Made by a program: the position numbers and the translations under genes | Part shown: positions 1 through 64,000 of the stretch, one piece after another | Numbering within the stretch: the stretch's first letter is position 1 | How the letters are laid out: each line of letters starts with the position of its first letter | Notes under the pieces: generated by a model | Databases searched by the model: none | Seen by the model: the letters and a program-made list of their open reading frames with translations, nothing else | Told to the model about the DNA's origin: nothing | Assembly: GCA_043823745.1 (NCBI GenBank) | Contig: JBDRAN010000035.1 | Location: forward strand, 13,795-77,794 | Direction of reading: 5' to 3' | Length of the DNA: 64,000 bases | From: Candidatus Omnitrophota bacterium | GTDB lineage: Bacteria; Omnitrophota; Gorgyraeia; Duberdicusellales; 4484-171

Positions 1-379
1 GGCGCTGGGCACGTAATGAAATCTGCTCAGGCGACTCCTCGGCACTTACATATAATGTTTTATCTACAAAGGAAAGCTGCGCCGCAACCTCAAGGAGTAA
101 TGTTGACTTTCCAACCCCCGGCTCTCCTCCAAGAAGAATGACCTCTCCCTTAACCAAGCCACCGCCTAAAATCCGGTCAAGACCCTCAATGCGGGTTGAA
201 ATCCTGGTAACCTCGTTCTTACCGACTTCCTTGACCAACTGGGGTGAAGTTTTTTCTTTCACAAAAAGCGCGGCTCCTTCCACCTGCTTCTCCTCGGCGA
301 ACGTTTCCCAGCCTTCACATAAAGGGCACCTGCCCAGCCACTTCACCGATTTATATCCGCAATTTGAACAATGAAACAT
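1..379 (-). CDS. radA: DNA repair protein RadA/Sms, N-terminal part; gene runs off the window start
   Basis: The reverse-complement translation from an ATG at 377-379 gives MFHCSNCGYKSVKWLGRCPLCEGWETF, a C4 zinc ribbon, followed by GGEPGVGKSTLLL (Walker A). This is the typical RadA N-terminus. The ORF track misses it because it has no stop codon in the window. Confidence 0.8.
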   Translation of the reverse strand, partial: MFHCSNCGYKSVKWLGRCPLCEGWETFAEEKQVEGAALFVKEKTSPQLVKEVGKNEVTRISTRIEGLDRILGGGLVKGEVILLGGEPGVGKSTLLLEVAAQLSFVDKTLYVSAEESPEQISLRAQR

Positions 380-474
380 TAGTCGTGCCTCTCCTCAAAC
401 ACTAAACACGAAACCCAAAATCCGAAACATTACTTGTTTCGAGCTTCGAATCTCGTGTTTTGATTGCGAAACCC

Positions 475-1188
475 CTATTTACGCTTTCTCGACTCTCGCG
501 GTTTATATAACAGTTTCCACGGATGATTCTTCAGATCGTCAATAAGTTCTTCAGTCTTACGAAAAATAGAATCGTCGTAAAGAAACTTACCCAACGTGCC
601 CTGTTGTTTCTGAATGTCCTCGGTCATACGCTTAACGTTAAGCGTTATCGCTTCGGTATTGTTAAGAATATTTTCAAACGACACTCTCAGTTTTCCATCT
701 TTAACGAACTCGTTGACCTCACGCATGGTTTTATGAAAATTATGCACAACAGTAAAAAGCGGAAGCGGCGAAATACCTTCGACGACTTCGCCGCGCTCGA
801 AATAACCATCTATTTTGTCCGGAGGCATTATTTCAAGATATTTCTCGCCGAATAAACTCAAGCTATTGATAATAAACGATGAATTACGTGGAATACGCGT
901 ATCTTCCTGCACCTTCGCGTACACAAAAACAACCGGCTGGCCTTCTTCCTGAGCAATCTCAACGCGCTTAACCTCTCCGACATCAACACCACAGAAACGC
1001 ACCGGGGATGCCGGACGAAGACCTTCGGCGAAATAAAAACGGATCTTAAGCTCGTAGGTACCTTTCCAAAAGGTCACGTCACGGATCGAAAGAAGGGTGA
1101 TCAAGAGCACAATAAGCGCAAGGATAAAGAAACCTCCCATTTTTAGCTCGCGCATATATTTTTTCATATCCCAGGTTTCATTCTTCAT
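475..1188 (-). CDS. mlaD: MlaD (MCE-domain periplasmic component of the phospholipid ABC transporter)
   Basis: 237 aa with an N-terminal TM helix followed by an MCE domain. It lies immediately downstream of the MlaF/MlaE-like genes. Confidence 0.7.
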   Translation of the reverse strand: MKNETWDMKKYMRELKMGGFFILALIVLLITLLSIRDVTFWKGTYELKIRFYFAEGLRPASPVRFCGVDVGEVKRVEIAQEEGQPVVFVYAKVQEDTRIPRNSSFIINSLSLFGEKYLEIMPPDKIDGYFERGEVVEGISPLPLFTVVHNFHKTMREVNEFVKDGKLRVSFENILNNTEAITLNVKRMTEDIQKQQGTLGKFLYDDSIFRKTEELIDDLKNHPWKLLYKPRESRKRK

Positions 1189-1202
1189 CGCCCCACCCCC
1201 TT

Positions 1203-1270
1203 CTCTAAACGCTAATGACCGCGAATAAAAAACGCGAATTACCGCTAATTGGAAACATTAATTTACGCTA
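1203..1270. repeat. Intergenic repeat CGCTAATGACCGCGAAT...AACGCGAATT (second copy at 7550..7610)
   Basis: A near-identical ~35-bp block lies downstream of mlaF and again downstream of mcsA. Confidence 0.65.
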
Positions 1271-1280
1271 ATCAGAAGTA

Positions 1281-1360
1281 TCTAGTATTGAGTATTGAGT
1301 CTATTAAAGCGCCTTTTATTCCCTCACGCGATACTCAATACTCTGTACTCAATACGCCTT
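1281..1360. repeat. Intergenic hairpin repeat built from tandem GTATTGAGT units (family also at 9995..10095 and 12860..12935)
   Basis: The arm AGTATTGAGTATTGAGT pairs with ACTCAATACTCTGTACTCAATAC. It lies between mlaF and mlaD. Confidence 0.75.
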
Positions 1361-1377
1361 CTTTATCTGCCATCTTT

Positions 1378-1410
1378 CCCATGAGCTAACAGCTATGAGC
1401 TCATGGGCTT
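1378..1410 (-). terminator. 10-bp-stem hairpin immediately after the mlaF stop codon (no U-tract)
   Basis: CCCATGAGCT-aacagctatg-AGCTCATGGG is a perfect inverted repeat. It lacks a T-run, so it may be an attenuator or REP-like element rather than an intrinsic terminator. Confidence 0.3.
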
Positions 1411-1413
1411 TCT

Positions 1414-2181
1414 TCATACTTCCGTCTCCTTGATCGGACCCGCCGACGAACCCTTAATAAACTGTATGACCCGCGCATCGGACGTATTGTTAAGATTGTC
1501 TTTATCACCAAAGAAAATAATTCTTCCGCCCAGAAGAAACGCCAAGCGATCGGCAAGTTTCAGACCCACCTCCAGGTCGTGCGTCACCACCAATGACGTA
1601 ATGCCGAGACGTTTATGTAAATCATCAATTAAGGAAACAACCTTGTCCACCGCGATAGGGTCAATCCCGGTAGTCGGTTCATCATAAATAATGATTTTAG
1701 GGTTATAAATAATGGCGCGGGCGATCGCCACGCGCTTCTTCATGCCTCCGGAAAGCTGGTACGGGTATAAGTCCTCTATCCCCTCAAGCCCTACCAATTT
1801 TAATGTATCCTTGGCGCGCTGACGGATTTCAGGCTTTTTGAGATTTGTATGCTGATAGAAATAAAATCCCACGTTCTCCTCAATGGTAAGAAAATCAAAA
1901 AGTGCCGCACTCTGAAAGACCAATCCAAACAACAATCTAATTCTCTCAAGTTCTTTTCTGGAAAGCTGCGTAATATCTGTCCCGTCAATAAAAACCTTAC
2001 CGGAATCAGGGCGCAGGAGCCCCATGATATTTTTAAGAAGCACCGTCTTTCCGGCTCCGCTGCGGCCGATAATAAGAAAAGTTTCGCCCTTATTAATGGT
2101 AAGATTAACACCATCGAGCACTTTTTTGGCGCCAAAGAACTTAGTGATATTATCAATATGGATCATTGCTTCAGTGCTCAT
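1414..2181 (-). CDS. mlaF: MlaF-like ABC transporter ATP-binding protein
   Basis: Walker A GRSGAGKT, signature LSGGMKKRVAIARA, Walker B IIIYDEPTTGID; about 255 aa, as in MlaF. Confidence 0.75.
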   Translation of the reverse strand: MSTEAMIHIDNITKFFGAKKVLDGVNLTINKGETFLIIGRSGAGKTVLLKNIMGLLRPDSGKVFIDGTDITQLSRKELERIRLLFGLVFQSAALFDFLTIEENVGFYFYQHTNLKKPEIRQRAKDTLKLVGLEGIEDLYPYQLSGGMKKRVAIARAIIYNPKIIIYDEPTTGIDPIAVDKVVSLIDDLHKRLGITSLVVTHDLEVGLKLADRLAFLLGGRIIFFGDKDNLNNTSDARVIQFIKGSSAGPIKETEV

Positions 2182-2321
2182 AGTGGTGCCCGTTCAGCTT
2201 TCAGACCAAGACTCCCTCCCCGACAGGGGACATGAACCTCTCCGGACTAAAGTCCGGAGTTTCTTTATAATCTCACGCATGTATCCACGGGTTAAAAGCC
2301 CATGGATTTGTGCGGTGGCGA

Positions 2322-3083
2322 TTAAAAAAGGAAATAAAAAAACGCAGTTAATATGCAATCACACACAATAATAAGGATAAAAGAACGCACGACAGCTTTC
2401 GTAACCGATTCGGAAACATCGGTAGATGAAAACGGCCGAAAACCCTCATAGCAACAGACAAATGCGATGATCGAGCCAAAACAAATACTCTTAATAAAAC
2501 CATTCATAAGATCTTTCATTTTAAGAGCATCGAAGGTGAGCTTAAAATACAGGTTAAAAGGGATCCCGAACTTTGATGAGCCGACCAAATAGCCCCCAAA
2601 AATACCAAGAAGGTCAGCATAAATAATAAGCACCGGCATGGTGATCAGCAGCGCCAGGAATTTGGGAACCACCAAATAATCGATAGGATCAACGGCAAAC
2701 GCATCCAGCGCGTCAACCTGTTCGCTGATTTTCATCGAACCAATACCGGCGGTGATCGAGGCGCCGCTGCGCGCGGCCACAATCAAAGAGCCAAGCACCG
2801 GGCCAAGCTCGCGAACCAACGATAGAGCCACGAGTGACGCGATATAAATTTCCGAGGAAAATTGTTTCAATTGATAGGCTGTCTGAAAGGCGATAATAAT
2901 CCCAATAAAAAAAGAAATCAGGGAAACAAGGGGTAAGCTATCGATACCAATAAAAATAATTTCACGAACAAGGGATTTAAGACTGCGTTTCTTTCTGAAG
3001 ATCCAGGCAAATGTTTCGCTTACAAAGAAAGTCATCCTGCCGAAATAACCCAATAGGTCAAGGCTGCTTCTAATAAGCCTCAT
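2322..3083 (-). CDS. mlaE: MlaE-like ABC transporter permease
   Basis: 253-aa polytopic membrane protein of MlaE size and architecture. Its 1-nt overlap with the upstream ORF suggests translational coupling. Confidence 0.7.
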   Translation of the reverse strand: MRLIRSSLDLLGYFGRMTFFVSETFAWIFRKKRSLKSLVREIIFIGIDSLPLVSLISFFIGIIIAFQTAYQLKQFSSEIYIASLVALSLVRELGPVLGSLIVAARSGASITAGIGSMKISEQVDALDAFAVDPIDYLVVPKFLALLITMPVLIIYADLLGIFGGYLVGSSKFGIPFNLYFKLTFDALKMKDLMNGFIKSICFGSIIAFVCCYEGFRPFSSTDVSESVTKAVVRSFILIIVCDCILTAFFYFLF

Positions 3084-3961
3084 CAGAATTCTCTCCTGCG
3101 CTCAAAACCAAGAATGCTTTTATCTTCCTGCATGCGAAGCTTCAGATAATTGTCACGGTACATTTTATAGCGTAACTCGGTACCGGGTTCCATAGAGTCC
3201 TCATCCTGACGCGCTCGAGCATCAAGTAAAACGTCAAAGTTCCCCTCGACCTCTTTCCTGAACCCCACATTTTTATCTTCCTCGGCGAGCAGGCGCCATC
3301 CGTCAAGCGTTACCTCGTGGGACACAAATGCCGCGCCCGGAAAAAGATTATTGAAGTCGCGCAAACTTAACGTGCCGTCAATTGCGTAACTACTACCATT
3401 CTTTAAGACAATTTTCGAATCGGTTAGCATCAAAAGAGGAGGCTTACCTAAAAAATTAAGCGCGAAACTTGAAAACTCAACCCCTTGGTAGACTCCATCC
3501 ATAATATTAATGGATCCACTTGCAAGATAGTTGGTCAATTGTCCCCAGATTTTTGCGTGCGCGCTGATTTTTCCTTTTAACTGTGGCTCTTCTTGGAATG
3601 TATTAACGTCAACATTAAGAAATACATCCTGATTCTCAATATTCACGTTTCCCTTGACAAGAAATTCCGGCGAAGAAAAATGACTCACATAGAGTGTATC
3701 GCCGCGCTTGACGATTTTAAGTTTTATCCACGGAAACAACTTTTCTTTGACGGCAATATTTTTCCCTTCGAGATTAAAGATAAGCGCTTCGTTCTCGCTC
3801 TTAACATCAAAAGTAAAGTCACCTCTGATGTTAAGATTTCCAATCGGAAACCCGGCCATCTCTATCTTCCGATTCTGAAAATCAATCGCGACAGAATTCT
3901 GCGCATACAGCGGCATAACACAGACTGCGATGCCTAATACAGAAAGAAAAAAAATTCTCAT
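3083..3961 (-). CDS. Secreted hypothetical protein (signal peptide, beta-rich) in the clpC-mla operon
   Basis: Hydrophobic N-terminal signal sequence [21 protein letters not shown]. No recognisable catalytic motif. It overlaps both the clpC stop codon and the mlaE start codon. Confidence 0.5.
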   Translation of the reverse strand: MRIFFLSVLGIAVCVMPLYAQNSVAIDFQNRKIEMAGFPIGNLNIRGDFTFDVKSENEALIFNLEGKNIAVKEKLFPWIKLKIVKRGDTLYVSHFSSPEFLVKGNVNIENQDVFLNVDVNTFQEEPQLKGKISAHAKIWGQLTNYLASGSINIMDGVYQGVEFSSFALNFLGKPPLLMLTDSKIVLKNGSSYAIDGTLSLRDFNNLFPGAAFVSHEVTLDGWRLLAEEDKNVGFRKEVEGNFDVLLDARARQDEDSMEPGTELRYKMYRDNYLKLRMQEDKSILGFERRREF

Positions 3962-6399
3962 TCAAATTGTAACTCTTCGCCTTTCCTGCTCACTCTAATT
4001 TTTACCACTTTTTCCGTTTTTAATCGTTCCTTAAATGTTCCTTTAATAATATCCTCGGCAAGCGGATCCTCCAGGAAACGCTGGATAACCCTCTTTAAGG
4101 GGCGCGCGCCAAAAAGAGGATCAAACCCCTTATCGATAAAAAACTCTTTCGCATCAGGCAACATCTGGATCTCAAAACCCTGGTCTTTGACGCGTTCGTT
4201 GACATACGAGATTTCAATATCCACGATCTGCTCAAGATCTTCCTTGCTTAGGGGCCTGAATACAATCGTTTCGTCAAGCCGGTTTAAAAATTCAGGCTTA
4301 AACGTTTTCTTCACCTCCTCAAAAAGGAGCCGCTTCATATCCTCGTAACTAATATCATCGGTGATAGTTTTAAAACCAAGCGAGCCGCGCTTACGAATAA
4401 TTTCAGCGCCGACATTTGAAGTCATGATCAGGATCGTATTGCGAAAACTAACCCTTCGGCTAAAACTATCGGTTAATCTGCCTTCCTCTAAGATCTGCAA
4501 CAGCAGATTAAACACATCGGGATGCGCTTTTTCGATTTCATCGAGCAGGACTACCGAGTATGGCCGGCGGCGCACTTTTTCGGTAAGCTGCCCCCCCTCT
4601 TCATATCCGACATATCCCGGAGGAGCGCCGATTAAACGCGAGACATTGAACTTCTCCATATATTCACTCATGTCAAGCTGGATAAGCGCGTCCTCATCTC
4701 CAAACATAAACTCAGCCAGGGCTCGCGCGAGCAGCGTTTTACCGACACCCGTGGGGCCCATGAAAAGAAACGAACCAATAGGCCGGCGAGGAGCCTTAAT
4801 GCCCGCGCGCGCTCTGCGTATCGCGCGCGCGATTGAATCAATCGCCTCGGGTTGCCCGATAACTTTCCCGGCGAGCTCAGCCTCTGCACGCAAAAGCTTC
4901 TCTGATTCCTTCTGCTCAAGACGGTATATCGGAATACCCGTGATCTGCGCTACCAGACGCGCAATGTCTTCCTCGGTAACGGTCGGAACGATCTGATCGC
5001 GTTTTTTACTCCAATCCTTACGCAAGCTATCAAGTTTAAGTCTCAATGTTTTCTCTTCGTCACGTAAGCGTGCTGCCGCTTCAAAATCCTGTTGCTTGAT
5101 CAACGCTTCTTTTTCTTTCGTGATCTCATTAAGCTGTGTTTCGGATTCCTTAATTTCCTTGGGCGCGGTTAATACGGTAAGGCGCGCACGGGCGCCCGAT
5201 TCATCAACAAGATCAATTGCCTTATCAGGAAGAAATCTTCCGGAAACATAACGATCGGAAAATTTAGTCGCCGCCTGAAGGGCCTCATCCGTAAATTGCA
5301 CGCGATGATGAGCTTCGTATTTATCCCGAAGTCCTTGTAAAATTTCTACGGTTTCTTCCACGGTCGCAGCCTCAACATAAATCGGCTGAAATCTACGCTC
5401 AAGCGCTGCATCTTTTTCAATATGCTTCCGGTATTCATCAAGCGTCGTTGCGCCGATACATTGTATTTCCCCGCGCGAAAGTGCCGGTTTTAATATGTTA
5501 GAAGCGTCAATCGCTCCTTCAGCGGCACCGGCGCCCACCAACGTATGCAACTCATCAATAAAAATAATAACGTCCTTTGATCGTTTAATTTCCTCCATTA
5601 CCGCTTTAATGCGCTCTTCAAATTGACCGCGATATTTAGTCCCGGCGATCATCAGTGCTAAATCAAGCACGATCAGGCGTTTGCTGCGCAAAAGCTCCGG
5701 CACATCACCTTTGGTAATACTCTGAGCGAGCCCCTCGACAATTGCGGTCTTACCCACACCAGCCTCCCCCAATAACACCGGATTGTTCTTTGTCCTACGG
5801 GAGAGTATCTGGATGACCCGCTCAATTTCTAATTTCCGTCCGATGACAGGGTCAAGTTTTCCGTCTTTGGCCAGCTTCGTTAAATCACGGCCAAATGAAT
5901 CGAGCGCGGGAGTTTTTGAGGAAGTCGATGTGGCGGTCTGACTCGTTGCGCCTTGGGGATGAGCACCTCCTAAAAGCGCTGAAATTTCTTCGCGCACCTT
6001 CGCAATGTCAATACCCAATGAAAAAAGCACCTGTGAAGCAAGGCCTTCTCCTTCACGGATAAGGCCAAGGAGTATGTGCTCCGTCCCGATATAGTTATGC
6101 CCCAAATTACGTGCCTCTTCAGCCGCAAGTTCAAGCGCCTTTTTAGCGCGCGGTGTAAATGGAATATCTCCGAGCACCGAAGCCGAGCTACCCGGAGAAA
6201 TAAGCTTCTCTATCTCGATACGCAAGCGTTCAAGATCAATCCCTAAATTCTGCAACACCGCGCAGGCAACACCTTCTCCCTCACGAACAAGGCCGAGTAA
6301 AATATGTTCCGTCCCGATATAATCGTGATTAAAGCGCCTCGCTTCTTCTTTTGCCAACACCAATACTTTTCGTGCCCTTTCGGTAAATCGATTAAACAT
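3958..6399 (-). CDS. clpC: ATP-dependent Clp protease ATP-binding subunit ClpC
   Basis: 813 aa. Duplicated Clp_N repeats ([12 protein letters not shown] twice). Two AAA+ modules with Walker A GEAGVGKT and [12 protein letters not shown]-like coiled coil lies between them. Confidence 0.9.
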
Positions 6400-6494
6400 T
6401 CCTTGACCTCCTTAAAAATACAGAGAGCTCATATCGAGGAGCTCTCAATCGCTCATTATGCAATAAAACCTAAAGCCAAACGCGACAGGCAACC

Positions 6495-7553
6495 TTACTG
6501 ATTCAATACCAAACGCTCTCGTAAAATCGACGCTCTAATGAAATCGCGCTCTTCTTCCTTGAGAGGCTTATTCTCAATCTTCTGCAAATGCGCCGGCTGG
6601 ATCATTAAAAAAAGACTGTTAATAAGCTCGCGCCGTATCCCTCTAATTATACCTAAATCAAGACCCAAAGACAACATCGAAAGATGGCTCAACGCTTCTT
6701 TGCTACCGATGAGACGGCAATGTTTTAGTATTCCGAAAGCCCGCCAAACATTATCCTGGAGGCTAAATTTGTATTTTTTTACCAGGCTATCGCGAGAAGC
6801 GATCTCCTGTTCTTTTACTTGATTAACAACGCCTGAAAGATTATCAATAATTTCCTGCTCGGAAAGACCGAGCGATCCCTGATTGGAAATTTGGAAAAAA
6901 TCACCCAGAGCCTGCGTACCTTCACCAAAGAGGCCGCGCGCGGTAAAAGAAATTTTAACGAGAAGCTCTAAGATCTTATTGATACGTTTCGTTAAAACAA
7001 GTGCCGGGATATGAAGCATGCATGAAGCGCGCAGCGCTGTCCCCGTATTGGTAGGGCACGAAGTCAGATATCCCAAATCAGGTAGAAAAGCGAAATCAAC
7101 CAAATGATCAAGCTCATCATCGATTTGCCGGGCAATATTCCAGCAATGAGCCAGGTCAAACCCCGACGTAATCACTTGCAGGCGTACATGATCCTCTTCA
7201 TTTACCATAAGCGCAATGCGCTCATCGTTTGAAACGATCAAGCCCTTAGCTTTAGGAGAGATACTATGTTCCTGGCTTATAAGGTGTCTTTCAAGGAGAA
7301 GCTGACGATCGATTTCGTCAACATTCTCCATGCGCACAAATGAGCTTCTCTTAAGCAATCCAAGATTATCGATGACTCCTTCGATCGTGGCACACACATT
7401 CTCTTTTTGAGCGCCGGAAGCACGGGACGGAAAAGGAATGTCGGCAAAATTACGCGCAAGACGAACACGCGACGAAAACACGATCTCAGAGGAAGGCCCT
7501 TTGCCATTAAGCCAGCTATTTTCGTTGGTAAGAAGGTTTTCAAACATATTCAA
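6495..7553 (-). CDS. mcsB: Protein arginine kinase McsB (ATP:guanido phosphotransferase)
   Basis: Guanido-kinase active-site motif CPTNTGTALRAS; about 350 aa; positioned between mcsA and clpC as in the Firmicutes cluster. Confidence 0.8.
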   Translation of the reverse strand: MNMFENLLTNENSWLNGKGPSSEIVFSSRVRLARNFADIPFPSRASGAQKENVCATIEGVIDNLGLLKRSSFVRMENVDEIDRQLLLERHLISQEHSISPKAKGLIVSNDERIALMVNEEDHVRLQVITSGFDLAHCWNIARQIDDELDHLVDFAFLPDLGYLTSCPTNTGTALRASCMLHIPALVLTKRINKILELLVKISFTARGLFGEGTQALGDFFQISNQGSLGLSEQEIIDNLSGVVNQVKEQEIASRDSLVKKYKFSLQDNVWRAFGILKHCRLIGSKEALSHLSMLSLGLDLGIIRGIRRELINSLFLMIQPAHLQKIENKPLKEEERDFIRASILRERLVLNQ

Positions 7554-7763
7554 GCGCTAATGACCGCGAATCCAAAAGACGCGAATTTTCGCGAATGTAA
7601 AAACGTGAAGCTCCCTCTGTTATCTCCAATCTGAAATTCCGCCTCTCCGCTTGCAGCAGAGGGCGAGACCTCGCCAGCTATTGCCGGCGGGCTGCCATCT
7701 TCCTTATGAGCCATGGACTATGGACTTTCTCTCGCCCCGCATCCAATGCGCTGTCTTTAAACC

Positions 7764-8258
7764 TCACGAGGCACGTTTAGCTTCTGCCTGTTTTATTTCA
7801 TCACGCAGGCGGGCCGCTTCTTCATACTCCTCGAGATTGATTGCCCGCTGGAGCCGTTCTTTGAGCTCGCTGATTTTTGCGGACGACGTGATTTTCTTTT
7901 CTTTACGATAAGGAATTTTTCCCGCGTGACTGGTAGAACCGTGAATTTTCTTAAGTAACGGCAGGAGCACTCCTCTAAACGCGCTGTAGCAATACGCACA
8001 GCCAAGCCGCCCTTTTTTTTTGAAATCAGCGTAACTTAAGCCGCACGAAGAACATTTCAGAGCTATCTCTTCCTTTTCTTTAAGCGGGTCGAGGCCGGTC
8101 AAACCTACGAGAAAATCAGAGACATTAAGCTGATCTTTGATCTCTTCTGTTTTTGATTTAGCGCACGCCTGGCATATGTGCAGCTCCGCAATCTTATCAT
8201 GAACGATCTCGGTAAGATGCACCGTCGCTATATTTTTGTGGCAAATGTCGCAAACCAT
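7764..8258 (-). CDS. mcsA: McsA-like activator of McsB (zinc-finger plus UVR-domain protein)
   Basis: N-terminal CxxC pairs (CDICHKN, CQACA, CSSCG, CAYC); C-terminal UVR motif EEYEEAARLRDEIKQAE. Confidence 0.75.
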   Translation of the reverse strand: MVCDICHKNIATVHLTEIVHDKIAELHICQACAKSKTEEIKDQLNVSDFLVGLTGLDPLKEKEEIALKCSSCGLSYADFKKKGRLGCAYCYSAFRGVLLPLLKKIHGSTSHAGKIPYRKEKKITSSAKISELKERLQRAINLEEYEEAARLRDEIKQAEAKRAS

Positions 8259-8284
8259 ATCTCTAATATTTTGAATGACTAATT

Positions 8285-8400
8285 TCGAAGTCCCGAATGA
8301 CGAATGAATGATTGATGCTTGAATGATTAGAAATTTCTAAATTTAATCATTGAGTGGTAATTCGAAATTCGGGTTTCGTCATTCGTCATTTACAAACTAT
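8285..8400. promoter_or_regulatory. ~110-bp imperfect palindrome carrying tandem heptads (ATGACGA ATGACGA) immediately upstream of mcsA-mcsB-clpC
   Basis: AATGACGAATGA at about 8300 and its reverse complement at about 8383. The flanks CGAAGTCCCG and CGGGTTTCG pair. It ends about 30 bp before the mcsA ATG (8258). Confidence 0.35.
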
Positions 8401-9280
8401 ATTTCACTCCCTTTGTCTTGGTTGCTTTTTTGAACTCGCGCCTTAGGCGCGCCGTAAGAGGCCCTGGTTTCCCGTCACCGATCGAGCGCCCGTCAATCTT
8501 AACCACAGGAATGATTTCCGCTGCTGTTCCGGTCAAAAAACATTCTTGGCTGATATACACCTCATGACGTGTAAGCACGTGTTCGTGCGTTGGGATCTTT
8601 GCAGCTCGGGCAAGCGCAAGCACTTCATCGCGCGTTATCCCGCGTAACGTGCCCATGCATTGGGGGGGCGTATACAGGTGGCCCTTCTCCACCACGAAGA
8701 TGTTGTCTCCGGTACACTCGGCAACATACCCAAGATGATCAAGCATGAGCGCTTCCTCAAATCCACAATTACTTGCTTCGATTTTCGCTAAAATATTATT
8801 TAAATAGTTAAGCGACTTAATCTGGGGATTGAGCGCCTCCGGTATGGTGCGCACCGTGGGCACCGTCATGATCGCCATTCCCTCCTGATAGAGTTTTTCC
8901 GGATACAGCGAAACTTTGTCCGCAATAACGACGACTGTGGGCTTACCAAAACATTTCTTGGGATCAAGTCCTAAGTCACCCTCACCCCGCGAGACAATAA
9001 GACGCACATAGGCGTCTTTCAAACGATTGGCCTTCAATGTTTTGACAACCGCGTCAATACACTCCTTTTTACTCAAGGGAATCGTAAGCATGATTGAATG
9101 CGCAGACTCAAAGAGCCGGTCAATATGCTCCTGCAATTTAAACACCCGGCAATTGTAAGCCCGTATCCCCTCGAATACCCCGTCGCCGTATAAAAAGCCG
9201 TGGTCAAATACCGAGATCTTCGCTTCTGATTTTTCAACTAACTTACCGTTTAAATAAATTTTCATTGAACCCTCCTTCAT
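8390..9280 (-). CDS. Class IV aminotransferase (branched-chain amino acid / D-amino-acid aminotransferase family)
   Basis: FDHGFLYGDGVFEGIRAY and the overall ~290-aa fold-type IV pattern. The real start is probably MKIYLNG near 9265. Confidence 0.7.
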   Translation of the reverse strand: MKEGSMKIYLNGKLVEKSEAKISVFDHGFLYGDGVFEGIRAYNCRVFKLQEHIDRLFESAHSIMLTIPLSKKECIDAVVKTLKANRLKDAYVRLIVSRGEGDLGLDPKKCFGKPTVVVIADKVSLYPEKLYQEGMAIMTVPTVRTIPEALNPQIKSLNYLNNILAKIEASNCGFEEALMLDHLGYVAECTGDNIFVVEKGHLYTPPQCMGTLRGITRDEVLALARAAKIPTHEHVLTRHEVYISQECFLTGTAAEIIPVVKIDGRSIGDGKPGPLTARLRREFKKATKTKGVKYSL

Positions 9281-9286
9281 ACTAAC

Positions 9287-9994
9287 CTACTGTGTTATGA
9301 TGCCGCCCGCAAGGCGAACGATACGGTGTGCGCGACGGGCAAGCTCAAGATTATGAGTAATAAGAACGAGCGCCTTTTTTTTATCGTGATGTAACGTTTC
9401 TAAAAGATGCATTACCTTATTCTGGGAATCAATATCGAGATTGCCCGTCGGTTCATCACATAAAATGATATCCGGGTTGTTGACGAGCGCCCGCGCTATC
9501 GCCACTTTTTGCTTTTCTCCTCCGGACAGCTGCGAAGGGAAAAAATCGCGACGCTCAATAATCCCTAAATATTCTAACAACTCCTGCGCTCTTTTGGAAG
9601 AAGATTTTCGTTTCATAGAATGCGCCGCGATGGCAATATTCTCGAGAACGTCGAGCTCCTCAATCAAATGATAGAACTGAAAAACAAAACCGATAGTCCG
9701 ATTACGCCAACGCGCCAACGCTCGCTCACCCATCGCATGGATGTCACTGCCCCGGAAGAAAATCGTCCCGTGTGTCGGCTCGTCAAGGCCGCCCATCATA
9801 TGCAACAGCGTCGACTTGCCCGCGCCGGAAGGCCCAACGATAGCGCAATAATCTCCTTCAGGAATCGCCAGCGTGACCTCGCGCAACGCAGCAACGGCGC
9901 CTTGAGCTGATGCGCCGGCATCATAAATTTTTGTTACCGCAACAATGTCGAGTAAGGTATTCATGGTGTATGCAGTATAGAATGTATTTTCCAT
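9287..9994 (-). CDS. lolD: LolD/MacB-type ABC transporter ATP-binding protein
   Basis: Walker A GPSGAGKST, signature LSGGEKQKVAIARAL, Walker B ILCDEPTGNLD. The true start is probably MNTLLDIV near 9964, because the track ORF reads into an intergenic hairpin. Confidence 0.7.
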   Translation of the reverse strand: MENTFYTAYTMNTLLDIVAVTKIYDAGASAQGAVAALREVTLAIPEGDYCAIVGPSGAGKSTLLHMMGGLDEPTHGTIFFRGSDIHAMGERALARWRNRTIGFVFQFYHLIEELDVLENIAIAAHSMKRKSSSKRAQELLEYLGIIERRDFFPSQLSGGEKQKVAIARALVNNPDIILCDEPTGNLDIDSQNKVMHLLETLHHDKKKALVLITHNLELARRAHRIVRLAGGIITQ

Positions 9995-10095
9995 GTATTG
10001 AGTAGTGAGTATTGTGTATTGAGTTTATCGAAAGCGTATCTTTCATCTCCTACTCGATACTCAATACTCTGTGCTCTATACTCAATCTTGCTAAA
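9995..10095. repeat. Intergenic hairpin repeat, GTATTGAGT family, between the LolC/E-like and LolD-like genes
   Basis: The arm GTATTGAGTAGTGAGTATTGTGTATTGAGT pairs with ACTCGATACTCAATACTCTGTGCTCTATACTCAAT. Confidence 0.7.
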
Positions 10096-10102
10096 CGCTA
10101 TC

Positions 10103-11260
10103 TTATTCGTACCTGAGCGCTTCCGACGGAGCAAGGCGCGATGCGCGTATTGCCGGAAGTAAACTTGAAAAAAACGCAAGCGCTATTCCCACGAGCGCGA
10201 TGAGGCCGATATCCCGGTAGTTAAGTGCAACAGGCAGGCTTTCCACGTAATATATTTCTTCCGGCAGTTTTATAAATTGATACTTAGCAAGCGCCCAACA
10301 CAACCCCAGCCCCAGGATGAGGCCGGCTGCCACGCCGATAACGCCCAAAAGAAGCCCTTGCAGGCTGAACATCGCCAAAATCTTATTGTTGGTAAACCCC
10401 AGCGACTTGAGCACTCCAATGTCTTTGGTTTTCTCAACTGTTTTCACCGTCAGGGTCGCAAAGATGTTAAATGATGCTACCAGCACGATCAGGCTTAAAA
10501 TAACAAACATCGCGATCTTTTCAAGTTTAAGAGCCGAGAAAAGAATACGATTGGTCTCCATCCAGGTACTAGCAAAAACTCCTTCAGGGAAATCGGCGAC
10601 TATCCTTTGCTTGATACGCTCTGCGGTAAACGGGTCTTTGATACGTATCCCTAAAAATAAAAGATAATTGGGAGTCAGCGTTTTTGCTTTTGCGAGGTCC
10701 ATAATCAAATAATTATTATCAATATCGTAGATGCCCACCTTAAAAGTTCCGCGAATCTGTCCTTCCTGAAGCTCCATTTTCCGCGCCAAAGGATACCACT
10801 CAAGCTTGCGAGCCAGATAATAACGTTTTTTCAGCCCTTCACCAACAAAAAAACCATCGTTCTTCAAATCTTCTTTAACATACTTATAAAATATCGCGGC
10901 TTCCTGCGCATCGGCCAGATCAACGCCCTTAACCATAAGCGGCGCAACATAATTTTCAAATTTAGCAAATACCTGTGTCTGCAGGTATACTGAAGCGCTC
11001 TCGACTCCCTCGTAAGCCAAGACCTTTTCTTTAATGCCGCCAAGCTCCTCTGATTTGACGCTCTCAACAACAAGATGATAATTAAAACGCAGGAGTTTCT
11101 CCATCAGATCGCGGTCAAAACCGTTCATCACGGAAATAACCACGATCAGCGCCGCAACACCAAGCGCGACTCCTGTGCAAGAAATAACACCGATAAAGGA
11201 AATATGTTTGGCCTTGCCCCTAAAAAGATACCGGCGAGCTAAGAATAGTTCTGTTCTCAT
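10103..11260 (-). CDS. LolC/LolE-family (FtsX-like) ABC transporter permease
   Basis: 385 aa. N-terminal TM helix, large periplasmic domain, C-terminal three-TM FtsX-like region. Directly upstream of the LolD-like ATPase. Confidence 0.65.
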   Translation of the reverse strand: MRTELFLARRYLFRGKAKHISFIGVISCTGVALGVAALIVVISVMNGFDRDLMEKLLRFNYHLVVESVKSEELGGIKEKVLAYEGVESASVYLQTQVFAKFENYVAPLMVKGVDLADAQEAAIFYKYVKEDLKNDGFFVGEGLKKRYYLARKLEWYPLARKMELQEGQIRGTFKVGIYDIDNNYLIMDLAKAKTLTPNYLLFLGIRIKDPFTAERIKQRIVADFPEGVFASTWMETNRILFSALKLEKIAMFVILSLIVLVASFNIFATLTVKTVEKTKDIGVLKSLGFTNNKILAMFSLQGLLLGVIGVAAGLILGLGLCWALAKYQFIKLPEEIYYVESLPVALNYRDIGLIALVGIALAFFSSLLPAIRASRLAPSEALRYE

Positions 11261-11340
11261 ATATTTACACGCAGATCATCGCAGATTAACACCACCGATG
11301 AACACAGATTTCTATCTGTGCCGATCCGTTCAAGTCTGAG

Positions 11341-12774
11341 CTAATCTGTGCCTTCAAGGGGCTTAAGAAGCGGAAATAAAATTACGTCTCTGATGGAAGG
11401 CTGATTTAAAAGAATCATTACGAGCCTGTCAATGCCAATACCAAGGCCTGCCGCCGGGGGCATCCCATATTCGAGACTCGTAACAAAATCCTTATCAATC
11501 TTTTTAGGAAGCTCCTCCTCGACCTCAAGCTGCTTGGTAAAACGCGCCTCCTGCTCAATGGGATCGTTTAATTCGGAATAGGCATTCGCGACTTCAAGCC
11601 CGGCAATAAACAGCTCAAAACGCTCAACGAGCGCAGGATTATCTCTGACGGTTTTCGCCAGCGGCGAAGTCCAGGTAAAAAATTCGGTAATAAATGCCGG
11701 CTTATCTTTTGGAAAATTCTTTTCAATGAGCTCCTCGGTAATATTTAATATTTGGGTGCGGCTGACGGCTTTTGCCGAAAGATTCATTTTCTTGACCACC
11801 TTCTCGACAAACACCGACTCAACATCTCCTGATTCGACCCCAAACTCTTGCTTAAAAAGCGCCGCGAAAGAAATCCGCTGCCAGGGCGGCGTAAAATCAA
11901 TTTTGGCTCCCTGGTAGTCAATCACCAACGTTCCATGAAGCTCCTGGACCAGTTGTGAAAACAGGTCTTCGCATGTTTTCATCTGATACTCATAGTTTTC
12001 ATAGGCGCAATACGCCTCAAGCATCGTAAACTCCGGAGAATGCCGCGTAGAAACTCCTTCGTTGCGAAAGCTCCGGTTGATCTCATACACACGCTCCATA
12101 CCCCCGACCAGAAGCCGTTTTAAATAGAGCTCCGGGGCGATACGAAGATACACGTCCATATCATTGGCATTATGGTGCGTAACAAACGGTTTCCCGACAG
12201 CCCCTCCCGCTAAAGGGTGCAGCATCGGCGTTTCCACTTCAATAAACCCGCGGTTGTTAAAAAAATCACGGATACGGGCGATGATTTTCGAACGCTTAAT
12301 AAAGACTTCTCGCACTTCGGGGTTTGCGATTAAATCAAGGTAACGCTGGCGATACCTGACCTCAACATCTTTTAAACCGTGCCATTTTTCGGGTAACGGA
12401 CGCAACGCCTTGGCAAGTACCGTAATATTTTCCGCCAATACCGTCTGCTCTCCGGTACGCGTTACAAAGAGCTTTCCCTTGATGCCGATAATGTCACCGA
12501 TATCTAAATCTTTAAAAAGCTGGTAGTGCGCGCCCAGCGTGTTAAGTTGAGCGTAAAGTTGGATTTTTCCAGTATGATCGCTGATGTGGCCAAAGCTTGA
12601 TTTACCGTGCTCACGCTTGGCAATGAGCCGGCCGGCAATCGTAACTTCTTTTCCTTCCGCAAAACCATCAACTATCTCTTTGATATTCAATGGTTTAGGA
12701 AAACTCGTCTGCGCAAAAGGGTTACCAAATTCCTGAGTGATTTTATGCAATTTCTCGATACTCATAAGCCACAA
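11341..12774 (-). CDS. lysS: Lysine--tRNA ligase (class II)
   Basis: N-terminal OB anticodon-binding domain; class II motifs FRNEGVSTRHSPEFTMLE and GLGIGIDRLVMIL. Confidence 0.9.
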   Translation of the reverse strand: MWLMSIEKLHKITQEFGNPFAQTSFPKPLNIKEIVDGFAEGKEVTIAGRLIAKREHGKSSFGHISDHTGKIQLYAQLNTLGAHYQLFKDLDIGDIIGIKGKLFVTRTGEQTVLAENITVLAKALRPLPEKWHGLKDVEVRYRQRYLDLIANPEVREVFIKRSKIIARIRDFFNNRGFIEVETPMLHPLAGGAVGKPFVTHHNANDMDVYLRIAPELYLKRLLVGGMERVYEINRSFRNEGVSTRHSPEFTMLEAYCAYENYEYQMKTCEDLFSQLVQELHGTLVIDYQGAKIDFTPPWQRISFAALFKQEFGVESGDVESVFVEKVVKKMNLSAKAVSRTQILNITEELIEKNFPKDKPAFITEFFTWTSPLAKTVRDNPALVERFELFIAGLEVANAYSELNDPIEQEARFTKQLEVEEELPKKIDKDFVTSLEYGMPPAAGLGIGIDRLVMILLNQPSIRDVILFPLLKPLEGTD

Positions 12775-12859
12775 TTATATATACTATACCTATAGATGTC
12801 AAACCAAATCACTATTCAGCTTTTTCGTATTGCGTATCGCGTCCCTACCAGGAGGCTTC

Positions 12860-12935
12860 GCACTATTGAGTATTGCACTTTAGGGGTTACGCACTCAATA
12901 CTCTGTACTCGATACTCAATACTTTCTTCACTAAT
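12860..12935. repeat. Intergenic hairpin repeat, GTATTGAGT family, between oppF-like and lysS
   Basis: The arm CTATTGAGTATTGCACT pairs with ACTCAATACTCTGTACTCGATACTCAATAC. Confidence 0.7.
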
Positions 12936-12953
12936 CGCTAACCGCTATCCGCT

Positions 12954-13718
12954 CTACGCTAATACATGATTGGCCGCGGCGAGCAACCGCTTGGTGTATG
13001 AATGGACTGGATTTGTAAAGATCACCTGGCTTATACCCTGCTCAACGATTGCACCTTGATACATGATGTAGCAGAATTGAGAAATCCTTTTAAGCAGCTT
13101 TAGGTTATGAGAGATAAAAAGAAAAGTCATACTATGTTTTTTTTGCAGGTGCGCAAGAAGCCTAATAATAGTCACTGCGGTGGTAGCGTCAAGACTTGAT
13201 GTAGGTTCGTCAAAGATTACCATACGGGGCCTGTTAATGAGCGCGCGCGCAATCGCCACGCGCTGCTGCTGGCCCCCGCTTAACTCGTGAGGATACCGGG
13301 TAAGGTAGGTTTCGTCAAGCTCGACTTCCGCTAATGCCGCGCGCACCGTTGATAATGCCTCCGCACGCCTGATCCTATGCCGCACCCGAAGGACCTCATC
13401 GAGTGTCGCAAACACGGTATAGCGATGATCAAGGCTTGCGCTAGGATTTTGAAAAACGATCTGAATATTTTCGCGCACAAGGCGCTCATTACGGGGAGGT
13501 GTAATGTCGGCCCCATTACACCGAATAGAGCCACACACGGGCCGGTTAAATCCAAGGATAGTCCGTGCCAAAGTCGTTTTCCCACATCCGCTTTCCCCCG
13601 CAAGGCCGATGACGCCCTGCTGCGGAAAGCGTAACGTAACACCATCAAGCGCTTTGATCACGTCGCGTTTCTGCTTAAAATATACTTTGAGGTCTTCTAT
13701 CGTTAAAAAGTCAGCCAT
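12954..13718 (-). CDS. Opp/Dpp-type ABC transporter ATP-binding protein (F subunit)
   Basis: Walker A GESGCGKTT, signature LSGGQQQRVAIARAL, Walker B VIFDEPTSSLD. Confidence 0.75.
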   Translation of the reverse strand: MADFLTIEDLKVYFKQKRDVIKALDGVTLRFPQQGVIGLAGESGCGKTTLARTILGFNRPVCGSIRCNGADITPPRNERLVRENIQIVFQNPSASLDHRYTVFATLDEVLRVRHRIRRAEALSTVRAALAEVELDETYLTRYPHELSGGQQQRVAIARALINRPRMVIFDEPTSSLDATTAVTIIRLLAHLQKKHSMTFLFISHNLKLLKRISQFCYIMYQGAIVEQGISQVIFTNPVHSYTKRLLAAANHVLA

Positions 13719-13724
13719 TTCTAA

Positions 13725-14513
13725 TTATAATTCTCCCAATTCTTTAAAAGATGCAAGGAGACTTTTAGAATAATTCTCTCCCGGCGCACGGAAAAAGTTA
13801 TCGACTGCCGCGGCCTCTACAACTTTCCCCGCGCGCAGCACCACTAGGCGGTCGCAGAGCGCTTTTACTAAATCAAGATTATGCGTAATAAACAGCATGC
13901 TAAAACGATACTCCCGGCGCAATGCTTTGAGAAGATTTATAATTTCGCTCTCCGTGGTAACGTCAAGAGAACTCGTCGGCTCATCGGCAATAATCAACGA
14001 GGGCTCAAGCATCAGCGTCATGGCCAGCGCTACCCTTTGGAGTTGGCCTCCGCTGAGCTCGTGAGGATAACTTGCAAGCACGCGCTTTGCTTCTTTTAAG
14101 CGCACTTTATTAAACACAGTATCGATGGCCTCATTGAATTGACTTTTTGCGCGTAGCCCTTTTTTAATACGCAACACCTCGCGCACCTGATATCCAATAC
14201 TTAAAACCGGATTGAAACTTGAGGCGGGCTCCTGCATAATCAGGCCAAGATTATTTCCACGCAAGCTCTCAAGCCGGGTCTTTCTCGCCTTAAAAATACT
14301 TTCTTGACGGAAAAAAATATCGCCTTTCGTGTACGCATCGAGCGGTAAAAGGTCTAGGATCGAGAACGCGAGAGTGCTTTTACCGCTTCCTGATTCACCG
14401 ACAATACCAACGATCTCATTCTCGTTAACACTGAAACTAACATCATCAAGTGCCGCGCGGTTTTGCGGGGTTGACTGATAGTGTACGGTAAGATTTTTTA
14501 TTTCTAAAATCAT
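13725..14513 (-). CDS. Opp/Dpp-type ABC transporter ATP-binding protein (D subunit)
   Basis: Walker A GESGSGKST, signature LSGGQLQRVALAMTL, Walker B IIADEPTSSLD. Confidence 0.75.
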   Translation of the reverse strand: MILEIKNLTVHYQSTPQNRAALDDVSFSVNENEIVGIVGESGSGKSTLAFSILDLLPLDAYTKGDIFFRQESIFKARKTRLESLRGNNLGLIMQEPASSFNPVLSIGYQVREVLRIKKGLRAKSQFNEAIDTVFNKVRLKEAKRVLASYPHELSGGQLQRVALAMTLMLEPSLIIADEPTSSLDVTTESEIINLLKALRREYRFSMLFITHNLDLVKALCDRLVVLRAGKVVEAAAVDNFFRAPGENYSKSLLASFKELGEL

Positions 14514-14581
14514 ATACTATTCACCCAGACTTCAGGCTTTACGCTATAAACCTAGAACCTGTAACCTTGAGCCTACACCCC

Positions 14582-15637
14582 TTACAGGATCTTCCTCTTC
14601 GGATCCAACGCGTCCCTGAGCGCGTCTCCGACAACATTAAAACAAACGACGGTTACCAGAATAAATATTCCCGGCGTAAGTATCCAGGGAGAAAGACGAA
14701 TATTAACGATCCCGAGCGCTGACGAAAGAAGATTACCCCAGCTTGCCTGCGGCTCCTGGATACCCAGGCCCAGTAAACTCAATGCCGCCTCCGCGCCAAT
14801 ATACCCGGGAATACTTAAGAAAAACGCCGCCAATACATAAGAAAACGTGTGCGGCAAAATATGACGCGTGATGATCGCGACATGCGACAAGCCGCTTGCG
14901 CGCGCGGCATAAACAAACTCACGCTCCCGAAGCGATAAGCTCAAGCCTCTGATGATGCGGGCAATAGACGCCCAGCCAATCAAGGAAAGTATTACCACGA
15001 TAAGCAAATAAACCTCAAGCGAACGTAAATACGGCGGGAATGCGGCGCGAAGAGCAAGCATCAGATAAAATGCCGGAACGCACATGATGACTTCGCATAA
15101 ACGCATTAAAGCATTATCAACGCTACCCCCCGCGTAGCCGGCAATACCACCCACAACCATTCCGATTCCAAGCGAAAGAAGCGCTCCGACAATTCCTATG
15201 GAAAGAGAAACTTGCGCGCCATACAGAATACGGGAGAAGATATCGCGGCCGCGGCTATCTGCGCCGCATAAAAATACTTTTGTCCCCGGCGCTCCGAAAA
15301 AATGAATATCACTCTCAAACAAACCAAAAAGTTTATAACGGCTACCGCGCACAAACAACTTCACCGGACACGATTTCATTGTATCTTCAACGTATACACG
15401 CTGATAATATTCATTCAGTGAAACATTCCGCCGATAGACAAAGGGAGGGCTTACCCTATTGTTTCCATCAATCAAATGAATCTGTGAGGGCGGCGCATAT
15501 ACCGTCAAAACATCATCGTCGTCGTAATGGTAAGGCGCAAAAAAAGGAGCAAACAGAGCCATCGTATACAAAACACCTAAGACCACAAGGCTCGCCAGCG
15601 CTAACTTGTTATGAGTGATTGTTTTTAGAATGTTCAT
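14582..15637 (-). CDS. Opp/Dpp-type ABC transporter permease (C subunit)
   Basis: Polytopic permease of about 350 aa with an N-terminal extension, as in OppC/DppC. Confidence 0.7.
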   Translation of the reverse strand: MNILKTITHNKLALASLVVLGVLYTMALFAPFFAPYHYDDDDVLTVYAPPSQIHLIDGNNRVSPPFVYRRNVSLNEYYQRVYVEDTMKSCPVKLFVRGSRYKLFGLFESDIHFFGAPGTKVFLCGADSRGRDIFSRILYGAQVSLSIGIVGALLSLGIGMVVGGIAGYAGGSVDNALMRLCEVIMCVPAFYLMLALRAAFPPYLRSLEVYLLIVVILSLIGWASIARIIRGLSLSLREREFVYAARASGLSHVAIITRHILPHTFSYVLAAFFLSIPGYIGAEAALSLLGLGIQEPQASWGNLLSSALGIVNIRLSPWILTPGIFILVTVVCFNVVGDALRDALDPKRKIL

Positions 15638-15639
15638 AA

Positions 15640-15765
15640 TGAGTAAGCGTAGAGCGGTTAGCGTAGAGCGTATAGAAAAAAATTAGCGAAGATTAGAAAA
15701 TTCTAAATTCTATATTTTTCTCTAAACGCTATCCGCTCAACGCTCTACGCTAAACTTGACACCCT
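15640..15765. repeat. Intergenic palindromic repeat (GCGTAGAGCG... / ...CGCTCTACGC) between the oppB-like and oppC-like genes; related to 12935..12965
   Basis: Inverted copies of GCGTAGAGCGGTTAGCGTAGAGCG and CGCTCAACGCTCTACGC. A shared ACGCTATCCGCTC block also occurs at 12935-12960. Confidence 0.6.
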
Positions 15766-15780
15766 GTAAGCATTAGCCCC

Positions 15781-16749
15781 TCACCGCTGGTACCGTATTC
15801 GCGGATCGGCATACGCAAGTAAAATATCGCTTAAAAGGTTACCGGCGATAAGCATGATTCCGCCGATAAGCATAGCGCCCATCACTAAATATAGATCCTG
15901 ACTGCGCACCGCCTCAAGCGTTACCTGCCCTAAACCCGGCCAGCCGACAATAATTTCCACCAACGCCGCGCCGCTTAATAAATCAGCAAACTGATATCCA
16001 AAAATAGTAATCATAGGGTTAAGCGCGTTACGCAGCGCGTGGCTATACAGAATGCGCGTACGACTCAATCCTCGCGCGCGCGCGCCCAAAATATAGGTAG
16101 AGCCTAGTATTTCAAGCATATGAGCTCGCAATATCTTATGCAGGCTGGCAATACTTCCGATCGAAAGCACCAGCACAGGAATAATAAGATGCCTCAGAAG
16201 ATCGCCTGCTTTCTGCCACGGCGAAAGCTCCTCAAAAAGAAGCGAGCGCATACCTCCCAGCGGGAACCATCCCGAAAAAGTAGCGGCATAGAGAAAAATA
16301 AAAGCCCAAAAAAACGCGGGCGTTGAAATGCCTACATATGAGCATAAGGAAAGGACTTTATCGATTAACTTATTTTTATGGAGAGCCGCGGTCACACCGA
16401 GAGGAATAACGATGAGCCACGTAAAAAGAAGGGATGAAAGCGCCAAAAGGACGGTGTTAGCCGCCCGCGCTGCAATGACGCGCGCGACAGGAGCTTTGTA
16501 CGCGAATGAATAACCAAGATCTCCGGAAAAAATGTTTTTGAGCCACACTCCGTACTGGACAAGGAAAGGCTTGTTGAGGCAAAATTTCTCCTCATAAAGC
16601 CGTATCGCGTCACGCGACACTTGGGGGTTAAGACGCAGGCTATCAAGAAAATCGCCGGGAGCAATATGGATAAAAAGGAATGCGAGAAATGTTATAGTAA
16701 AAAGAAGCGGAACAACGTACAGGAGCCGCTTGACAATATAATAGCGCAT
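15781..16749 (-). CDS. Opp/Dpp-type ABC transporter permease (B subunit)
   Basis: 322 aa with a typical DppB/OppB N-terminus MRYYIVKRLLYVVPLL and about six TM segments. Confidence 0.7.
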   Translation of the reverse strand: MRYYIVKRLLYVVPLLFTITFLAFLFIHIAPGDFLDSLRLNPQVSRDAIRLYEEKFCLNKPFLVQYGVWLKNIFSGDLGYSFAYKAPVARVIAARAANTVLLALSSLLFTWLIVIPLGVTAALHKNKLIDKVLSLCSYVGISTPAFFWAFIFLYAATFSGWFPLGGMRSLLFEELSPWQKAGDLLRHLIIPVLVLSIGSIASLHKILRAHMLEILGSTYILGARARGLSRTRILYSHALRNALNPMITIFGYQFADLLSGAALVEIIVGWPGLGQVTLEAVRSQDLYLVMGAMLIGGIMLIAGNLLSDILLAYADPRIRYQR

Positions 16750-16794
16750 CGTACGATAGACCCATTATTCCTGCTACAGGAGCCGACAGAAAAG

Positions 16795-17106
16795 CTAGAC
16801 GACCTTCTCAAGCGGCTGTGCCATCTCCCTGTTAAACGCGATTCCGGCATGCCAACTCTCACCGATTTTTTTACACCAACATACTTTTCCGAGTGCTGTT
16901 ATTACATCGTACGCCCGGGCCTCGAGAGAAAGGCCGGCATACGAATCAACCGCCAAAGGCTCATTCGCGCTTACGCGCGCGCCATGAGCGCTGATATCAA
17001 GGCACTCGATTCTGCGGGAGAAATTGTCCTTTGAAAAAAATAATCCTTTCAAAGAACATGGAACGCGCGGCGATCGCCGCCTGCTACCATACAACTCTTC
17101 GCCCAT
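16795..17106 (-). CDS. PilZ-domain protein (putative c-di-GMP receptor)
   Basis: RRxxxR motif (RRRSPRV) followed by DISAHGARV...DSYAGLSL, i.e. the PilZ (D/N)xSxxG pattern. The ATG at 17104-17106 is preceded by a perfect AAGGAGG Shine-Dalgarno at 17111-17117. The track's TTG start at 17175 is unlikely. Confidence 0.65.
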   Translation of the reverse strand: MGEELYGSRRRSPRVPCSLKGLFFSKDNFSRRIECLDISAHGARVSANEPLAVDSYAGLSLEARAYDVITALGKVCWCKKIGESWHAGIAFNREMAQPLEKVV

Positions 17107-17110
17107 ACTT

Positions 17111-17117
17111 CCTCCTT
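17111..17117 (-). promoter_or_regulatory. Shine-Dalgarno AAGGAGG for the PilZ gene
   Basis: Reverse complement of CCTCCTT, 4 nt upstream of the ATG at 17104-17106. Confidence 0.6.
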
Positions 17118-17177
17118 TTTTATTGTAACATGTAAATAATTTAATAAAATATTTTTCGCATTGCGCCCTATACAATT

Positions 17178-20100
17178 CTATCGAACAACGGGTCTGGCCG
17201 GCATATCTATGCGATTCCTGAAAACAATGGTATTTTGGCGGATATGCATAGCTCTTCCGTTTGTAAGGGGCATTTCCATTGGTAACAGGGCGCTGCTGGG
17301 GCTTGACGAAGCTCCTCGGTTTTTTTCCAAAGCGTTATGTAACCCTTTTGCTTCCCACGAGATTACTTTATATTCCCATTGCAATTCAATTATCTGCCTT
17401 TTGACCTGTTCATAAGAACTTTGAAGCTGCGGGACTAAGCGGGCCACTTCTTGTTCTATTGCCTTAAGCCGCGCCTCAATCACCTGAATTCGTTTCCGCA
17501 GAGCCTCTTCTGAATCACTCGATAGAGCCGCCCTGCGCATCGTATCTATAAGTATCCGTTCATCGTCTCTTGCCGCAATGTGCGGGTCCTGGTATACTTT
17601 CTCTCTTATTGCAAGCGCTTCTTCAGGCTTGATTCTTAACGGTATGACTCCGTCATCGCCGCTTCTTACCACACCCTTGACCCCTCCCGGTAAAAGTCGA
17701 TAAAACGCAATGGCTCCTTTCGCGTTGCATTCAGCGATAATTTTTCTATCCGTATTTAAAGATTCCCTGAAATTACCTTTCTCGCCAGGAGAAGACAGCC
17801 GGTACAACTCCTGATACTGAGGGATTCTATCAAGCAGCACTACTGTCAGATAAAAACCAACCTCCCGATTACCCCACACAATACCGGCGGCTTTCGCCCC
17901 AATGCGTCTCATAACTTCACTTTCCTCCGGCCCGGGTAAAATTTCTCCCTCGGCCAGCAGTCTACTCTGACCCGTCGCTACCTGTCTATACCTCCAGAGG
18001 ATAAAGGGATGCGAATGGATAATAAACTTGCCATGAGGGACTGGCTTAATTACCTTTATGTCTCTAAACTGAGCTTCTGTCTTTTTCCCTTTATAAAAAA
18101 GTATAGGGTTAAGGGTTGCGTTCCCGGCTACTGCCGCGGTAAAGACTGACTCAATGCTTTCAGTATCAAGCACATCAACGACGGAACCAAGGGCTTGACG
18201 CAATCGCTGATCTTCTCTTAAGAAATATTCAAAATCATTACAATCGCGTAACTTCCAGACTTCAGCCGAGGATGAAGAGACCACGCTTTGAGTACTAAAA
18301 AATGATACGCTCGGTTCTTGCTTCAAGGCCTGCGTATCAGGCACTGAACTGCTTGAACTCGTAGCTGATCCGCTCAAAAACATACGCATAAAGTCCCCCG
18401 CCACTCGAAGATGCCCGTCATCTCCGGCAAATAACCTTACCTGTTCATCGCTTAAAGACTGAAAAATAGCTTTGTCTCTTGTTAAAACAAGGTTCAACAA
18501 ATTTTCAAGCGTTTCGGTTAATTGTAAATCCTTTATCCTTTTTTGTGCGTGCAACAACGAGTATCGATCTCTTCTTACTTTTCCCGCAATAGACGCTAAG
18601 CAATCCCTTATCCACTCAAGGTTACCTCGGAATTTTTTCCGTATCCCGATCGTAACAAAGCAGTTACTCACATAAATACCAACCTCCTGGGCTAGCGCAT
18701 CATCAAGAGCTATTTTTGCTGATAAGAGATTGTCCAAGGGTTCATTACTGTTGAAAGTAGGGCTTGAAACAGCTTTTCTGCTGCTGATATTTTTTGCGCT
18801 GTGAACAAAAGAAACGTCTGGCTGCACTCGTCCGAATCGGTGAGACTGATGGATTATTCCGGCTACGCGTATTTTTTTCTCAGACAAGCTTGGATTCAAC
18901 AAAGTAAATGGTCCATCCGGCAAGCTGTGAAACCAGGTGCGCAATTGATGCTGGTGAGTAACCCCAAGGGCGATTGCTGCTGGTTTTTCGGCACCCGAAG
19001 CTATAATGGTATCGAATATGCCTTCAAGCCTGGAACTCGTATAGTCTTTTGTTTCTCCACCGGCCAACACCTGAAAAGCCCGCCAGGAAATTTCGCTCTG
19101 AGTTATTTTCCAAAGCCTGATCCGTTTTGCCACGGCACCGCCACTGATAGAGTGTGGCCTGCACCAAAGCCCAACTTCCTCTTTACTGAATCGCACTGTA
19201 GCTTTTATCTTAAACAATGCTGACAGGTATGATTGCGCCAGCAGGTCTACGAAACGCTGCTGCCGGAGGTCTCTCCTACTATACGTAACCAAGGCTACAG
19301 AAGAGCTGCCACTCTCACCTTCCGGCGCATTTGGTGAGCTGGCGCGGCCTTGCCCTGAGCCTGTCGAAGGGCCGCCCTTGTCAAGACTTTCCTTATTGGC
19401 TATGGCTTCCCTTATTCGCGTAAAAATATTATCCAAGTTCTTCTGCACTGTATTTCTTAGACGCCAATAGGGGCCACTGGGCGGAACAAAAAACCGGCCT
19501 GCGGTTGGCCGTTCATCTTCATAAACAAACAACTCTTTCTCACCCAAAACAAGATAAACCATATTTGCTGATTTTGGATACTGCTTTACGAAAGCATCCC
19601 TCATCTTTTCTGTCATCACAAAGATAATAACTGCTTCTTCTATTTCTGCGCTGGTAACTTTCCGCTGCTCATGCAAAATTAAAATCGGATCGCTCTGCTT
19701 ATCTACATCTGTACCGGGATCCGAAACAACCTCACACAAGGCCGCTGACCAAACCTCTATTCTGCCTCTCAAATCATCAGGAACCATTGAACACAAGATA
19801 CCCGCCACTATCGGCGAACGCTCTTTATTTTGATTACAAAGAACCAGGACCTTATGCCTCGAGGAATCCTGCGCGCCGCTATCAAGGTTTCTTTCTTCCG
19901 GCGAGGTACGGCCGGCTTTTCTTCCCACATCTCTGGTCCCACACCCTACGCCCTTCGGATTTTCCGCCGGCGAGCTAGCCCGGCCTTTGCTATCAAGGTG
20001 TTCGAGTTGGTTTGGATTTAATTCTTTAAGCTGCCGCCAAAATGTGTATTTGATAAAATGCCAACCCTGCCTGGCATTGCGATAATCATCGTCATTCCTT

Positions 20101-23100
20101 TCTGCATCTTTAAAACATGCGTCGAGTCTAAAATAAACAGCACAGGCTCTACTAAATAATCTGCAAAAAACACCTTTGTCTTTTATTCTTTTTAAAGTAC
20201 TTCCAATACTCTTTTGCAACAAAGGCTCTACAAGCGGTATATACCAGTCAGAAGCTAAGTGTTCTACGCCGCGATCAAGATCAGAAGCCAAATTCTCAAA
20301 CAAGATTATCGCTTCTTCAGCAGCTTTCTGTAAAGCTTTTTCAATATTGGCTTGGGGATTACGAATCCGAACAGCTTCTTCATATTTTTCCTGATACATT
20401 TCTCCAAAAGCAATCGCCCAATCTCTATGGCGGCCAGGATTTAACTCTACTCCTAAATCGTGATAACCCTGTGATACCCTTCTTAATATAGAAGCATTCG
20501 TTGAACTTATTCCGGGTAACTGGGCAAAATTCCAACAGACAACAGCCATTTCTGCCAAATAACCGAGGCGGCGTTCCATGCGAAATTTATCCTTGTGCTG
20601 CTTCGCATACTCAAAACCTTCTTGAGCAAACTCCGGATAACTTTGAGCAGTCTTAGCTTGGGGGTCTGCTGCGGTCATGGCCTCAACAATTACTTCTTCG
20701 GCATACTTTCTCAAACCAACATCAGGCATATAGCCCAGTTTTGAACGGATATATTTATCGTAAGCACCTTGCGATTGCTCTATAGCATAGTGATTTCTTT
20801 CATGGATTCCCAAATGAGTAGCGGCTTTGATTGCAACACCAAGAGAATATCTTCTGTAACCAAAATTTACGGTATAAGTTTTAGAGCCCATATCTTGCCG
20901 GATAAGAAACTTTGCGGAATGGCTATCTATTTCCTCATATCGATAATCAAAAGGAATACCGCCTACAGAGCGAAGAATACTGACGAATTGCTCCTTCTGC
21001 TTCTTTGTCCAGTCCCAAGAGGAAGAGGGGCTTGAGGTTTGGCTTTCGCTACTTACTTTAGAAATAATCGAACGTAGCGTTTCTGCTTCGAATTTTTCCC
21101 TATATCTATGGGCTTCCTCTTCAAGATGTTTCAATTTCTCAGGCATATCGCTCTGTTCAAAAAGGCTTGCTAACTCCCTATATAACTCCTCACTGCCGAC
21201 GAGGAATTTGATGCGATAAAACTTTTTACATTCAAGAAGACTGTTTCTATCCTTCTTGCTCATAAGCTCTTTTATCTGCGACATTGTCATCAAGGTATGT
21301 TCTGTCTCCCTGTCAAAATTGTCGCCGAGCTCTGCTAAGCCTCCCCTGACTGCTCGAGACAATCTATTTATAGTGATTGCTTGGTCACTAAAAGCGACTT
21401 TTTTCCATTCATAATCATCAGCTACAAGGACGACAAGATCTATATCGGAACCTCTAACAATTTCACCCTGTTCATTTATTCTTTCACGGTCATGGGCCAT
21501 ACCATAGGCAACACTTCCAGTCAAAGCAAAGAAACTTTTCTCTTCTATATGCCTTCTCCGATAAGGTGCTGCATTCGCAAGAATTCCATCATAACCTGTT
21601 ACCTTGCTTTCAACAATTGAAGCCAAAAACTCGTTGTAAGATTCTAATTTTGCTTTGTGCCTTGCTAAAGCCTTTTTAAATCGTTCATCGCCTTTTAGTC
21701 CTACCACAATAAAATCCATAAACTCCTGAACAATCGTAGGCTGAATTTGCGGGCCCCTGGTGGTGAATTTGAAATATCGCTCTCCCAGCATGGCTATCTC
21801 TATCTCCGGAGTAGTTTTAGCAACTGCCCAGAGATTCAAAGCCACTAACTCTTCATTTGCCTTATCATTTAAATAAAGAACACTTTTATCTCGGTAATGC
21901 CTAGGCTTGAAACCGGCAATTTCGCTAAAAAGATCCCGGCCCAGAAGCGGCCCGGTTCTTTCAAGAACACCAAGGACTTTCTTACCTAACTTCTTTATAG
22001 CTCTGGCTCTTTCTTGGCTTGATTCGCCTGGCTCCCCCGGTGAGCTGGCCTGGCCTGTGTCCCCCATAAAAGTTCTTCTCACCTGATTCTCATCATAAGG
22101 AAAAAACATTCTATAGCTATCCATCTTCTCCGGCTTAAGGTCTGCACCAAAAAGCGATTCTCCTGATGCCGCAAAGAAATCATCCATTTGAATTGGATTA
22201 GTTGCAAAATACCTTGCTACTTCTTTACCCGCCTGACTCTTTAAATCATCATAGAAATATTTATTAGTTATACCAATAGACTCTAAAAACATACCCACAT
22301 TCCCTGAATCACCCTCAAGATCCCCAAAATCAAAGACATAGATTCTCCCGGTATCCAAATCTACGCCATAATTGCCATAAGGATAAGTAAAATCAAAGTC
22401 CATCACCCCTCTTTTGAACATCGAGATTACAAACTGTTTATAGCTGTCAATGAGACTCTTAGCCTCAGATATCCTTCCCTCTTTGCTCAAATACTTTAGG
22501 CGACTAAAAACTGGTACTACCTTTTTTTGGACAATAGCTAAATCAGTTTTCTTCACGCCACCATATTTTAAAAAATAACTGAACGGTTTCCTTGAGCCGT
22601 CGGTGGCGTTGATAATTATCGTCGGTACAGCAAGGCCGCTTAATCTTTCCTCGGCCAACTTACAGCTTCGCTTTATCCAGAAACGTAAAACATTATCTAT
22701 CTTGTCGGGATATCGGGACTTTTTTACTACAAAATCAAAACCATCTTGTGAATATGCAATGAGATGTCTGCCGACACCGACATGGCGCAGAAGATAACTC
22801 TCCGGAGAAACTTCCGCGGGGGTAATGGGTTGCTTTTGCCGTAACAACCTATCTATTTCCTTAGCTAAAAACTTACCGTCAATGGCTCTGGTTACATCTA
22901 ATCCAAATCTAATAAGAATCTCTCTTCTACCACCTAAGGCCTTTTCTTGCCGTAATTCGGCAATAGCTTTTTCGGGCAAGCCTTGAACTCCCTCTTTAAA
23001 TTGCCTCAATAATTCCCACTTGCTTACACCTGTTCTCTTCTTGCCTTTAGCCGATGGAACGTATTGAATCGAAGGTTTGGGCGGCTCCTTTGGATCGTGG

Positions 23101-26100
23101 TCATCCGTCGGCGAGCTGGCGGCTTCTATCTTACTTGTAACTTTGTGACCTTGTGGCTTGTGACTTGTCAGTGCCGGCGAGCTGGCCCCGTTAGAGATTG
23201 ACGATCCATTACCTTCTGTATCTCTAACGGGGCTGGCTCGGGACTCATCAAGTCTTGTTCGAAGCTTAGCTCCGAACAAGGCGTTCTCTGTGGCAAGGGC
23301 ATAGACCAAGGCTGCTTCTGAAAGAGCTGAGCTGCTCCGGAAAGCAGTTGGCTGATCAGCACCAGTAGGTTGCTGTAAGTAGTAAAACCATGTCTTTCCT
23401 TTTCCGGGAATTTGCAGAGATTGTAATGGGTTGGGTCTTTGCTTGGATAAGTTTATAAGATACTTTCTTGCCGTATTAGGCCTTAAACCACACCTATTTG
23501 CGATTTCGTTTACTGATATAGCTTTATCTGCTGTATCTGGCAGCACTGCCATAATTTGCTGCTCGCTTCTTTGCTTGTCTATCGCTAACTGCTCCTGCCT
23601 AGTTAATTGTGGTTTTCTAACAGCCGCCGGCACTAAGCGTTCCGGTAGCTTAGCTATTAAATCCAGTACTTTTAGTTCATCTGCCCTAAACTGCCCATCC
23701 ACATACAAAACTGGAACTTTTTCTGTTTGGTTCAATAACTTTGCTGTGATTCTAAATGCAGAAGCATCAAAATCTACAATTAATCCGGCTTTAGTTCTAG
23801 AGTCGGCTTGCTTCAGCCTATTGCGCACACCTAAATGAGCTTCCGCAAGCCCAACAGAAGCGGCTATAATAAAAAGGGGTTGAGCAAAACCAACTCTCCT
23901 AAACAAAGCTCTAAAATTATTTTTTATAGCCTTAATATGAGGTGCCTCTTCAAATCGCCCTCCTGCCTGGGTATTTGCTGCTTTAAATTCTTGCAAACCC
24001 CAGATAAGTTGTTCCAAAAATCTTCTCTTCACAATTCGCCAGGCTTCCTCTTTTAACATAAATTTGCCCTGCCTACGACAAGCTAATTTTAATTGCACCC
24101 ACTGTTTTAAATTCTTATCTATAATTTCTCTATTTTCTCCTAAACCATCAGCTAATTGTCTAATTTGGGTGAGATTTTTTGACTCTTCTTTAGATAAAAA
24201 CTGGCCAATTCTCTGCCAGCATTCAGCTTTTCTGGAGAAATCATCAATTTCTTTATCTGTTTTCTGAACAAGCCTGGCATCGACAATAAAAATGGCCTTG
24301 CCTTCTAAGCTTTGTAAATCCTGCCCAATCGTCTTCCCACCATGAACCAGGGACCGTGGCCTACTTGCACCCGCTGAGCTGGCCCGGGGGCCTGGTTTGT
24401 TTTTCCCGCCTTTTTTTCCAGAAGATGAGGTAATCCCTGTGGGGATGTATTTACATCTTTTTATAAATTTTATAGCTTGAGATATACGTAACAACTCTGA
24501 TCCCGCTCGTCTATCTCTTTCTGCATCTGTCAAATGACTATTTAGAATTTCAATAACTGCCCTTCTTATATGATAAAAATTATTATCCATGAACCTGTCT
24601 AAGCTCACTTTTTCTGAGGCAGAAACATCTCGTCCGATTTCCAAACGGCTAAAGTTTCTGAATTCTTTTTTTAAATTAGATAACATCTTCTGTCTTGCTA
24701 AAATATACACAACCCGCATGTGAATCTGGATAGGAAGAAAACCAGTATCAACATCTGCGTCTTCTCTAATGAGTTTTAAAGTTTCTACGCCTACCTTATA
24801 GTGCCTAACCGATTTTTTATGGCTGTCTTCAAGGTCATAGAGACAGGCTATGCGAATATGCAAATTGGCTATATCATTGAGGATGAGCCTCTGTTTAGGA
24901 AAATCTTCCATGGCCATTGGGCTTCTGGCCTTAATTCTTCTTAACTCCCCACCTTTTTTTGCAATTTCTTCCCGAAGGCGCCTCCTTTGCTCTCTTGCCA
25001 AGGCAAGCGTAAACATATCGCTTACAGCCATCATCCGCCTGCATCTTCTATCTATTTTTTCATAAACCCCGAAAGGATCTACCCCCATAGCCCGGCCATG
25101 AGCTTCTTCAACAGCTTCGTAGGTAACCTGCTCGCCTCTTTTAAGAATCTGAGAATACTTTTCTACCTCCATCTGGTCATGATGCAGGACCGTAGCTATA
25201 TATCTAGGATCTTCTACATCCTCCAGGAACCTTGCCGGAATATAAACTATCTTGTTTTCCTTTCCAATGTGGGTTACTTGATAGTAAGTTTGGTCGTTTG
25301 TGTCTTTTCCGTAAAGTAGAAAATGGCTCGGCACATCTACCTCGACTACTGTGGTTTCTTTCTCAAACCTACTGGCCCTTGAAATTATTTCTCTATCCCT
25401 CTTACTCTTCGGCTTAATTTTCTTCAAAGCTTCAGTTGCCTGCCGTATCTTTTCGGCATTTGACGAATTTAAAGCCAGCGGCAAATTTTCCTGCCAAAGC
25501 TTCTTTTCATAGTAACTTCCTTCCTTTATTATCTTTTTGGGAAAAGCCCGGATAATTAAATCCACCTGATGGTGACGCGGAAACACATCTCCTTGCCCAA
25601 AAGAACTGTTGGGAGAATAAAAATCTTGCCAGCGCTCTACGGCGCTTGAACCTTTCTTGCCCACGGAAAGGTGGCCGGGAATAAATTCTTTTATAAAAAA
25701 TGTAAAAAGGCCTTTTTTAGTTAAATAAGCCTTGGGGGAAATTATTTTAGCCTGTTCAAACATCTTTTTAACAAATAACTCAGATACGCATGAATTGTGC
25801 ACAGTCTTAGCCGGAGAGCTGGAAGCAATGCTTTTTATCTTTCTTTTATCAGGCGAGCTGGCGGTAGGATAGCTCATAGTTCGTAACTCATAGCTCCTCG
25901 ATGATAGGTCAGTTAGAGATGACGATCTGGTCCTGAGCTGGCCCTCTCGCCTGTAATGCTGTTCATCGTGAGCAACAGGTGAAGAGCTTTGTCTATCTTG
26001 CCTGTTAACCCTGACTCTAATTATAAAAACTTTTCCTTCTTTAGGGCCGGGTTGGACTGCAATCCTGCTTTTCCCTACAGAGAGGGAAGGACTGTCATCG

Positions 26101-29100
26101 TTTCCATCTAGAATATTAGAAATAACTCTCTCGAACTTAAAAAGAATGATCGGCAGTTTAACAATTCTTTCTCTCTCTCGGTATCGCAATATGATTGTTC
26201 CGTTATCTTGAGGTGTAGCTTCAAACCCATACTCTCTGAATACCCCGTTAAGCTTATCAATAATTTCATAAATAGAACCCGAAACATGAATGCGAATTGT
26301 GCGCTTATTAGGTAAAGTCATTCCGCAAGAATCTGGTAAAATATTAAACATTATCTGACTTGACCTTATGCCATTTTCCGGCGAGCTAGCCCGGCCGCCG
26401 TTGTCGAAGGGACCCTCTTCTGATTGGTGAGATGATGAGCTCAGCGTTGTCTGTAGCAGTTTAAGGTACGCATCGACCTTCCTCAAATAGCCCTCGTCCC
26501 CGAGTAACAATCCCCGCTGAGTCGTTAAAACTCCGGGATGCGTGGAAAGAAAATCTGTAAAATCGGTGTTTGCTCTGATCCAAATACTGACTCTCTCAGC
26601 AATATCCCCAAGGGAGAAATCATCCGATAATGAGTCGAAATAACACCATTTAATGGAAACGGCCATGCTGTCAAATCCATGAATAACGCCCAGTGTTCGT
26701 TGGAGTCGAGTCATGCTAAGGCTCGGCAGGAGGTTCATGGCTTCCTGGGCATAGTTGGTAGCCAAAAATAGGTATACACAGCAGCGGATCTCACGGCTCT
26801 TCTGCTTGCTCCATGAAATAAGTATTCTTTCAAGATCCCGAACATGAAATGTAGCCCCCCAGAGTTTCATCGTCGCATCCATATCTTTAAACCATATCCA
26901 CACATCTCTTAAGGCGCAATAGGCCGAAATGTCATCTATGCCCATAACCGCCGATTTCGCGGTCTTGAGTAATCGTTGAAGAATAGCCAAATTATCCGAA
27001 AAATTCATGAAAGCACTTTGCTCGGGCCTCTTAATCAAAGAATTATCAGCTTGACCCGAATCAACCGATGCTCGCAGGCGAGCTACCTCTTCGCTAAAAT
27101 AATCCAAGCCTTGCGATGACGAGCTGGCGGCTTCTCTCTTACTTGTGACCTTGTGACCTTGTGAGGCCGGCGAGCTGACTCTATGCTTCGTAAAATAATA
27201 CATATCTGTTGCTTTCGGAAATTGCTGATTCCGAGGCAATCCGAATTTTACCATCAGTCCGGCTTGATTTTCCTTTGATACCAACCCTGTTATAATTAAA
27301 GTTCCCGTTTGAATAAGAAGGTCATATAAATTGTCCGCTGCCGGCTCGATATCCATATCGCCACAAAAGACAAGCGCAGAATATATGGTGTCAAACCTAA
27401 GGGCTTTCCAGGACGCGGGAATGTTTTCGATACTTCCTTTTATAAAACGTCCGTCGTTATTATTAAAATTTTCTACGCCATTTCCCATTACCGGCTCTAT
27501 TGCGTGCACTTTTGCCGGATCGAAGCCAAGACGGTTAATCAAAAACAAACCGATTGAACACCGCCCGCCGCATCCTACTTCAAGAAACATCTGTTCTTTC
27601 AAAGTCTTTAACTTCTCCCCTACAACACCCAGCCCCTCATTCCCGACAAGTGCATCCACAAACTTCTTTAAATCCAGACGTTCACCATCGTCGAGCAATG
27701 CGTCCCTTTTTATCGCCGAAAATAATGTAGCAGCCATCACCGAAGGGCTAGGCGAGCTGACTGACACAATCTGCCGTTGCTGCATATCCCTAGCTAACTC
27801 TTGAATAAAAACATCGATCTTTTCTTTGGTAACGTGCTGCATAGCCATGATGTGCACAAAATCTCCATACGGGGCCAGCTGCCATCTATCTATCAACTCT
27901 TGAGAGGGCCTGGCAAATATCACAGTATTGGAAAACTCATTCAGCTCCGAAGGACATCCTATTTTCTGCAGCTTCCGGTAAAGATATTGCGCATTCTCCA
28001 TGCATAAACCCGCTTCTTTCCTGAAGCCTTCATATCCTTTTGTCGTAACAGCGTGCCATAAATAAAATAACACCTGCCCGCTCTGGGCGGTTAATAACTC
28101 TTCTACCTGTCGCATAAAATTTTGGCTAGCGCAGCTTTCGCGAACCATGAATATACCCGAAGGCATCGGCAGCCCCATAAACTTGTGCCCGGATATGGCA
28201 ACACTATGGACGCTTTTGGCTAAGTCTATCTTTGGCGCACCTTCTAAAAACGGCAGCATCATACCGGAAAGAGCGGCGTCACAATGAATATGAAAGTCGG
28301 CAACATGGCATTGGCTTAGAATACCTATTACTCTTTCCGGACTATCTATAGCGCCCCTCATAGTCGTTCCGATATTAAGGTTTAAAATGACCGGCCGACC
28401 GCGATTGGCTTTTATCGCCTTCTCCAATTTGCTATAATCGATCTCACCGTTGGGTAAAGATGGGATCTTTATCGCTATCCTTTCCTCGTTGTATATTGAA
28501 TAATCGGAATCTTCTCGGTATTTAATTATCTGCATATTCAATAGCCTAGCTATCTTGTCTATCGAATAATGCGAATCTTCGCTATAATAAAGTATTCCGG
28601 TGGGCCTGCCGGGGAAGCGTTGTATTCCGGCTAAGATTCCTATCAGATTTCCCCATGTCCCGCCAGCAGTTACTCCACTAAAAACATCCTCATCTTCGAC
28701 ACCGTACAACTTTGTGAAAAAATCAAGCGCCTCCTGTCCAAATGCTTGCGCGTCTTCTTTTCGTAAAATATATTTAAACAGATTCTGCAAGTCGCCATAC
28801 GACTCTTTGCTTGCTGTTATATTCGCGGGAAATCCCAAAAATCTTTCCATCAGCTTTTTCAAGCGTCCTTCAAGTCTATCCAAAGTATCAAGGACTTCCC
28901 GGGAAGGCTGATAGGCGATTTCTTCACTGACCTCAATATCGCCGGGAGTCAATACCCCCTGCTGTAAGGTACCACCCAAATGGTCTTTCAATAAATCGTT
29001 CACAAATTCCGCTATCTCTATGTTTGTCAAATAAGGTATGGCCTCGAAGCATGATTCCCGACCGTAAGATAAAAGCCCCCACTTTCTACGCACCTCAAAG

Positions 29101-32100
29101 GAAGGCTGTTTGAAAATTAGGGTCTGGCGATCACCAAGCCTACAAGGATACCCTTTGCTGCTAAGCGTTTTATTAATGTAGGCTGAAACCTCTATTGCCC
29201 GCCTGGCTCTAAGCTTAAATCCTGGGCTTCCCATAACTTTTACCGCCAACCAGAGATAGAGGGGAACGTGTCCACTGCGTGATCCGGGAATGGTCGTGTC
29301 TTCAGCATTAACATATTCTACCCTGTCCCGGCCGCTTGAAATATTACCCACATATTCCTTTTTCGTCAAGGCAATCGCTCCGAGAACCGACAACCCCATA
29401 AAACTGCCCAACGGCAAGGCCATGCTGTCCACACCGTGTTCAAAATCTATCTTTGAATTGCCTCCCAGAAAGGACTCGCCTATGCTTAACGGCGACATGT
29501 TGTAATGGATATGCTTTTGTTTTACGCCGGCACAACCCAGGATACCCTTGACCTTGCCTAAATCGTCTACAGCACCCAATAGCCTTCCGGCATTAAGACA
29601 CACTATGGCCGGGCCGCCGTTCTGCCCTACTTTTTCCTTTAGGTCGGCGTAATCAATTTCTCCGCTTGGCGAGGACTTGATAATCTTTATCCTGTTCTCC
29701 TTTACGCCTAATATCTGCAGCGCGTAGTAAAGAAGGCCGTCAACATGATTGGATAGATAATAGATCGCGTTCCTGGAAAACCGGCTGCGAGCGATAAGCA
29801 TCGCATAAAGTTCGGCCTGCTGCCTGTTGATAGTCACATGGCCGCCGTATCCCTCGGAAATTTTAAAATGCCCGGCCCAGAACTCCAGGAGCTCACGCTC
29901 CTGTTCTTTTGTATTATTCCTTACATAGGTTTCGTCATCCGGCTCGCCCAAGTTATTTAACTGATACTGATAAAAACGGGTTAGGATATCATAAAGCGGA
30001 TTCGCCTTCGGGGCGCTGTCTCCAATCCTTCTCTCAAACTCTTGTAGCCTTCTGGCTATTTGGCCGGAATCTACGGGGCTCAACCTGACGCCGTTGTCGG
30101 CGCTGGCGCCCGGTGAGCTTGACGATTGTCTTTCTATCTGTGTGTCAATTTGCTGCGCCAGCCTCTTAACATCCTGCGCAATAGTTGAAATATTAACTTC
30201 TAAAACTGCTATCTCAAACTCTCCCTCTAAATCGAGTTTTGCCTGACTGCTCCAGTCCCTTGCGCTTACATCCCGGCCTTCGGCTCTATGGTGTTCGATA
30301 AATTTCCTTATTTGTTCTAGATTCCTAACTTCATAAATTGCCTCTACATAGTGAAAACTTAAAGGAAGGCTTGCTTCATCATCCTCTGGAGATATTGAAG
30401 GATCGTGCCCAGCATAGAGCTCACACTCATCTTTTTCCTTAGCCACATATCCCATCAGTTGGTCGTCTGCTATCGCTTCCCATTTTCCTGTAGCAATTAA
30501 GGCCTTTTTCAATGTACTTTTTCCAGCGCTCGATAATCCTGTCAACAATATTACTTTTCCAGAACTCTTACTCCTTATTAAAACCCCAAAAATGTCAAAG
30601 GGAAGGTCTGAGGAAAGGCGTTGTAGTTGCTTTTTAGCTAACTCATCATTTCTTTTGTCTGCCTCGGATAATGCTGTTTCCAGGTTAAATATTAAATGCC
30701 CTCTTCTATCTGTTACGTTAAATCTCTTATCTATGTGCGTTATATATCTATACAATGTATTAAGACGTTCGATTGTAGCTATTCTATGCCTCGGTGCTGC
30801 GGGACTTGAGGCTCCCCTTGATAAAACAACAGGTTTACGAAGGTTTAAATCTTTAATAAAAATAACTCGGGTACCGCTTTTAACGGGGGTATCTTCATAA
30901 TGCCGCTCCTTCTCGAAGTCTTTTTCCCAATGCCGGGCTTGAGATCTTCCGGCTATATTTGTAACGGTGGTAATCAGAATATGGTCAGAATTATTTACCA
31001 TTATCGTCAGGCCGGTTCCCTCATGGCCCGACTGCCTAAAAGACTTTCTGGGCAAAATAGCTATATGTAGAGGGGCCAACTCCTGGTAGTCGTCAATAAA
31101 ACCATCGCCGCGATCAAGAAGAACAAAGGTAAAACGAACTTTACTTTTACCTATAGTTTGAATCCTTAACAGTAAGGCTCCGATATCTCCGGCCATTAAA
31201 TTCCTGGCATGCTGCCAAATGTTTTCTACGGCTTTGCCGACAGCGTTTAGCACTTCATCGTACTCATCGGCATTAAACAGGTTTTTGTTCTTTCCCAGAA
31301 AAGACCTCGCAAAGGAGTTTAGCTCACGAGTCTTGCCAACGATGATTTCCTGCAAATCTTGAGGAAATTCACAATAAAAATCTGACTGTAGTTCACTGAT
31401 AGTTTTCGCGCGAACTCCCCTGGCGGCAAGCATATCCACCCATAACCGATTGATGTGGCTGTAGCCCTCTTCATCTAGAAAGGGTAAACCGGCAGAGGGT
31501 TGATTTTTCCCGCCTGGGCGATGGGAAAGGGTTTTATCTGAAGCCGGCGAGCTGGCCCGGCCGCCGTCATTGTCGAGAGAAGCCGGTGGATTGCCTAAGT
31601 TGGATTCATTCTGTAACATGGTAAGTGCCTTAAAATACTGCAGGGCGGTACCACCCCCCTTTGCAGTATCAGCTTTAAGATAGGCTGCAGTCTTTTGTGA
31701 TGCCTTAGGCAGCCATTGATCAATAGTTTCAGCCTTAACATACCATGAAGACGGAACTTCATCCTCGAATCCTAAACAATCATATTCATCGGCTCCTAAG
31801 CCTTTTTCGCTAAGTTCTCGATAGGCTCCTGGCAGAGATAAAACAATTGCAAAACCTTCATTGGAGAGCATATATATTGTCCAAGCAAGAAGGGTTTGGG
31901 CTGAACCTCGGATAGCTTTAGAGATAGTCGTACCAAGGCCGATATCGTTCGGAAAATGTTTAAACATCTCATTTACTGGAGCATTCTGCCAATAACAGAG
32001 AATGGCCTGTTGCTTGCCGCTCGAATTCGAGAAAAGCACTTCGATAACCGCCTCCACTCCCAGAATCTCCAGCTCGTTAATATTTGTAATCTCGCGGGGA

Positions 32101-35100
32101 TCCTCTTTTACGCTTAAGGCTAAGAAGAGCTCCCGCCCCTGAGACTGTTCTTCTGCTAATGCTTTAGCTGTTGCATTCACCTGGTGCATATGGGTGGCTA
32201 ACCTTGAACAAACTGTCGTTCCTTCCAAACCTTGCCATACTTTGCTATGGCCTTTTATCGAATCAAAATCGTTACGCCAGAGGGTAAAAACATTTTGTAC
32301 GGCCTTTCGTTGCCGTCGCGAAAGCTCACTCATTCGCACAGCTAAAAGCAGGCGCGTCTGTTTTCCGGTTAAAGAATATTCATGTACGATAAGAGTATTG
32401 CTAAAGGAGGGGGCAATGAACTGGTTAACGATCGGGCTTGTGACAGGTACCGGTGAAGAGGAAGTGTCGCCGTTATCTAGGGAGCACGGCGAGCTGGCCC
32501 GTATTAGTCTATAGTCCATAGTCGATAGTCCATAGTCAGGGGAGATTAAAATAAAGGCGGGCAAGAGCAAGATTCCTTCGCCCGGGCGTCTGGATATCAG
32601 GGAAATTCTCTTGTGATAATTTCCCTGAAACGCCACGGGCATAGCCACTGCGTGGCTAGGTGGGGCTTTGTTGGACAAGCTGCTGAAGAAATCGTATTGG
32701 GTATTGGGTATTGGGTATTGGGTAAAAAATGGGTAAACGGCTGCGGCAGGTCGACCAGATCCCACCAGCCACGGAGAGGTAAACTGGTCTATAAAACCCT
32801 GCCGCAACCGAATATCTGCTTCTTGCTTATTTGCTTCTCTGCTTCTTGCTTTTGAGGCCGGGGAGCTGGCGCCTTTCCCTGGTCTTGGGCATTGAGATCC
32901 AGCCTCGGTCGTAGTATTCCTGACTTGGGTAGAAGTGAAAAATTCTTTGCCAAAAACTCTTTCACCCTCCTTTTGTAACCTCGCCAAATCCTGCTGAGAT
33001 TTCCTTAAGCGCTCAAGTAGCTCTACGGGAATTCCTGTAGGGAAATTTATACTGAAACTTGAGGCGCCTGTTTTCTCCGACGGGCTGGAGGCCCGAAGGG
33101 CCGACATCCCCGCAGGGGGGCTGGCCTCTTTTTGTCGGTCGTCGTTCATAGGTGGTCTATCTCCAGGAACAAAATCATAATCCGGACTGACCCAAGCTTT
33201 GCCGCCGGAAGCAACATCAATGCTAAGCTTCCTGCCACAAATCGTGCCGCCGGTACAGCGACTATCGACAGATAAGCCGTTACTGCGCAAAAAAGAAACA
33301 ATCTTTCGGGCGTAGGCTTGACCGCAAGCAGAATGTCCGCCGGCGACGGAGGCGATTATCCTATCCTTATTCGCTCCCAATTGTTCAAAAACTTCCAGCA
33401 CCGCCGAAAGAGTTTCTTTGGGCCAATCAGACTCTATAGCAGAAATCTTGTTACGTTTAGGGCCATCTTCGTTATTAAAAAAATGGCTTAAGAAAAATGC
33501 TTTCATTCCATTACTAAGAGAAGCGCTAAAAGTTACGCCAACACAGTTTACAAGGTTAGCGGTTAATAACTTCCTCACCTTGGCCTGAGAGGGAACGCCG
33601 ACAAAAATAACTGCTGTACGGAAATAAACAAAAAATGCACCTTCTCTTTTGGTGTATAGATAATACTCTCTTTCAGCCTGGCGAAAGCGGGAGTTTTTCA
33701 CTGAAAGATTATGAAAAACTAAAATATTGCCGCCAGCATCTTGCAGGCCTTCAATTCTTTTTTGCGGCTCAGCTAGCATTTCAAAAAGAACACTTTTTTG
33801 CGGCGAGCTGGCGTGGAACTTTGGCTGTGGTCTATTACTTTCAAGATGCGAAACTATTCCTTCATGCCTATCATACAAACGTATTGTAATTTCGGGGCGA
33901 TCATACACAATCCCGGATGTATTAGGATGCTGCGTATCATTTATAAAAAATCCAAAGGTGCGCTTTTTATCTTCAAGGAATGAATGTATTTCCCGAAGCA
34001 TCGACTGTCCATCACGCGAACCGGCCTTTTTGGCGACTAAATCGATGGGTATCAGTATTTCTAATTTATGCGCAAAATCCACGATACCTTGCAATACCAT
34101 GCGGACACAGGCCTCCCACCACCACCCATAAAGCACTACCCTAACATGTTCTGTGCGTGGTTTGTGATAACTAACATAAAACCGAGTTGCGTCAACAATG
34201 GCACCAATGTGATCTCGAGGCGGCACAGATAACACAGTATAGCCAAGACCTTTCATGCATAAGGAAAACTCTTCGTTCTCTTTTGCGTGCACTGGAACAA
34301 CTACTACTTTTATACTGTCCGCTGAGCTGGCCCTCTTCGGGTCGTGTGTATTGCGTGGTGCGTATTGCGATGATTTAAACTCTCCACTGGTGACTGGTGA
34401 CTGGTGACCTGGTAACTTTTTTAGCGCCGGTGAGCTGACCACTTGTTCGTCGTGGGTCTTGAGTATTGGGTATTGTGTTGAATCGACTTCTTCACTGGTG
34501 ACTTTGTGACTTTGTGACGTGTGACCTTGTGAGGCCGGCGAGCTGGCGGAATCCGTTTTGTTACTTTGGGAAAACGGTGGGACGCGGGTTGGAAAATTTT
34601 TGCTACTTTTCGTATTGGAAATTTGAGACCTTGATGATACCTGGCTGATTATTCTTTCAGCTGTTGAAAACGGTAAGGTGCATTCTTTAGCAATAACCGC
34701 AGGCTGTAATATCCCATCTCTGGCCAGTTTATTTTGAATATAATCCTCTATTTGAGCACAAGTCATAAGCCGGCCCTTCTCCGGTGATGCCGCGTAAAAA
34801 TCATAGTGAGATATCCCTTCTTTATCTAAAACCGGCTCCCAGTCTAACCCCAGTAATCGTAAACCCTTAAACAGTAGCCCAATATAGTGATTTCCTATTA
34901 TATGCTCTGCTTGGTATATATACATCACGGAATCGCCTCTAATGCGCCTCAAGGTAAAATTCGAAAGGTCTGGCATCCTAAAACTCTGATAATAAGGATT
35001 ATCCCGGGGAAAATTGTCAGGGTCTAATTGCCATATTCCACGCCCTCTTCGTATAATAAGATAACGGATGAGACCGGGATGGTTGGTCATCCGGGCATGG

Positions 35101-38100
35101 ATAAAAACTTCTCCCTTGACAACATCGTGTACATAACGCCGGTCAACGGCATGAGTAACGGGAACTATTCGCACTCCTTTTACATAGGAAAGCACTTCGC
35201 TCAATTCAAAGTCACCCTTTTCTACTGCCTCCTTTCGTAAGTCCTCTAAAAGATAATCAGCTCTTTCCTGAGAGGACTTATCAAAGTAAGGCTTTCTATA
35301 TTGAGAAAATGAGTGTGCTAATCTTGCTATCCTCTCTGATTTCTGAAATAGTAGACTGGAAAACATAGAGAAATAATGCCCTGTGAGGTATATAATATTC
35401 AAGGAAAGGGGTAGAAAAAATAATATTGCCACCATAGTATTCTCTAAAGGTAATAAGGAAAAAACTATGTAATAAATAGATACAAATCCTATTATTTTAT
35501 AAAAAACGAGAAAGGGCTTATAAAAAATGCTGCGCGGCTGCTTCGTATATTCATATTTCCGGAAAACATCTTTCATCAAAATCAGGTGCCAATCAAAGAT
35601 CAGCGGCAGACGCAATACGGAAAGAAGCGTATAAAAATATACACCGAATGATGACCGCGCTCTTGATAGCTCCGTGGCGTTTAAATTAACAACCCTGCTC
35701 CCCTGCGGCCGATGCGCGCGGACGGAAGAAGGAGATGAGCTTCTCCGAAAAGCAGTTGACTGGCCAGCGCCAGTAGGTTGCTCTAAATAGTAAAACCACG
35801 TCTTTCCTTTTCCGGAAACTTGCAGAGATTGTAATGGATTAGGCCTTCGCCCCAATAAGCGCTCAAGACACTTTCTTACCATACCAGAACTTAAGCCACA
35901 CCTATCTACGATTTCGCTTACTGACATAGCTCTATCTGCTGTATCGGACAGCACGGCCATAATTTGTTGCTCGGTTGACTGTTTGTTTCTCGCCAACTGC
36001 TCCTGCCTCATTAATCTTGGTTTTCGAACAGCCAGAGGCGTTAAGCTTTCCGGAAACTTAGCTATTAAATCCAATGTTTTTAGCTCAGCTGCCCCAAGTT
36101 GCCCATCAATATATAAAACAGGAACTTTTTCTGTTTGGCCAAATAATTTTACTGTGGTTCTAAACATAGAGGCATCGAAATTTACAATCAATCCTGCTTT
36201 AATCCCAGAGTCAGCTTGCTCCAGCCTATTGCGCACACATAGATGAGCCTCAGCGATCCCAACCGCAGCGGCCACAATAAAAAGAGGTTGAGCAAAACCA
36301 GCGCGCCTAAACAGAGCTTTAAAATTATTTTTTATAGCCTTAATATGGGCAGGCTCTTCAGATCGCCCCCTTCTCTGGGCCTTTGCCGCCTTTAATTCCT
36401 GCAAGCCCCAGATAAATTGTTCCAACAATCTTCTCTGCATAATTCGCCAGGCTTCCTCTTTTAACATAAATGTACCCTGCCTGTGACAAGCTAATTTTAA
36501 TCGCACCCATTCTTTTAAATCATTATCTATAATTTCTATATTTTCCCCTACATTATCAGCGAATTGTCTAATTTGGGCGAGAGTCTTTGGCCCTTGAGCT
36601 AAGAACCGGCTGATTTTCTGCCAGCGGTCAGCTTTTCTGGAGAAAGCATTCATTTCTTTATCTGTTTTTTGAACAAGCCTGGCATCAACAATGAAAATAG
36701 CCTTGCCTTTTAAGCTTTGTAAGCGCTGTACAATCATGTTCCTGCTATAACCCACACCCGAGGAACCGGCGGGAACGGGGGAACCGGCAACTGCACCTTC
36801 AACATCAGAAATAAATCTCTTTATAGATTCAGCATCGTCAGCATAACTTTTACCATTAAAGTTCTCACGCACTATGCCAATAACATAACCATTTTCATTC
36901 ACAACTGGTGCGCCGCTAAAACCAGGAGGCACCATAGTATCAATTTCAATAACCCCGCTTCTGAATATTCTTTTAGCTTTTGCGAAAATTATCTCGTTAT
37001 TGCCATTGTTACCCTTGTCTTGCCTGCCTAGAATAAATACATCTACCCCTTGTTTTTGGTCTAATCTCGGAAAATTCCGACGCGAATATCGTATGAATTT
37101 GGCCAACGGCTCTATTTTCTTCTTTTTTAAACCTTTATTTGTTAACCTAACAAGACCCTTATCAGATATTAGCACTGGAGGCTTTTGCAATCTTCTTCTT
37201 GAGCACCTGGAATAAAACCGAGAGCTTGAAAGGGTACCAAAACTTCCTTCCAAGTTGATATAGTCCGGTTGATTGTCAAATGCGTGCCCTGCGGTAACAA
37301 CATAATAATTATCGCTGCATTCGTTCCAAATAATACCGGAACAGCTATAAAAATGGTGCCTATACCCTGCCCTTCGGCGTGGCTTTACCACAACAAATAA
37401 TCTAAATATTGCCTCTAACCTTTCACGCGGTATGTTTGGAAATCTAGCTAATATGAAAGACATCAATAACTGTTCATTGACTTGTCCCGCTGAGCTGGCC
37501 TTACCTTCTCCCTCTGCGGCCTGCCGCAAATCACCGGATTCAAGCCTCCCAGCGAGTTTTCTAAGGTGCGCGTCCCTTATTTCCCGGGCAGCCGGGATGA
37601 GTCGGCTTAGATCCTCCCTGTTTAAAGCTCGGGCAATCCAAGCTAAATCGTGCTGGCTTATGTCCCGGCTCGAGGCCGCTAAAATCAGGATTTCTTCTTT
37701 TCTCCGCAGGGCTTCCTGCAAGCCCTTCATTTCCTGGAAAGAAGCTCTGGCTTCGATACAATTATAGTCGGACCATTTTCTTTCACCGGGATTTTCGTAT
37801 CTGGCCACATGGCCTATCATTTCATGAAGCACTATATCGAATAAATATGCCGGCAAACGGAACTCATCTTCCGCAATCATTATGATGTAATTCATTACCC
37901 CGGAAACTTTGCAGCTAAGGATTATCGCCCCCTTCTGTTTTGAATAAGAACTATCATGTTTGGGTATATATCCCAAAGTTTCCAAAGCAGAAGCCAATGC
38001 CTGTCTATTTGCGGTGACCACGGTCTGAATCCTCCTCTTTTTAACAAGCGTAAGCAGCAAAGAGTAATCCTGGGGTGATATGGCTTTAAGGATTCCCATA

Positions 38101-41100
38101 CTTAAGGCGATACTCCGCATCTCCTTATCCGTTACCGGCCTTACCTGCCTGCGGACTTCCCTGGGCATTATTGACATTGACAGGTAACGCCCCCCTAATC
38201 TATCCAGCTTTGAGTCCAGAAAACGCTGAGAACCTGAAGACGACGAGCTGACGGAGGAAGATGTAACTCCTAACTGTTTTAAAATCTTCTGAGCCCCCTC
38301 ATCGCCTCTCTTTGCATCTTCTTGTAAAATTTTAATAGTTTTCTCACTCGCCTTCCTCAAATAAAATTCACTCTCAGCGGGTCGCAATAATCCTGTTTTT
38401 AACTCTTCGCGTCTAAGAATGATAATCATTTTTAAATTTGAACGGATAGCAATATTCTTATTACGTGTAATATTTATTACATAACGGAGAAGTTGCCGGC
38501 CGGCACCGATAAAGAAACTATTCTTATCTTGCTTGTTGCTGGGTCTCTTTTCCAACCAAACGAGCGCATCTGTTCCATCTTTTTGCTCTTCTATTACAAT
38601 AAAACTCTCTACGGATAGTTGAGGCTCATAGCTATTCTTGCTAAAAGAAAAATATATGCGCCTTAGCGGTCTTACTTGTTGAAAATATTGCTTATAGTCA
38701 GTCCGTCTTAAACAACGGGCAACATCAGCAAGCAGTAGCGAATTCTCTGGTCCAATATCACTGACTTGATATTCTGGCCAATATTTTTCAAACTCCGCGA
38801 TAACACCCTGTCGTTCTTTTTCAGAGAGCTCTGATACTTCCCGAACCGGTAAGATCTTTTGACCGGGAACGCCTCTAAACACAAGATTCTCCTTCACGAT
38901 AATGCCTCTCTTTAAAATCTGATTATCGTATATGTTTATTCTTTCAGCCGGCGAGCTGGCCACTTGTTTTTTAAAAACCTTCGCAATAGATTCTGCTTCG
39001 GCGCTTACCTCTTGCCAAGATGTATTGCTTGTAACCGGAATTAAGATAATAAAAATCGAAGGATGCCTGGCGCGAGTTAAAATATTAGAGACGAGTGGCG
39101 GTGATTTAATAAATGAAAAATCCCTATGCCTCCTTTTACCCCCGATAAATTCATCAGCAATGGTTTTATTTTCAGAAGAAAGATCATCATAATCTAAGTT
39201 AAGCTGAGCATATTTTTTCTCTCTAGCTTCAGCTATATCCTTAACGTTTGATTCATAACCAGGACTATAAAGCCTGTCGAAAAACGACATAATCCCTAAT
39301 AGATTCTTTATATTCGCCGAAGAATATGTAGTACGTATCCGCTTTCTAAAAAAGATTTTAACTGCCGCCCGCAAAGGTAATTCAATGTTTTTATCAATAT
39401 CCCCTTCATCTTGAAAAGTTAACGCCGGCGATACCCAAATAGGTTCTATATGCATAAGCGAATCTCTAGGTGCAGTCTCTTTCATCTTTCGTATATCGTC
39501 GTTCGTATATCGTTTATCGTTTGTCGGGGAGCCAGCAGCTTCTCTCCCACTTGTGACTTTGTGACCTGGTGACTGGTGACTTTGTGAAGCTGGCGAGCTG
39601 GCGGAACTTGATTGTTCAAAAATAGCAAGATGGTGTAGTTTAAGGTATAAATCTATTGTATCTTTTGTTAACTGTTGCGGTTTAATAAGGCCTTCGAGGC
39701 TAGTTTGTTCCAATAAATCCAGAAAATCCCAAATAAAAACATCCATTTTCTCTAAAAGAACTGTTGCGTTTCCCTGTTGGCCGAATCCTCCTTCTAAATA
39801 ATCACCCACTGCTCTTTGAAGTTGAGGAATATAGGCAGCTAACACTGCCGGACATCTTCCTGATAAAGTATTTCGAATTGATCCCGCCAACCTAACCACT
39901 ATTTTCTTTTGACTCGGAAAAAAATCACCAAGATCTCTTGCGGCTGCACGAATTAAGCTTTCTATTCCCCTTCGGATATCATCCTTTGCTAAAACCTCTT
40001 CTTCAGAAAAAACATCTGCTGACAGCATTTGAAGGCTTCGAGAATCATCCATTAATTCTAATACATCGATGATGCCTTTACCGGCAGCCATTCGTACGAG
40101 CGGATTATAATCGCTTTTTATTAAGGTTTCAGAAAGATTACCAAGAAGAAGATACCTAATTGCTGGTTGTTCGATAGCTGCTAAATGCTTAGCAACTAAC
40201 TCAATCAAGGCAAACTCTAATGACCACTCACCATGTTGCAGGGCTGCATTTAAAGTGCCTAGAAGAGGGTTGATAAATTCAGACTCAGAGGCCAAGCCCG
40301 TGCTGGAAATTCTGTATGCGGCAATTGCTCGAAATCTATAATCTAAATCAGGCGAAATCATTTTACCAATCAATTGCTCTAGCGGCGCAGGACTTGACAC
40401 TTTGCCATTTTCTTCAGTACCCCCTACATCAGGATAATCGAAGTTTACCTCACCGGCTTCTTCACAAAACCTTTTAACCTGCTCAATAGTGTGTATTATC
40501 TGACTCTCTCCGGGGCTTGAAGATCCCGCCGGCGAGTTAGCCCTACTCCGCCCTTGAGACTCACCAGTCTTTTCTCCTTCTGCACCGGAAGTAGAAACAG
40601 TTTGTACATAGCGTTTCAGAAACCTCCTCACAAGAAGAAGGCCTTTCTTATTGATACGATACACCGCTAAGTTACCCCTTTTCTGCATTGTAGTCACATA
40701 TCGCCTGCTGCGGGCAACGTTGATGAGGCTGCGAACATTCCAATGTCTACCTTTGAAGATGTCTGCATGGGCAATATCATCATAGGTGCATCTTTCCCGC
40801 AGCGATGAGTCAGCCGCAACACAAAAAACAAGTATGTGATAACCGGCAAAACCTCTCGGCTCTGGATAGTGTTCAGCACTGTAATAGTCCCATATTTTTG
40901 TCAAGTCGCCGCCAAACTCTTCACTTACTATTCTGTCTATTTCTTCCTTTAGTGTTTGAACATTCGGTGAACTTACCCGTCTCCCCGGTGAGCTGGCCTT
41001 ATCGTTGTGGACGGTATTACGCCGTACGCCCGGCGTGTTGAGTCGTGAGCCTTGCGAGGAAACCTTCCTGATCTTTGACAGTATTCTTCCTATAAGATCC

Positions 41101-44100
41101 GATTCCTCATCTAGATATGGAAATCCCTCTTCGCCTTCGAGAAGATCAAGCAGGTTAACCGGATTTTTATTTGGATCAATGCCGCGGGCTAGGTCAGGCC
41201 ATACATATACTTCCAGGTTAACAGGTTGATATACGTGTTCATTCTGCACGCTTTTTGTGTCGTAGGTAACAGTTACAATACCTTCTTGCATGACTATCAT
41301 ATCGGTGTCCCCCGTAGACGGATAAGGCCGCGTCCTTATTTTTAAAGCAAGGTTTCTCTTGGAGTTTATCGCCTGAACCCTGGCCGCAACAGCATGACTA
41401 AGCTCAACATCTCGACGCGTCAAAAGCATACCGCTAATATCTCTAATTCCCATCCTTAGCAGTTCATCAACGAGTCGTTCAAGTAATCCTATCTGGCTTG
41501 TGCTCATATGGAAAAATATAAGGACATCCTTCCCTTTTCTTATTCCTCTTAAGGCAACTCCTGAACAACCGCCCATGCGATACGCGAATAGCCGATATGG
41601 ATTTTGTTTCATTTCTGTTTCAATAATTGTTACCGATTGTGTTGACACCCAGTTTTTAGGCCTGTAGCCTTTTTCCACGTCGGCTCTATCGATTCTTGTT
41701 ATTCCTTGAGAGTTGCTGTGACGAGACAGTAATCGTATATCCTTTTCATTAAACGGATCATTGCACCACATACTATCGCCATCTGCCAATTCATTACCTA
41801 GCTTTTCGAAAGGCATCCGATTGAATATTCCAATGCTGGCCCGCAATACACGCTCTATTGCTCCACCCCTTTCCGTCGGCGAGCTGGCCGGCTTCTGGCC
41901 GCTGTTGGCGGGAGGACTTAAAGATTTGCGCCTACGACGAGGATAATTCTCACTTTTCAAATCTTCAACTCTATGCTTAATCGATACCTCACGAGGAGCA
42001 TTAAGTAATATCTTGGCTTCTGTACGGCCTGATTTCGCAGATCCAACTATTCCATTAAATTGGATGATAATTTGTGGCTTTGGCTGATGTTGTTCTGGCT
42101 GATCTGGACCTAAATCTAACCAATACAGAGTCTGATAAAATAAAGCATACGGCTCACTTTGACCATTAGGCCTCTCAATCTCAACAGTAACGTTTTGGTT
42201 TCTAATATTGTCAATATCGCCGGTTAAATGCCAATCTTTTACAGTAATCGTATAATGATTTTCTCTGCTCCCACAATAAACACACTCTCCGCCAATCAAT
42301 CCTGTAATATAATTACCCCTTAGACGCATACCTTGATCGTCAACTTTTATTAATTCTTTTATCTTGCCCGGCGAGCTGGCCCCTTCTTTCTCTAAAATAA
42401 ATCCGGCCTCTGCTATTTTTGCTTCTATATCAACTCCATCTGCATCAACTCCGTCTGCAAGGAGCGCTCGCGCAACTCGATTAGTCCAGGCAGCAGACTT
42501 CATGGGTTGGCCGTTTGCGTCTTTCAATCTTGACCGCAATTTTTTCAAAGCAATAGTCCTGCTGCCTGTTTCAGTCGCAATCTGACCGAGTTCTTCCAGC
42601 ACCCTTGCGGCAAAAGCATTGTGTCCAGGGCGAGCCTTGCGCACAGCCGGAGAAGCCTGATTGGTTTTCAGCCATGCACGAAAACTCTCCAAAGAATTCC
42701 AGATACGATACCCTTCTTCGGCGTATACCAAATCAAGCAACTCCTGAAGCGTCGGCTTGACGCCTTTGTGTGCCTTGGCATATGTGGCAGAAAGCCTGTC
42801 TAGCTGAGAAATCCGTTTCTGCTTATTAAATTCGCGTACGGGAAACTCGATCCCGTTTTGCTTGGCGATATGATAAAACTGATGAAAGGTTAAGCTGCCA
42901 TCGACTCTGGGGTCAGTTTTTCCCATCGCCACTATTTGCTTATGCACTACGTTAGCCAGGGGCCGCCTGCCATCAGTCAAGACCTGATCTTTAACCCCTA
43001 AGGCAAGCCAGCCTATGCCAAATTTATATACAGTTAATTTTGGATCGCCCTTCCTACCTACCATCATCCGACGTCTTTGCTCTTCATCGGCATCACAAAC
43101 ATGCCTCTCTCTCCGGGCAGCAACTGCACGGACGAGTTGGTCTATATCGGCTATGGGCGCAGGAAACTGAGAATCCGCAATATCAAAACGAGTATCCCTT
43201 TGTATATCAAAATCATGCCACCTGCCGTTAAAGAAAAGAGACGCGAATACATACTCAACCTCAGCAGGCATATTTCTAAGGACCTGCGGGGGGTAAATCG
43301 CTTTAAAGGCGTCTTTTCTAAGCATAACAAGTTTGTAGCCAGCCGGAATCTTTGCGGCCCGGGCCACGGCAACAAACAAATTGGCCGCATTAAAAGACAT
43401 GCCAACCTCTCTATGAAACGTCTCAGAAGCCGGAGTATCCCAGTAAGCGCCATAACCAATACTATATTTGATTTTTTTACTTACCCAGTTCCAGAAAAAA
43501 GCGGCCTGGCGCGCAGAATCGTCAGGATAGTTCTTTCTTACTTTATAGGCTTTTCGCCTAATCGCCGGATCATCCCGATCGCAAAGCTCGGTTTGAGCTA
43601 AAAACCTTTCTGGATTGTCGAGGCTGACTGCACCTTGATCTGCAGGCGAGCTGGCCCTCTTTGAGTCGTGAGTCGTGGGTCGTGCGTATTGCGATGAATT
43701 AACTTCTTCACTTGTGACTTTGTGACCTTGCCTGCCCTTCGAAGCCTTGGCGAAGTAGGGTGACTTGTGACCTTGTGAGGCCGGCGAGCTGGCCTGCTTT
43801 GTCTTTACAAGAATATTATCCTTATCGCCAAAACCTTCTGCGGCTACGAATCCGCGTTTTCGCAGCAGCGATTGTATTTCCAAAGTACATTCTCTCGTAA
43901 AGAAGAGAACTCTTCTAGTCATTCCCTCTAATTCCAGTATCATTTTTTCTTCAACGTTCAGATGGCTATAGCCACCATGGCTTCTGACTTTCCGTCCTAT
44001 TATATAATCTCCATAGTGCTCAAAAGCCACAAATCCTACTACTTGATCTCTGTATGCGGCCACCATAATCTGGCCATCTCCGTATGCTCTTGGATCAAGA

Positions 44101-47100
44101 TCCGTCAGAGAAAGCTTTCTGCCGCGCCTAGCAGACTCTGATCTAACCAATAGCTTTATAAAGTCCCTTCTGTCCCATCTGCGGTCTCCCTCGGCAATTA
44201 TACTCGTTCGTTCTATATCTTCCACATCATCTAACTCTAACGACACTCTGCACCGTCGAATAACAAGCTCTGGTTTGCTCTGTGGCGCCGACGAGCTAGC
44301 TGAAGAAGCCCGACCACAAGCCGCATTCACACGAGCTGCCGACGGCGTTATAGTCGCCTGAGCCAATATCTGGCTGGCCCAACTTGTAAAATCATCGTCT
44401 ATTTTTAGATCCTGAGCCGGTATGCCGCTCGGCGCAAAGGCATCACGGAGAGAATAACCCGGGCTCTCTTTAACAAAGATTATCCCAAGCATCGTTCTTA
44501 ATACTGCTGACATATAAATATCACTTTCAAACAAATCCGTCATCACCCTGGCATTATCAATACTGTTGTCGGGCTTAACCAAATAACCAAAATACTTTAG
44601 ATATCTTTGATAATCAGCATTTTGAGACTCTTTATCAACTCTACGGCAATACGCCTTAAAATCACTTATTTGTGACATCAAATAAAGTATTTGCACGGTA
44701 CTGGCTTCAATTTCAGCGGCCCACAGGGAAAACACCGTTCGTTTTAATTTATTTCGGTATTCACCGTCCAATGCGCCGTATGAAAAGCAGTAAGTCAATG
44801 GGTTGTCGTGCCGCATAATCTCTTCATTGAGTTGGCGATACTGCTCGAACAAACCCCGCTGACGCCGCAACAGATGTGTCGCTTCATGAAGCAAAACAGC
44901 CTCAAGGTCGATATCAGTAAATTCAGAAACTGTTTTACGATTTACCTTTAAAAATATATTCTTGAGAGTAAACGGTCCTGGTTTGACGGCAATGGCCAAA
45001 TAGCCTTTTACTGCCGGCTCGAGCTGAAGTGTTGGTATTACCTTACATACTTGACCCAGCTCTAACAGCTCTTGCTGTGAAAAGTGGTTTAATCTTTTGA
45101 GTGCGTCCATGTTAGCAACTAAACGCCCAGATGCAGCAGCTATCTCTTCTTTAATAACAGTAAGAGATTTGGATGCCGGCGAGCTACTGTGAGGCTGCCC
45201 TTTTGCAGGACTTGGCGCAGACGTTTCATCTGCAAGATAGGGTTGTATCATGCCTTCAGGCAAAAAGGTAGCAACTGAAGAGCTGGTATCTTCTTGGGGC
45301 ATATCCCCGGAAACATGTTTCTTTAAAAACCTGCACACTAACGCAAGTCCTTTATTATTAATGCGATATACAGCTGTTTTTCCGCGGCGCAGAGTCGTCA
45401 AGTAGCCCCGCGTACGAGCTGAGTTAATAAGGCTTTGTACGTTCCAATTCTTACCATAAAATACGGATGCTTGCGCGATATCGTTCCATGTGCATCCTTC
45501 CTGCAACGTTGGCTCGGTCGCCACGCTGAAGAGTAAAATATGATACCCACAAAGACCTGTTTCAACAGGATAATTTTGAGCGCTATAATATTTCCAAATT
45601 CTTCCTAAATCATTACCAAACGCTTCCAGCACTATTGTATCTATGGCGTGTTTAAGTGCCTTGTTTGTTCTTGCTGGAGCCGTTAATGATCGTTTCATTT
45701 TTTTATTGTCTGCCAGTGAGCTGGCCATCTTCGGGTCGTGATTCGTGAGTCGTGAGTCTTGAGTGATAGAATACTCATGTTCACTTGTGACTGGTGACTT
45801 GTGACTGGTGACTTGCTTTGCTGGTGAGCTGGCCCCTCTCTCTAAATGCTTGTTTTCTCCCAAACCGCAGCAGAGACTCAAGATAGCTTCCGCATCTATA
45901 TACGGCTGGATCATGAAAAGTACGGCCCCGACACAACCGGTTTTTTCACCCCACTCCACGCGCAGCGCTCCCCGATCATTAAACTGAGCCTTTTCTCCAG
46001 CAACCTTTATTTTCCTAACCCCCATATCTTTCATTTCGTAGATTACTTTCTTCCAGACCAGCTTAACATCTCTTAATCCAAGCACCGGTACTATCGCATG
46101 TTCGGGTAGAATAGGAACAGGACGACTATCGGTTCTTGCCGGGATTAATACTACTATTGCTTCGGTTTTAATTCTGCTCGGAATCTTTGACAACTCTGGC
46201 CCTCGTCCTTCACAATCAGCCAATACAAATACTACTCCTTTAGCCGACTTTAAAAACTCTACCATGTTATGAAAGTATGAGCTTGCGTTGTGAGCAAGTC
46301 CGCAGGGTACAAAAATAGTTTTCCCTCTCTTTTCATGGTGCCACCGCCCAACATAACCTCCCAATATATGTACTAATAAGGTGACCTCACCACCATTGCT
46401 CCTGATTGCTTCTTTAACCGTTTTTGAACAGCGACCTAAAGCATCGTCGTAGCGAATCACTCTTTTATAAATCTCCTCTTTTTCTCCGACCCTAGGTGAA
46501 TTCTGCTTGGCCTCTCCATAATACAAATTATTCCAAAGCGTAACCAACCCCCAGTTATATTGGGGTTGATCATCCGCCCTCGGCGAGCTGGCCCGTTCTT
46601 CGATCCTCGATTCTGGATGCTCGATGCTCGATAGGAGGGTAGGCATGGCTTTTATCCCCGCTGCGCACTCGGGCATGCGAAAAGTTACAAAATCCACAAT
46701 ATCTTTTTCAAGAGTTTCCCTGTCACCGATCCACCTCAATGATGCTAACCTTTCCAGGTACTTCCAGTAACTTCTTGAGTCGAACTGGCTGAGATGATTC
46801 ACCCTCCCTGAACGGAAGAATCTTCGTAATTCCGGCAATAAGTCATCGTTGTTTCTTACACAGCTCATATATAGAATAAGATCTCGCCCAACCTGCCGCG
46901 CTTCTTCTTTCTTCTCTTTTTCGGGTGTCCTAATTGTGTTATCATGGCCTAACTCATGGAAAAGACGCTCGGCCATAATCCAAGAAGTAGCTTTCCTATA
47001 TGAAGGGCTAGCATGACGGTCTATTAAAGTAGTAACGAAATTCCTATTAAATACGATGAATACCCTTCCTGTCGAGTCAATATGTTTTATGGAGTTAAAG

Positions 47101-50100
47101 GGAAGATTCTTAGCGACAAGGATTGGTATGGTCGTACGTTGTGGCACATTTTGCTTTAATATATTTACTAATATTTCGGCGGCTTCAGTCCCCTCAACCC
47201 TTCTTTCCAGCTCGTTTAAAGCGTCGTCAAGGAGATTCTGCAGTTTATTTCTACCGATTGTTGGCTTATTTATGCGCCGCTTTATCCTTTTCTCTCTGTC
47301 AGTTTCGAGTAAGACTGGACCGAGAATGCTGTCATATATTAACTTTTCAACCGACAGCTTTTTTATTCCAGGAGTTGTAAGCATAGCCTTGAAACCGTCC
47401 CCGGATAATAAAGCCTCCTGAGTCCCTGATCTATCGGCAGCCTCAAATAGTCGCCTTGTCCCTACAGGACTATTTATTAAACTGGCGCTTTCCAGTGCCG
47501 GCGAGCTGGCCTCGTCTTTATTGTGCGTATTGTCCCCTTCGGGGAGGCTCCGCCTGCCCTTCTGGGCGGCTCCGCGCCGTATTGCGTCAGAACCCGGTGA
47601 GCTTGCCTGAAAAGGTTCCGGGGATGAGGATTCACGCCTCTTTTGTATCAACCTGGAATATTCAGGATCGCGCGGCTTCATAAGCCTCTCGTGCCGACGC
47701 TGCATTACAGAAGAAGAAGATTGTTGTAAAACATTATCTTCCCTCTTCCCGGAAGCCAAATCGTAATCCTGCTGGCTCAGTTTCTCAAGGTGCGCCGTAA
47801 CTTTAACAATTTTTCTTGTTGAAGGTTCCCCTAAAGAGCTTGAGCTCACGTTACGTTTTGTCGGAGAAACAGTTGAACCGGAAGCACTACGAGTCGCACC
47901 GAGCACATGGCTACGTATCTTTCGTTTGACTAAAGCAAGATTCCTTGGGGTATTTTTCTCAAAATCATTCTTGGTAAAATAAAACGGCGGGTACCCGTTA
48001 TTTATCAAAAAGAAGTTCATTAAAAACCAGGCAAGTCTATGGTGCCCTTCGTTGAACGGCGGAATCCCATCCCAATAGCAAAATCCCTCTCCCGATAATA
48101 TCTCCTCATGAAACCGGAACTTATCCGTAGGATAAAGATATATTTCCCTTGCGAGTTCTACGACCCTGTCTATACCTTCTGCTTGCACCCGGGAATTAAC
48201 CATTTCAACCAGATACGGCAAAGGTTTAAATGGGTTCGATAGGGTGCGAATTCTTTTCTGGCGCGTTTCATTGAGATTAAGCTTCCTCTTCTGTTTGCCT
48301 GTCCACCCTGTGGCAACCTCTGGTTGTTCTTTTACTGTTCTCTTATCTCCCATCATCAGTTCATACAAAATAGCGATATTCCTATATGTTATCCTTTCTT
48401 GTTGCGTGACGACTCTATTAAAATAAGAAACTGCTTCAAGAAAATCATTAAGAAAATTTCCTTGCCGTCTCTCTCTAAGAGACGGTACAGATGCAAATAA
48501 CGCACGTATTCTTTCGGGATCGATTGTATGTACGACTCTCTTAATAGATGAGGAACCGGTCGTGCTTGAAGCGGTGCCCTCACCTATTATAGCCGGAGCA
48601 TTTTTATCACCAAAACCCACGTCCGCGGAAAATTTATATCCCAATGCCTTGGCCCGCTCGACTACCGAGCCCATACCAATACCGATAACGACTGATGAGC
48701 TTGCTGCCTGACCAGGAACGCTTGCCGTTGGCTCTGAGATAAGTTTTTCGATGAGCTCTTCGTGCTTTCTGATAATAGGCTCATGAGCAAAGCGCTCCAT
48801 GACAAACGGCCGCGCGGCGCGGCCCATGGCTCGGGCTCGCGCGGGGTTATCCAGAAGAAACCGTAACGCACGGGTAAGCGAATTAATATCAACGCGGCTA
48901 TGGAACTTATTCGTGCATTCGATAACATCAACGAGTATGCCGGTTTTACCAGGGATAAATACTTCGAGATTCCCGCCCCGATTCGTGGTAACGATCGGTT
49001 TTCCCATAGCATGAGCTTCAAGAATAACTCCGGAAATACCTTCGTTAAAGACCGTAGGGAATGCTACGATTGACGCTGCATCAATGTGATCTCTCATTTC
49101 CTCTCTGCTATGAACCGGGTTGAGTATCTTTACCACATCGTGCAAGCCATGGCGCTGCATATAGATTTGTATATTCTGCAGGTATCTTCGTTGCAGATGT
49201 TCGCCCAGAATAATCACCAAGAAACGGTAATTCATATCCTTGAGCCGGTGTGCGGCTTTAACCAGCTCGAAGATTCCTTTACTTGCCACGATACGGCTGG
49301 GAGAAAGAATAATCGGTTTTTGATCGCACCCAAGCTTTTTACGGATCACTCCAGCGCGGGCAGGATCAGAAGAAAAAATGTCCAGGTCACGAAGGCCCGG
49401 TATGTGTACGACATCACGAGCAAACTTTTTGCGTGCGTCCCGCGCACCCCGAGCCGATATGGTCACCAATTCGCTTGCTCTGCTGATCACTTCTTCGAGG
49501 TTTCGCTGACGGCTCGAGTCATCGGTAATCAATTCTCCTTCGTGCCACTGGACTAAAAGCGGTATGGCCCGCTGGGCTGCCATGCGGCTGGCTTCAACCG
49601 CTAAACTACTTTTGGGACTGTGAATACGGACCACATCGATTATCTCCCCCCTTTTCTCTCCCATCAATGCGGCAACACGGGCAAGAATATCTTTTTTAGT
49701 AGTTTCGCCGTATTGGTGGTATCGGTGATGAATAATCCGGGAGGATCCTACCTGCTCAACAAAACCGCGGTCGGATTGCTGGCGAGGGACTTCATAGAAG
49801 ACATGTGTGGTAAGATTCTTATGGCGTGATGATAAGGCGTGGTTAAGGGCCACCAGATGCAAGGCTTGACCAGTGGGACTGGCGTAATGATTGGTCATCA
49901 TCAGGATACGTTTCCCGGAAAGGCTCGATGAAAATGCTACCCTCGGCGGGCCGCGGCGACTAATTGCACCTGACAAAGCTTCTAATCGACTACGCGCACC
50001 AGGAAATGGGCGCCGCGCAAGAGATCGATGCAGAGCTACTTCTTGATATATTCTCTTTGCTCTGGGCAATGAAAGCATATATATATAGGAAAGCGGCGAC

Positions 50101-53100
50101 AGATGGAGTCTTTCGGGCGCGGCCTCAGGAATCCCGCGATGCGTATCAGGTACCGATGTCACAACGGCTGACTTGACTGAGGTTAGTGAACTGCTGCTAT
50201 TCTTTGTAGCTCTTGTTGGGCTGCGCCCCAGCGCGTCCCGTAGGGGACTGCGCCGCAATTCAGCCATTACGTCGTCAAATATACCCCTGAAGGCTGATAT
50301 AACAGGAACAATACACCGCTCTATCTCTGCTTGCGAAGGAGCTCTGTGATGGGAGAGACGACGCGCCCATCCCGAGAATTTACCTGAGAGCGTTTTTTCT
50401 ATTTCCGTAACAAAAAGGGTAGGTAAATATTCATCTAAAGCCTGCCTCAATACAATACCAACAACATCAGAGGACAGACGACGCTCAAGCTCTTGTCTAC
50501 GGGTAGCTTTAGCTTGCTGCAATTGCCTCTTATCAGCCAATTGCGCAGGCGCACTATTCGCAAGCCAAGCCTCTACTTTCCTGTCAAGGTAGTAGCCTCT
50601 AAAAAACGTGTCGCGGTCCGGCCTGGCGTAATTCTTAAGCGCCTCCATCATGAAAGCAATAATCGACTTTTCGATAAAAAATACATTGTCCGGTTTCCTG
50701 ATGTGGTGACAATTAAAGGTAGCTCCCCACCGCGCGATGAACGGTAGAATAGTTTTTATGACTTCTGACAATCTATTTTGAGTTTTCTCCTCAAACAGCC
50801 TCATCGCTCGACTATGCTGTCTATTTTTTGTAAATACAGCAAGCGCCTCTTGTTGTACGTCACTATAAAAAACCTGAATTGACCTCTCCAAAATGTTCAG
50901 GGACTCAGGGGAAAAATTTTTCCTAAGCACACCAAGTGATTCATTTACTCCAGAGCCAGCTACTCCACTTAATCGAGCCATTCGCTTGATGAGGGAACCG
51001 ATAATCTCTAATTCTTCAACAATCTCCTTGTGAGGCTTCCTCTGCGAAGCGGAACTAGAAGAATTGCAGTTAGACTTTGAATTGTGATTTTTCAAATCTA
51101 CCGATGAGCTACTGCGCGGATACCCTTTACCCATGCGCGGATGAGTTATCTGCAAGAGATTAGTATGCGCGACCCATTCGGCTCCTTGTGGTCTTTTCCC
51201 GATCGTTGTACGGCCATCCTCTGTGCTCACCCATACGGGAAATCGCACATCGGCGGCATCAGCCGACAGTTCGGCCTGGCGTGCGGAGGTGGCTTGATCT
51301 AATGCTTTGCGTTTAAAATCATCCCACCGGCCGGGGCTCCATATTTCAAGACGGTCGCCAACGCCGACAAACACTGCGATATCGGCCAGGCCAGCGAATT
51401 CCCGTAAAGCACGCGGTATATGTAATCGAGAATTCCTGTCTATCGCAGCCATGGGTATTCTGTCTTGTGGTTTTTTATCTCCGAAACAAAGATAGCCTTC
51501 ATCTCCTTTATATAGATAAAGCTTGGAAGAAGCCAAATCCTTCCGCCAGGCCGCGGGAATTAACAGCCGGCCTCGGTCGAGTGAGCGCGAATGCGTACCG
51601 ACAAAGATTCTTGAGGAAACCGATGAGCTGCCATAACGGGGTACAATACTGCTTGAAGCAATAAATTCTTCTGCCAGACCCTTAATATAGGAAGATGCTT
51701 CTTGGTCCTCGAACTCTTGAGGTGTTTCCCCAATCAGCGCATCTTGGTATCTTCGTGGATTGATTTGTAAAAACGGGATACCTTCACGAGCATGCGAAGT
51801 TACGTAATAGCGGTGAGCGGCTTGTTTACCATAAGGCACTACATAGAGACTCTCGGCTGCGGTTTTAAGCGCTGCCAATACGGTTCTTTCTTTTTCCGAA
51901 GAGGCACGAGTAGACATCGCCTCATGCAATATCCTTTGCGCGCTGTCAAGATAGAGGGCGCCGTCATCGGCAAGATCCCCAAAACGTATTGTACTCTTAC
52001 GCCTCAATAAAGCAGTCACCTCTTTAGAAGTAACAATTTCCGCCTGCTCGCCCAAATGTTTATTCATCATGAACGTAAGCGCATGCACAAGGCTATTACG
52101 CTGTTCAAATACCTTAAGCCGTTGTAGAAAATCTTGAACGTTGCCAAGCCCTGTCTGTTGAGCGAAAAAATCACCGATTAAGCCAAAAAAACCGAGTGAA
52201 GATGCGCGAGGTTGATACTGCGGGCTTGAACTGTCTGCTGCTTGCGGCGAGCTGGCCTGGTAAAGGCGTTTTGCGTCCGCGGGGCTTTGCACCTGTTGTG
52301 CCCGAAGGTTATTCAAAGGACTAGAACTCTTAAGAGAGTCCGCTATAAGTGTTTCTATAAAACCTCCCTCATTCTCTTCCGCTCCAATCATTCGCGCACG
52401 ACCGAATTGTTCATTCCTAAACGCAGATGTTGTGTCGTTAAAACCATAGTGAAGAAAACGTCTCATGCCGGCTTCTTTTGCAGCAGGAATGTACCGGTCA
52501 ACCTGATTATCAATAAACACCGGGTATTTTGGCTCGCCATACTGCTTTCTATATTTATCAAGAGCAATCTCAAATATTTTTTTCCCGTCCGATTTCACGG
52601 TTCCATGTTCACCGGTAATCACAATTAAGTCCGGATCGATAAGGCCCGGGTAACACCGATCAAATAGTTTCATCATCCACTTTCTGCCAGCCGCCTCAAA
52701 GTTCGATATAACTCCGAATCTTATTCCTCTCTCCGATTGAACTCTCAATAAATCATCGAGCCTTTCTTGAATCCATGGATTTGCGCTCATGGGGCCGAAA
52801 TAGGCCTCCTCAAACTCATCTTGAGTAACCGGCCGAACTGCACCGTAACCTAACAAATACCTACTGATAAGGTCAACCCAACGCTTAAACGTTTCTGGGT
52901 TGCGATGTAAATCATGCCGGGCAATTATCTCAGAACCTTCATCAACTTCTTCCGGCGGAATGATCAGTCGGTGTAAACCCTCTCTGAAACTCGGCTTTTT
53001 CTCCGTTTGCCACCCTTCACTATCGGTTAAACCTGAATATGTTCCTAATCTTCTGAGTGTTTCATCGAAGAAATCTTCAATCTGAGTGCCTAAAACCCGC

Positions 53101-56100
53101 CCATAGTCAAAAAATACAATGTTGGTTTGTCTACTCTGTTGCGGAGAACTGGCAGCGGCAGGATTATAAGGTATTTTAACCGCGACAAAAGGATTTTGGC
53201 CGGTGCTTTCGGAAGGCGAGCTGCCCCTTGTTCGTCGTGCGTATTGAGTATCGAGTATTGAGTTTGAATCCGACGAACTGGCGGCAGGATCGGAAAAAGG
53301 CCGCTGTCCCATTTTTTCTGTTCTGCCATTTAGCCCTAAGCCCCTGGCCGGCGACGAGGCGGAAATAATAATATTTGGCAACATTACAGTGACTGTAGTC
53401 CCCACATTTTCCGTGCTATCAATTGTTACTGTACCGGATAACCGACAAACTATAAGTCTAACCCAATTAAGCCCTACCCCGCCTCTATGACCAGGATAAA
53501 TAAAGCTTCTTTTAGCATTTTCGGCTCGATACCCGTTCATTTTCCGAACCAGTTCTAGCTCTGCTTGAGGAATACCAATACCTTGATCTCTCACTAGAAG
53601 AGTTAAATATTTACTTTTTGAACCATAATCAATATCAATTGCAATGACCGTCTCAGGATTATCTTTTTTACAGTATTTATAGGCATTTTGAAATAAGTGA
53701 TACAAAATACTTGTCACCTGTTTAAATAAAGCTTCATCTAAAATCTTATCTGCCAGGCCATCAGGAATGGAAATCATAACTCTAAACTGCTCTAAAACCC
53801 TTGCTGTTTTGATTACCTCATCCACGGTAACACTCATAGATAAAGAAACGTTTTCACCGCTTAAACCGGCTAAAATCATATTCCTTCTAGTCGGATCTTG
53901 AGGAATAAAATGCTCCACAATTACATGCGGAACAATCTGCTGCAGAGAGCGAACATCTCCTTTATAAAGCCCCACAAGTTCTCCTATACTGTAACATTTC
54001 TCACCCGGTGAGCTGGCTTGGGTTTCAATTGCTGTTTTACCACGAATATTTCTTAGGTTGTTCGAGGAATTTTTTTGGATAAACTGTCTTAAGATTGATT
54101 CCCTGGGAATTACGACATCAACGGGGGCGAGACGAACCGGTTTCAAAAGAGAAATCAACCTCCGCATAACCGTCAACATCTCCTCCTGTCTCACTTCTTT
54201 CAAGTCACTCTGCAATATACCCCAAACTTCTCTTTTGAGTATAGGCAATTCATAAGGCGCGTAGGCTTGAACGGTCACATCGGCATGTACCCACTGCGGA
54301 TAGAGGTCATCAAGCATCTGTCCGTGTTGTTTTAAAAAAATGGCAATTGTATCTTTTGGTTTTTGCTGTTCAGTGAGCCACTTGTCCAGAATCTCCCGGA
54401 GCAGGCGCGCATGAAGAGACGTAAAGGGATAGTTTCCTTTCAATTTTAAACTGGGCGCGGTATTGACAAAAACCTTAAACACAGGTACGCTTTTTGCGGA
54501 AAGCTCTTTCAGTAATCCAGGAGAGAACGCCTCGATACCTTCAACAATCAAGGTTTCATCGGCGGCAAGCCTTAAACTGCGCGGGTTGACTGAACCGTAA
54601 TAATACTGCTCGGCGCAATTTAAGTTAACCCTGGCACCGCCTAAGAGGCCGATAACGTCAGTGGGGGCATGATAATCGAGGTGCAAGACTTTGGCTTTTT
54701 CACCGTTCCTTAGGAGCTCGCGTTTCAGATTGTGGGAAAAAGCTGCTTTTCCTACGGCCAAAGGACCGGTTACCAGAACCACCCCCCGTTCGTGAAAGAA
54801 ATTCTTGGCAATCTGGACGGTAATTGAACGCAGGCCTTCCTCAGCGCGCTCCTCCACGGCCTTGATAAGCTTCTTTAACCGCCCCTCGTCAACAAAAGAA
54901 TTTAACTCTTCAAGCGTATCTGGAAAATGCAAGCTGAATTTAGCCACGTAGGGATGACGGCCGTTCTTATACCGTACTTTCAATCGGTTATCAGCGGCCA
55001 CACAGGCGTCGCTGACTTTCATCACAGCCAGGATCATTGCCGCGGCGCGCAGGTCCACATGGTAAGCTTTTGCCACTTTTATTACCTGCTCAAAAGCATT
55101 GACCATCCGCTCCTGGAGCATCTTATCCACTGCGATCAGGTGCCAATGCTCATCCTGTATATTCTGGGCCCATTCAAAATAAGATACTGTTACCCCACCG
55201 GAATTGGCTAAGATATCCGGCACAATGAGTATGCCTCGCTCAAGAAGAACCTCTTCAGCTTCGGGTGTAGTGGGGCCGTTTGCACCCTCAACTATCAAAC
55301 GGGCTTTAATCCTTTCGGCGTTGCCGGCATGAATTTGATTTTGGACTGCCGCCGGAATTAGGATATCAACCTTGGCTTCGAGAACTGCTCCGCCCGCTAC
55401 CCGGACAACATCAGGATAATCAAAATCCTTAAGCTTCCTACCTTGAGAAAGGTATGTCTCTAAAATCGCAAGGAGTCTATTGTTTATTCCTTTAGGAATA
55501 TGAATTCCTCCAGAATCATCGCTGATATAAAAAATCTTACGGCAGCCGCTTTTCTGTAAAATTTTAATCAGCTCAAAGCCAACATTGCCTGTGCCCTGAA
55601 TAGAGTAACTACATTTTCTAAAATCTTGAGGAAGTTTAAGCTTTTGAGCGTAACACCGCACAGATTCGCGGATAATAAAATAAAGCCCCTGGCCGGTTGC
55701 TTTGCCTCTTCCCTGCGAACCGCCGGCACTAAGAGGTTTACCGGTAATTACCGCCGGTTGCGGACCTTGAGCTTTAATTTTTTCATATTCAGATCTCATC
55801 CAAGCCATATATTGAGGGTCAACGCCGACATCAGGTGCCGGTATATCGCTGAATGGACCGATTGCCTCAGGATCTTTTTTGAGCAGCTGGCGCACATAAC
55901 CGCGGCAAAGTGTTTCCATTTCAGTCAGGGAAAGCGCCTGAGGATTAACGACAATGCCTCCCTTTGCCCCGCCAAAAGGAACGCCGACCACCGCTGTTTT
56001 CCAAGTCATATCCGTAGCCAAGGCCCGTATCATACCGCTGGTAACTGCCGGATGAAACCGAATTCCACCCTTACCTGCGCCCCGGGCCTTGTTATGGCAA

Positions 56101-59100
56101 ATACGGTAGCCTTTAAAATACATGGTCATTCCCTCTTGCTTAAAACAACCGGTATTGCTACGGGTCCTTGAGCCTTTATCCGTTTTAACCGGAATATCTA
56201 CCTCAACTACTTTGGCCGCATGAAACAATTTATTAAGAATCTTTCTGTCAAGCTTTATTCTTTGAGCAATGGCAAACAGATGTCGGGAGACATTTCTAAA
56301 ATAAGCATCGTCTAAATCGTCTTTGTCCCGCCGGCTCAACCTAAGGCCTGCTTTATGGGCTAAAGCAACAACCGCGGCTTTTTCCTCTGCCGGCGAACTG
56401 GCTGCCTTCCTGGAATGGAAAAAAACGGCGATTCCAGGCATAGTGCCTGCCCCATGAATATCCACGCCATCCAGAACCTGCATATTTTCCTTCATCAATC
56501 TGCCTTGAACGGGATTAATGAATCCCATTCTTTTTTCCCCATTATCTATAGTAGCTACGGCAATGCCCAAGTGTAAATGCGGCTGCACGTCGCTGGAATT
56601 ATGGAAGGCTATATGCCCCACGATAGTTTTACCGGCCTTTACCTCATCGCCCACTCGTAAATTTCCCGGAGCAATATGCCCATAAAATATATCCGCCTTC
56701 TGCTGATAATCAACTACCACTTGCTCATTGCCAACATAAACAACACTGCCGTCGCAAACCGCTCTCACGGGCGTACCTACAGGAATCTTTTTTGCGGTAT
56801 AACGCCGGCTGCCCTTGCTATCAACCATGTAATATACCCAATCCAATCCGGTATGTGGCTGAACCCGGGAGGCAAAACCATGAAGATAATCCCAGGTCTG
56901 CGTGTGTCCGAAGAGGCTTCCCTGAGGAAAAAACCATCCTATGCAGTCATCAGGCACATCCACCCTGTCAAATGGAGAATGAATAATTATATCCCCGGGA
57001 GAACTGATCACCGAGGAAGAACCTCCACCTGATTCCCCTATCTTTATCGCTCTTTTATACAAATGACGACTACCCCGGCCTTTCAATCCCAACACACGGG
57101 TAGGAGTACTCGTTCCCGACCGGTTCCACGCTTGGGTAGTCTGCAACCCCAATTCATAATCCGGGCTGATCCAAACCCTGTTACCTGAGGCAGCGTCGAT
57201 CTGCAAGCTCCTGCAAGAGATATTTCCTCCTGTACAATAATCACAGCGTACTCCTTCATTCTGAAGAGAGGAACTTACGTTTCGAGGCATATTCTTATAT
57301 GCCTTATAATACTGAATACCGACGCGGACATCGTCCTGGCACAGTTCTACGTCAAATTTTAATTTATCCCTGAAAAATTCACCGTACCCTTGAGTATCGG
57401 AACATAACCAATACGTAACAAGCTGCTCTACGCCTATATTTTCTAAATATCTGACAAGAACGGAATACCAGGCTGTCCCGGTTTTGACTTCTTTATTGCC
57501 GCGGACGCTTTTATCTAACGCTAACCTGAAATAAGCGCTCTTTTTGTAAACACAGATAGAAAGATACGCGAGCTCATTCTGTTTGTAACGCAAACTAAAC
57601 GTAAGATAGTCATCTATAAATTCATCTAAACCAAACCACATTGCCTGCCAGTCTTCCAGTTCTAACCGGTGCCCCGGAGAAACCACAACGGTGAGTTTAT
57701 TTTCCGATTCGGGAAGACGTTTTGTTATTTCATCAACGGGGAATAACAACGCAGGGTTTTGTTTTATCTTCTCAAGAGACTCCGCGGAAAATCTATATAC
57801 ATGCTTGCTGGACACTGACGAGCTGGCTGGAGGTGAACGCCCCGGCCTGCTTTTCCAAGACAATAAATCAATCATATCGTTGGTGTCCTGAACAAAAATT
57901 ACCTTTACCGGCGAACTAGTACACTCTGCGTCTAAACTTGAAACCTGATTAATTCCGTTTATAAAATCATCCGTGCTCATCCAGTAATAGAGTTTTATCC
58001 TTACATATTTATTTTCAGTATTTTCCTGTCCCTTCCGCGTTCCGTTCAGATACACCGCCACTTCATAATCCCTAAACCCTCTTCTCAAAGCATCCTCTTG
58101 CTCTAATGTCCGGCCTTCCCCGCTCTTAACCAAAGCAATAACATCATTGATGGGGTATTTATCTCCGGAGGGAAAATGGAATACCTTATCGGCAATAATG
58201 TGATATGAAACACTTGTGTGGTCTCTCTTCTGCCAGTCGAGGATCGAGTGAAACGCGCGGCGCAGGCAAAATCCCGCATCATAATAACTACCGCAGAAAA
58301 CCACATTGCAATCCCTCTCTTTAGAACGCACCGGCCAACGGATAAATGCGCTCCTCTCGATTTCCCCGGCCGCGGAAGGAATAGCGACAGGCTTTAGTTT
58401 CTCTGCCTGTTCGAAATCTAAGGGATACATTAAAATGAGCTTCTGTCCGAAGATAACGCCTCTTTTCTCTAAAGCATTAAGAAGCCAATCATAATCCCGG
58501 TGTTGATGAGCCTCAACGCCCACCGTGAATCGTGAGTCAAGAACCACTCTACTCTCACCGGAGGCGGCAAGCTTACGTGTCACTGACGAACTGACTCCAG
58601 ACGCATCATGTGCGCCCTGCTGAGCCATGAACTTATCGAAATATGCTGCTAGCGTTTCGTGCGTCCGGGCTGCTGGAATATCGGTATCCCGAAAACCTGC
58701 GGAGCTTGCGACAGCGTACAACGGCTCTCGGGCATATTCAGGCTCGCGCCAGAAATAATCTGAAGTTACCGAGGGTTCGGCTTGGCGCCAGGCAATGAGG
58801 AGCGCCCCTCCCTGGAATTGCGAGAATGGATAGCCGACAGGAATTTTTTTACGTGCAACTACGGTAAATCCTTTGTTCTTGAGCTCGCGTTTTATTTCTT
58901 TATCTTTTCCGTTTGCAATGTCTTTTGGTTTGACAGAAACAAGCAGTAAGCCTTCATGCGCGAGAACGTTCACAGCTTGCATAAGCACTTCTGTGTCAAC
59001 CGCGCCATGAAGAATGATGATATCGCATGATGCCGGAAGATGTTTATTTTTCCCTGATACCCACCTAAGCATAATGCTCCTTGTTTCTTCACCGACCTCA

Positions 59101-62100
59101 AAAGTTTGCGGTATGTTTTCCAGTGCGCGCCTCAATTGCCTGCGGAAGAGTGTATGTGTAGTACCTAAATCAGTTATCGTAATTTCTCCATAAGGCAGGC
59201 GACTTATTACTATCTCTTGAATGCTTTTCGCACCGGCAACGGTATCTAAGAAAGTTTTCTCTTTCCTGACAGAAGAAGAGCTGGTGACCGACCGTATCTG
59301 CTCAGCAGGATCCGGCGTGTTCGCATCGACTCTGGATACACGGCCATGGCTAACGAGTTGCCTTTTGCTTTGATCCGTTGGAGATTGAATCCAGTATTCT
59401 GTCGGACGGCCGGTTTCATAATCAGGCGACTCGATTTCCTTTCGAATCTTGTGATCAACAGAAATCCACTTACTGCGAGCATAGCGGTCCTTAATCCGCC
59501 CCAAGAAAAGCACTTTTGCTTTTATTAGAACCGCGGCTGCCGGCGCTTCGGGCGGCATTCGCCAGTTAAGCCCTTCAACAACGAAAGAATTTCCTCCCCT
59601 TACCCATACCTGTGTGATCCTCTCTGATTCCTTAAGCGGCCGGAATAAATAATATGATTTATTCTTACTCACACCCGCTCTTACATAATAGACATGCTGT
59701 TTCTTGCTGGCGCACCAGAAACTTAAAAAGTCAGGGGGGCTCCTTCCAAGAACCTCGGCAGGAACCATTCTTGCACCTTCTTCCGTTACGTGCCTGCCTA
59801 TTATACTAACTTTCTTTTTTAAGATCTGGGTTAACTGTCGAGGGTTACAAATGCAAGCAGGATAAAAGTCGGCGTCTCTTGTCACTTGCGTTGTAAAATC
59901 TCTTCTCACCGCGACATGAGCGCTATGAACGTTGAAATTAATTTTCGCATTCTGAATGCTGAGTTCCCGCAACGGGCTCAGGCCTTGCCACTCAGTTGTC
60001 CCGATTCCCACTGCTGATAACCACTTCGTCAACTGCAGTTCAAACTCTCGAAACAACTTAAAATCACGCAGGTTCACGGTAACTAAACCGCTTTTAGTCG
60101 GTGCTCTCTTTGAGGAAACCACCGCCCCTGTCCTCATAAACACATTTTTTCCTTCTTTGTGGTCTCTGGCAATGACCACGTAGAGGCTTGAATTAAGCGC
60201 GTCTTGCCACACGCAATAGCGCGGTTTTTTCGAGCGGTCTGTATATACTTGCAGGAATGTATCAGACTTCACGCTTCTACTTCCCAGGGCCTCAGCACGA
60301 AGCTGCTGCTCATGAAAACGAACTACATTACCCTGGTGGGTATAGGGTTTTCTGTTCCCGGTAATCCAGGCGGCAACCCTGCTTTCCTTCTCAGCGGGCG
60401 TAAGCTCATCTCCATAAGCCCCCATCACCATATCTTCAAAGTGGTAAAATAATTTATTTTCAAATAACGATATGTTCTGTTTCTTCGCTATCCGCTGTGT
60501 TTGGGAAACACGCTCCGGGTCAGGTAAATATTCGGGTATGATCACAAAATGCTTCGGTTCCGTCTTTATGCGAATACGCTGGACGGGATTACTCTTATTT
60601 TCAAAAATAATTTCCCCTGGCCTGCTCTTAATATTTATTCCGCTCTCGATATATCGAGGGTACCTGCATACGCTGCCGGAATAGGGAAGGTTTATCTCTA
60701 CGTACCCTTGTTGATATCCTGGCGAGCTGGCGGTAGGATAGTTCGTAAGCTCATAAGCTGATAAGCTCGTAGACTTTCGAAACTGATAACGTTGTGACCT
60801 GGTCCCCTTCGGGGAGGCTTCACTTCGTTGCGCACTGCCCTGCTGGTTTTTTTGAGAAGGTGAGCTGACAACGTCTACTTCGGAATTATACGGACTGATT
60901 TTAAGGAGATATTTCGACTGAAGCGGCCCAAGCCGGCCATATCGAAATAACTGGATATAAAAAGGTAATTCAAGACTGATAAGGCCCTCAAGCTTTTGCC
61001 TGGTTTCTCTGCCAGAACACCCCTTCGCGCCAACACCCAGCCTAAAAGGCTCTTCGTTCACCCTAACGGCATGGATACGCCCATGCCGAAGGACCCAAAC
61101 ACTGACTAACGTTTCAAATTCAGGCCATGATTGAATTAGACGTACATCAGTAAGAGGTTTTTGCAGCGGGGAGCTGGCTCCGTCAGACTCAAGATTCAAA
61201 AGCGCCCGGTGGTGATCGATAAGCCACTGCATCTCATCGGCGCGCTCAGGATACCTCTTTTTTAAAGAATCGCGTAATTGCCTGTCCTGTTGCCGCGCCG
61301 CTTCGCGCGTGCTATCCGGCCCCCAGCGAGCGTATCGTTGAGAACGACCCGTATAGTGGCGGCAGTTTTCTTTCCCGGCACGTTTGCTTGCCCGCGCCTC
61401 CGGCATTACGCTCTGTTCTATTCTCGGATAATCCTGTTCTCGTCGTATAATATCAATTGCCTGCAACAGATTGCTTGCCTTGAAACTTTGCTTATATACT
61501 TCATCCAATAATTTTATTTTAGATAAAAGGGGTATTTTTCTATCCATAAAGCCTTCGAAACAGGCAAGCGCGAGAAAGAAAATATTCGCATACCACATCG
61601 TCAAGCCGTTATAAACAGGAGCATGAGCATGATAGTGGGCAATTTTTAATAGATATGTTACAAGAGGCTTTCCGCCTTCAGAGCGATGAATGATGTCAAT
61701 AACGATGGGCTTATTTTTTCTGCTCTCAAATACAGCCTCGATGTCTTTGATGGCTGCCTGAGCCTGACCGTTCATGCCCGCGGCGGTAGCGTTAATAATA
61801 ATATCGGCCTCTTTGAGCCGGCTTAACAATAGGGGGCTATCCCGGGCATCCTCTGTCTCGATCAATTCCAAATCCGGTGCAGCCTGCTGCGGCCTATTGC
61901 CCGGAACAATCGATGCAATGCTCCCCGTAAGGTGCGATGCACAGCATAATTCTTTAAAAATAGTTTTGGCATTCTCAAATGAAGCGCTTCGATGGCTGAT
62001 GCTGATGCGTAGCGGTTTATGCATCTTCTCCTGCGCAAGAGCTTGGGCAATCGCCTGGCCAGCCCCCCCGAAACCCAACACCACTACTTTTTTACCGCGC

Positions 62101-64000: not shown

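Follow-up and report, generated by a model that had tools for sequence, protein, structure and literature searches.

Giant proteins of the Omnitrophota have been described as a class for which cleavage is proposed, although the cleavage points are not named (West-Roberts et al. 2023, 10.1101/2023.11.21.568195). The Archaeovorin type combines a SecA_DEAD-like domain and numerous TM regions with glycosyltransferase (GT), methyltransferase, glycoside-hydrolase (GH), peptidase, and NUDIX domains (10.1101/2023.11.21.568195). In a catalogue of 916 giant proteins, TM-only, cytoplasm-facing members account for 46%, and "multi-enzyme metabolic clusters" form class 1 among the Omnitrophota giants (Nielsen & Lui 2026, 10.64898/2026.06.07.730766). 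Multi-domain chains also occur as the polyvalent proteins of phages and conjugative elements, which hold 2-15 domains with HEXXH and HEXXXH variants and for which autoprocessing has been proposed (Iyer et al. 2017, PMC5512222).

The protein described here is encoded in a 64,000-nt stretch of DNA (the window) and shares with the Omnitrophota giants, "Archaeovorin" included, its phylum, a length above 10,000 aa, a content of GT group 1, HATPase_c, methyltransferase, receiver, and peptidase domains, few TM helices, and a lack of close homologues (cf. the reported 80% singleton clusters). It differs from them in that the visible 17,320 aa hold no SecA_DEAD, C39/S8 peptidase, NUDIX, or GH module (for SecA_DEAD, GH, NUDIX, and C39, the cut-off was E ≤ 0.01, and the gene is 5′-incomplete), and in its housekeeping flanks, where the described giants have T2SS, pilus, or GH genes. 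The Archaeovorin traits that are present are a GT, a weak methyltransferase match, and peptidases; the predicted TM segments number only ~8, in a gene incomplete at its 5′ end. Four of its modules (M23, S1, glutamate dehydrogenase [GDH], and histidine decarboxylase [HDC]) are mentioned in neither of the two main texts (10.64898/2026.06.07.730766, 10.1101/2023.11.21.568195).

Extent, authenticity, and class of the giant protein

The giant ORF occupies 17178..64000 of the minus strand, on which all features given below lie, and its frame meets no stop up to the end of the window (15,593 codons listed). NCBI contig JAHJZK010000305.1, which overlaps the window by 2,415 nt at 100% identity, lengthens the ORF upstream by 1,727 codons and still does not reach a start codon; the total of at least 17,320 codons (window plus this contig) is a lower bound. 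The N-terminus, which lies beyond the known sequence, could bear a signal peptide. The breaking up of the NCBI MAG at the giant gene might suggest an assembly chimera or a noncoding open frame with no real gene behind it, but the frame runs on from 17178 for 46.8 kb free of stop codons, and more than 12 independent HMM matches lie in this single frame. Furthermore, three independently assembled fragments of GCA_018827245.1 are each 100% identical to the window, which effectively refutes an artefact and leaves it a negligible probability.

About 16 HMM-detectable modules, unrelated enzymes and regulators, are joined in the chain by Ser/Pro-rich linkers with a recurrent ASSP junction. Catalytic motifs are intact in the M23, S1, GT4, and GDH modules and in one HDC copy, and are lost from the transglutaminase-like module and the other HDC copy. 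The sequence-only reading had reported M23, S1, GT4, and transglutaminase-like domains fused in one polypeptide, which is borne out by a single minus-strand ORF in which all four are HMM-significant; it had also linked them to a type of lineage with reported predatory or epibiotic giants, and the organism does belong to such a lineage, the Omnitrophota (its ClpC shares 80% identity with that of an Omnitrophota MAG). The interval that it singled out is the middle part of one mosaic protein from an uncultured Omnitrophota bacterium.

The giant-gene locus is not conserved, and relatives hold unrelated genes there. Directly downstream lies a PilZ-domain gene (16795..17106), 76% identical to its counterpart in the relative L083, where the ORF upstream of PilZ is unrelated. 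The 17 kb downstream carry housekeeping genes in synteny with those on the chromosomes of other Omnitrophota (the upstream side falls outside the view), with no T2SS, pilus, or GH genes among these downstream flanking genes. Other giants with a conserved 387-aa module carry GH130, methyltransferase, LMW-PTP, and protein kinase domains; in relatives the cargo is variable and module order is shuffled. The protein comes from an Omnitrophota genome, has at least 10,000 aa, and contains many distinct Pfam families with none dominant, as in the multi-enzyme class. Because its locus differs in relatives and the giants with the 387-aa module carry different enzymes, it fits as a further example of this already described, unexplained class. 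We also considered identity with the polyvalent proteins, which likewise place unrelated enzymatic effector domains and embedded peptidases in a single polypeptide, and rejected it: those proteins reside on mobile elements that inject them, whereas the syntenic downstream genes mark this one as chromosomal, and it is about ten times longer, predicted to be membrane-tethered, and holds HExxH sites that lack family support.

Enzyme modules and motif-level sites

The M23 metallopeptidase module (aa 2364-2475; 56535..56870), claimed earlier at 56550-56870, matches PF01551 over aa 2392-2467 (nt 56559-56786) with E 6.7e-10 and 39.5 bits against a gathering threshold of 28.7. Its motifs PHTGLD (56841-56858), YGHI, and PHLHLG (56565-56582) represent HxxxD, the catalytic His, and HxH, all of which are shared with M23 endopeptidases of the lysostaphin/LytM type. 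[quoted passage not shown] The distance from HxxxD to the GTPV strand is 16 residues above the usual; upon removal of the insert in silico, HxxxD aligns with that of 2hsi, lysostaphin, and zoocin A, and the PDB M23 matches rise from 9 to 21, with E-values down to 1e-6.

The chymotrypsin-fold serine peptidase module (Trypsin_2; aa 8873-9029; 36873..37343) corresponds to the trypsin-like protease claimed at 36750-37300 and matches PF13365 (clan PA; E 2.1e-8, 35.4 bits, gathering threshold 27.6). Triad candidates H8892, D8933, and S9015 lie in TAGH, SDKGLVRL, and GFSGAP, respectively. The last aligns with GNSGSP of the Spl proteases; by eye, TAGH and DKGLVRL stand where such motifs are usually found, and the Asp assignment is putative. 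The GT4 (GT-B) glycosyltransferase (aa 4690-5075; 48735..49892), earlier placed at 48880-49920, reaches E 2.7e-23 and 82.8 bits with PF00534; NCBIfam GT4 models span the two Rossmann halves (aa 4690-5075), and EGISGVILE (49017-49043) supplies the EX7E motif. HMM scans for M23, S1, and GT4 thus all scored above threshold.

The transglutaminase-core-like module (aa 6807-6918; 43206..43541) matches PF01841 with E 3.3e-8 and 34.2 bits against a gathering threshold of 23. Since its GMSFNA (43386-43403) aligns with GVCRDFA of 3isr, the transglutaminase Cys is replaced by Ser, as had been claimed for 43150-43450; the Cys-His-Asp triad is incomplete, with His probably replaced by Tyr (by eye) and Asp kept. 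The earlier suggestion that some beads are pseudo-enzymes holds for this module and also for HDC copy 1, which has lost its PLP lysine, and falls short for a degenerate Fic domain proposed at 47985-48070. That region offers only a motif likeness, PPFNEGHHRLAW...NNGYPP (48027..48062), in which PPFNEGHHRLAW has lost the catalytic His, Asn, and Gly of the Fic consensus HPFx[D/E]GN[G/K]R; Pfam gave no match at E ≤ 1 for Fic/DOC PF02661, phmmer against the PDB found IbpA/FICD at only E 0.056-0.8, and the AF2 model (pLDDT 42) was unusable.

Two of three claimed HExxH motifs were recovered as string matches: HELGH (46944..46958), which has no family support, and HEATH within LLHEATHLL (44874..44888), for which the sole hint is SprT-like at E 0.16 and the AF2 model of the region has a pLDDT of 34. 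The third is HEMIGH (37809..37826), which is HExxxH. The entire ORF contains three HExxH motifs against 0.49 expected. Zincin HMMs gave nothing significant at the HExxH/HExxxH sites, that SprT-like match being the top hit. The Fic-like and HExxH sites remain guesses at the motif level.

Most modules are cofactor-dependent enzymes or regulators of cytoplasmic type (GDH, HDC, GHKL ATPase, Rossmann, MraZ, and receiver [REC]). A shikimate-dehydrogenase-like Rossmann module (aa 571-813; 61521..62249) gives NCBIfam E 2.5e-10, under the family cut-offs, and Pfam Shikimate_DH E 2.7e-4. The full-length GDH (aa 2559-2986; 55002..56285; Pfam ELFV_dehydrog E 2.6e-65; NCBIfam GdhA 396 bits) has the GGAKGG lysine motif. 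HMMs further reveal a histidine-kinase-type GHKL ATPase (HATPase_c; aa 3405-3528; 53376..53747), which lies between ASSP junctions positioned at aa 3315 and 3534, and a MraZ-like module (aa 4168-4230; 51270..51458; Pfam E 8.5e-15). The HDC modules stand in tandem. By sequence comparison, HDC-like copy 1 (aa 11323-11659; 28983..29993) shows LPLGS in place of the PLP lysine motif SGHK, which is kept in copy 2 (aa 11690-12064; 27768..28892; NCBIfam NF002748, 378 bits, cut-off 305). There are also an HTH, the weak methyltransferase match, and a conserved giant-protein-specific module recognized by comparison with other giants: copy 1 of the latter runs across the end of the window (aa 1-109 at 63633-63959, with another 298 aa upstream), and copy 2 lies at aa 12782-13254 (24198..25616). 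The upstream extension, on the other contig of the same MAG, adds a REC domain and a 6-TM block.

Predicted topology and the case for a lytic role

The convincing hydrophobic segments of the giant protein are the 6-TM block, at residues 597-781 of the extension, and a predicted TM hairpin at aa 9484-9526 (35382..35510); the window has no other convincing TM segment. The REC domain directly follows the 6-TM block, and K+R residues number 17 on the side predicted to be inside and 2 on the outside. On hydrophobicity and the positive-inside rule, which are the only basis of this topology, every large module, M23 included, is predicted to share the REC side, the cytoplasmic face. For M23, the stretch from REC shows no TM segment or signal and the positive-inside rule places it inside, in a protein whose N-terminus lies further upstream. 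A weakly hydrophobic segment (aa 8678-8696) could put the S1 module in the periplasm instead.

These predictions bear on the proposal, made by the sequence-only reading and in line with West-Roberts et al., of an exported or surface-displayed lytic, envelope-remodelling toolkit directed against host or prey, in which M23 would cut peptidoglycan cross-links and S1 surface proteins. The intact M23 and S1 catalytic motifs speak for it, as do the predatory or epibiotic members of the phylum, the V. archaeovorus giant protein that is up-regulated upon attachment, and the N-terminus beyond the known sequence. Moreover, 39% of catalogued giants combine a signal peptide with TM, and an extracellular location is predicted for one "metabolic" giant of 147 kAA (10.64898/2026.06.07.730766). 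Against this, only two of ~16 modules are lytic and GT4 is a synthase, so that the set as a toolkit was selectively chosen. GDH, HDC, the GHKL ATPases, REC, and GT4 require cytoplasmic cofactors, no TM segment lies between them and M23, and these stretches fall inside under the positive-inside rule. No signal peptide or peptidoglycan-binding, adhesion, CBM, or GH module was found in the visible giant protein, and T2SS, pilus, and GH genes are missing from its flanks. Since the giants that share its scaffold carry other enzymes, the lytic set is not a conserved kit. M23 and S1 are real; the envelope-attacking role built on them is unlikely.

We place more weight, though tentatively, on a different account, in which this multi-enzyme-class mosaic may well be a membrane-tethered, cytoplasm-facing polyprotein, cut at its junctions by the embedded S1 protease and carrying variable cargo instead of a lytic kit. 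The 6-TM block and the TM hairpin would tether the chain to the inner membrane, with the large modules facing the cytoplasm. S1 would most likely cut the chain at the junctions instead of digesting prey protein, the HExxH/HExxxH modules possibly sharing in this, and M23 and GT4 could act on envelope polymers only once released or transferred. The enzyme set would then be lineage-specific cargo on a conserved scaffold. An intact M23 facing the cytoplasm, where it has no obvious substrate, counts against the polyprotein account.

MARTX toxins and viral polyproteins with a chymotrypsin-fold protease are linker-separated module arrays in which an internal protease cuts recurring short sites. The giant protein resembles them as a linker-separated array with an internal protease and candidate recurring sites, and differs in lacking RTX repeats, a CPD domain, and a secretion signal, and in a junction that is also conserved in nucleotides. 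It might be an effector array of MARTX or polyvalent style, which would be self-processed and transferred, whole or in pieces, into a host cell where the cofactors are found. Effector-type domains (Fic-like, TGase-like, GT, peptidases, and LMW-PTP-like) next to embedded proteases suit this idea, and autoprocessing HEXXH/HEXXXH metallopeptidases are the hub of polyvalent proteins (PMC5512222). However, the downstream flanks are chromosomal housekeeping genes, neither phage nor conjugative element, the visible chain shows neither a translocation module nor RTX nor a T1SS/T6SS signal, and the Fic and zincin assignments lack statistical support, which makes an effector array improbable.

The ASSP junctions

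The ASSP junction peptide occurs between modules in 32 copies against 0.36 expected and is nearly always written by the in-frame 12-mer GCCAGCTCGCCG. Between 19968 and 61178 there are 26 in-frame copies of GCCAGCTCGCCG with at most one mismatch, 13 of them exact (examples at 23109, 23175, 31545, 32487, 33801, 34536, 38949, 41877, 42369, 43782, 46581, 47499, and 52245), and all fall between HMM-defined modules. HMM domains cover 2,897 residues, and none of 39 [AV]SSP sites lies within them (p about 3e-4). Kindred motifs in other giants are SLDNGG, ASSS, FDNGGNASSS, and SSPA. The ASSP/GCCAGCTCGCCG junctions are candidate processing or recombination seams.

The junctions also weigh on the possibility that the chain stays uncut, as a membrane-anchored cytoplasmic scaffold of enzymes and regulators acting in cis, with ASSP as flexible spacers and M23 and S1 serving regulatory or housekeeping proteolysis. 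TM-only, cytoplasm-facing proteins are the commonest catalogue class, and the two-component modules (REC and HK ATPase), MraZ, and HTH suggest signalling; yet a plain spacer needs no fixed tetrapeptide, still less fixed codons, and GDH, HDC, GT4, and M23 have no common metabolic logic. We consider an uncut scaffold to have a rather low probability. The polyprotein account meets difficulties here as well. The residue preceding ASSP is variable (R, G, Q, K, S, among others) and thus follows no simple P1 rule that would suit the S1 protease. Cleavage at ASSP is a proposal from sequence, as self-cleavage is for the published class. Nor does a purely proteolytic role explain the nucleotide-level conservation.

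In the main texts of both papers on Omnitrophota giants, the ASSP/GCCAGCTCGCCG junction is not mentioned, the word "linker" is absent, and passages containing "cleav" give no cleavage points (10.64898/2026.06.07.730766, 10.1101/2023.11.21.568195). We suggest, as a possibility that we hold with considerable doubt, that GCCAGCTCGCCG and its relatives DNGG-x-ASS[P/S] in other Omnitrophota giants constitute a functional junction code. It could mark the sites where giants are cut into modules; on the other hand, because wobble positions, strand, and frame are conserved in GCCAGCTCGCCG, we favor a recombination or transcript-processing seam at the nucleic-acid level. If so, modules could be gained, lost, and reshuffled with the frame kept, which would make giant genes arrays of in-frame cassettes.

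Extent and enzyme content of the giant protein

The giant ORF is a stop-free minus-strand frame running from 17178 to the window end (15,593 codons listed; residues are counted from that end). NCBI contig JAHJZK010000305.1 (L085; MAG GCA_018827245.1) is 100% identical to the window end over 2,415 nt, and its positions 1-5142 extend the ORF upstream by at least 1,727 codons with no start reached; this puts the protein at 17,320 aa or more, and negative residue numbers denote this extension. Six proteins were recovered by HMMER with aa 13083-13549 as the query, and two of them are fragments of the same giant protein from that MAG. That the giant frame is an artefact seems to us scarcely credible. 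Regarding its source, the window ClpC is 80% identical to that of an Omnitrophota MAG, and a protein 100% identical to the window OppB is annotated as Candidatus Omnitrophota.

To characterize the chain, we cut the ORF into 1,000-aa tiles and scanned them with Pfam and NCBIfam. The four main enzymes that the sequence-only reading had placed in one polypeptide are all HMM-significant and lie where it had put them. The M23 peptidase (aa 2392-2467, E 6.7e-10) has the catalytic motifs PHTGLD, YGHI, and PHLHLG. Compared with M23 enzymes of known structure, its HxxxD is 16 residues more distant from the GTPV strand; once this 16-residue insert is deleted, the motif lines up with its counterpart in 2hsi, lysostaphin, and zoocin A, the number of PDB M23 matches rises from 9 to 21, and the best E value improves from 3e-5 to 1e-6. 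The S1 protease (Trypsin_2, aa 8873-9029, E 2.1e-8) carries TAGH, DKGLVRL, and GFSGAP, the last of which matches the Spl-protease Ser motif in the alignment. The GT4 module (Glycos_transf_1, E 2.7e-23) has full GT-B coverage (aa 4690-5075) and an EX7E motif. In the transglutaminase-like module (Transglut_core, aa 6807-6918, E 3.3e-8), GMSFNA aligns with GVCRDFA of 3isr, which bears out the proposed replacement of Cys by Ser; judged by eye, the His position is Tyr.

The smaller assignments fared less well. Among the three claimed HExxH motifs, HELGH and HEATH are real strings, but the third is HEMIGH, i.e., HExxxH. The HExxH count in the giant ORF is 3 against 0.49 expected, and metallopeptidase HMMs gave no significant match over these sites (best, SprT-like, E 0.16). 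The proposed degenerate Fic domain has a convincing-looking motif (PPFNEGHHRLAW...NNGYPP); however, Pfam returned nothing for it at E≤1, and phmmer against the PDB reached IbpA/FICD only at E 0.056-0.8. Single-sequence AlphaFold models gave pLDDT values of 42 for the Fic-like module and 34 for the HEATH module, too low for use in comparing folds.

The chain also contains a full-length glutamate dehydrogenase module (55002-56285, E 2.6e-65; 396 bits to the GdhA model) that keeps GGAKGG, and a tandem pair of histidine-decarboxylase-like modules (27768-29993). The second copy scores 378 bits against an NCBI equivalog cut-off of 305 and keeps SGHK, while in the upstream copy the PLP lysine motif is gone. 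Further modules are a histidine-kinase-type ATPase, MraZ, and a shikimate dehydrogenase-like Rossmann domain, with weaker matches to HAD, P-loop kinase, methyltransferase, LMW-PTP, and wHTH. The sequence-only reading had left out most of this content, and lytic-type modules are therefore only 2 of about 16 in the giant protein. For residues 5060-6800, searches of 5.8 billion proteins (E≤1e-5) and of GTDB genome contigs yielded no homologue. Two internal duplications were seen, one of about 70% identity (aa 9061-9413, 35721-36779, vs. aa 13189-13549, 23313-24392) and one of 43% (aa 6066-6273, 45141-45764, vs. aa 7635-7828, 40476-41057).

Membrane topology and the lytic reading

For Omnitrophota giant proteins, the published debate is whether they act as extracellular weapons that degrade walls or as enzyme arrays facing the cytoplasm, and also whether they undergo cleavage. 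The sole convincing transmembrane feature inside the window is a hairpin (aa 9484-9526). In the upstream extension, a receiver domain (Pfam E 1.1e-11) comes immediately after six hydrophobic helices, and this six-helix block has 17 K+R on its predicted inside loops and flanks vs. 2 outside; the flanks of the hairpin are likewise the positive side. Given this K+R bias and a receiver domain on that side too, all large modules, M23 and S1 included, would face the cytoplasm, on a crude prediction for a chain whose N-terminus lies beyond the sequence. The hydrophobic stretch aa 11513-11531 was not accepted as a transmembrane helix, since its counterpart in the second histidine decarboxylase copy is the SGHKF core; segments at 1658, 9224, and 786 were set aside as weak or within soluble domains.

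Intact M23 and S1 proteases can thus occur in one apparently cytoplasm-facing chain along with glutamate dehydrogenase and histidine decarboxylase, which calls for caution when a few chosen domains are read as a "lytic toolkit". The two lytic enzymes themselves are what an exported toolkit would hold; their small share of the modules and the metabolic enzymes beside them speak against it, and we consider it unlikely. The domain observations of the sequence-only reading were largely right, but its lytic interpretation was over-read. Instead, we tentatively favor, with a little less than even confidence, a membrane-tethered, cytoplasm-facing mosaic polyprotein that is self-processed at its junctions and carries variable enzyme cargo. 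In such a protein, the chain would be tethered to the membrane with its modules on the cytoplasmic face, the embedded protease(s) would cut the polyprotein at its junctions, and the cargo of enzymes would vary.

A nucleotide-conserved junction motif

The peptide ASSP occurs 32 times in the giant protein against 0.36 expected, and [AV]SSP 39 times, none of them inside the 2,897 HMM-domain residues (0/39, p about 3e-4); the upstream extension holds one more ASSP. One copy lies between M23 and glutamate dehydrogenase, two flank the histidine-kinase-type ATPase, and two precede the transglutaminase-like module. Its codons are nearly invariant (GCC AGC TCG CCG; 12-mer GCCAGCTCGCCG), wobble positions included, and conservation ends beyond about 2 nt on either side. 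The 12-mer occurs in the ORF 13 times exactly and 26 times with at most one mismatch (0.25 expected per window), always on the coding (minus) strand, between HMM-defined modules, and only inside the giant ORF (span 19968-61178; e.g., 23109-23120, 43782-43793, 52245-52256). The 8-mer GCCAGCTC was observed 31 times against 0.36 expected, 30 of them in frame, with zero copies on the other strand and zero in 17 kb of flanking genes; given this distribution, we rejected a restriction-modification or Chi-like motif. The codon usage of the gene itself predicts the exact codon set at 0.3% of ASSP sites, and a general dicodon preference was rejected because AGC-TCG encodes just 3.4% of the Ser-Ser pairs found elsewhere.

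Some junctions are linker elements of 80-150 nt with a 12-mer copy at each end and internal microrepeats of 7-9 nt; these elements lie at 23107-23186, 27115-27194, 34318-34547, 39523-39602, and 43642-43795. On the coding strand the microrepeats read GTCACAAG, CACGAC, and CCAATAC, and encode ASSPASQGHKVTSEE..SQY..THD.KRASSP. A 25-nt linker sequence had no exact match in metagenome contigs. One of the junction 12-mers is overlapped by a 21-nt inverted repeat at 23178-23240 (loop of 21 nt, 90% complementarity).

Related motifs occur in other giants. In GCA_028715335.1, SLDNGG appears eight times with varied codons; another relative's giant gene (L087) encodes ASSS and FDNGGNASSS and has GCCAGCTC in frame five times; and a 1,759-aa ORF of the complete genome CP070684.1 has SSPA motifs. 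In the window's giant protein, DNGGRASSP and DNDGGRASSP join both motif halves.

Conservation at the nucleotide level points to a role in DNA or RNA, for example as in-frame recombination seams, at least as much as to a protease site. A chain that stays whole, as an unprocessed scaffold, is in our view improbable. Published work states that the cleavage points of giant proteins are not known, which blocks analysis (10.1101/2023.11.21.568195); the recurrent, nucleotide-conserved junction provides concrete positions for testing processing or recombination, and this junction code is the part of the giant protein most worth further study.

Variable cargo and genomic neighborhood

A 387-aa module is present in two copies (aa -298 to 109, 63633-64000 plus L085; aa 12782-13254, 24198-25616) and recurs at 53-56% identity in fragments of giant proteins from three or more other assemblies, with the invariant strings PSHFL.YG, DQM..E, and ARQKML. 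Neither Pfam nor the PDB had a match for it, and the module alignment A1, used as a profile, found nothing in the word-indexed database or the PDB. Its other carriers hold GH130, methyltransferase, LMW-PTP, HTH, and protein kinase; few further modules are common to other giants, and their order differs there. To judge from these comparisons of sequence, the enzyme set is variable cargo, because carriers of the module hold different enzymes and the common modules are reordered.

The giant protein belongs to the already described class of Omnitrophota giant proteins, fitting the published "multi-enzyme" class and a TM-only architecture; roughly 5,800 Omnitrophota proteins of 10 kAA or more have been published. 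Unlike Archaeovorins, it is without SecA_DEAD, C39, NUDIX, and GH in its visible part. The main text of West-Roberts 2023 (10.1101/2023.11.21.568195) and of Nielsen & Lui 2026 (10.64898/2026.06.07.730766) does not mention M23, trypsin-like, or glutamate dehydrogenase modules or linker motifs. Polyvalent proteins of mobile elements follow a similar logic, including their HEXXXH metallopeptidase variants (PMC5512222), but these are borne by mobile elements, whereas the window's giant gene is chromosomal. That the modules form an array of transferred effectors is, we believe, quite improbable.

Downstream, the housekeeping block (PilZ, OppBCDF, LysRS, LolCDE-like, IlvE, McsB, ClpC) is syntenic in other Omnitrophota, and the locus upstream of PilZ/OppB (16795-17178; relatives' loci L082, L083, and L084) holds a different gene in each relative. 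A relative with 86% OppB and 76% PilZ identity has an unrelated 802-aa ORF there, CP070684.1 has its unrelated 1,759-aa ORF, and the closest MAG has OppA/SecG/TIM/PGK/GAPDH. Besides the giant gene, the window has no ORF of at least 200 aa upstream of OppB, and hence no OppA-sized substrate-binding gene there. An Rfam scan of the window matched no RNA family. An exact look-up of the window LysRS gave no match, perhaps owing to a TTG start call. ClpC adjoins the arginine kinase McsB (3958-7553), and in syntenic relatives a small McsA-like gene with a UVR motif lies between IlvE and McsB.

Follow-up and report, generated by a model that had tools for sequence, protein, structure and literature searches.

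How Omnitrophota protein chains of 10,000-150,000 residues are assembled, whether they undergo cleavage and how they divide into units is a recent puzzle, on which a giant gene with repeated linkers at its module boundaries bears. The giant multi-enzyme gene class as such is already published: a "multi-enzyme metabolic cluster" class of Omnitrophota giant proteins was described by Nielsen & Lui (2026, bioRxiv 10.64898/2026.06.07.730766), and West-Roberts et al. (2023, bioRxiv 10.1101/2023.11.21.568195) reported giant Omnitrophota genes, raised cleavage of the products, stated the cleavage points to be unknown and noted that the missing cleavage points prevented splitting of the proteins for structure prediction. 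Term searches of both papers yielded no mention of linkers, low-complexity sequence or polyproteins, and a recurrent junction motif is described in neither; the junction core and the cassettes presented here are additional to those two papers.

The giant reading frame and its modules

The window, i.e., the whole stretch of 64,000 nucleotides analysed here, contains one reading frame inside which all cassettes are located:

17178..64000, minus strand: giant ORF carrying all cassettes, 15,593 codons from the first GTG

This frame is open for 15,606 codons up to the window edge, so that the window lacks its 5' end, and thus surpasses the at least 10,000 codons in a single ORF that characterize an Omnitrophota giant multi-enzyme protein. 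The window's first codons match an internal paralogue (aa 13070-13190 of the giant ORF), and contigs of the public MAG GCA_018827245.1 cover three stretches of the ORF with full identity. The genes neighbouring the giant ORF are closest to Omnitrophota; for ClpC, MAGs bearing the label Candidatus Omnitrophota provide the three best genome matches (80, 74 and 72 % identity), followed by Planctomycetota-labelled MAGs (73 and 69 %).

About 10 distinct Pfam families tile the ORF, none of them dominant. They include ELFV dehydrogenase, M23, HATPase_c, MraZ and GT1, with further matches to a transglutaminase core, Trypsin_2 and a PLP decarboxylase, among others. Across the whole ORF, no Pfam matches to KS/AT/ACP or C/A/T domains were obtained, which rules out an assembly line of the PKS/NRPS type. 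The glutamate dehydrogenase module is complete, aligning to residues 10-411 of a 419-residue solved enzyme, and begins about 25 aa after ASSP-2520. Within the window the chain displays no signal peptide and only a single short hydrophobic stretch, and its bulk is probably cytoplasmic.

Linker cassettes and their tandem units

A sequence-only reading of this DNA had reported five sites with related linker cassettes. Local HMM search of the six-frame translation matched all five and located seven copies in one minus-strand ORF and one frame (independent E-values 9e-8 to 5e-22), including C6, which had been missed before:

45702..45848, minus strand: cassette C1 (aa 6043-6082; HMM 5e-19), with the arrays (CACCAGT CACAAGT) x2.4, a perfect repeat, and (CGACTCA) x4.3
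43635..43808, minus strand: cassette C2 (aa 6723-6772; HMM independent E-value 5e-22)
43783..43793, minus strand: 5' junction core of C2, coding sense GCCAGCTCGCC, read ASSP
43711..43730, minus strand: array of 8-nt units in C2, read QGHKVTS (CTTGTGAC on the plus strand; 2.5 copies)
43662..43684, minus strand: array of heptamers in C2, read RPTTHDS (TGAGTCG on the plus strand, CACGACT in coding sense; 3.3 copies)
43645..43655, minus strand: 3' core of C2, which directly repeats the 5' one 138 nt (46 codons) downstream
39480..39620, minus strand: cassette C3 (aa 8120-8157; HMM 4e-16), short variant
34416..34565, minus strand: cassette C4a (aa 9805-9845; HMM 1e-21)
34314..34448, minus strand: cassette C4b (aa 9841-9880; HMM 3e-16)
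27114..27194, minus strand: cassette C5 (aa 12261-12285; HMM 9e-8), short variant with an 8-nt unit x2.9, perfect
23070..23201, minus strand: cassette C6 (aa 13592-13625; HMM 5e-17), with two exact cores 66 nt apart

Cassettes occur at seven boundaries, each being a stretch of about 65-140 nt delimited by two or three directly repeated cores that encode ASSP. C4a and C4b form a tandem pair with a common middle core. In C2, the order is core, 8/7-nt array (GGTCACAA/GTCACC), 30-nt insert, further GTCACAA array, spacer, (CACGACY)n array and second core. Related arrays are found at further positions of the gene:

53216..53280, minus strand: inter-core linker (aa ~3560-3579), (TCAATAC)n array
46582..46632, minus strand: core with GCATCGA x4.7 heptamer array, junction at aa 5790
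32694..32724, minus strand: perfect (CCAATAC) x4.4 array, encoding TQYPIPNTQY
32488..32537, minus strand: core with (TGGACTA) x4.7 array, junction at aa 10488

With the ASSP ends removed, 13 of the 21 pairwise cassette scores exceed those of every one of 500 composition-matched shuffles (z up to 14), i.e., the cassettes resemble each other beyond random low-complexity sequence, and at the level of sequence comparison the copies are shown here to be homologous. The pattern that had been proposed for all of them (ASSP-SQGHK..VTSEE-..SQY..THDPKR-ASSP) is present in four copies (C1, C2, C4a and C4b), whereas C3, C5 and C6 follow a shorter one, ASSP-SQ..GHKVTS-(K/G)REAA(S/G)SP-T(N/D)D... Pairwise alignments of related cassettes cover the cassette only, the adjoining modules being unrelated; the cassettes therefore behave as portable units, as had been suspected.

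The tandem units had been read as in-frame 9-mers. Tandem Repeats Finder, however, returned periods of 7 and 8 (and 14-15) in every cassette and no period 9 there. The unit length is thus not a multiple of 3 within this coding region, and the units, (GTCACMA)n followed by (CAMGACN)n, 7-8 nt each, are out of phase with the codons and read in all three phases, yielding SHKSPVTS/GHKVTS and TQDSRLT/THD. The repetitive appearance of the cassette peptides results from this three-phase reading of a 7-nt unit, the product of which is a hydrophilic, stop-free peptide of low complexity. The cassette HMM also matches the other two frames at the same sites, as expected for 7-nt units. The whole gene contains 14 period-7 arrays versus about 1.2 in codon-shuffled controls, and of its 21 arrays with period 7/8, 19 are no more than 120 nt away from a core (P = 8e-12).

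Coding units of 7 nt change the frame unless gained or lost in threes. A comparable unit is known from neuO of E. coli K1, where an (5'-AAGACTC-3')n heptanucleotide repeat of 3-53 copies serves as on/off switch (PMC13001214), and the C1 units AAGACTC and ACGACTC (encoding TQDSRLT) are near-identical to it. Slippage in the arrays could thus throw translation out of frame and end it at a module boundary, resulting in mixed chain lengths. Such phase-variable truncation is nevertheless highly improbable, given that the cassette arrays are not of the long, near-perfect neuO type: they comprise 2.5-5 units, far below the copy numbers of neuO, and are mostly imperfect (72-100 % matches). Moreover, C3 is identical to the window in MAG contig JAHJZK010000179.1, the sole independent record covering a cassette, and non-coding DNA here likewise contains many heptamer arrays, so that no switching function is needed.

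The Ser/Thr/Pro-rich composition of the cassettes and their SSP motif had also suggested modified tethers, i.e., sites of O-glycosylation or phosphorylation, and a GT1-type glycosyltransferase module is indeed part of the same chain. However, no match to the sequon of a known bacterial O-glycosylation system was found, the chain is probably cytoplasmic for the most part, as stated above, and the nucleotide-level conservation described below would be left unexplained. Modification as the purpose of the cassettes is accordingly regarded as extremely improbable.

The ASSP core and its proposed role in the joining of modules

ASSP is the most enriched 4-mer of the ORF (32 observed versus 0.36 expected), in line with the earlier notion of low-complexity spacers bounded by conserved ASSP codons; xSSP sites total 56. 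The tetrapeptide is encoded by the nearly fixed core GCCAGCTCGCCGGc, which extends over about 14 nt, (G)GCCAGCTCGCCGG(C), is always read ASSP(A/G) and is located at most module boundaries of the gene, while the sequence flanking it is unconserved. With up to 2 mismatches from the core, 46 sites are in frame as compared to 3 in the other coding-strand frames. The ASSP codons are GCC in 29/32, AGC in 27/32, TCG in 21/32 and CCG in 25/32 cases versus gene-wide codon shares of 31, 24, 13 and 33 %, respectively.

Of the 46 cores, 4.5 would be expected to lie within Pfam envelopes but none does (P = 0.011), which agrees with the proposal of spacers between "enzymatic beads" insofar as the cores keep clear of the modules, but the beads do not belong to an assembly line of the PKS/NRPS type. 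The flexibility that had been expected of the spacers would accord with the disorder-prone core flanks (TOP-IDP z = 6.3 versus random sites, disorder being judged from composition only) with their lower hydropathy. In a single-sequence AlphaFold model of aa 6540-6960, the cassette is predicted to be devoid of secondary structure, but confidence was low throughout (mean pLDDT 35), which leaves the model uninformative.

A second giant gene is provided by CP070807.1, in which the 4,662-aa product P0001 is encoded in a syntenic arrangement (giant gene, pilZ, opp genes). P0001 and the window protein have one module in common, and the neighbouring PilZ proteins of the two genomes are about one-third identical in a by-eye comparison. 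The SSP codons of P0001 are AGC in 8/11, TCG in 9/11 and CCG in 8/11 cases (background shares 20, 13 and 21 %). Conservation of the core at synonymous sites thus holds not only inside the gene but also between two distant genomes. P0001 also has a cassette of its own, NHGMSQGED, with 13 protein copies and a conserved DNA stretch matched 12 times within 3 mismatches.

Wider searches added no further members. The cassette profile gave nothing at E <= 1 against 5.8 billion proteins, and aa 6030-6800 had no match in the same set; since an exhaustive search later recovered P0001, low-complexity words probably saturated its candidate list. No match was obtained with the first 400 aa against species-representative genomes or with the shared-module alignment against JGI metagenome contigs. 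The two-core DNA pattern retrieved at least 120 matching stretches in metagenome contigs, most of which, upon screening for GC content and reading frame, turned out to be high-GC contigs or unrelated tandem repeats, with 0 modular giant genes among them. Thus, the cross-genome conservation of the core rests on two genomes.

Outside the gene, the window contains no site with fewer than 1 mismatch to the core, which is absent from the 17 kb of flanking DNA, and the 20 kb around the CP070807.1 gene hold neither exact copies nor any copies on the gene's strand. On this account, a genome-wide signal such as Chi or an uptake sequence was rejected. Peptide-bond skipping of the 2A type, inteins and signal-peptidase sites were dismissed as well, their defining residues being absent from the sequence.

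A short motif at nearly every junction (32 ASSP, 56 xSSP) would also suit a polyprotein that is cut at or next to ASSP by its own protease module or by a dedicated protease, the cassette representing a disposable spacer. Several observations are in accord with this. Arg precedes ASSP at 13/32 sites (RASS), and the chain comprises Trypsin_2, M23 and transglutaminase-core modules, the latter with a cysteine-protease fold. Glutamate dehydrogenase is normally a homo-hexamer, so that a complete copy of this enzyme embedded in the chain is hard to square with 15,000 uncut residues. At three ASSP sites, serine is encoded by the alternative codon family (TCN for AGY, or the reverse), implying protein-level selection on ASSP, for which a pure "DNA joint" model has no need. 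Other long relatives have recurrent junction peptides of their own (LRPRAAG, DPHRAKPG and, in P0001, NHGMSQGED), and cleavage of Omnitrophota giant proteins has been raised before (West-Roberts et al. 2023). On the other hand, a cleavage site requires no conservation of synonymous sites, but conservation of the core extends to the single base, both within and between genomes; the residue preceding ASSP is variable (G, R, Q, S, K, T, E, H), and ASSP fits no known protease specificity. Cleavage at the cores is therefore considered a possible, if unlikely, explanation.

The intergenic regions of the window harbour inverted arrays of TCAATAC-family heptamers forming hairpins (z from -3 to -7), the arms of which are matched 17/17 by the (TCAATAC)n array of the linker at 53216..53280 (E = 1.8e-4). 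The (ACTCAAT)n/(TCAATAC)n unit is common to these hairpins and several linkers, while a search of the window's remaining 17 kb gave neither (GTCACMA)n nor (CACGACT)n units; in window positions 1-17177 neither cassette nor core occurs, the TCAATAC heptamer family alone being shared. Folding was compared with shuffles in 14 strand-cassette tests, in which C1 (plus strand, z = -2.7) and C2 (z = -2.5 and -3.1) differed, whereas C3-C6 were indistinguishable from shuffles. An RNA hairpin as general property of the cassettes was discarded accordingly, and an Rfam scan of the whole window returned no family. The two arrays of C1 pair on the plus strand via G-U/G-T wobble; by reading of the sequence, the right arm is three transitions apart from the exact complement of the left arm, which would introduce TGA stops.

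These arrays may suggest a mobile or palindromic element, with the cassette as a stop-free derivative of a heptamer-array hairpin inserted into the core under target-site duplication and with an only incidental role as spacer. The layout of core, insert and core with direct repeats, the unrelated modules adjoining related cassettes, the inverted intergenic arrays, the (TCAATAC)n unit of several linkers, the pairing of the C1 arrays and the minority TCA variant carried by both C1 cores are compatible with such an insertion. It is, however, very doubtful, as better folding than shuffles is confined to C1 and C2 and marginal, the cassette's own units are missing from the 17 kb outside the gene, all copies have the same orientation and frame, no transposase was seen, and over 30 cores carry no insert. 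Taken together, heptamers like those of the intergenic hairpins and a core conserved at synonymous sites point to a DNA-level origin of the cassette repeat rather than to the protein-level design that had been assumed.

For comparison of the giant protein with itself it was cut into fragments, as whole-protein self-BLAST gave the self match alone. Duplication endpoints are at a median distance of 36 aa from the nearest xSSP versus 97 aa for random positions (P about 0.01; about 12 endpoints, several of them far from any xSSP). The module at aa 6090-6258, its paralogue at aa 7662-7813 and the copy in P0001 (aa 611-759) are all bracketed by xSSP, and in the mosaic stretch aa 13083-13547 an N-terminal-like block meets a 9050-9411-like one at an ASSA/ASSS core. 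Duplicated and shared modules end at or near cores. Next to the two giant genes no recombinase gene was seen; a site-specific recombinase was found neither in the list (not domain-scanned) of 15 further window ORFs with 200 aa or more nor among the called genes around the CP070807.1 gene. The core of 14 nt is short for homologous recombination, a point against regarding it as a joint.

On balance, we hold it to be fairly probable that the cassettes are flexible inter-module spacers and that the repeated DNA additionally provides joints for the duplication and shuffling of modules. On the protein level, the cassette would serve as a flexible tether allowing whole enzymes to fold independently on one chain. 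On the DNA level, the repeated cores and cassettes would be the joints at which modules are duplicated, lost or exchanged, and such exchange would explain why the syntenic gene of the relative shares one module only. The heptamer content may be a by-product of slippage or of a repeat-element process that also fills unconstrained intergenic DNA, with only stop-free units surviving inside the ORF.

One may further speculate that the core GCCAGCTCGCCGG is a nucleotide-level junction signal of the system that builds and remodels giant ORFs, whereby genes were joined in frame at the core with spacers derived from stop-free intergenic hairpin repeats, and that it is kept across genera by a DNA- or RNA-level machine and not merely for the peptide ASSP. 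Candidate recognisers would include recombinases, processing nucleases and ribosome-associated factors. This extension is decidedly unlikely; if true, it would make the giant gene an "operon turned into one reading frame" that follows an integron-like logic.

Irrespective of this, the junction motif at the module boundaries offers a practical rule for cutting giant proteins into units and supplies a specific peptide (…↓ASSP…) to seek in metaproteomes. The core is a concrete DNA sequence whose conservation at synonymous sites demands a mechanism, and the tie to the intergenic heptamer hairpins suggests how separate genes may have fused into one frame.

Comparison with known systems

With the giant multi-enzyme proteins of Omnitrophota the present gene shares an ORF of more than 15,000 codons with neighbours closest to this phylum, and unrelated Pfam families tiling the chain (HATPase_c, GT1, peptidases, dehydrogenase, decarboxylase) of which none dominates. 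The likeness to neuO lies in a 7-nt coding tandem unit that is read in three phases, three units yielding seven residues, and is nearly the same as that of the second C1 array. However, neuO contains one long perfect array at the 5' end of the gene, while the arrays described here are short, imperfect, internal, several per gene and located at module boundaries.

Short tandemly repeated repetitive (STRR) heptanucleotide sequences were reportedly described by Mazel and co-workers in 1990 for heterocystous cyanobacteria. They are said to be likewise spread as heptanucleotide arrays through one genome, mostly in non-coding DNA, but belong to another phylum and consist of other units; here, inverted intergenic pairs form hairpins and related arrays lie inside an ORF.

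In the gingipain/HagA polyproteins of Porphyromonas gingivalis, near-identical junctions between adhesin and protease parts are both Arg/Lys cleavage sites and recombination substrates. As in the present case, a multi-domain precursor carries near-identical junction sequences. Those junctions, however, are long repeats within homologous adhesin domains of secreted proteins, in contrast to the 14-nt core, a putative cleavage site between unrelated enzyme modules.

Finally, the cassettes resemble integron attC sites, i.e., elements of about 60-140 nt with short conserved end cores and partial palindromy that separate units from elsewhere. Contrasting the attC sites, which are located between separate genes with an adjacent integrase and have cores that are inverse complements, the element described here is translated, its cores are direct repeats and no integrase was seen.

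The giant gene and its modules

All cassettes lie within a giant ORF on the minus strand (17178-63959; 15,593 codons counted from the first GTG). Its frame remains open over 15,606 codons up to the window edge, and its opening codons already match an internal paralogue (aa 13070-13190; codons at 63960-64000 match aa 13070-13083), so that the gene exceeds 15,606 codons and starts outside the window. In the public MAG GCA_018827245.1, the proteins of the neighbouring genes and three parts of the giant ORF, one with cassette C3, recur as exact copies; thus, the ORF is not an artefact of one assembly. Contigs of this short-read assembly terminate within the gene at 18149, 35051, 41808, 46715 and 48942, splitting it into 2-7 kb pieces; the window itself must derive from an assembly of that population with higher contiguity. 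The gene is directly followed by pilZ (about 16794-17105) and by genes for opp permeases; further downstream (3958-8300), genes for McsB-like and McsA-like (UVR/zinc-ribbon) proteins precede that for ClpC, the three best matches of which are from MAGs labelled Candidatus Omnitrophota (80, 74 and 72 % identity). Genes of this type are known from the literature as encoding the 'multi-enzyme' class among the giant proteins of Omnitrophota (Nielsen & Lui 2026, 10.64898/2026.06.07.730766); term searches in that study and in West-Roberts et al. 2023 returned nothing on linkers or on junction motifs.

A Pfam scan revealed about 10 unrelated families dispersed over the chain (glutamate dehydrogenase, M23 peptidase, HATPase_c, MraZ, glycosyltransferase group 1, transglutaminase core, Trypsin_2, PLP-dependent decarboxylase and others) and no PKS or NRPS domains. 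The glutamate dehydrogenase module starts about 25 residues past ASSP-2520, aligns with residues 10-411 of a solved 419-residue enzyme, and is matched best, among database entries, by stand-alone enzymes (about 415-425 residues) along their entire length. This module, at least, represents a whole enzyme set behind a junction. The two PLP-dependent decarboxylase-like modules form a diverged tandem pair (27640-29700; aa 11421-11709 and 11825-12106; 32-35 % mutual identity). The chain of 15,600 residues has essentially a single strongly hydrophobic stretch (about 35400-35490; aa ~9491-9519), which probably forms one or two membrane helices; the remainder looks soluble.

Features of the giant gene (minus strand; aa, residues of the giant ORF)
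54980-56310 (aa ~2549-2994): complete glutamate dehydrogenase embedded in the chain, at most 48 % identity to any stand-alone enzyme
35730-36810 and 23320-24430 (aa 9050-9411 vs 13176-13547): internal duplication, ~360 residues, 73 % identity
aa 1-106 vs 13083-13190: internal duplication, 51 % identity
aa 6066-6285 vs 7635-7829: internal duplication, 46-50 % identity
45702-45848, 43635-43808, 39480-39620: cassettes C1, C2, C3
34416-34565, 34314-34448: cassettes C4a, C4b
27114-27194, 23070-23201: cassettes C5, C6

Cassettes and the ASSP core

The sequence-only reading had proposed a related linker cassette at five sites as a minimum. A local HMM recovered it at all five, resolved the site at 34.3-34.6 kb into a tandem pair and added the copy at 23070-23201, yielding seven strong copies (independent E-values 9e-8 to 5e-22). 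Four of the seven carry the full pattern, three a shorter one with an additional, central ASSP-like core. After trimming of the ASSP ends, 13 of 21 cassette pairs scored above all 500 composition-matched shuffles (z up to 14), so the likeness exceeds shared low complexity. The proposed portability is borne out in the sense that pairwise alignments span the cassette alone, the flanking modules being unrelated. Two other junctions have a second, smaller cassette family ahead of the core, (Y)ELTNYPT-ASSP and ELRTMSYPT-ASSP (60721-60790 and 25852-25900; aa 1077 and 12700). A third family, DN(D)GGR-ASSP, is found at aa 10802 and aa 12524, where the core is preceded by the common DNA GACAAYGRCGGCGGCCGG.

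Among the 4-mers of the giant protein, ASSP shows the strongest enrichment (32 observed, 0.36 expected; SSP, 56 vs 4.5) and is conserved at the DNA level (see table). With at most 2 mismatches, GCCAGCTCGCC occurs 46 times in the coding frame and 3 times in the remaining two frames; outside the gene, window 1-17177 contains no exact copy and, both strands taken together, five sites at this threshold. Since the flanks are unconserved, the core comprises about 14 nt, (g)GCCAGCTCGCCGGc. Three sites retain ASSP with the other serine codon family, pointing to some protein-level selection as well.

Codon usage at ASSP sites of the window gene (gene-wide share) and at SSP sites of P0001, the related giant protein of CP070807.1 (background share)
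GCC: 29/32 (31 %)
AGC: 27/32 (24 %); P0001 8/11 (20 %)
TCG: 21/32 (13 %); P0001 9/11 (13 %)
CCG: 25/32 (33 %); P0001 8/11 (21 %)

None of the 46 cores falls within a Pfam envelope (4.5 expected, P = 0.011), and xSSP surroundings exceed random positions in disorder propensity and hydrophilicity (z = 6.3), disorder being judged from composition, as no usable AlphaFold model was obtained. Endpoints of the internal duplications lie a median of 36 residues from an xSSP, versus 97 for random positions (P about 0.01; small sample of ~12 endpoints), and block aa 13083-13547 is mosaic in structure, with an ASSA/ASSS core at the seam between portions that correspond to two other regions of the protein. 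The duplicated ~360-residue module ends in an apparent winged-helix motif (...SVSEIVDRCGLS..VRKCLERL...), and the module shared by aa 6090-6258 and 7662-7813 may likewise be winged-helix-like.

Glutamate dehydrogenases of this type are homo-hexamers as a rule. Embedding of such an enzyme in the chain, together with the protease modules, would fit cleavage of a polyprotein at ASSP; however, cleavage does not require conservation at the DNA level, and we consider it unlikely.

Heptamer arrays and intergenic hairpins

Within the cassettes, the tandem repeats have periods of 7 and 8 nt and are not, as first read, in-frame 9-mers. Read in coding sense, (GTCACMA)n or (GGTCACAA)n makes up the first array and (CACGACT / CAATACN)n the second. 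As three 7-nt units make 21 nt, i.e., seven codons, every phase of the unit is used in turn: GTC ACA AGT CAC AAG TCA CAA yields V-T-S-H-K-S-Q, and CAC GAC TCA CGA CTC ACG ACT yields H-D-S-R-L-T-T. This accounts for both the quasi-repetitive peptides and the weak cassette-HMM matches at the same places in the other two frames. The giant gene contains 14 period-7 arrays versus about 1.2 in codon-shuffled controls, and 19 of its 21 period-7/8 arrays lie at most 120 nt from a core (P = 8e-12).

Outside the giant gene, 12 period-7 arrays occur in 17 kb, 10 of them intergenic when checked against the listed ORFs. Among the ordinary genes, almost all intergenic regions carry a hairpin of array, loop and inverted array, with units such as GTATTGA/TCAATAC, AGCGTWG/CTACGCT and AAACACG/CGTGTTT and no match to an Rfam family; folding is strong (z from -3 to -7).

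Regions with heptamer hairpins (folding computed for 4 of the 5, z down to -6.8)
397-429
1230-1360
9995-10102
12860-12953
15638-15780

The intergenic unit GTATTGA/TCAATAC also builds several linkers of the giant gene (17/17 match, E = 1.8e-4); inside the ORF only its stop-free orientation is found, three GTATTGA units always including TGA. The two arrays of C1 can pair via wobble pairs on the plus strand (z = -2.7) and in C2 pairing joins the two cores, while folding of the remaining five cassettes did not differ from shuffles. A hairpin origin of the cassettes is a lead, not a result. That the cassettes are in-frame copies of a palindromic or mobile element, the core being its duplicated target, appears quite improbable.

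A second genome and the role of the cassettes

Searched exhaustively with aa 5700-6800, a set of 1.84 billion representative proteins yielded only 13 matches (462-7,834 residues), two being pieces of the window gene itself. The best true relative is P0001 (4,662 aa), encoded on the 1.82-Mb record CP070807.1 at 10001-23989 of L083, the locus around its gene (CP070807.1, 894160-928148), in the same order of giant gene, pilZ and opp genes. The two proteins have one module in common (60 % protein, 78 % DNA identity), beginning exactly at a VSSP core in each; the adjacent PilZ proteins appear to share only about one-third identity (compared by eye). Despite this distance, P0001 prefers the same codons at its SSP sites, four of which are exact GCCAGCTCGCCG. 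P0001 carries a junction cassette of its own, [AT]SP-x-(H/E)NHGMSQGED-...-[AV]SSP, in 13 copies with nearly invariant coding DNA (AACCACGGCATGTCGCAGGGGGAGGAT, including a Shine-Dalgarno-like GGAGG) that was not found in the 20 kb flanking the gene. Other long relatives have the recurrent junction peptides LRPRAAG, DPHRAKPG and TSTS. From the shared SSP codons and the differing cassettes, a conserved core with a lineage-specific cassette looks like a shared design, documented for the core in two genomes; protein, species-representative genome and metagenome-contig searches recovered no further relatives carrying the core.

We favour, with some confidence, the cassette as a flexible, hydrophilic tether separating independently folding enzyme modules, with the repeated DNA (core and arrays) marking, and probably serving as, joints at which modules would be duplicated, lost or exchanged, and with heptamers reflecting the process that would also fill the unconstrained DNA of this genome. 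Putatively modified Ser/Thr tethers seem scarcely credible. The spacer role alone does not explain the synonymous-site conservation of the core across two distant genomes, which stands out as the most interesting point.

With respect to known systems, units AAGACTC and ACGACTC in the second array of C1 (45735-45764) and their peptide TQDSRLT almost equal the phase-variable heptanucleotide repeat of Escherichia coli neuO. A comparable phase switch is highly unlikely, the arrays being too short and too imperfect, and the likeness to neuO is probably coincidental.

What the first reader, a model, noticed from the sequence alone, without database searches (positions are those of the whole stretch)
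54990..56250. A complete glutamate-dehydrogenase-family domain, with all catalytic signatures intact, is embedded mid-polyprotein
The segment carries GAGKGGIRFHP, VPFGGAKGGI, GTGNVG and VEGANGPTTPEA. Together these are the full substrate-lysine, catalytic-lysine and dinucleotide-binding signatures of Glu/Leu/Phe/Val dehydrogenases. The domain sits between an M23 peptidase and a P-loop kinase in one frame with no stops. A central-metabolism oxidoreductase is not expected as a bead in a giant secreted or membrane protein. It may deaminate amino acids released by the neighbouring peptidases, or it could be a recruited scaffold.
Basis: partly seen in the sequence, partly recalled or inferred. Interest (0 to 1): 0.6.

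Follow-up and report, generated by a model that had tools for sequence, protein, structure and literature searches.

The report
Glutamate dehydrogenase cassette inside giant protein
A complete glutamate dehydrogenase with an intact active site really is embedded in a protein of more than 15,000 residues from an Omnitrophota bacterium, as part of a two-domain unit (dehydrogenase plus a degenerate kinase-like domain) that recurs in many other very large proteins of this group.

Summary
All four motifs lie in one open frame of at least 15,593 codons (17178 to the window edge). Pfam gives ELFV_dehydrog 1.5e-64 and ELFV_dehydrog_N 6.5e-41; the best solved relative is Thermotoga GDH at 8e-99.

Every catalytic and glutamate-specifying residue is present. 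The AlphaFold model superposes on Thermococcus and Thermotoga GDH at TM 0.92-0.95.

New here: the GDH is not a one-off bead. It is the front half of a conserved cassette of about 790 aa, followed by a uridine-kinase/PanK-like P-loop domain whose Walker A has lost its Ser/Thr (GPLAVGKA). The same pair occurs in 36 of the best 150 representative clusters and in 10 of 10 fetched loci, in proteins of 750 to more than 6,900 aa. Most named ones are Omnitrophota.

The fused GDHs split from a narrow sample of stand-alone GDHs (100/100 NJ bootstraps). 30 of 31 keep all active-site residues.

In this protein the cassette is bracketed by an ASSP motif that occurs 32 times against 0.3 expected and never interrupts a Pfam domain.

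Most likely this is an active GDH module with a nucleotide-binding partner domain. Its compartment and its role are unresolved.

The parts
17178..64000 (-). Giant open reading frame, at least 15,593 codons and open at the window's right edge, so the N-terminus is not in the window. It is a mosaic of enzyme modules.
   Evidence: Pfam hits: M23, ELFV_dehydrog_N/ELFV_dehydrog, HATPase_c, MraZ, GT4, Transglut_core, Trypsin_2, Pyridoxal_deC; HATPase_c_2 and CPT fall below their Pfam cut-offs. Public fragments that are 100% identical, P0121 (aa 805-2096) and P0122 (aa 3209-5001), come from a Candidatus Omnitrophica MAG.
56559..56786 (-). Peptidase M23 domain (aa 2392-2467), with zinc-ligand motifs HTGLD (aa 2369) and HLH (aa 2461).
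   Evidence: Pfam 1.4e-9 and 2.7e-10; motifs.
56391..56402 (-). ASSP punctuation motif (aa 2520-2523, GCCAGTTCGCCG) immediately upstream of the cassette.
54030..56381 (-). Conserved GDH + kinase-like cassette (aa ~2527-3310). Homology to relatives starts and stops here.
   Evidence: BLAST blocks giant 2516-3321 against L002, and 2492-3303 against L003, among others. Alignment A3. AlphaFold2 model with pLDDT 88 and pTM 0.88.
54960..56312 (-). Full-length glutamate dehydrogenase unit (aa ~2550-3000): ELFV_dehydrog_N aa 2607-2727 (55779-56141) and ELFV_dehydrog aa 2746-2986 (55002-55724).
   Evidence: Foldseek to 8xcp, 1euz, 2tmg and 1b3b gives TM 0.89-0.95 and rmsd 2.2-2.9 A.
56070..56072 (-). 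Lys2630, equivalent to K89 of Clostridium symbiosum GDH (binds the glutamate gamma-carboxylate).
   Evidence: The numbering equivalence is from established GDH literature, not tested here.
55998..56000 (-). Lys2654, equivalent to K113 (binds the alpha-carboxylate).
55962..55964 (-). Lys2666, equivalent to the catalytic K125; lies within the PROSITE PS00074 match.
55830..55832 (-). Asp2710, equivalent to the catalytic D165.
55578..55595 (-). GTGNVG dinucleotide-binding motif (aa 2789-2794).
55182..55184 (-). Ser2926, equivalent to S380 (glutamate specificity). Asn2894 of the EGAN motif is at 55278-55280.
54804..54959 (-). Helical connector between the GDH and the P-loop domain (aa ~3001-3052), conserved among relatives.
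54030..54803 (-). Uridine-kinase/PRK/PanK-like P-loop domain (aa ~3053-3310). Its Walker A is degenerate: GPLAVGKA (aa 3065-3072, 54744-54767).
   Evidence: Exhaustive HMMER search. Link to ~545-aa TGS+Udk-like proteins that hit Pfam PRK at 3e-16. Motif table. Foldseek best hit human UCK2 at E 2e-5, followed by TTM1 kinase, PanK and PRK.
54006..54017 (-). ASSP punctuation motif (aa 3315-3318, GCCAGCTCACCG) immediately downstream of the cassette, in a segment of pLDDT below 50.
53376..53717 (-). Next module: HATPase_c (GHKL ATPase) domain, aa 3415-3528, followed by ASSP at aa 3534.
12954..17175 (-). Genes directly downstream on the same strand: a PilZ protein and an Opp/Dpp-type peptide ABC importer (two permeases, two ATPases).
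8390..9280 (-). Class IV (branched-chain/D-amino-acid) aminotransferase gene. It belongs to the local amino-acid theme, not to the giant gene.

Best explanation
The segment encodes a complete and most likely active NAD(P)-dependent glutamate dehydrogenase module of the small, hexamer-type class.

Proposed chemistry, by homology to studied GDHs:
- Lys2630 and Ser2926 hold the gamma-carboxylate of glutamate.
- Lys2654 holds the alpha-carboxylate.
- Lys2666 and Asp2710 carry out the acid-base chemistry.
- GTGNVG binds the dinucleotide.

The module belongs to a distinct clade of GDHs that is always followed, after a ~50-residue helical connector, by a uridine-kinase/PanK-like P-loop domain. That domain has kept the P-loop Gly-Lys but has mostly lost the Mg-binding Ser/Thr. 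I infer that it binds a nucleotide as a regulatory or assembly domain and does not act as a kinase.

This ~790-aa cassette also exists as a stand-alone gene. In Omnitrophota it has been built, as one module among many, into mosaic giant proteins. In this protein the modules are separated by a short ASSP motif.

Shown here: identity, completeness, residue conservation, the obligate pairing, the clade, the module boundaries.

Inferred: catalytic activity, the nucleotide-sensing role of the partner domain, and a role in glutamate/amino-acid turnover alongside the protease and PLP-decarboxylase modules and the adjacent peptide importer.
For: Identity and fold: Pfam, PDB and NCBIfam scores; PS00074 match; fold TM 0.92-0.95 to solved GDHs.

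Conservation: 94 of 105 columns that are at least 95% conserved in stand-alone GDHs are kept. K89/K113/K125/D165/N/V377/S380 equivalents are kept in 30 of 31 fused representatives, whose GDH domains are about 40-65% identical to this one.

Obligate pairing: 36 of the 150 best representative clusters carry a GDH directly upstream of the kinase-like domain. All 7 GTDB loci and all 3 metagenome loci do too, in open frames of 2,137 to more than 6,952 aa.

Clade: the fused GDHs split from the stand-alone ones in 100/100 NJ bootstraps. This GDH is 60-65% identical to embedded ones and 47% to the best stand-alone.

Stand-alone cassette genes exist: P0147 (800 aa, Verrucomicrobiae MAG), P0153 and P0167.

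Partner domain: the two-domain model has pTM 0.88. The fold is closest to UCK2, PanK and PRK. Walker A Ser/Thr is replaced in nearly all fused members, while stand-alone TGS+Udk-like proteins keep GPSSSGKTT.

Precedent for a catalytically inactive nucleotide-enzyme homologue regulating a GDH: the Thermus thermophilus GDH-APRTh complex, as cited in PMC12301742.

Local theme: M23, trypsin-like and transglutaminase-like protease modules, a PLP-decarboxylase module with a related second copy, an Opp-type importer and a class IV aminotransferase.
Against: - No enzyme assay exists. The GDH keeps fewer of the highly conserved family columns than any of 120 stand-alone controls (89.5% against a mean of 98.8% and a minimum of 91.3%).
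- It scores below the NCBIfam equivalog cut-offs (393 against 750 bits).
- Family members of this class work as hexamers. Whether a bead in a chain of at least 15.6k aa can assemble is unknown.
- Many relatives carry a cleavable-looking Sec signal peptide with no membrane helix before the cassette. That would put an NAD(P)-dependent enzyme outside the cytoplasm, where the cofactor is not expected.
- The regulatory role of the P-loop domain is inference only.
- The clade test used a narrow sample of stand-alone GDHs and a distance method.
Confidence: 0.7

Rival explanations
1. Polyprotein reading. The giant chain is cut at the ASSP (or similar) motifs by one of its own proteases or a cellular one. 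This releases a free ~790-aa GDH + P-loop enzyme that can then hexamerise like an ordinary GDH. This modifies the best explanation and is compatible with it.
For: - [AS]SSP occurs 43 times against 0.7 expected, and not at all in 5,090 aa of neighbouring proteins.
- It never interrupts a Pfam domain. It sits within about 5-20 aa of the ends of the cassette, of HATPase_c and of the HAD-like module.
- The downstream copy lies in a low-confidence, presumably flexible segment.
- Another giant gene (L013) has ASSP 13 times with different codons, so the peptide is what is selected.
- Protease modules are present in the chain.
- Stand-alone cassette genes show that the unit can work alone.
- West-Roberts et al. 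suspected cleavage but had no cleavage points.
Against: - There is no proteomic evidence.
- The motif could equally be a linker, a modification site (Ser-Pro) or a junction scar.
- Several cassette-bearing giants show no such motif (P0124, P0125, P0145, P0157).
- Residues flanking the motif are variable.
Confidence: 0.3
2. Exported or host-directed module. The cassette works outside the producer's cytoplasm, in an enlarged periplasm or in prey cytoplasm or lysate. There it converts prey glutamate as part of an episymbiotic or predatory attack.
For: - At least 12 of the apparently full-length cassette proteins start with a short h-region (~11 aa) followed by a V/I-W-A cleavage-type site, with no membrane helix before the cassette. 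These include the closest relatives P0125 and P0128.
- 94% of Omnitrophota proteins of at least 10 kAA are predicted to carry a signal peptide or TM helices.
- Giant proteins have been linked to predation in the literature.
Against: - Signal peptides were judged by hydropathy and eye, not by a dedicated predictor.
- This protein's own N-terminus is unknown, and no convincing TM segment occurs in the 2,500 aa before the cassette.
- NAD(P) is not expected in the periplasm.
- No secretion-system genes occur in the 17 kb downstream.
Confidence: 0.15
3. Scaffold or hub only. The GDH fold is kept for its ability to oligomerise, cross-linking several giant chains, and catalysis is irrelevant.
For: Enzymes of this class are hexamers (established knowledge; solved hexamers are among the hits). 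A multimerising bead would be a simple way to build a lattice. The fused clade has changed several otherwise conserved surface or pocket residues, for example the Trp equivalent to W89 of Thermococcus GDH is Asp here.
Against: All substrate-binding and catalytic residues and the dinucleotide motif are kept in 30 of 31 fused representatives whose GDH domains are only about 40-65% identical to this one. A pure scaffold would not be expected to preserve these.
Confidence: 0.08
4. Artefact: a chimeric assembly or a missed stop or frameshift joins an ordinary gdh gene to unrelated sequence.
For: The public short-read MAG of the same organism breaks on both sides of this region. Its fragments cover aa 805-2096 and 3209-5001, not the GDH itself.
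Against: - 46.8 kb of uninterrupted frame.
- The public fragment P0122 starts inside the kinase-like domain, which in every relative is preceded by a GDH.
- The same embedded arrangement is found in 10 independent loci and 36 clusters.
- GC content of the segment matches the rest of the gene.
- There is no Met or start context at the cassette start.
Confidence: 0.02

Closest known systems
Small hexameric glutamate dehydrogenases of the Thermotoga/Thermococcales type (PDB 2tmg, 1b26, 1gtm, 1euz, 8xcp)
   Same: Same two-domain fold (TM 0.89-0.95, rmsd 2.2-2.9 A). About 40-47% identity over the full length. All catalytic and glutamate-specifying residues and the GxGNVG motif are shared.
   Different: Those are free ~415-aa proteins. 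This one is internal to a chain of at least 15.6k aa and has a 13-14-aa insertion near the N-terminus and a few smaller ones. It deviates at 11 of 105 highly conserved columns, for example GPxKGG becomes GAGKGG and the W89 equivalent becomes Asp. It is covalently tied to a P-loop domain.
Thermus thermophilus GDH regulated by a catalytically inactive adenine phosphoribosyltransferase homologue (Tomita et al. 2019, as cited in PMC12301742)
   Same: A GDH of the same class is paired with a degenerate nucleotide-metabolism enzyme homologue that could sense a nucleotide (3aoe and 3aog are among the PDB hits).
   Different: There the partner is a separate protein of a different fold (PRTase) and the effect is shown experimentally. 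Here the partner is a fused Udk/PanK-like P-loop domain and regulation is only inferred.
Omnitrophota giant proteins: 'Archaeovorins' (West-Roberts et al. 2023, bioRxiv 10.1101/2023.11.21.568195) and 'multi-enzyme metabolic clusters' (Nielsen & Lui 2026, bioRxiv 10.64898/2026.06.07.730766)
   Same: An Omnitrophota protein above 10 kAA, tiled by many different enzyme domains (peptidases, GT4, GHKL ATPase and others) with long unannotated stretches and internal paralogous modules.
   Different: Neither paper mentions a glutamate dehydrogenase or the GDH + kinase-like pair. No SecA DEAD or C39 domain was detected here. No type II secretion genes lie downstream; a peptide importer does instead.
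TGS + uridine-kinase-like proteins of about 545 aa (e.g. P0177, P0182)
   Same: Nearest sequence relatives of the partner domain outside the cassette. They share the fold and the C-terminal 'ADxxFNSxxxYELxxLK' region.
   Different: They keep the canonical Walker A GPSSSGKTT, the RLxRRIVRD lid and a ~25-aa substrate-region insert. This cassette and its closest relatives lack the Ser/Thr and the insert and have only part of the lid arginines.
Large bacterial GDHs (L-GDH, Pfam Bac_GDH PF05088)
   Same: These are also glutamate dehydrogenases with large extra domains.
   Different: A different GDH class. No PF05088 hit was found for this protein, and its catalytic core is of the small-GDH type.

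Membership tests
Glu/Leu/Phe/Val dehydrogenase superfamily (Pfam PF02812 + PF00208) | Both Pfam domains score above their gathering thresholds, in the right order. | tested here: met
   139.5 bits (cut-off 25.3) and 218.5 bits (cut-off 23.4), aa 2607-2727 and 2746-2986.
Glu/Leu/Phe/Val dehydrogenase superfamily | PROSITE PS00074 active-site pattern with the catalytic Lys. | tested here: met
   VPFGGAKGGIVVNP matches.
Glutamate-specific dehydrogenase, small hexameric class | Catalytic Lys and Asp (K125, D165 in C. symbiosum numbering) and the alpha-carboxylate Lys (K113). | tested here: met
   K2666, D2710 and K2654 are present, and are conserved in 30 of 31 fused relatives.
Glutamate-specific dehydrogenase, small hexameric class | Gamma-carboxylate recognition (K89 and S380 equivalents), which distinguishes Glu from Leu/Phe/Val enzymes. 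| tested here: met
   K2630 and S2926 are present. PDB hits are 1e-99 for GDH against 1e-8 or weaker for Leu/Trp dehydrogenases.
Glutamate-specific dehydrogenase, small hexameric class | Score above the curated equivalog cut-off of an NCBIfam GDH model. | tested here: not met
   GdhA_Arch 393 bits against cut-off 750; GdhB_Halo 343 against 620. It is a divergent member, not an equivalog.
Glutamate-specific dehydrogenase, small hexameric class | Hexameric assembly and measurable Glu/2-oxoglutarate + NAD(P)(H) activity. | not testable with these tools
   Needs expression, SEC-MALS and an enzyme assay.
Uridine kinase / PRK / PanK P-loop kinase family (partner domain) | Sequence or fold membership. 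| tested here: inconclusive
   No Pfam PRK hit directly. Significant homology to TGS+Udk-like proteins that do hit PRK at 3e-16. Foldseek best hits are UCK2 (E 2e-5, TM 0.60), TTM1 kinase, PanK and PRK.
Uridine kinase / PRK / PanK P-loop kinase family (partner domain) | Canonical Walker A GxxxxGK[ST]. | tested here: not met
   GPLAVGKA here. The Ser/Thr is replaced in nearly all fused members.
Omnitrophota giant multi-enzyme proteins | At least 10 kAA, many different Pfam families with none dominating, and Omnitrophota origin. | tested here: met
   At least 15,593 aa. Nine Pfam families above their cut-offs and two weaker ones. 100% identical fragments are named Candidatus Omnitrophica. Compared.
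Omnitrophota giant multi-enzyme proteins | Signal peptide and/or many TM helices; SecA DEAD-like domain; secretion or pilus genes nearby. | tested here: inconclusive
   N-terminus outside the window. Only 3-4 TM-like segments, at aa ~8678, ~9484-9527 and ~11513. No SecA or C39 Pfam hit. No T2SS genes in the 17 kb downstream; the upstream side was not seen.
Proteolytically processed polyprotein | Defined cleavage sites between functional units, and mature products. | not testable with these tools
   ASSP motifs at module borders are candidate sites. There are no proteomic data.
Large GDH (Bac_GDH, PF05088) | A PF05088 match. | tested here: not met
   No hit.

The most novel reading that the evidence does not exclude
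The GDH + P-loop cassette is a released, extracytoplasmic or prey-directed metabolic enzyme. The giant chain is a true polyprotein cut at ASSP-type marks. The cassette, which in its closest relatives follows a cleavable Sec signal peptide with no membrane helix in between, works where prey glutamate and NAD(P) are available. It would be part of the feeding apparatus of an episymbiotic or predatory nanobacterium.
Probability: 0.12. Interest if true: 0.85.

Novelty: new variant of a known kind. Interest (0 to 1): 0.6.

Why it matters
Giant Omnitrophota proteins are known, but what their enzyme beads do is not, nor whether the chains are cut. This work adds three things.

1. A central-metabolism enzyme inside such a protein is under clear selection for catalysis. 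It is not a decayed passenger.

2. It defines an undescribed GDH subfamily that is permanently fused to a degenerate uridine-kinase-like domain. The subfamily occurs from stand-alone 800-aa genes up to giants with open frames of more than 6,900 aa. That gives biochemists a small, expressible unit (~790 aa) with which to study a giant protein's function and a possible new mode of GDH regulation.

3. The ASSP punctuation offers concrete candidate processing sites. West-Roberts et al. stated that the lack of cleavage-point information blocked their analysis. Whether giant proteins are polyproteins therefore becomes directly testable by proteomics.

Tried and rejected
- The plus-strand reading of the stated coordinates gave only stops. 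My first minus-strand reference was out of frame.
- The word-indexed homologue search with the GDH domain returned only stand-alone GDHs at 48% identity or less. It wrongly suggested a singleton fusion. The exhaustive representative search with the downstream flank overturned this.
- The word-indexed searches with the upstream flank and with the kinase-like domain found almost nothing.
- Exact look-up of the neighbouring LysRS found no source contig.
- An exact 60-mer from the window edge found nothing in the metagenome collection, so the N-terminus could not be recovered.
- A 14-sequence alignment was too divergent for the locus scan. A 5-sequence one worked.
- A profile search of the kinase-like domain against PDB sequences gave only weak P-loop matches. 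The fold search was more informative.
- Recent horizontal insertion was rejected: GC content matches the gene, and the nearest relatives are embedded GDHs.
- Independent translation of the cassette was rejected: there is no in-frame Met or start at its beginning and no stop after it.
- A Leu/Phe/Val dehydrogenase was rejected.
- The ASSP motif as a purely DNA-level repeat was rejected: another lineage encodes it with different Ser codons.
- M23 as a conserved partner was rejected.

Full report
**1. What is at the coordinates**

The plus strand of 54990-56250 is closed by stops. The feature is on the minus strand, inside one enormous open frame listed as 17178..63959, 15,593 aa.

The frame is still open in the 13 codons between 63959 and the window edge. 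The protein is therefore at least 15,593 aa and its N-terminus is not in the window.

**2. Is it a real GDH domain?**

- Pfam gives ELFV_dehydrog_N (aa 2607-2727, 139.5 bits) and ELFV_dehydrog (aa 2746-2986, 218.5 bits).
- phmmer against PDB sequences puts Thermotoga, Pyrococcus and Thermococcus GDHs at 1e-94 to 8e-99. Leu/Trp dehydrogenases come in at 1e-6 to 1e-8.
- NCBIfam's best model is archaeal-type GdhA (393 bits), below its equivalog cut-off of 750. This marks a divergent member.
- The alignment to stand-alone enzymes runs from their N-terminal helix to their C-terminal helix, so a whole gdh gene's worth of protein is embedded (about aa 2550-3000). It carries a 13-14-residue insertion at aa 2598-2611 and a few smaller ones.
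- PROSITE PS00074 matches.
- The following residues are all present: equivalents of K89, K113, K125, D165, the EGAN Asn, V377 and S380 (Clostridium symbiosum numbering, from established GDH literature), and the GxGNVG motif.
- An AlphaFold2 model of aa 2540-3321 (pLDDT 88, pTM 0.88) superposes on solved GDHs at TM 0.89-0.95 and rmsd 2.2-2.9 A.
- One caveat: the domain keeps 94 of 105 columns that are at least 95% conserved in 120 stand-alone GDHs. That is fewer than any of those controls. Some of the deviations are states seen in other GDH classes; this last point is from my own knowledge and was not tested.

**3. The organism and the host protein**

Two public protein fragments are 100% identical to aa 805-2096 and aa 3209-5001. 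The first is named as a hypothetical protein of a Candidatus Omnitrophica MAG.

The chain carries these domains:

| Domain | Position (aa) |
|---|---|
| M23 peptidase | 2392-2467 |
| GDH | 2607-2986 |
| HATPase_c | 3415-3528 |
| MraZ | 4172-4224 |
| GT4 | 4873-5050 |
| Transglutaminase-like core | 6807-6918 |
| Trypsin-like peptidase | 8873-9029 |
| Second, weak GHKL ATPase | 10877-10996 |
| Weak CPT-type P-loop (the only canonical Walker A in the protein) | from 11134 |
| PLP-dependent decarboxylase, with a related second copy | 11789-11999 |

- Several modules are internal paralogues, for example aa 9061-9413 against 13189-13549 at 69% identity.
- Only a few TM-like segments are seen, all beyond aa 8600.
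- Downstream genes on the same strand: a PilZ protein, an Opp/Dpp-type peptide ABC importer, LysRS, a Lol-like ABC system, a class IV aminotransferase, McsA/McsB/ClpC and MlaEFD.
- This architecture matches the 'multi-enzyme metabolic cluster' class of Omnitrophota giant proteins and the earlier description by West-Roberts et al.. Neither paper mentions a GDH.

**4. The main new result: a conserved two-domain cassette**

The word-indexed search with the GDH domain returned only stand-alone GDHs at 48% identity or less. That suggested a unique fusion.

The exhaustive HMMER search with the 1,200 aa downstream of the GDH showed otherwise. The first ~320 residues after the GDH are a conserved domain. 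Every long protein that matches it well carries a GDH immediately upstream: 36 of the 150 best representatives, with lengths of 750-7,823 aa.

- A scan of GTDB species genomes with that domain found 7 loci. A scan of JGI metagenomes found 3 more. All 10 have GDH + this domain in one open frame of 2,137 to more than 6,952 aa.
- Named sources are mostly Candidatus Omnitrophota, including Ca. Tantalella remota. There are a few Planctomycetia-labelled MAGs, one Verrucomicrobiae MAG and one 'Deltaproteobacteria' MAG.
- Stand-alone cassette genes of 800-850 aa exist (P0147, P0153, P0167).
- This window's GDH is 60-65% identical to embedded GDHs, against 47% to the best stand-alone. The fused GDHs separate from 25 stand-alone ones in 100 of 100 NJ bootstraps. 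The sample is narrow and the method is distance-based.
- 30 of 31 fused representatives keep every active-site residue listed above. This is the strongest argument that catalysis, not just the fold, is under selection.

**5. The partner domain**

- Outside the cassette, its nearest relatives are ~545-aa TGS + uridine-kinase-like proteins. These hit Pfam PRK at 3e-16 and the NCBIfam udk model at 3e-27, the latter below its cut-off.
- The domain itself has no significant Pfam hit.
- Its AlphaFold model (pLDDT 87.5) is closest to human uridine-cytidine kinase 2, the TTM1 kinase module, type I pantothenate kinase and phosphoribulokinase.
- The stand-alone relatives keep GPSSSGKTT and an RLxRRIVRD lid. 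The fused ones keep G-K, but the next residue is A, M, L, I, V, Q, P and so on. Only two or three keep T or S, and the lid arginines are partly lost. This protein and its closest relatives also lack the ~25-aa insert after the DDYY-type motif.
- I therefore read it as a nucleotide-binding domain that is probably not a kinase. This is inference.
- The two-domain model has pTM 0.88, which suggests a fixed mutual arrangement.
- There is a precedent for a catalytically dead nucleotide-enzyme homologue acting as a nucleotide sensor for a GDH of this class: Thermus thermophilus GDH with its APRT homologue.

**6. Module boundaries and the ASSP marks**

- Homology between this protein and its relatives begins at aa ~2492-2522 and ends at aa ~3294-3321. 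Other shared modules occur in a different order, so these proteins are mosaics.
- The cassette is bracketed by ASSP at aa 2520 and aa 3315.
- ASSP occurs 32 times, and [AS]SSP 43 times, in the chain. Shuffles predict 0.3-0.7. It does not occur in the 5,090 aa of neighbouring proteins.
- It never falls inside a Pfam domain. It also borders HATPase_c and the HAD-like module.
- Most copies are encoded by the same 12-mer, GCCAGCTCGCCG. There are 26 copies with at most 1 mismatch inside the gene, all on the coding strand, against 0.25 expected. Nothing is conserved beyond about 14 nt.
- Another giant gene with the cassette (L013) has ASSP 13 times but with TCY for the first Ser. The peptide is therefore the selected feature.
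- Other cassette-bearing giants show other over-represented short motifs: SPSGE, RSELR, RSE[VI]R, RFAE.
- These are candidate processing or modification sites, or junction scars. I cannot distinguish between these readings.

**7. Where does it act?**

This is unknown for this protein, because its N-terminus is missing.

Many full-length relatives begin with a positively charged n-region, an ~11-residue h-region and a conserved FLxQ[QD]I[VLA]W-A site, with no TM-like segment before the cassette. These include the closest relatives P0125 and P0128. Judged by hydropathy and by eye, these look like cleavable Sec signal peptides.

That would place an NAD(P)-dependent enzyme outside the cytoplasm. 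This is the most surprising possibility and needs a proper predictor and an experiment.

**8. Verdict**

It is a genuine, complete, glutamate-type dehydrogenase with an intact active site, between an M23 peptidase and a P-loop kinase-like domain.
- It is best understood as half of a conserved GDH + degenerate-kinase cassette, built as one ASSP-delimited module into a mosaic Omnitrophota giant protein.
- A pure scaffold role is unlikely. A link to amino acids released by the neighbouring peptidases is plausible but untested.
- Novelty: a new variant of a known kind. Giant multi-enzyme Omnitrophota proteins are described. This GDH subfamily, its obligate partner domain and the punctuation motif are not described in the literature I could search.

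Noticed in passing
window 17178-63959 (-): 43 sites, e.g. 56391-56402, 54006-54017, 52245-52256, 47499-47510: The tetrapeptide [AS]SSP punctuates the giant protein: 43 copies against 0.7 expected, and none in the neighbouring genes. It always falls between Pfam domains or homology blocks. Most copies are encoded by the same 12-mer, GCCAGCTCGCCG, in frame on the coding strand. Another giant gene (L013) has ASSP 13 times with different Ser codons. These are candidate cleavage or modification sites, or module-junction marks.
   Followed up: partly
P0141, P0152, P0166/P0159, P0154, P0137, L002 (relatives): Other cassette-bearing giant proteins each have their own strongly over-represented short motif: SPSG(E) 11 times, RSELR 17 times, RSE[VI]R, (S)RFAE 12 times, SLDNGGSSP, S(S)EPGS. 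This suggests lineage-specific punctuation may be a general feature of these proteins.
   Followed up: partly
N-termini of P0124, P0125, P0126, P0140, P0142, P0143, P0149 and others: A conserved signal-peptide-like N-terminus: K/R-rich start, an ~11-aa hydrophobic stretch, then FLxQ[QD]I[VLA]WA[NAQ][PG]. In at least 12 proteins no TM-like segment lies between it and the GDH cassette. No dedicated predictor was available.
   Followed up: partly
C-termini of P0124, P0125, P0126, P0128, P0135, P0136, P0140, P0145: Many cassette proteins share a related C-terminal region. It ends in a short conserved stretch such as ...YERLQKLLRFA...EGQVKALVAA or ...REVLIRA. This could be a sorting or assembly signal. 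It was not seen at the C-terminus of this window's protein.
   Followed up: no
window 63960-64000: The giant frame has no stop before the window edge, so the listed GTG start at 63959 is not the true start. Giant aa 1-91 recurs internally at aa 13083-13173 (54% identity) and inside the L002 frame.
   Followed up: partly
window aa 9061-9413 vs 13189-13549; 6066-6216 vs 7635-7785; 11421-11659 vs 11825-12058: There are large internal paralogous modules at 34-69% identity, including two PLP-decarboxylase-like units. L002 shares several modules with this protein in a different order, so these giants look like shuffled mosaics.
   Followed up: partly
L010 6019-10520 (JGI 3300032731 contig): A stand-alone cassette gene (P0167, 839 aa, with a signal-peptide-like start) is directly preceded by separate M23 peptidase and DUF1846 genes. 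This echoes the M23-then-GDH order seen fused in the window. It is a single case.
   Followed up: no
window 3958-8258 (-): McsA-like (UVR), McsB (ATP:guanido phosphotransferase) and ClpC genes sit next to Mla and Lol-type envelope genes. A Gram-positive-style arginine-phosphorylation protein-quality-control system sits in what looks like a diderm genome.
   Followed up: no
P0124 aa ~640-665: A twin-arginine/lipobox-like sequence (SRRSFLKGILLFFGLGGLFSLLGC) lies deep inside a 5,883-aa protein, upstream of its GDH cassette. It looks like the retained N-terminus of a once separate gene.
   Followed up: no
tool behaviour, vs 31: The word-indexed protein search missed embedded GDH relatives that are 60-65% identical to the query. 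The exhaustive representative search found them. Conclusions of 'no close relative' from the indexed search alone would have been wrong here.
   Followed up: yes
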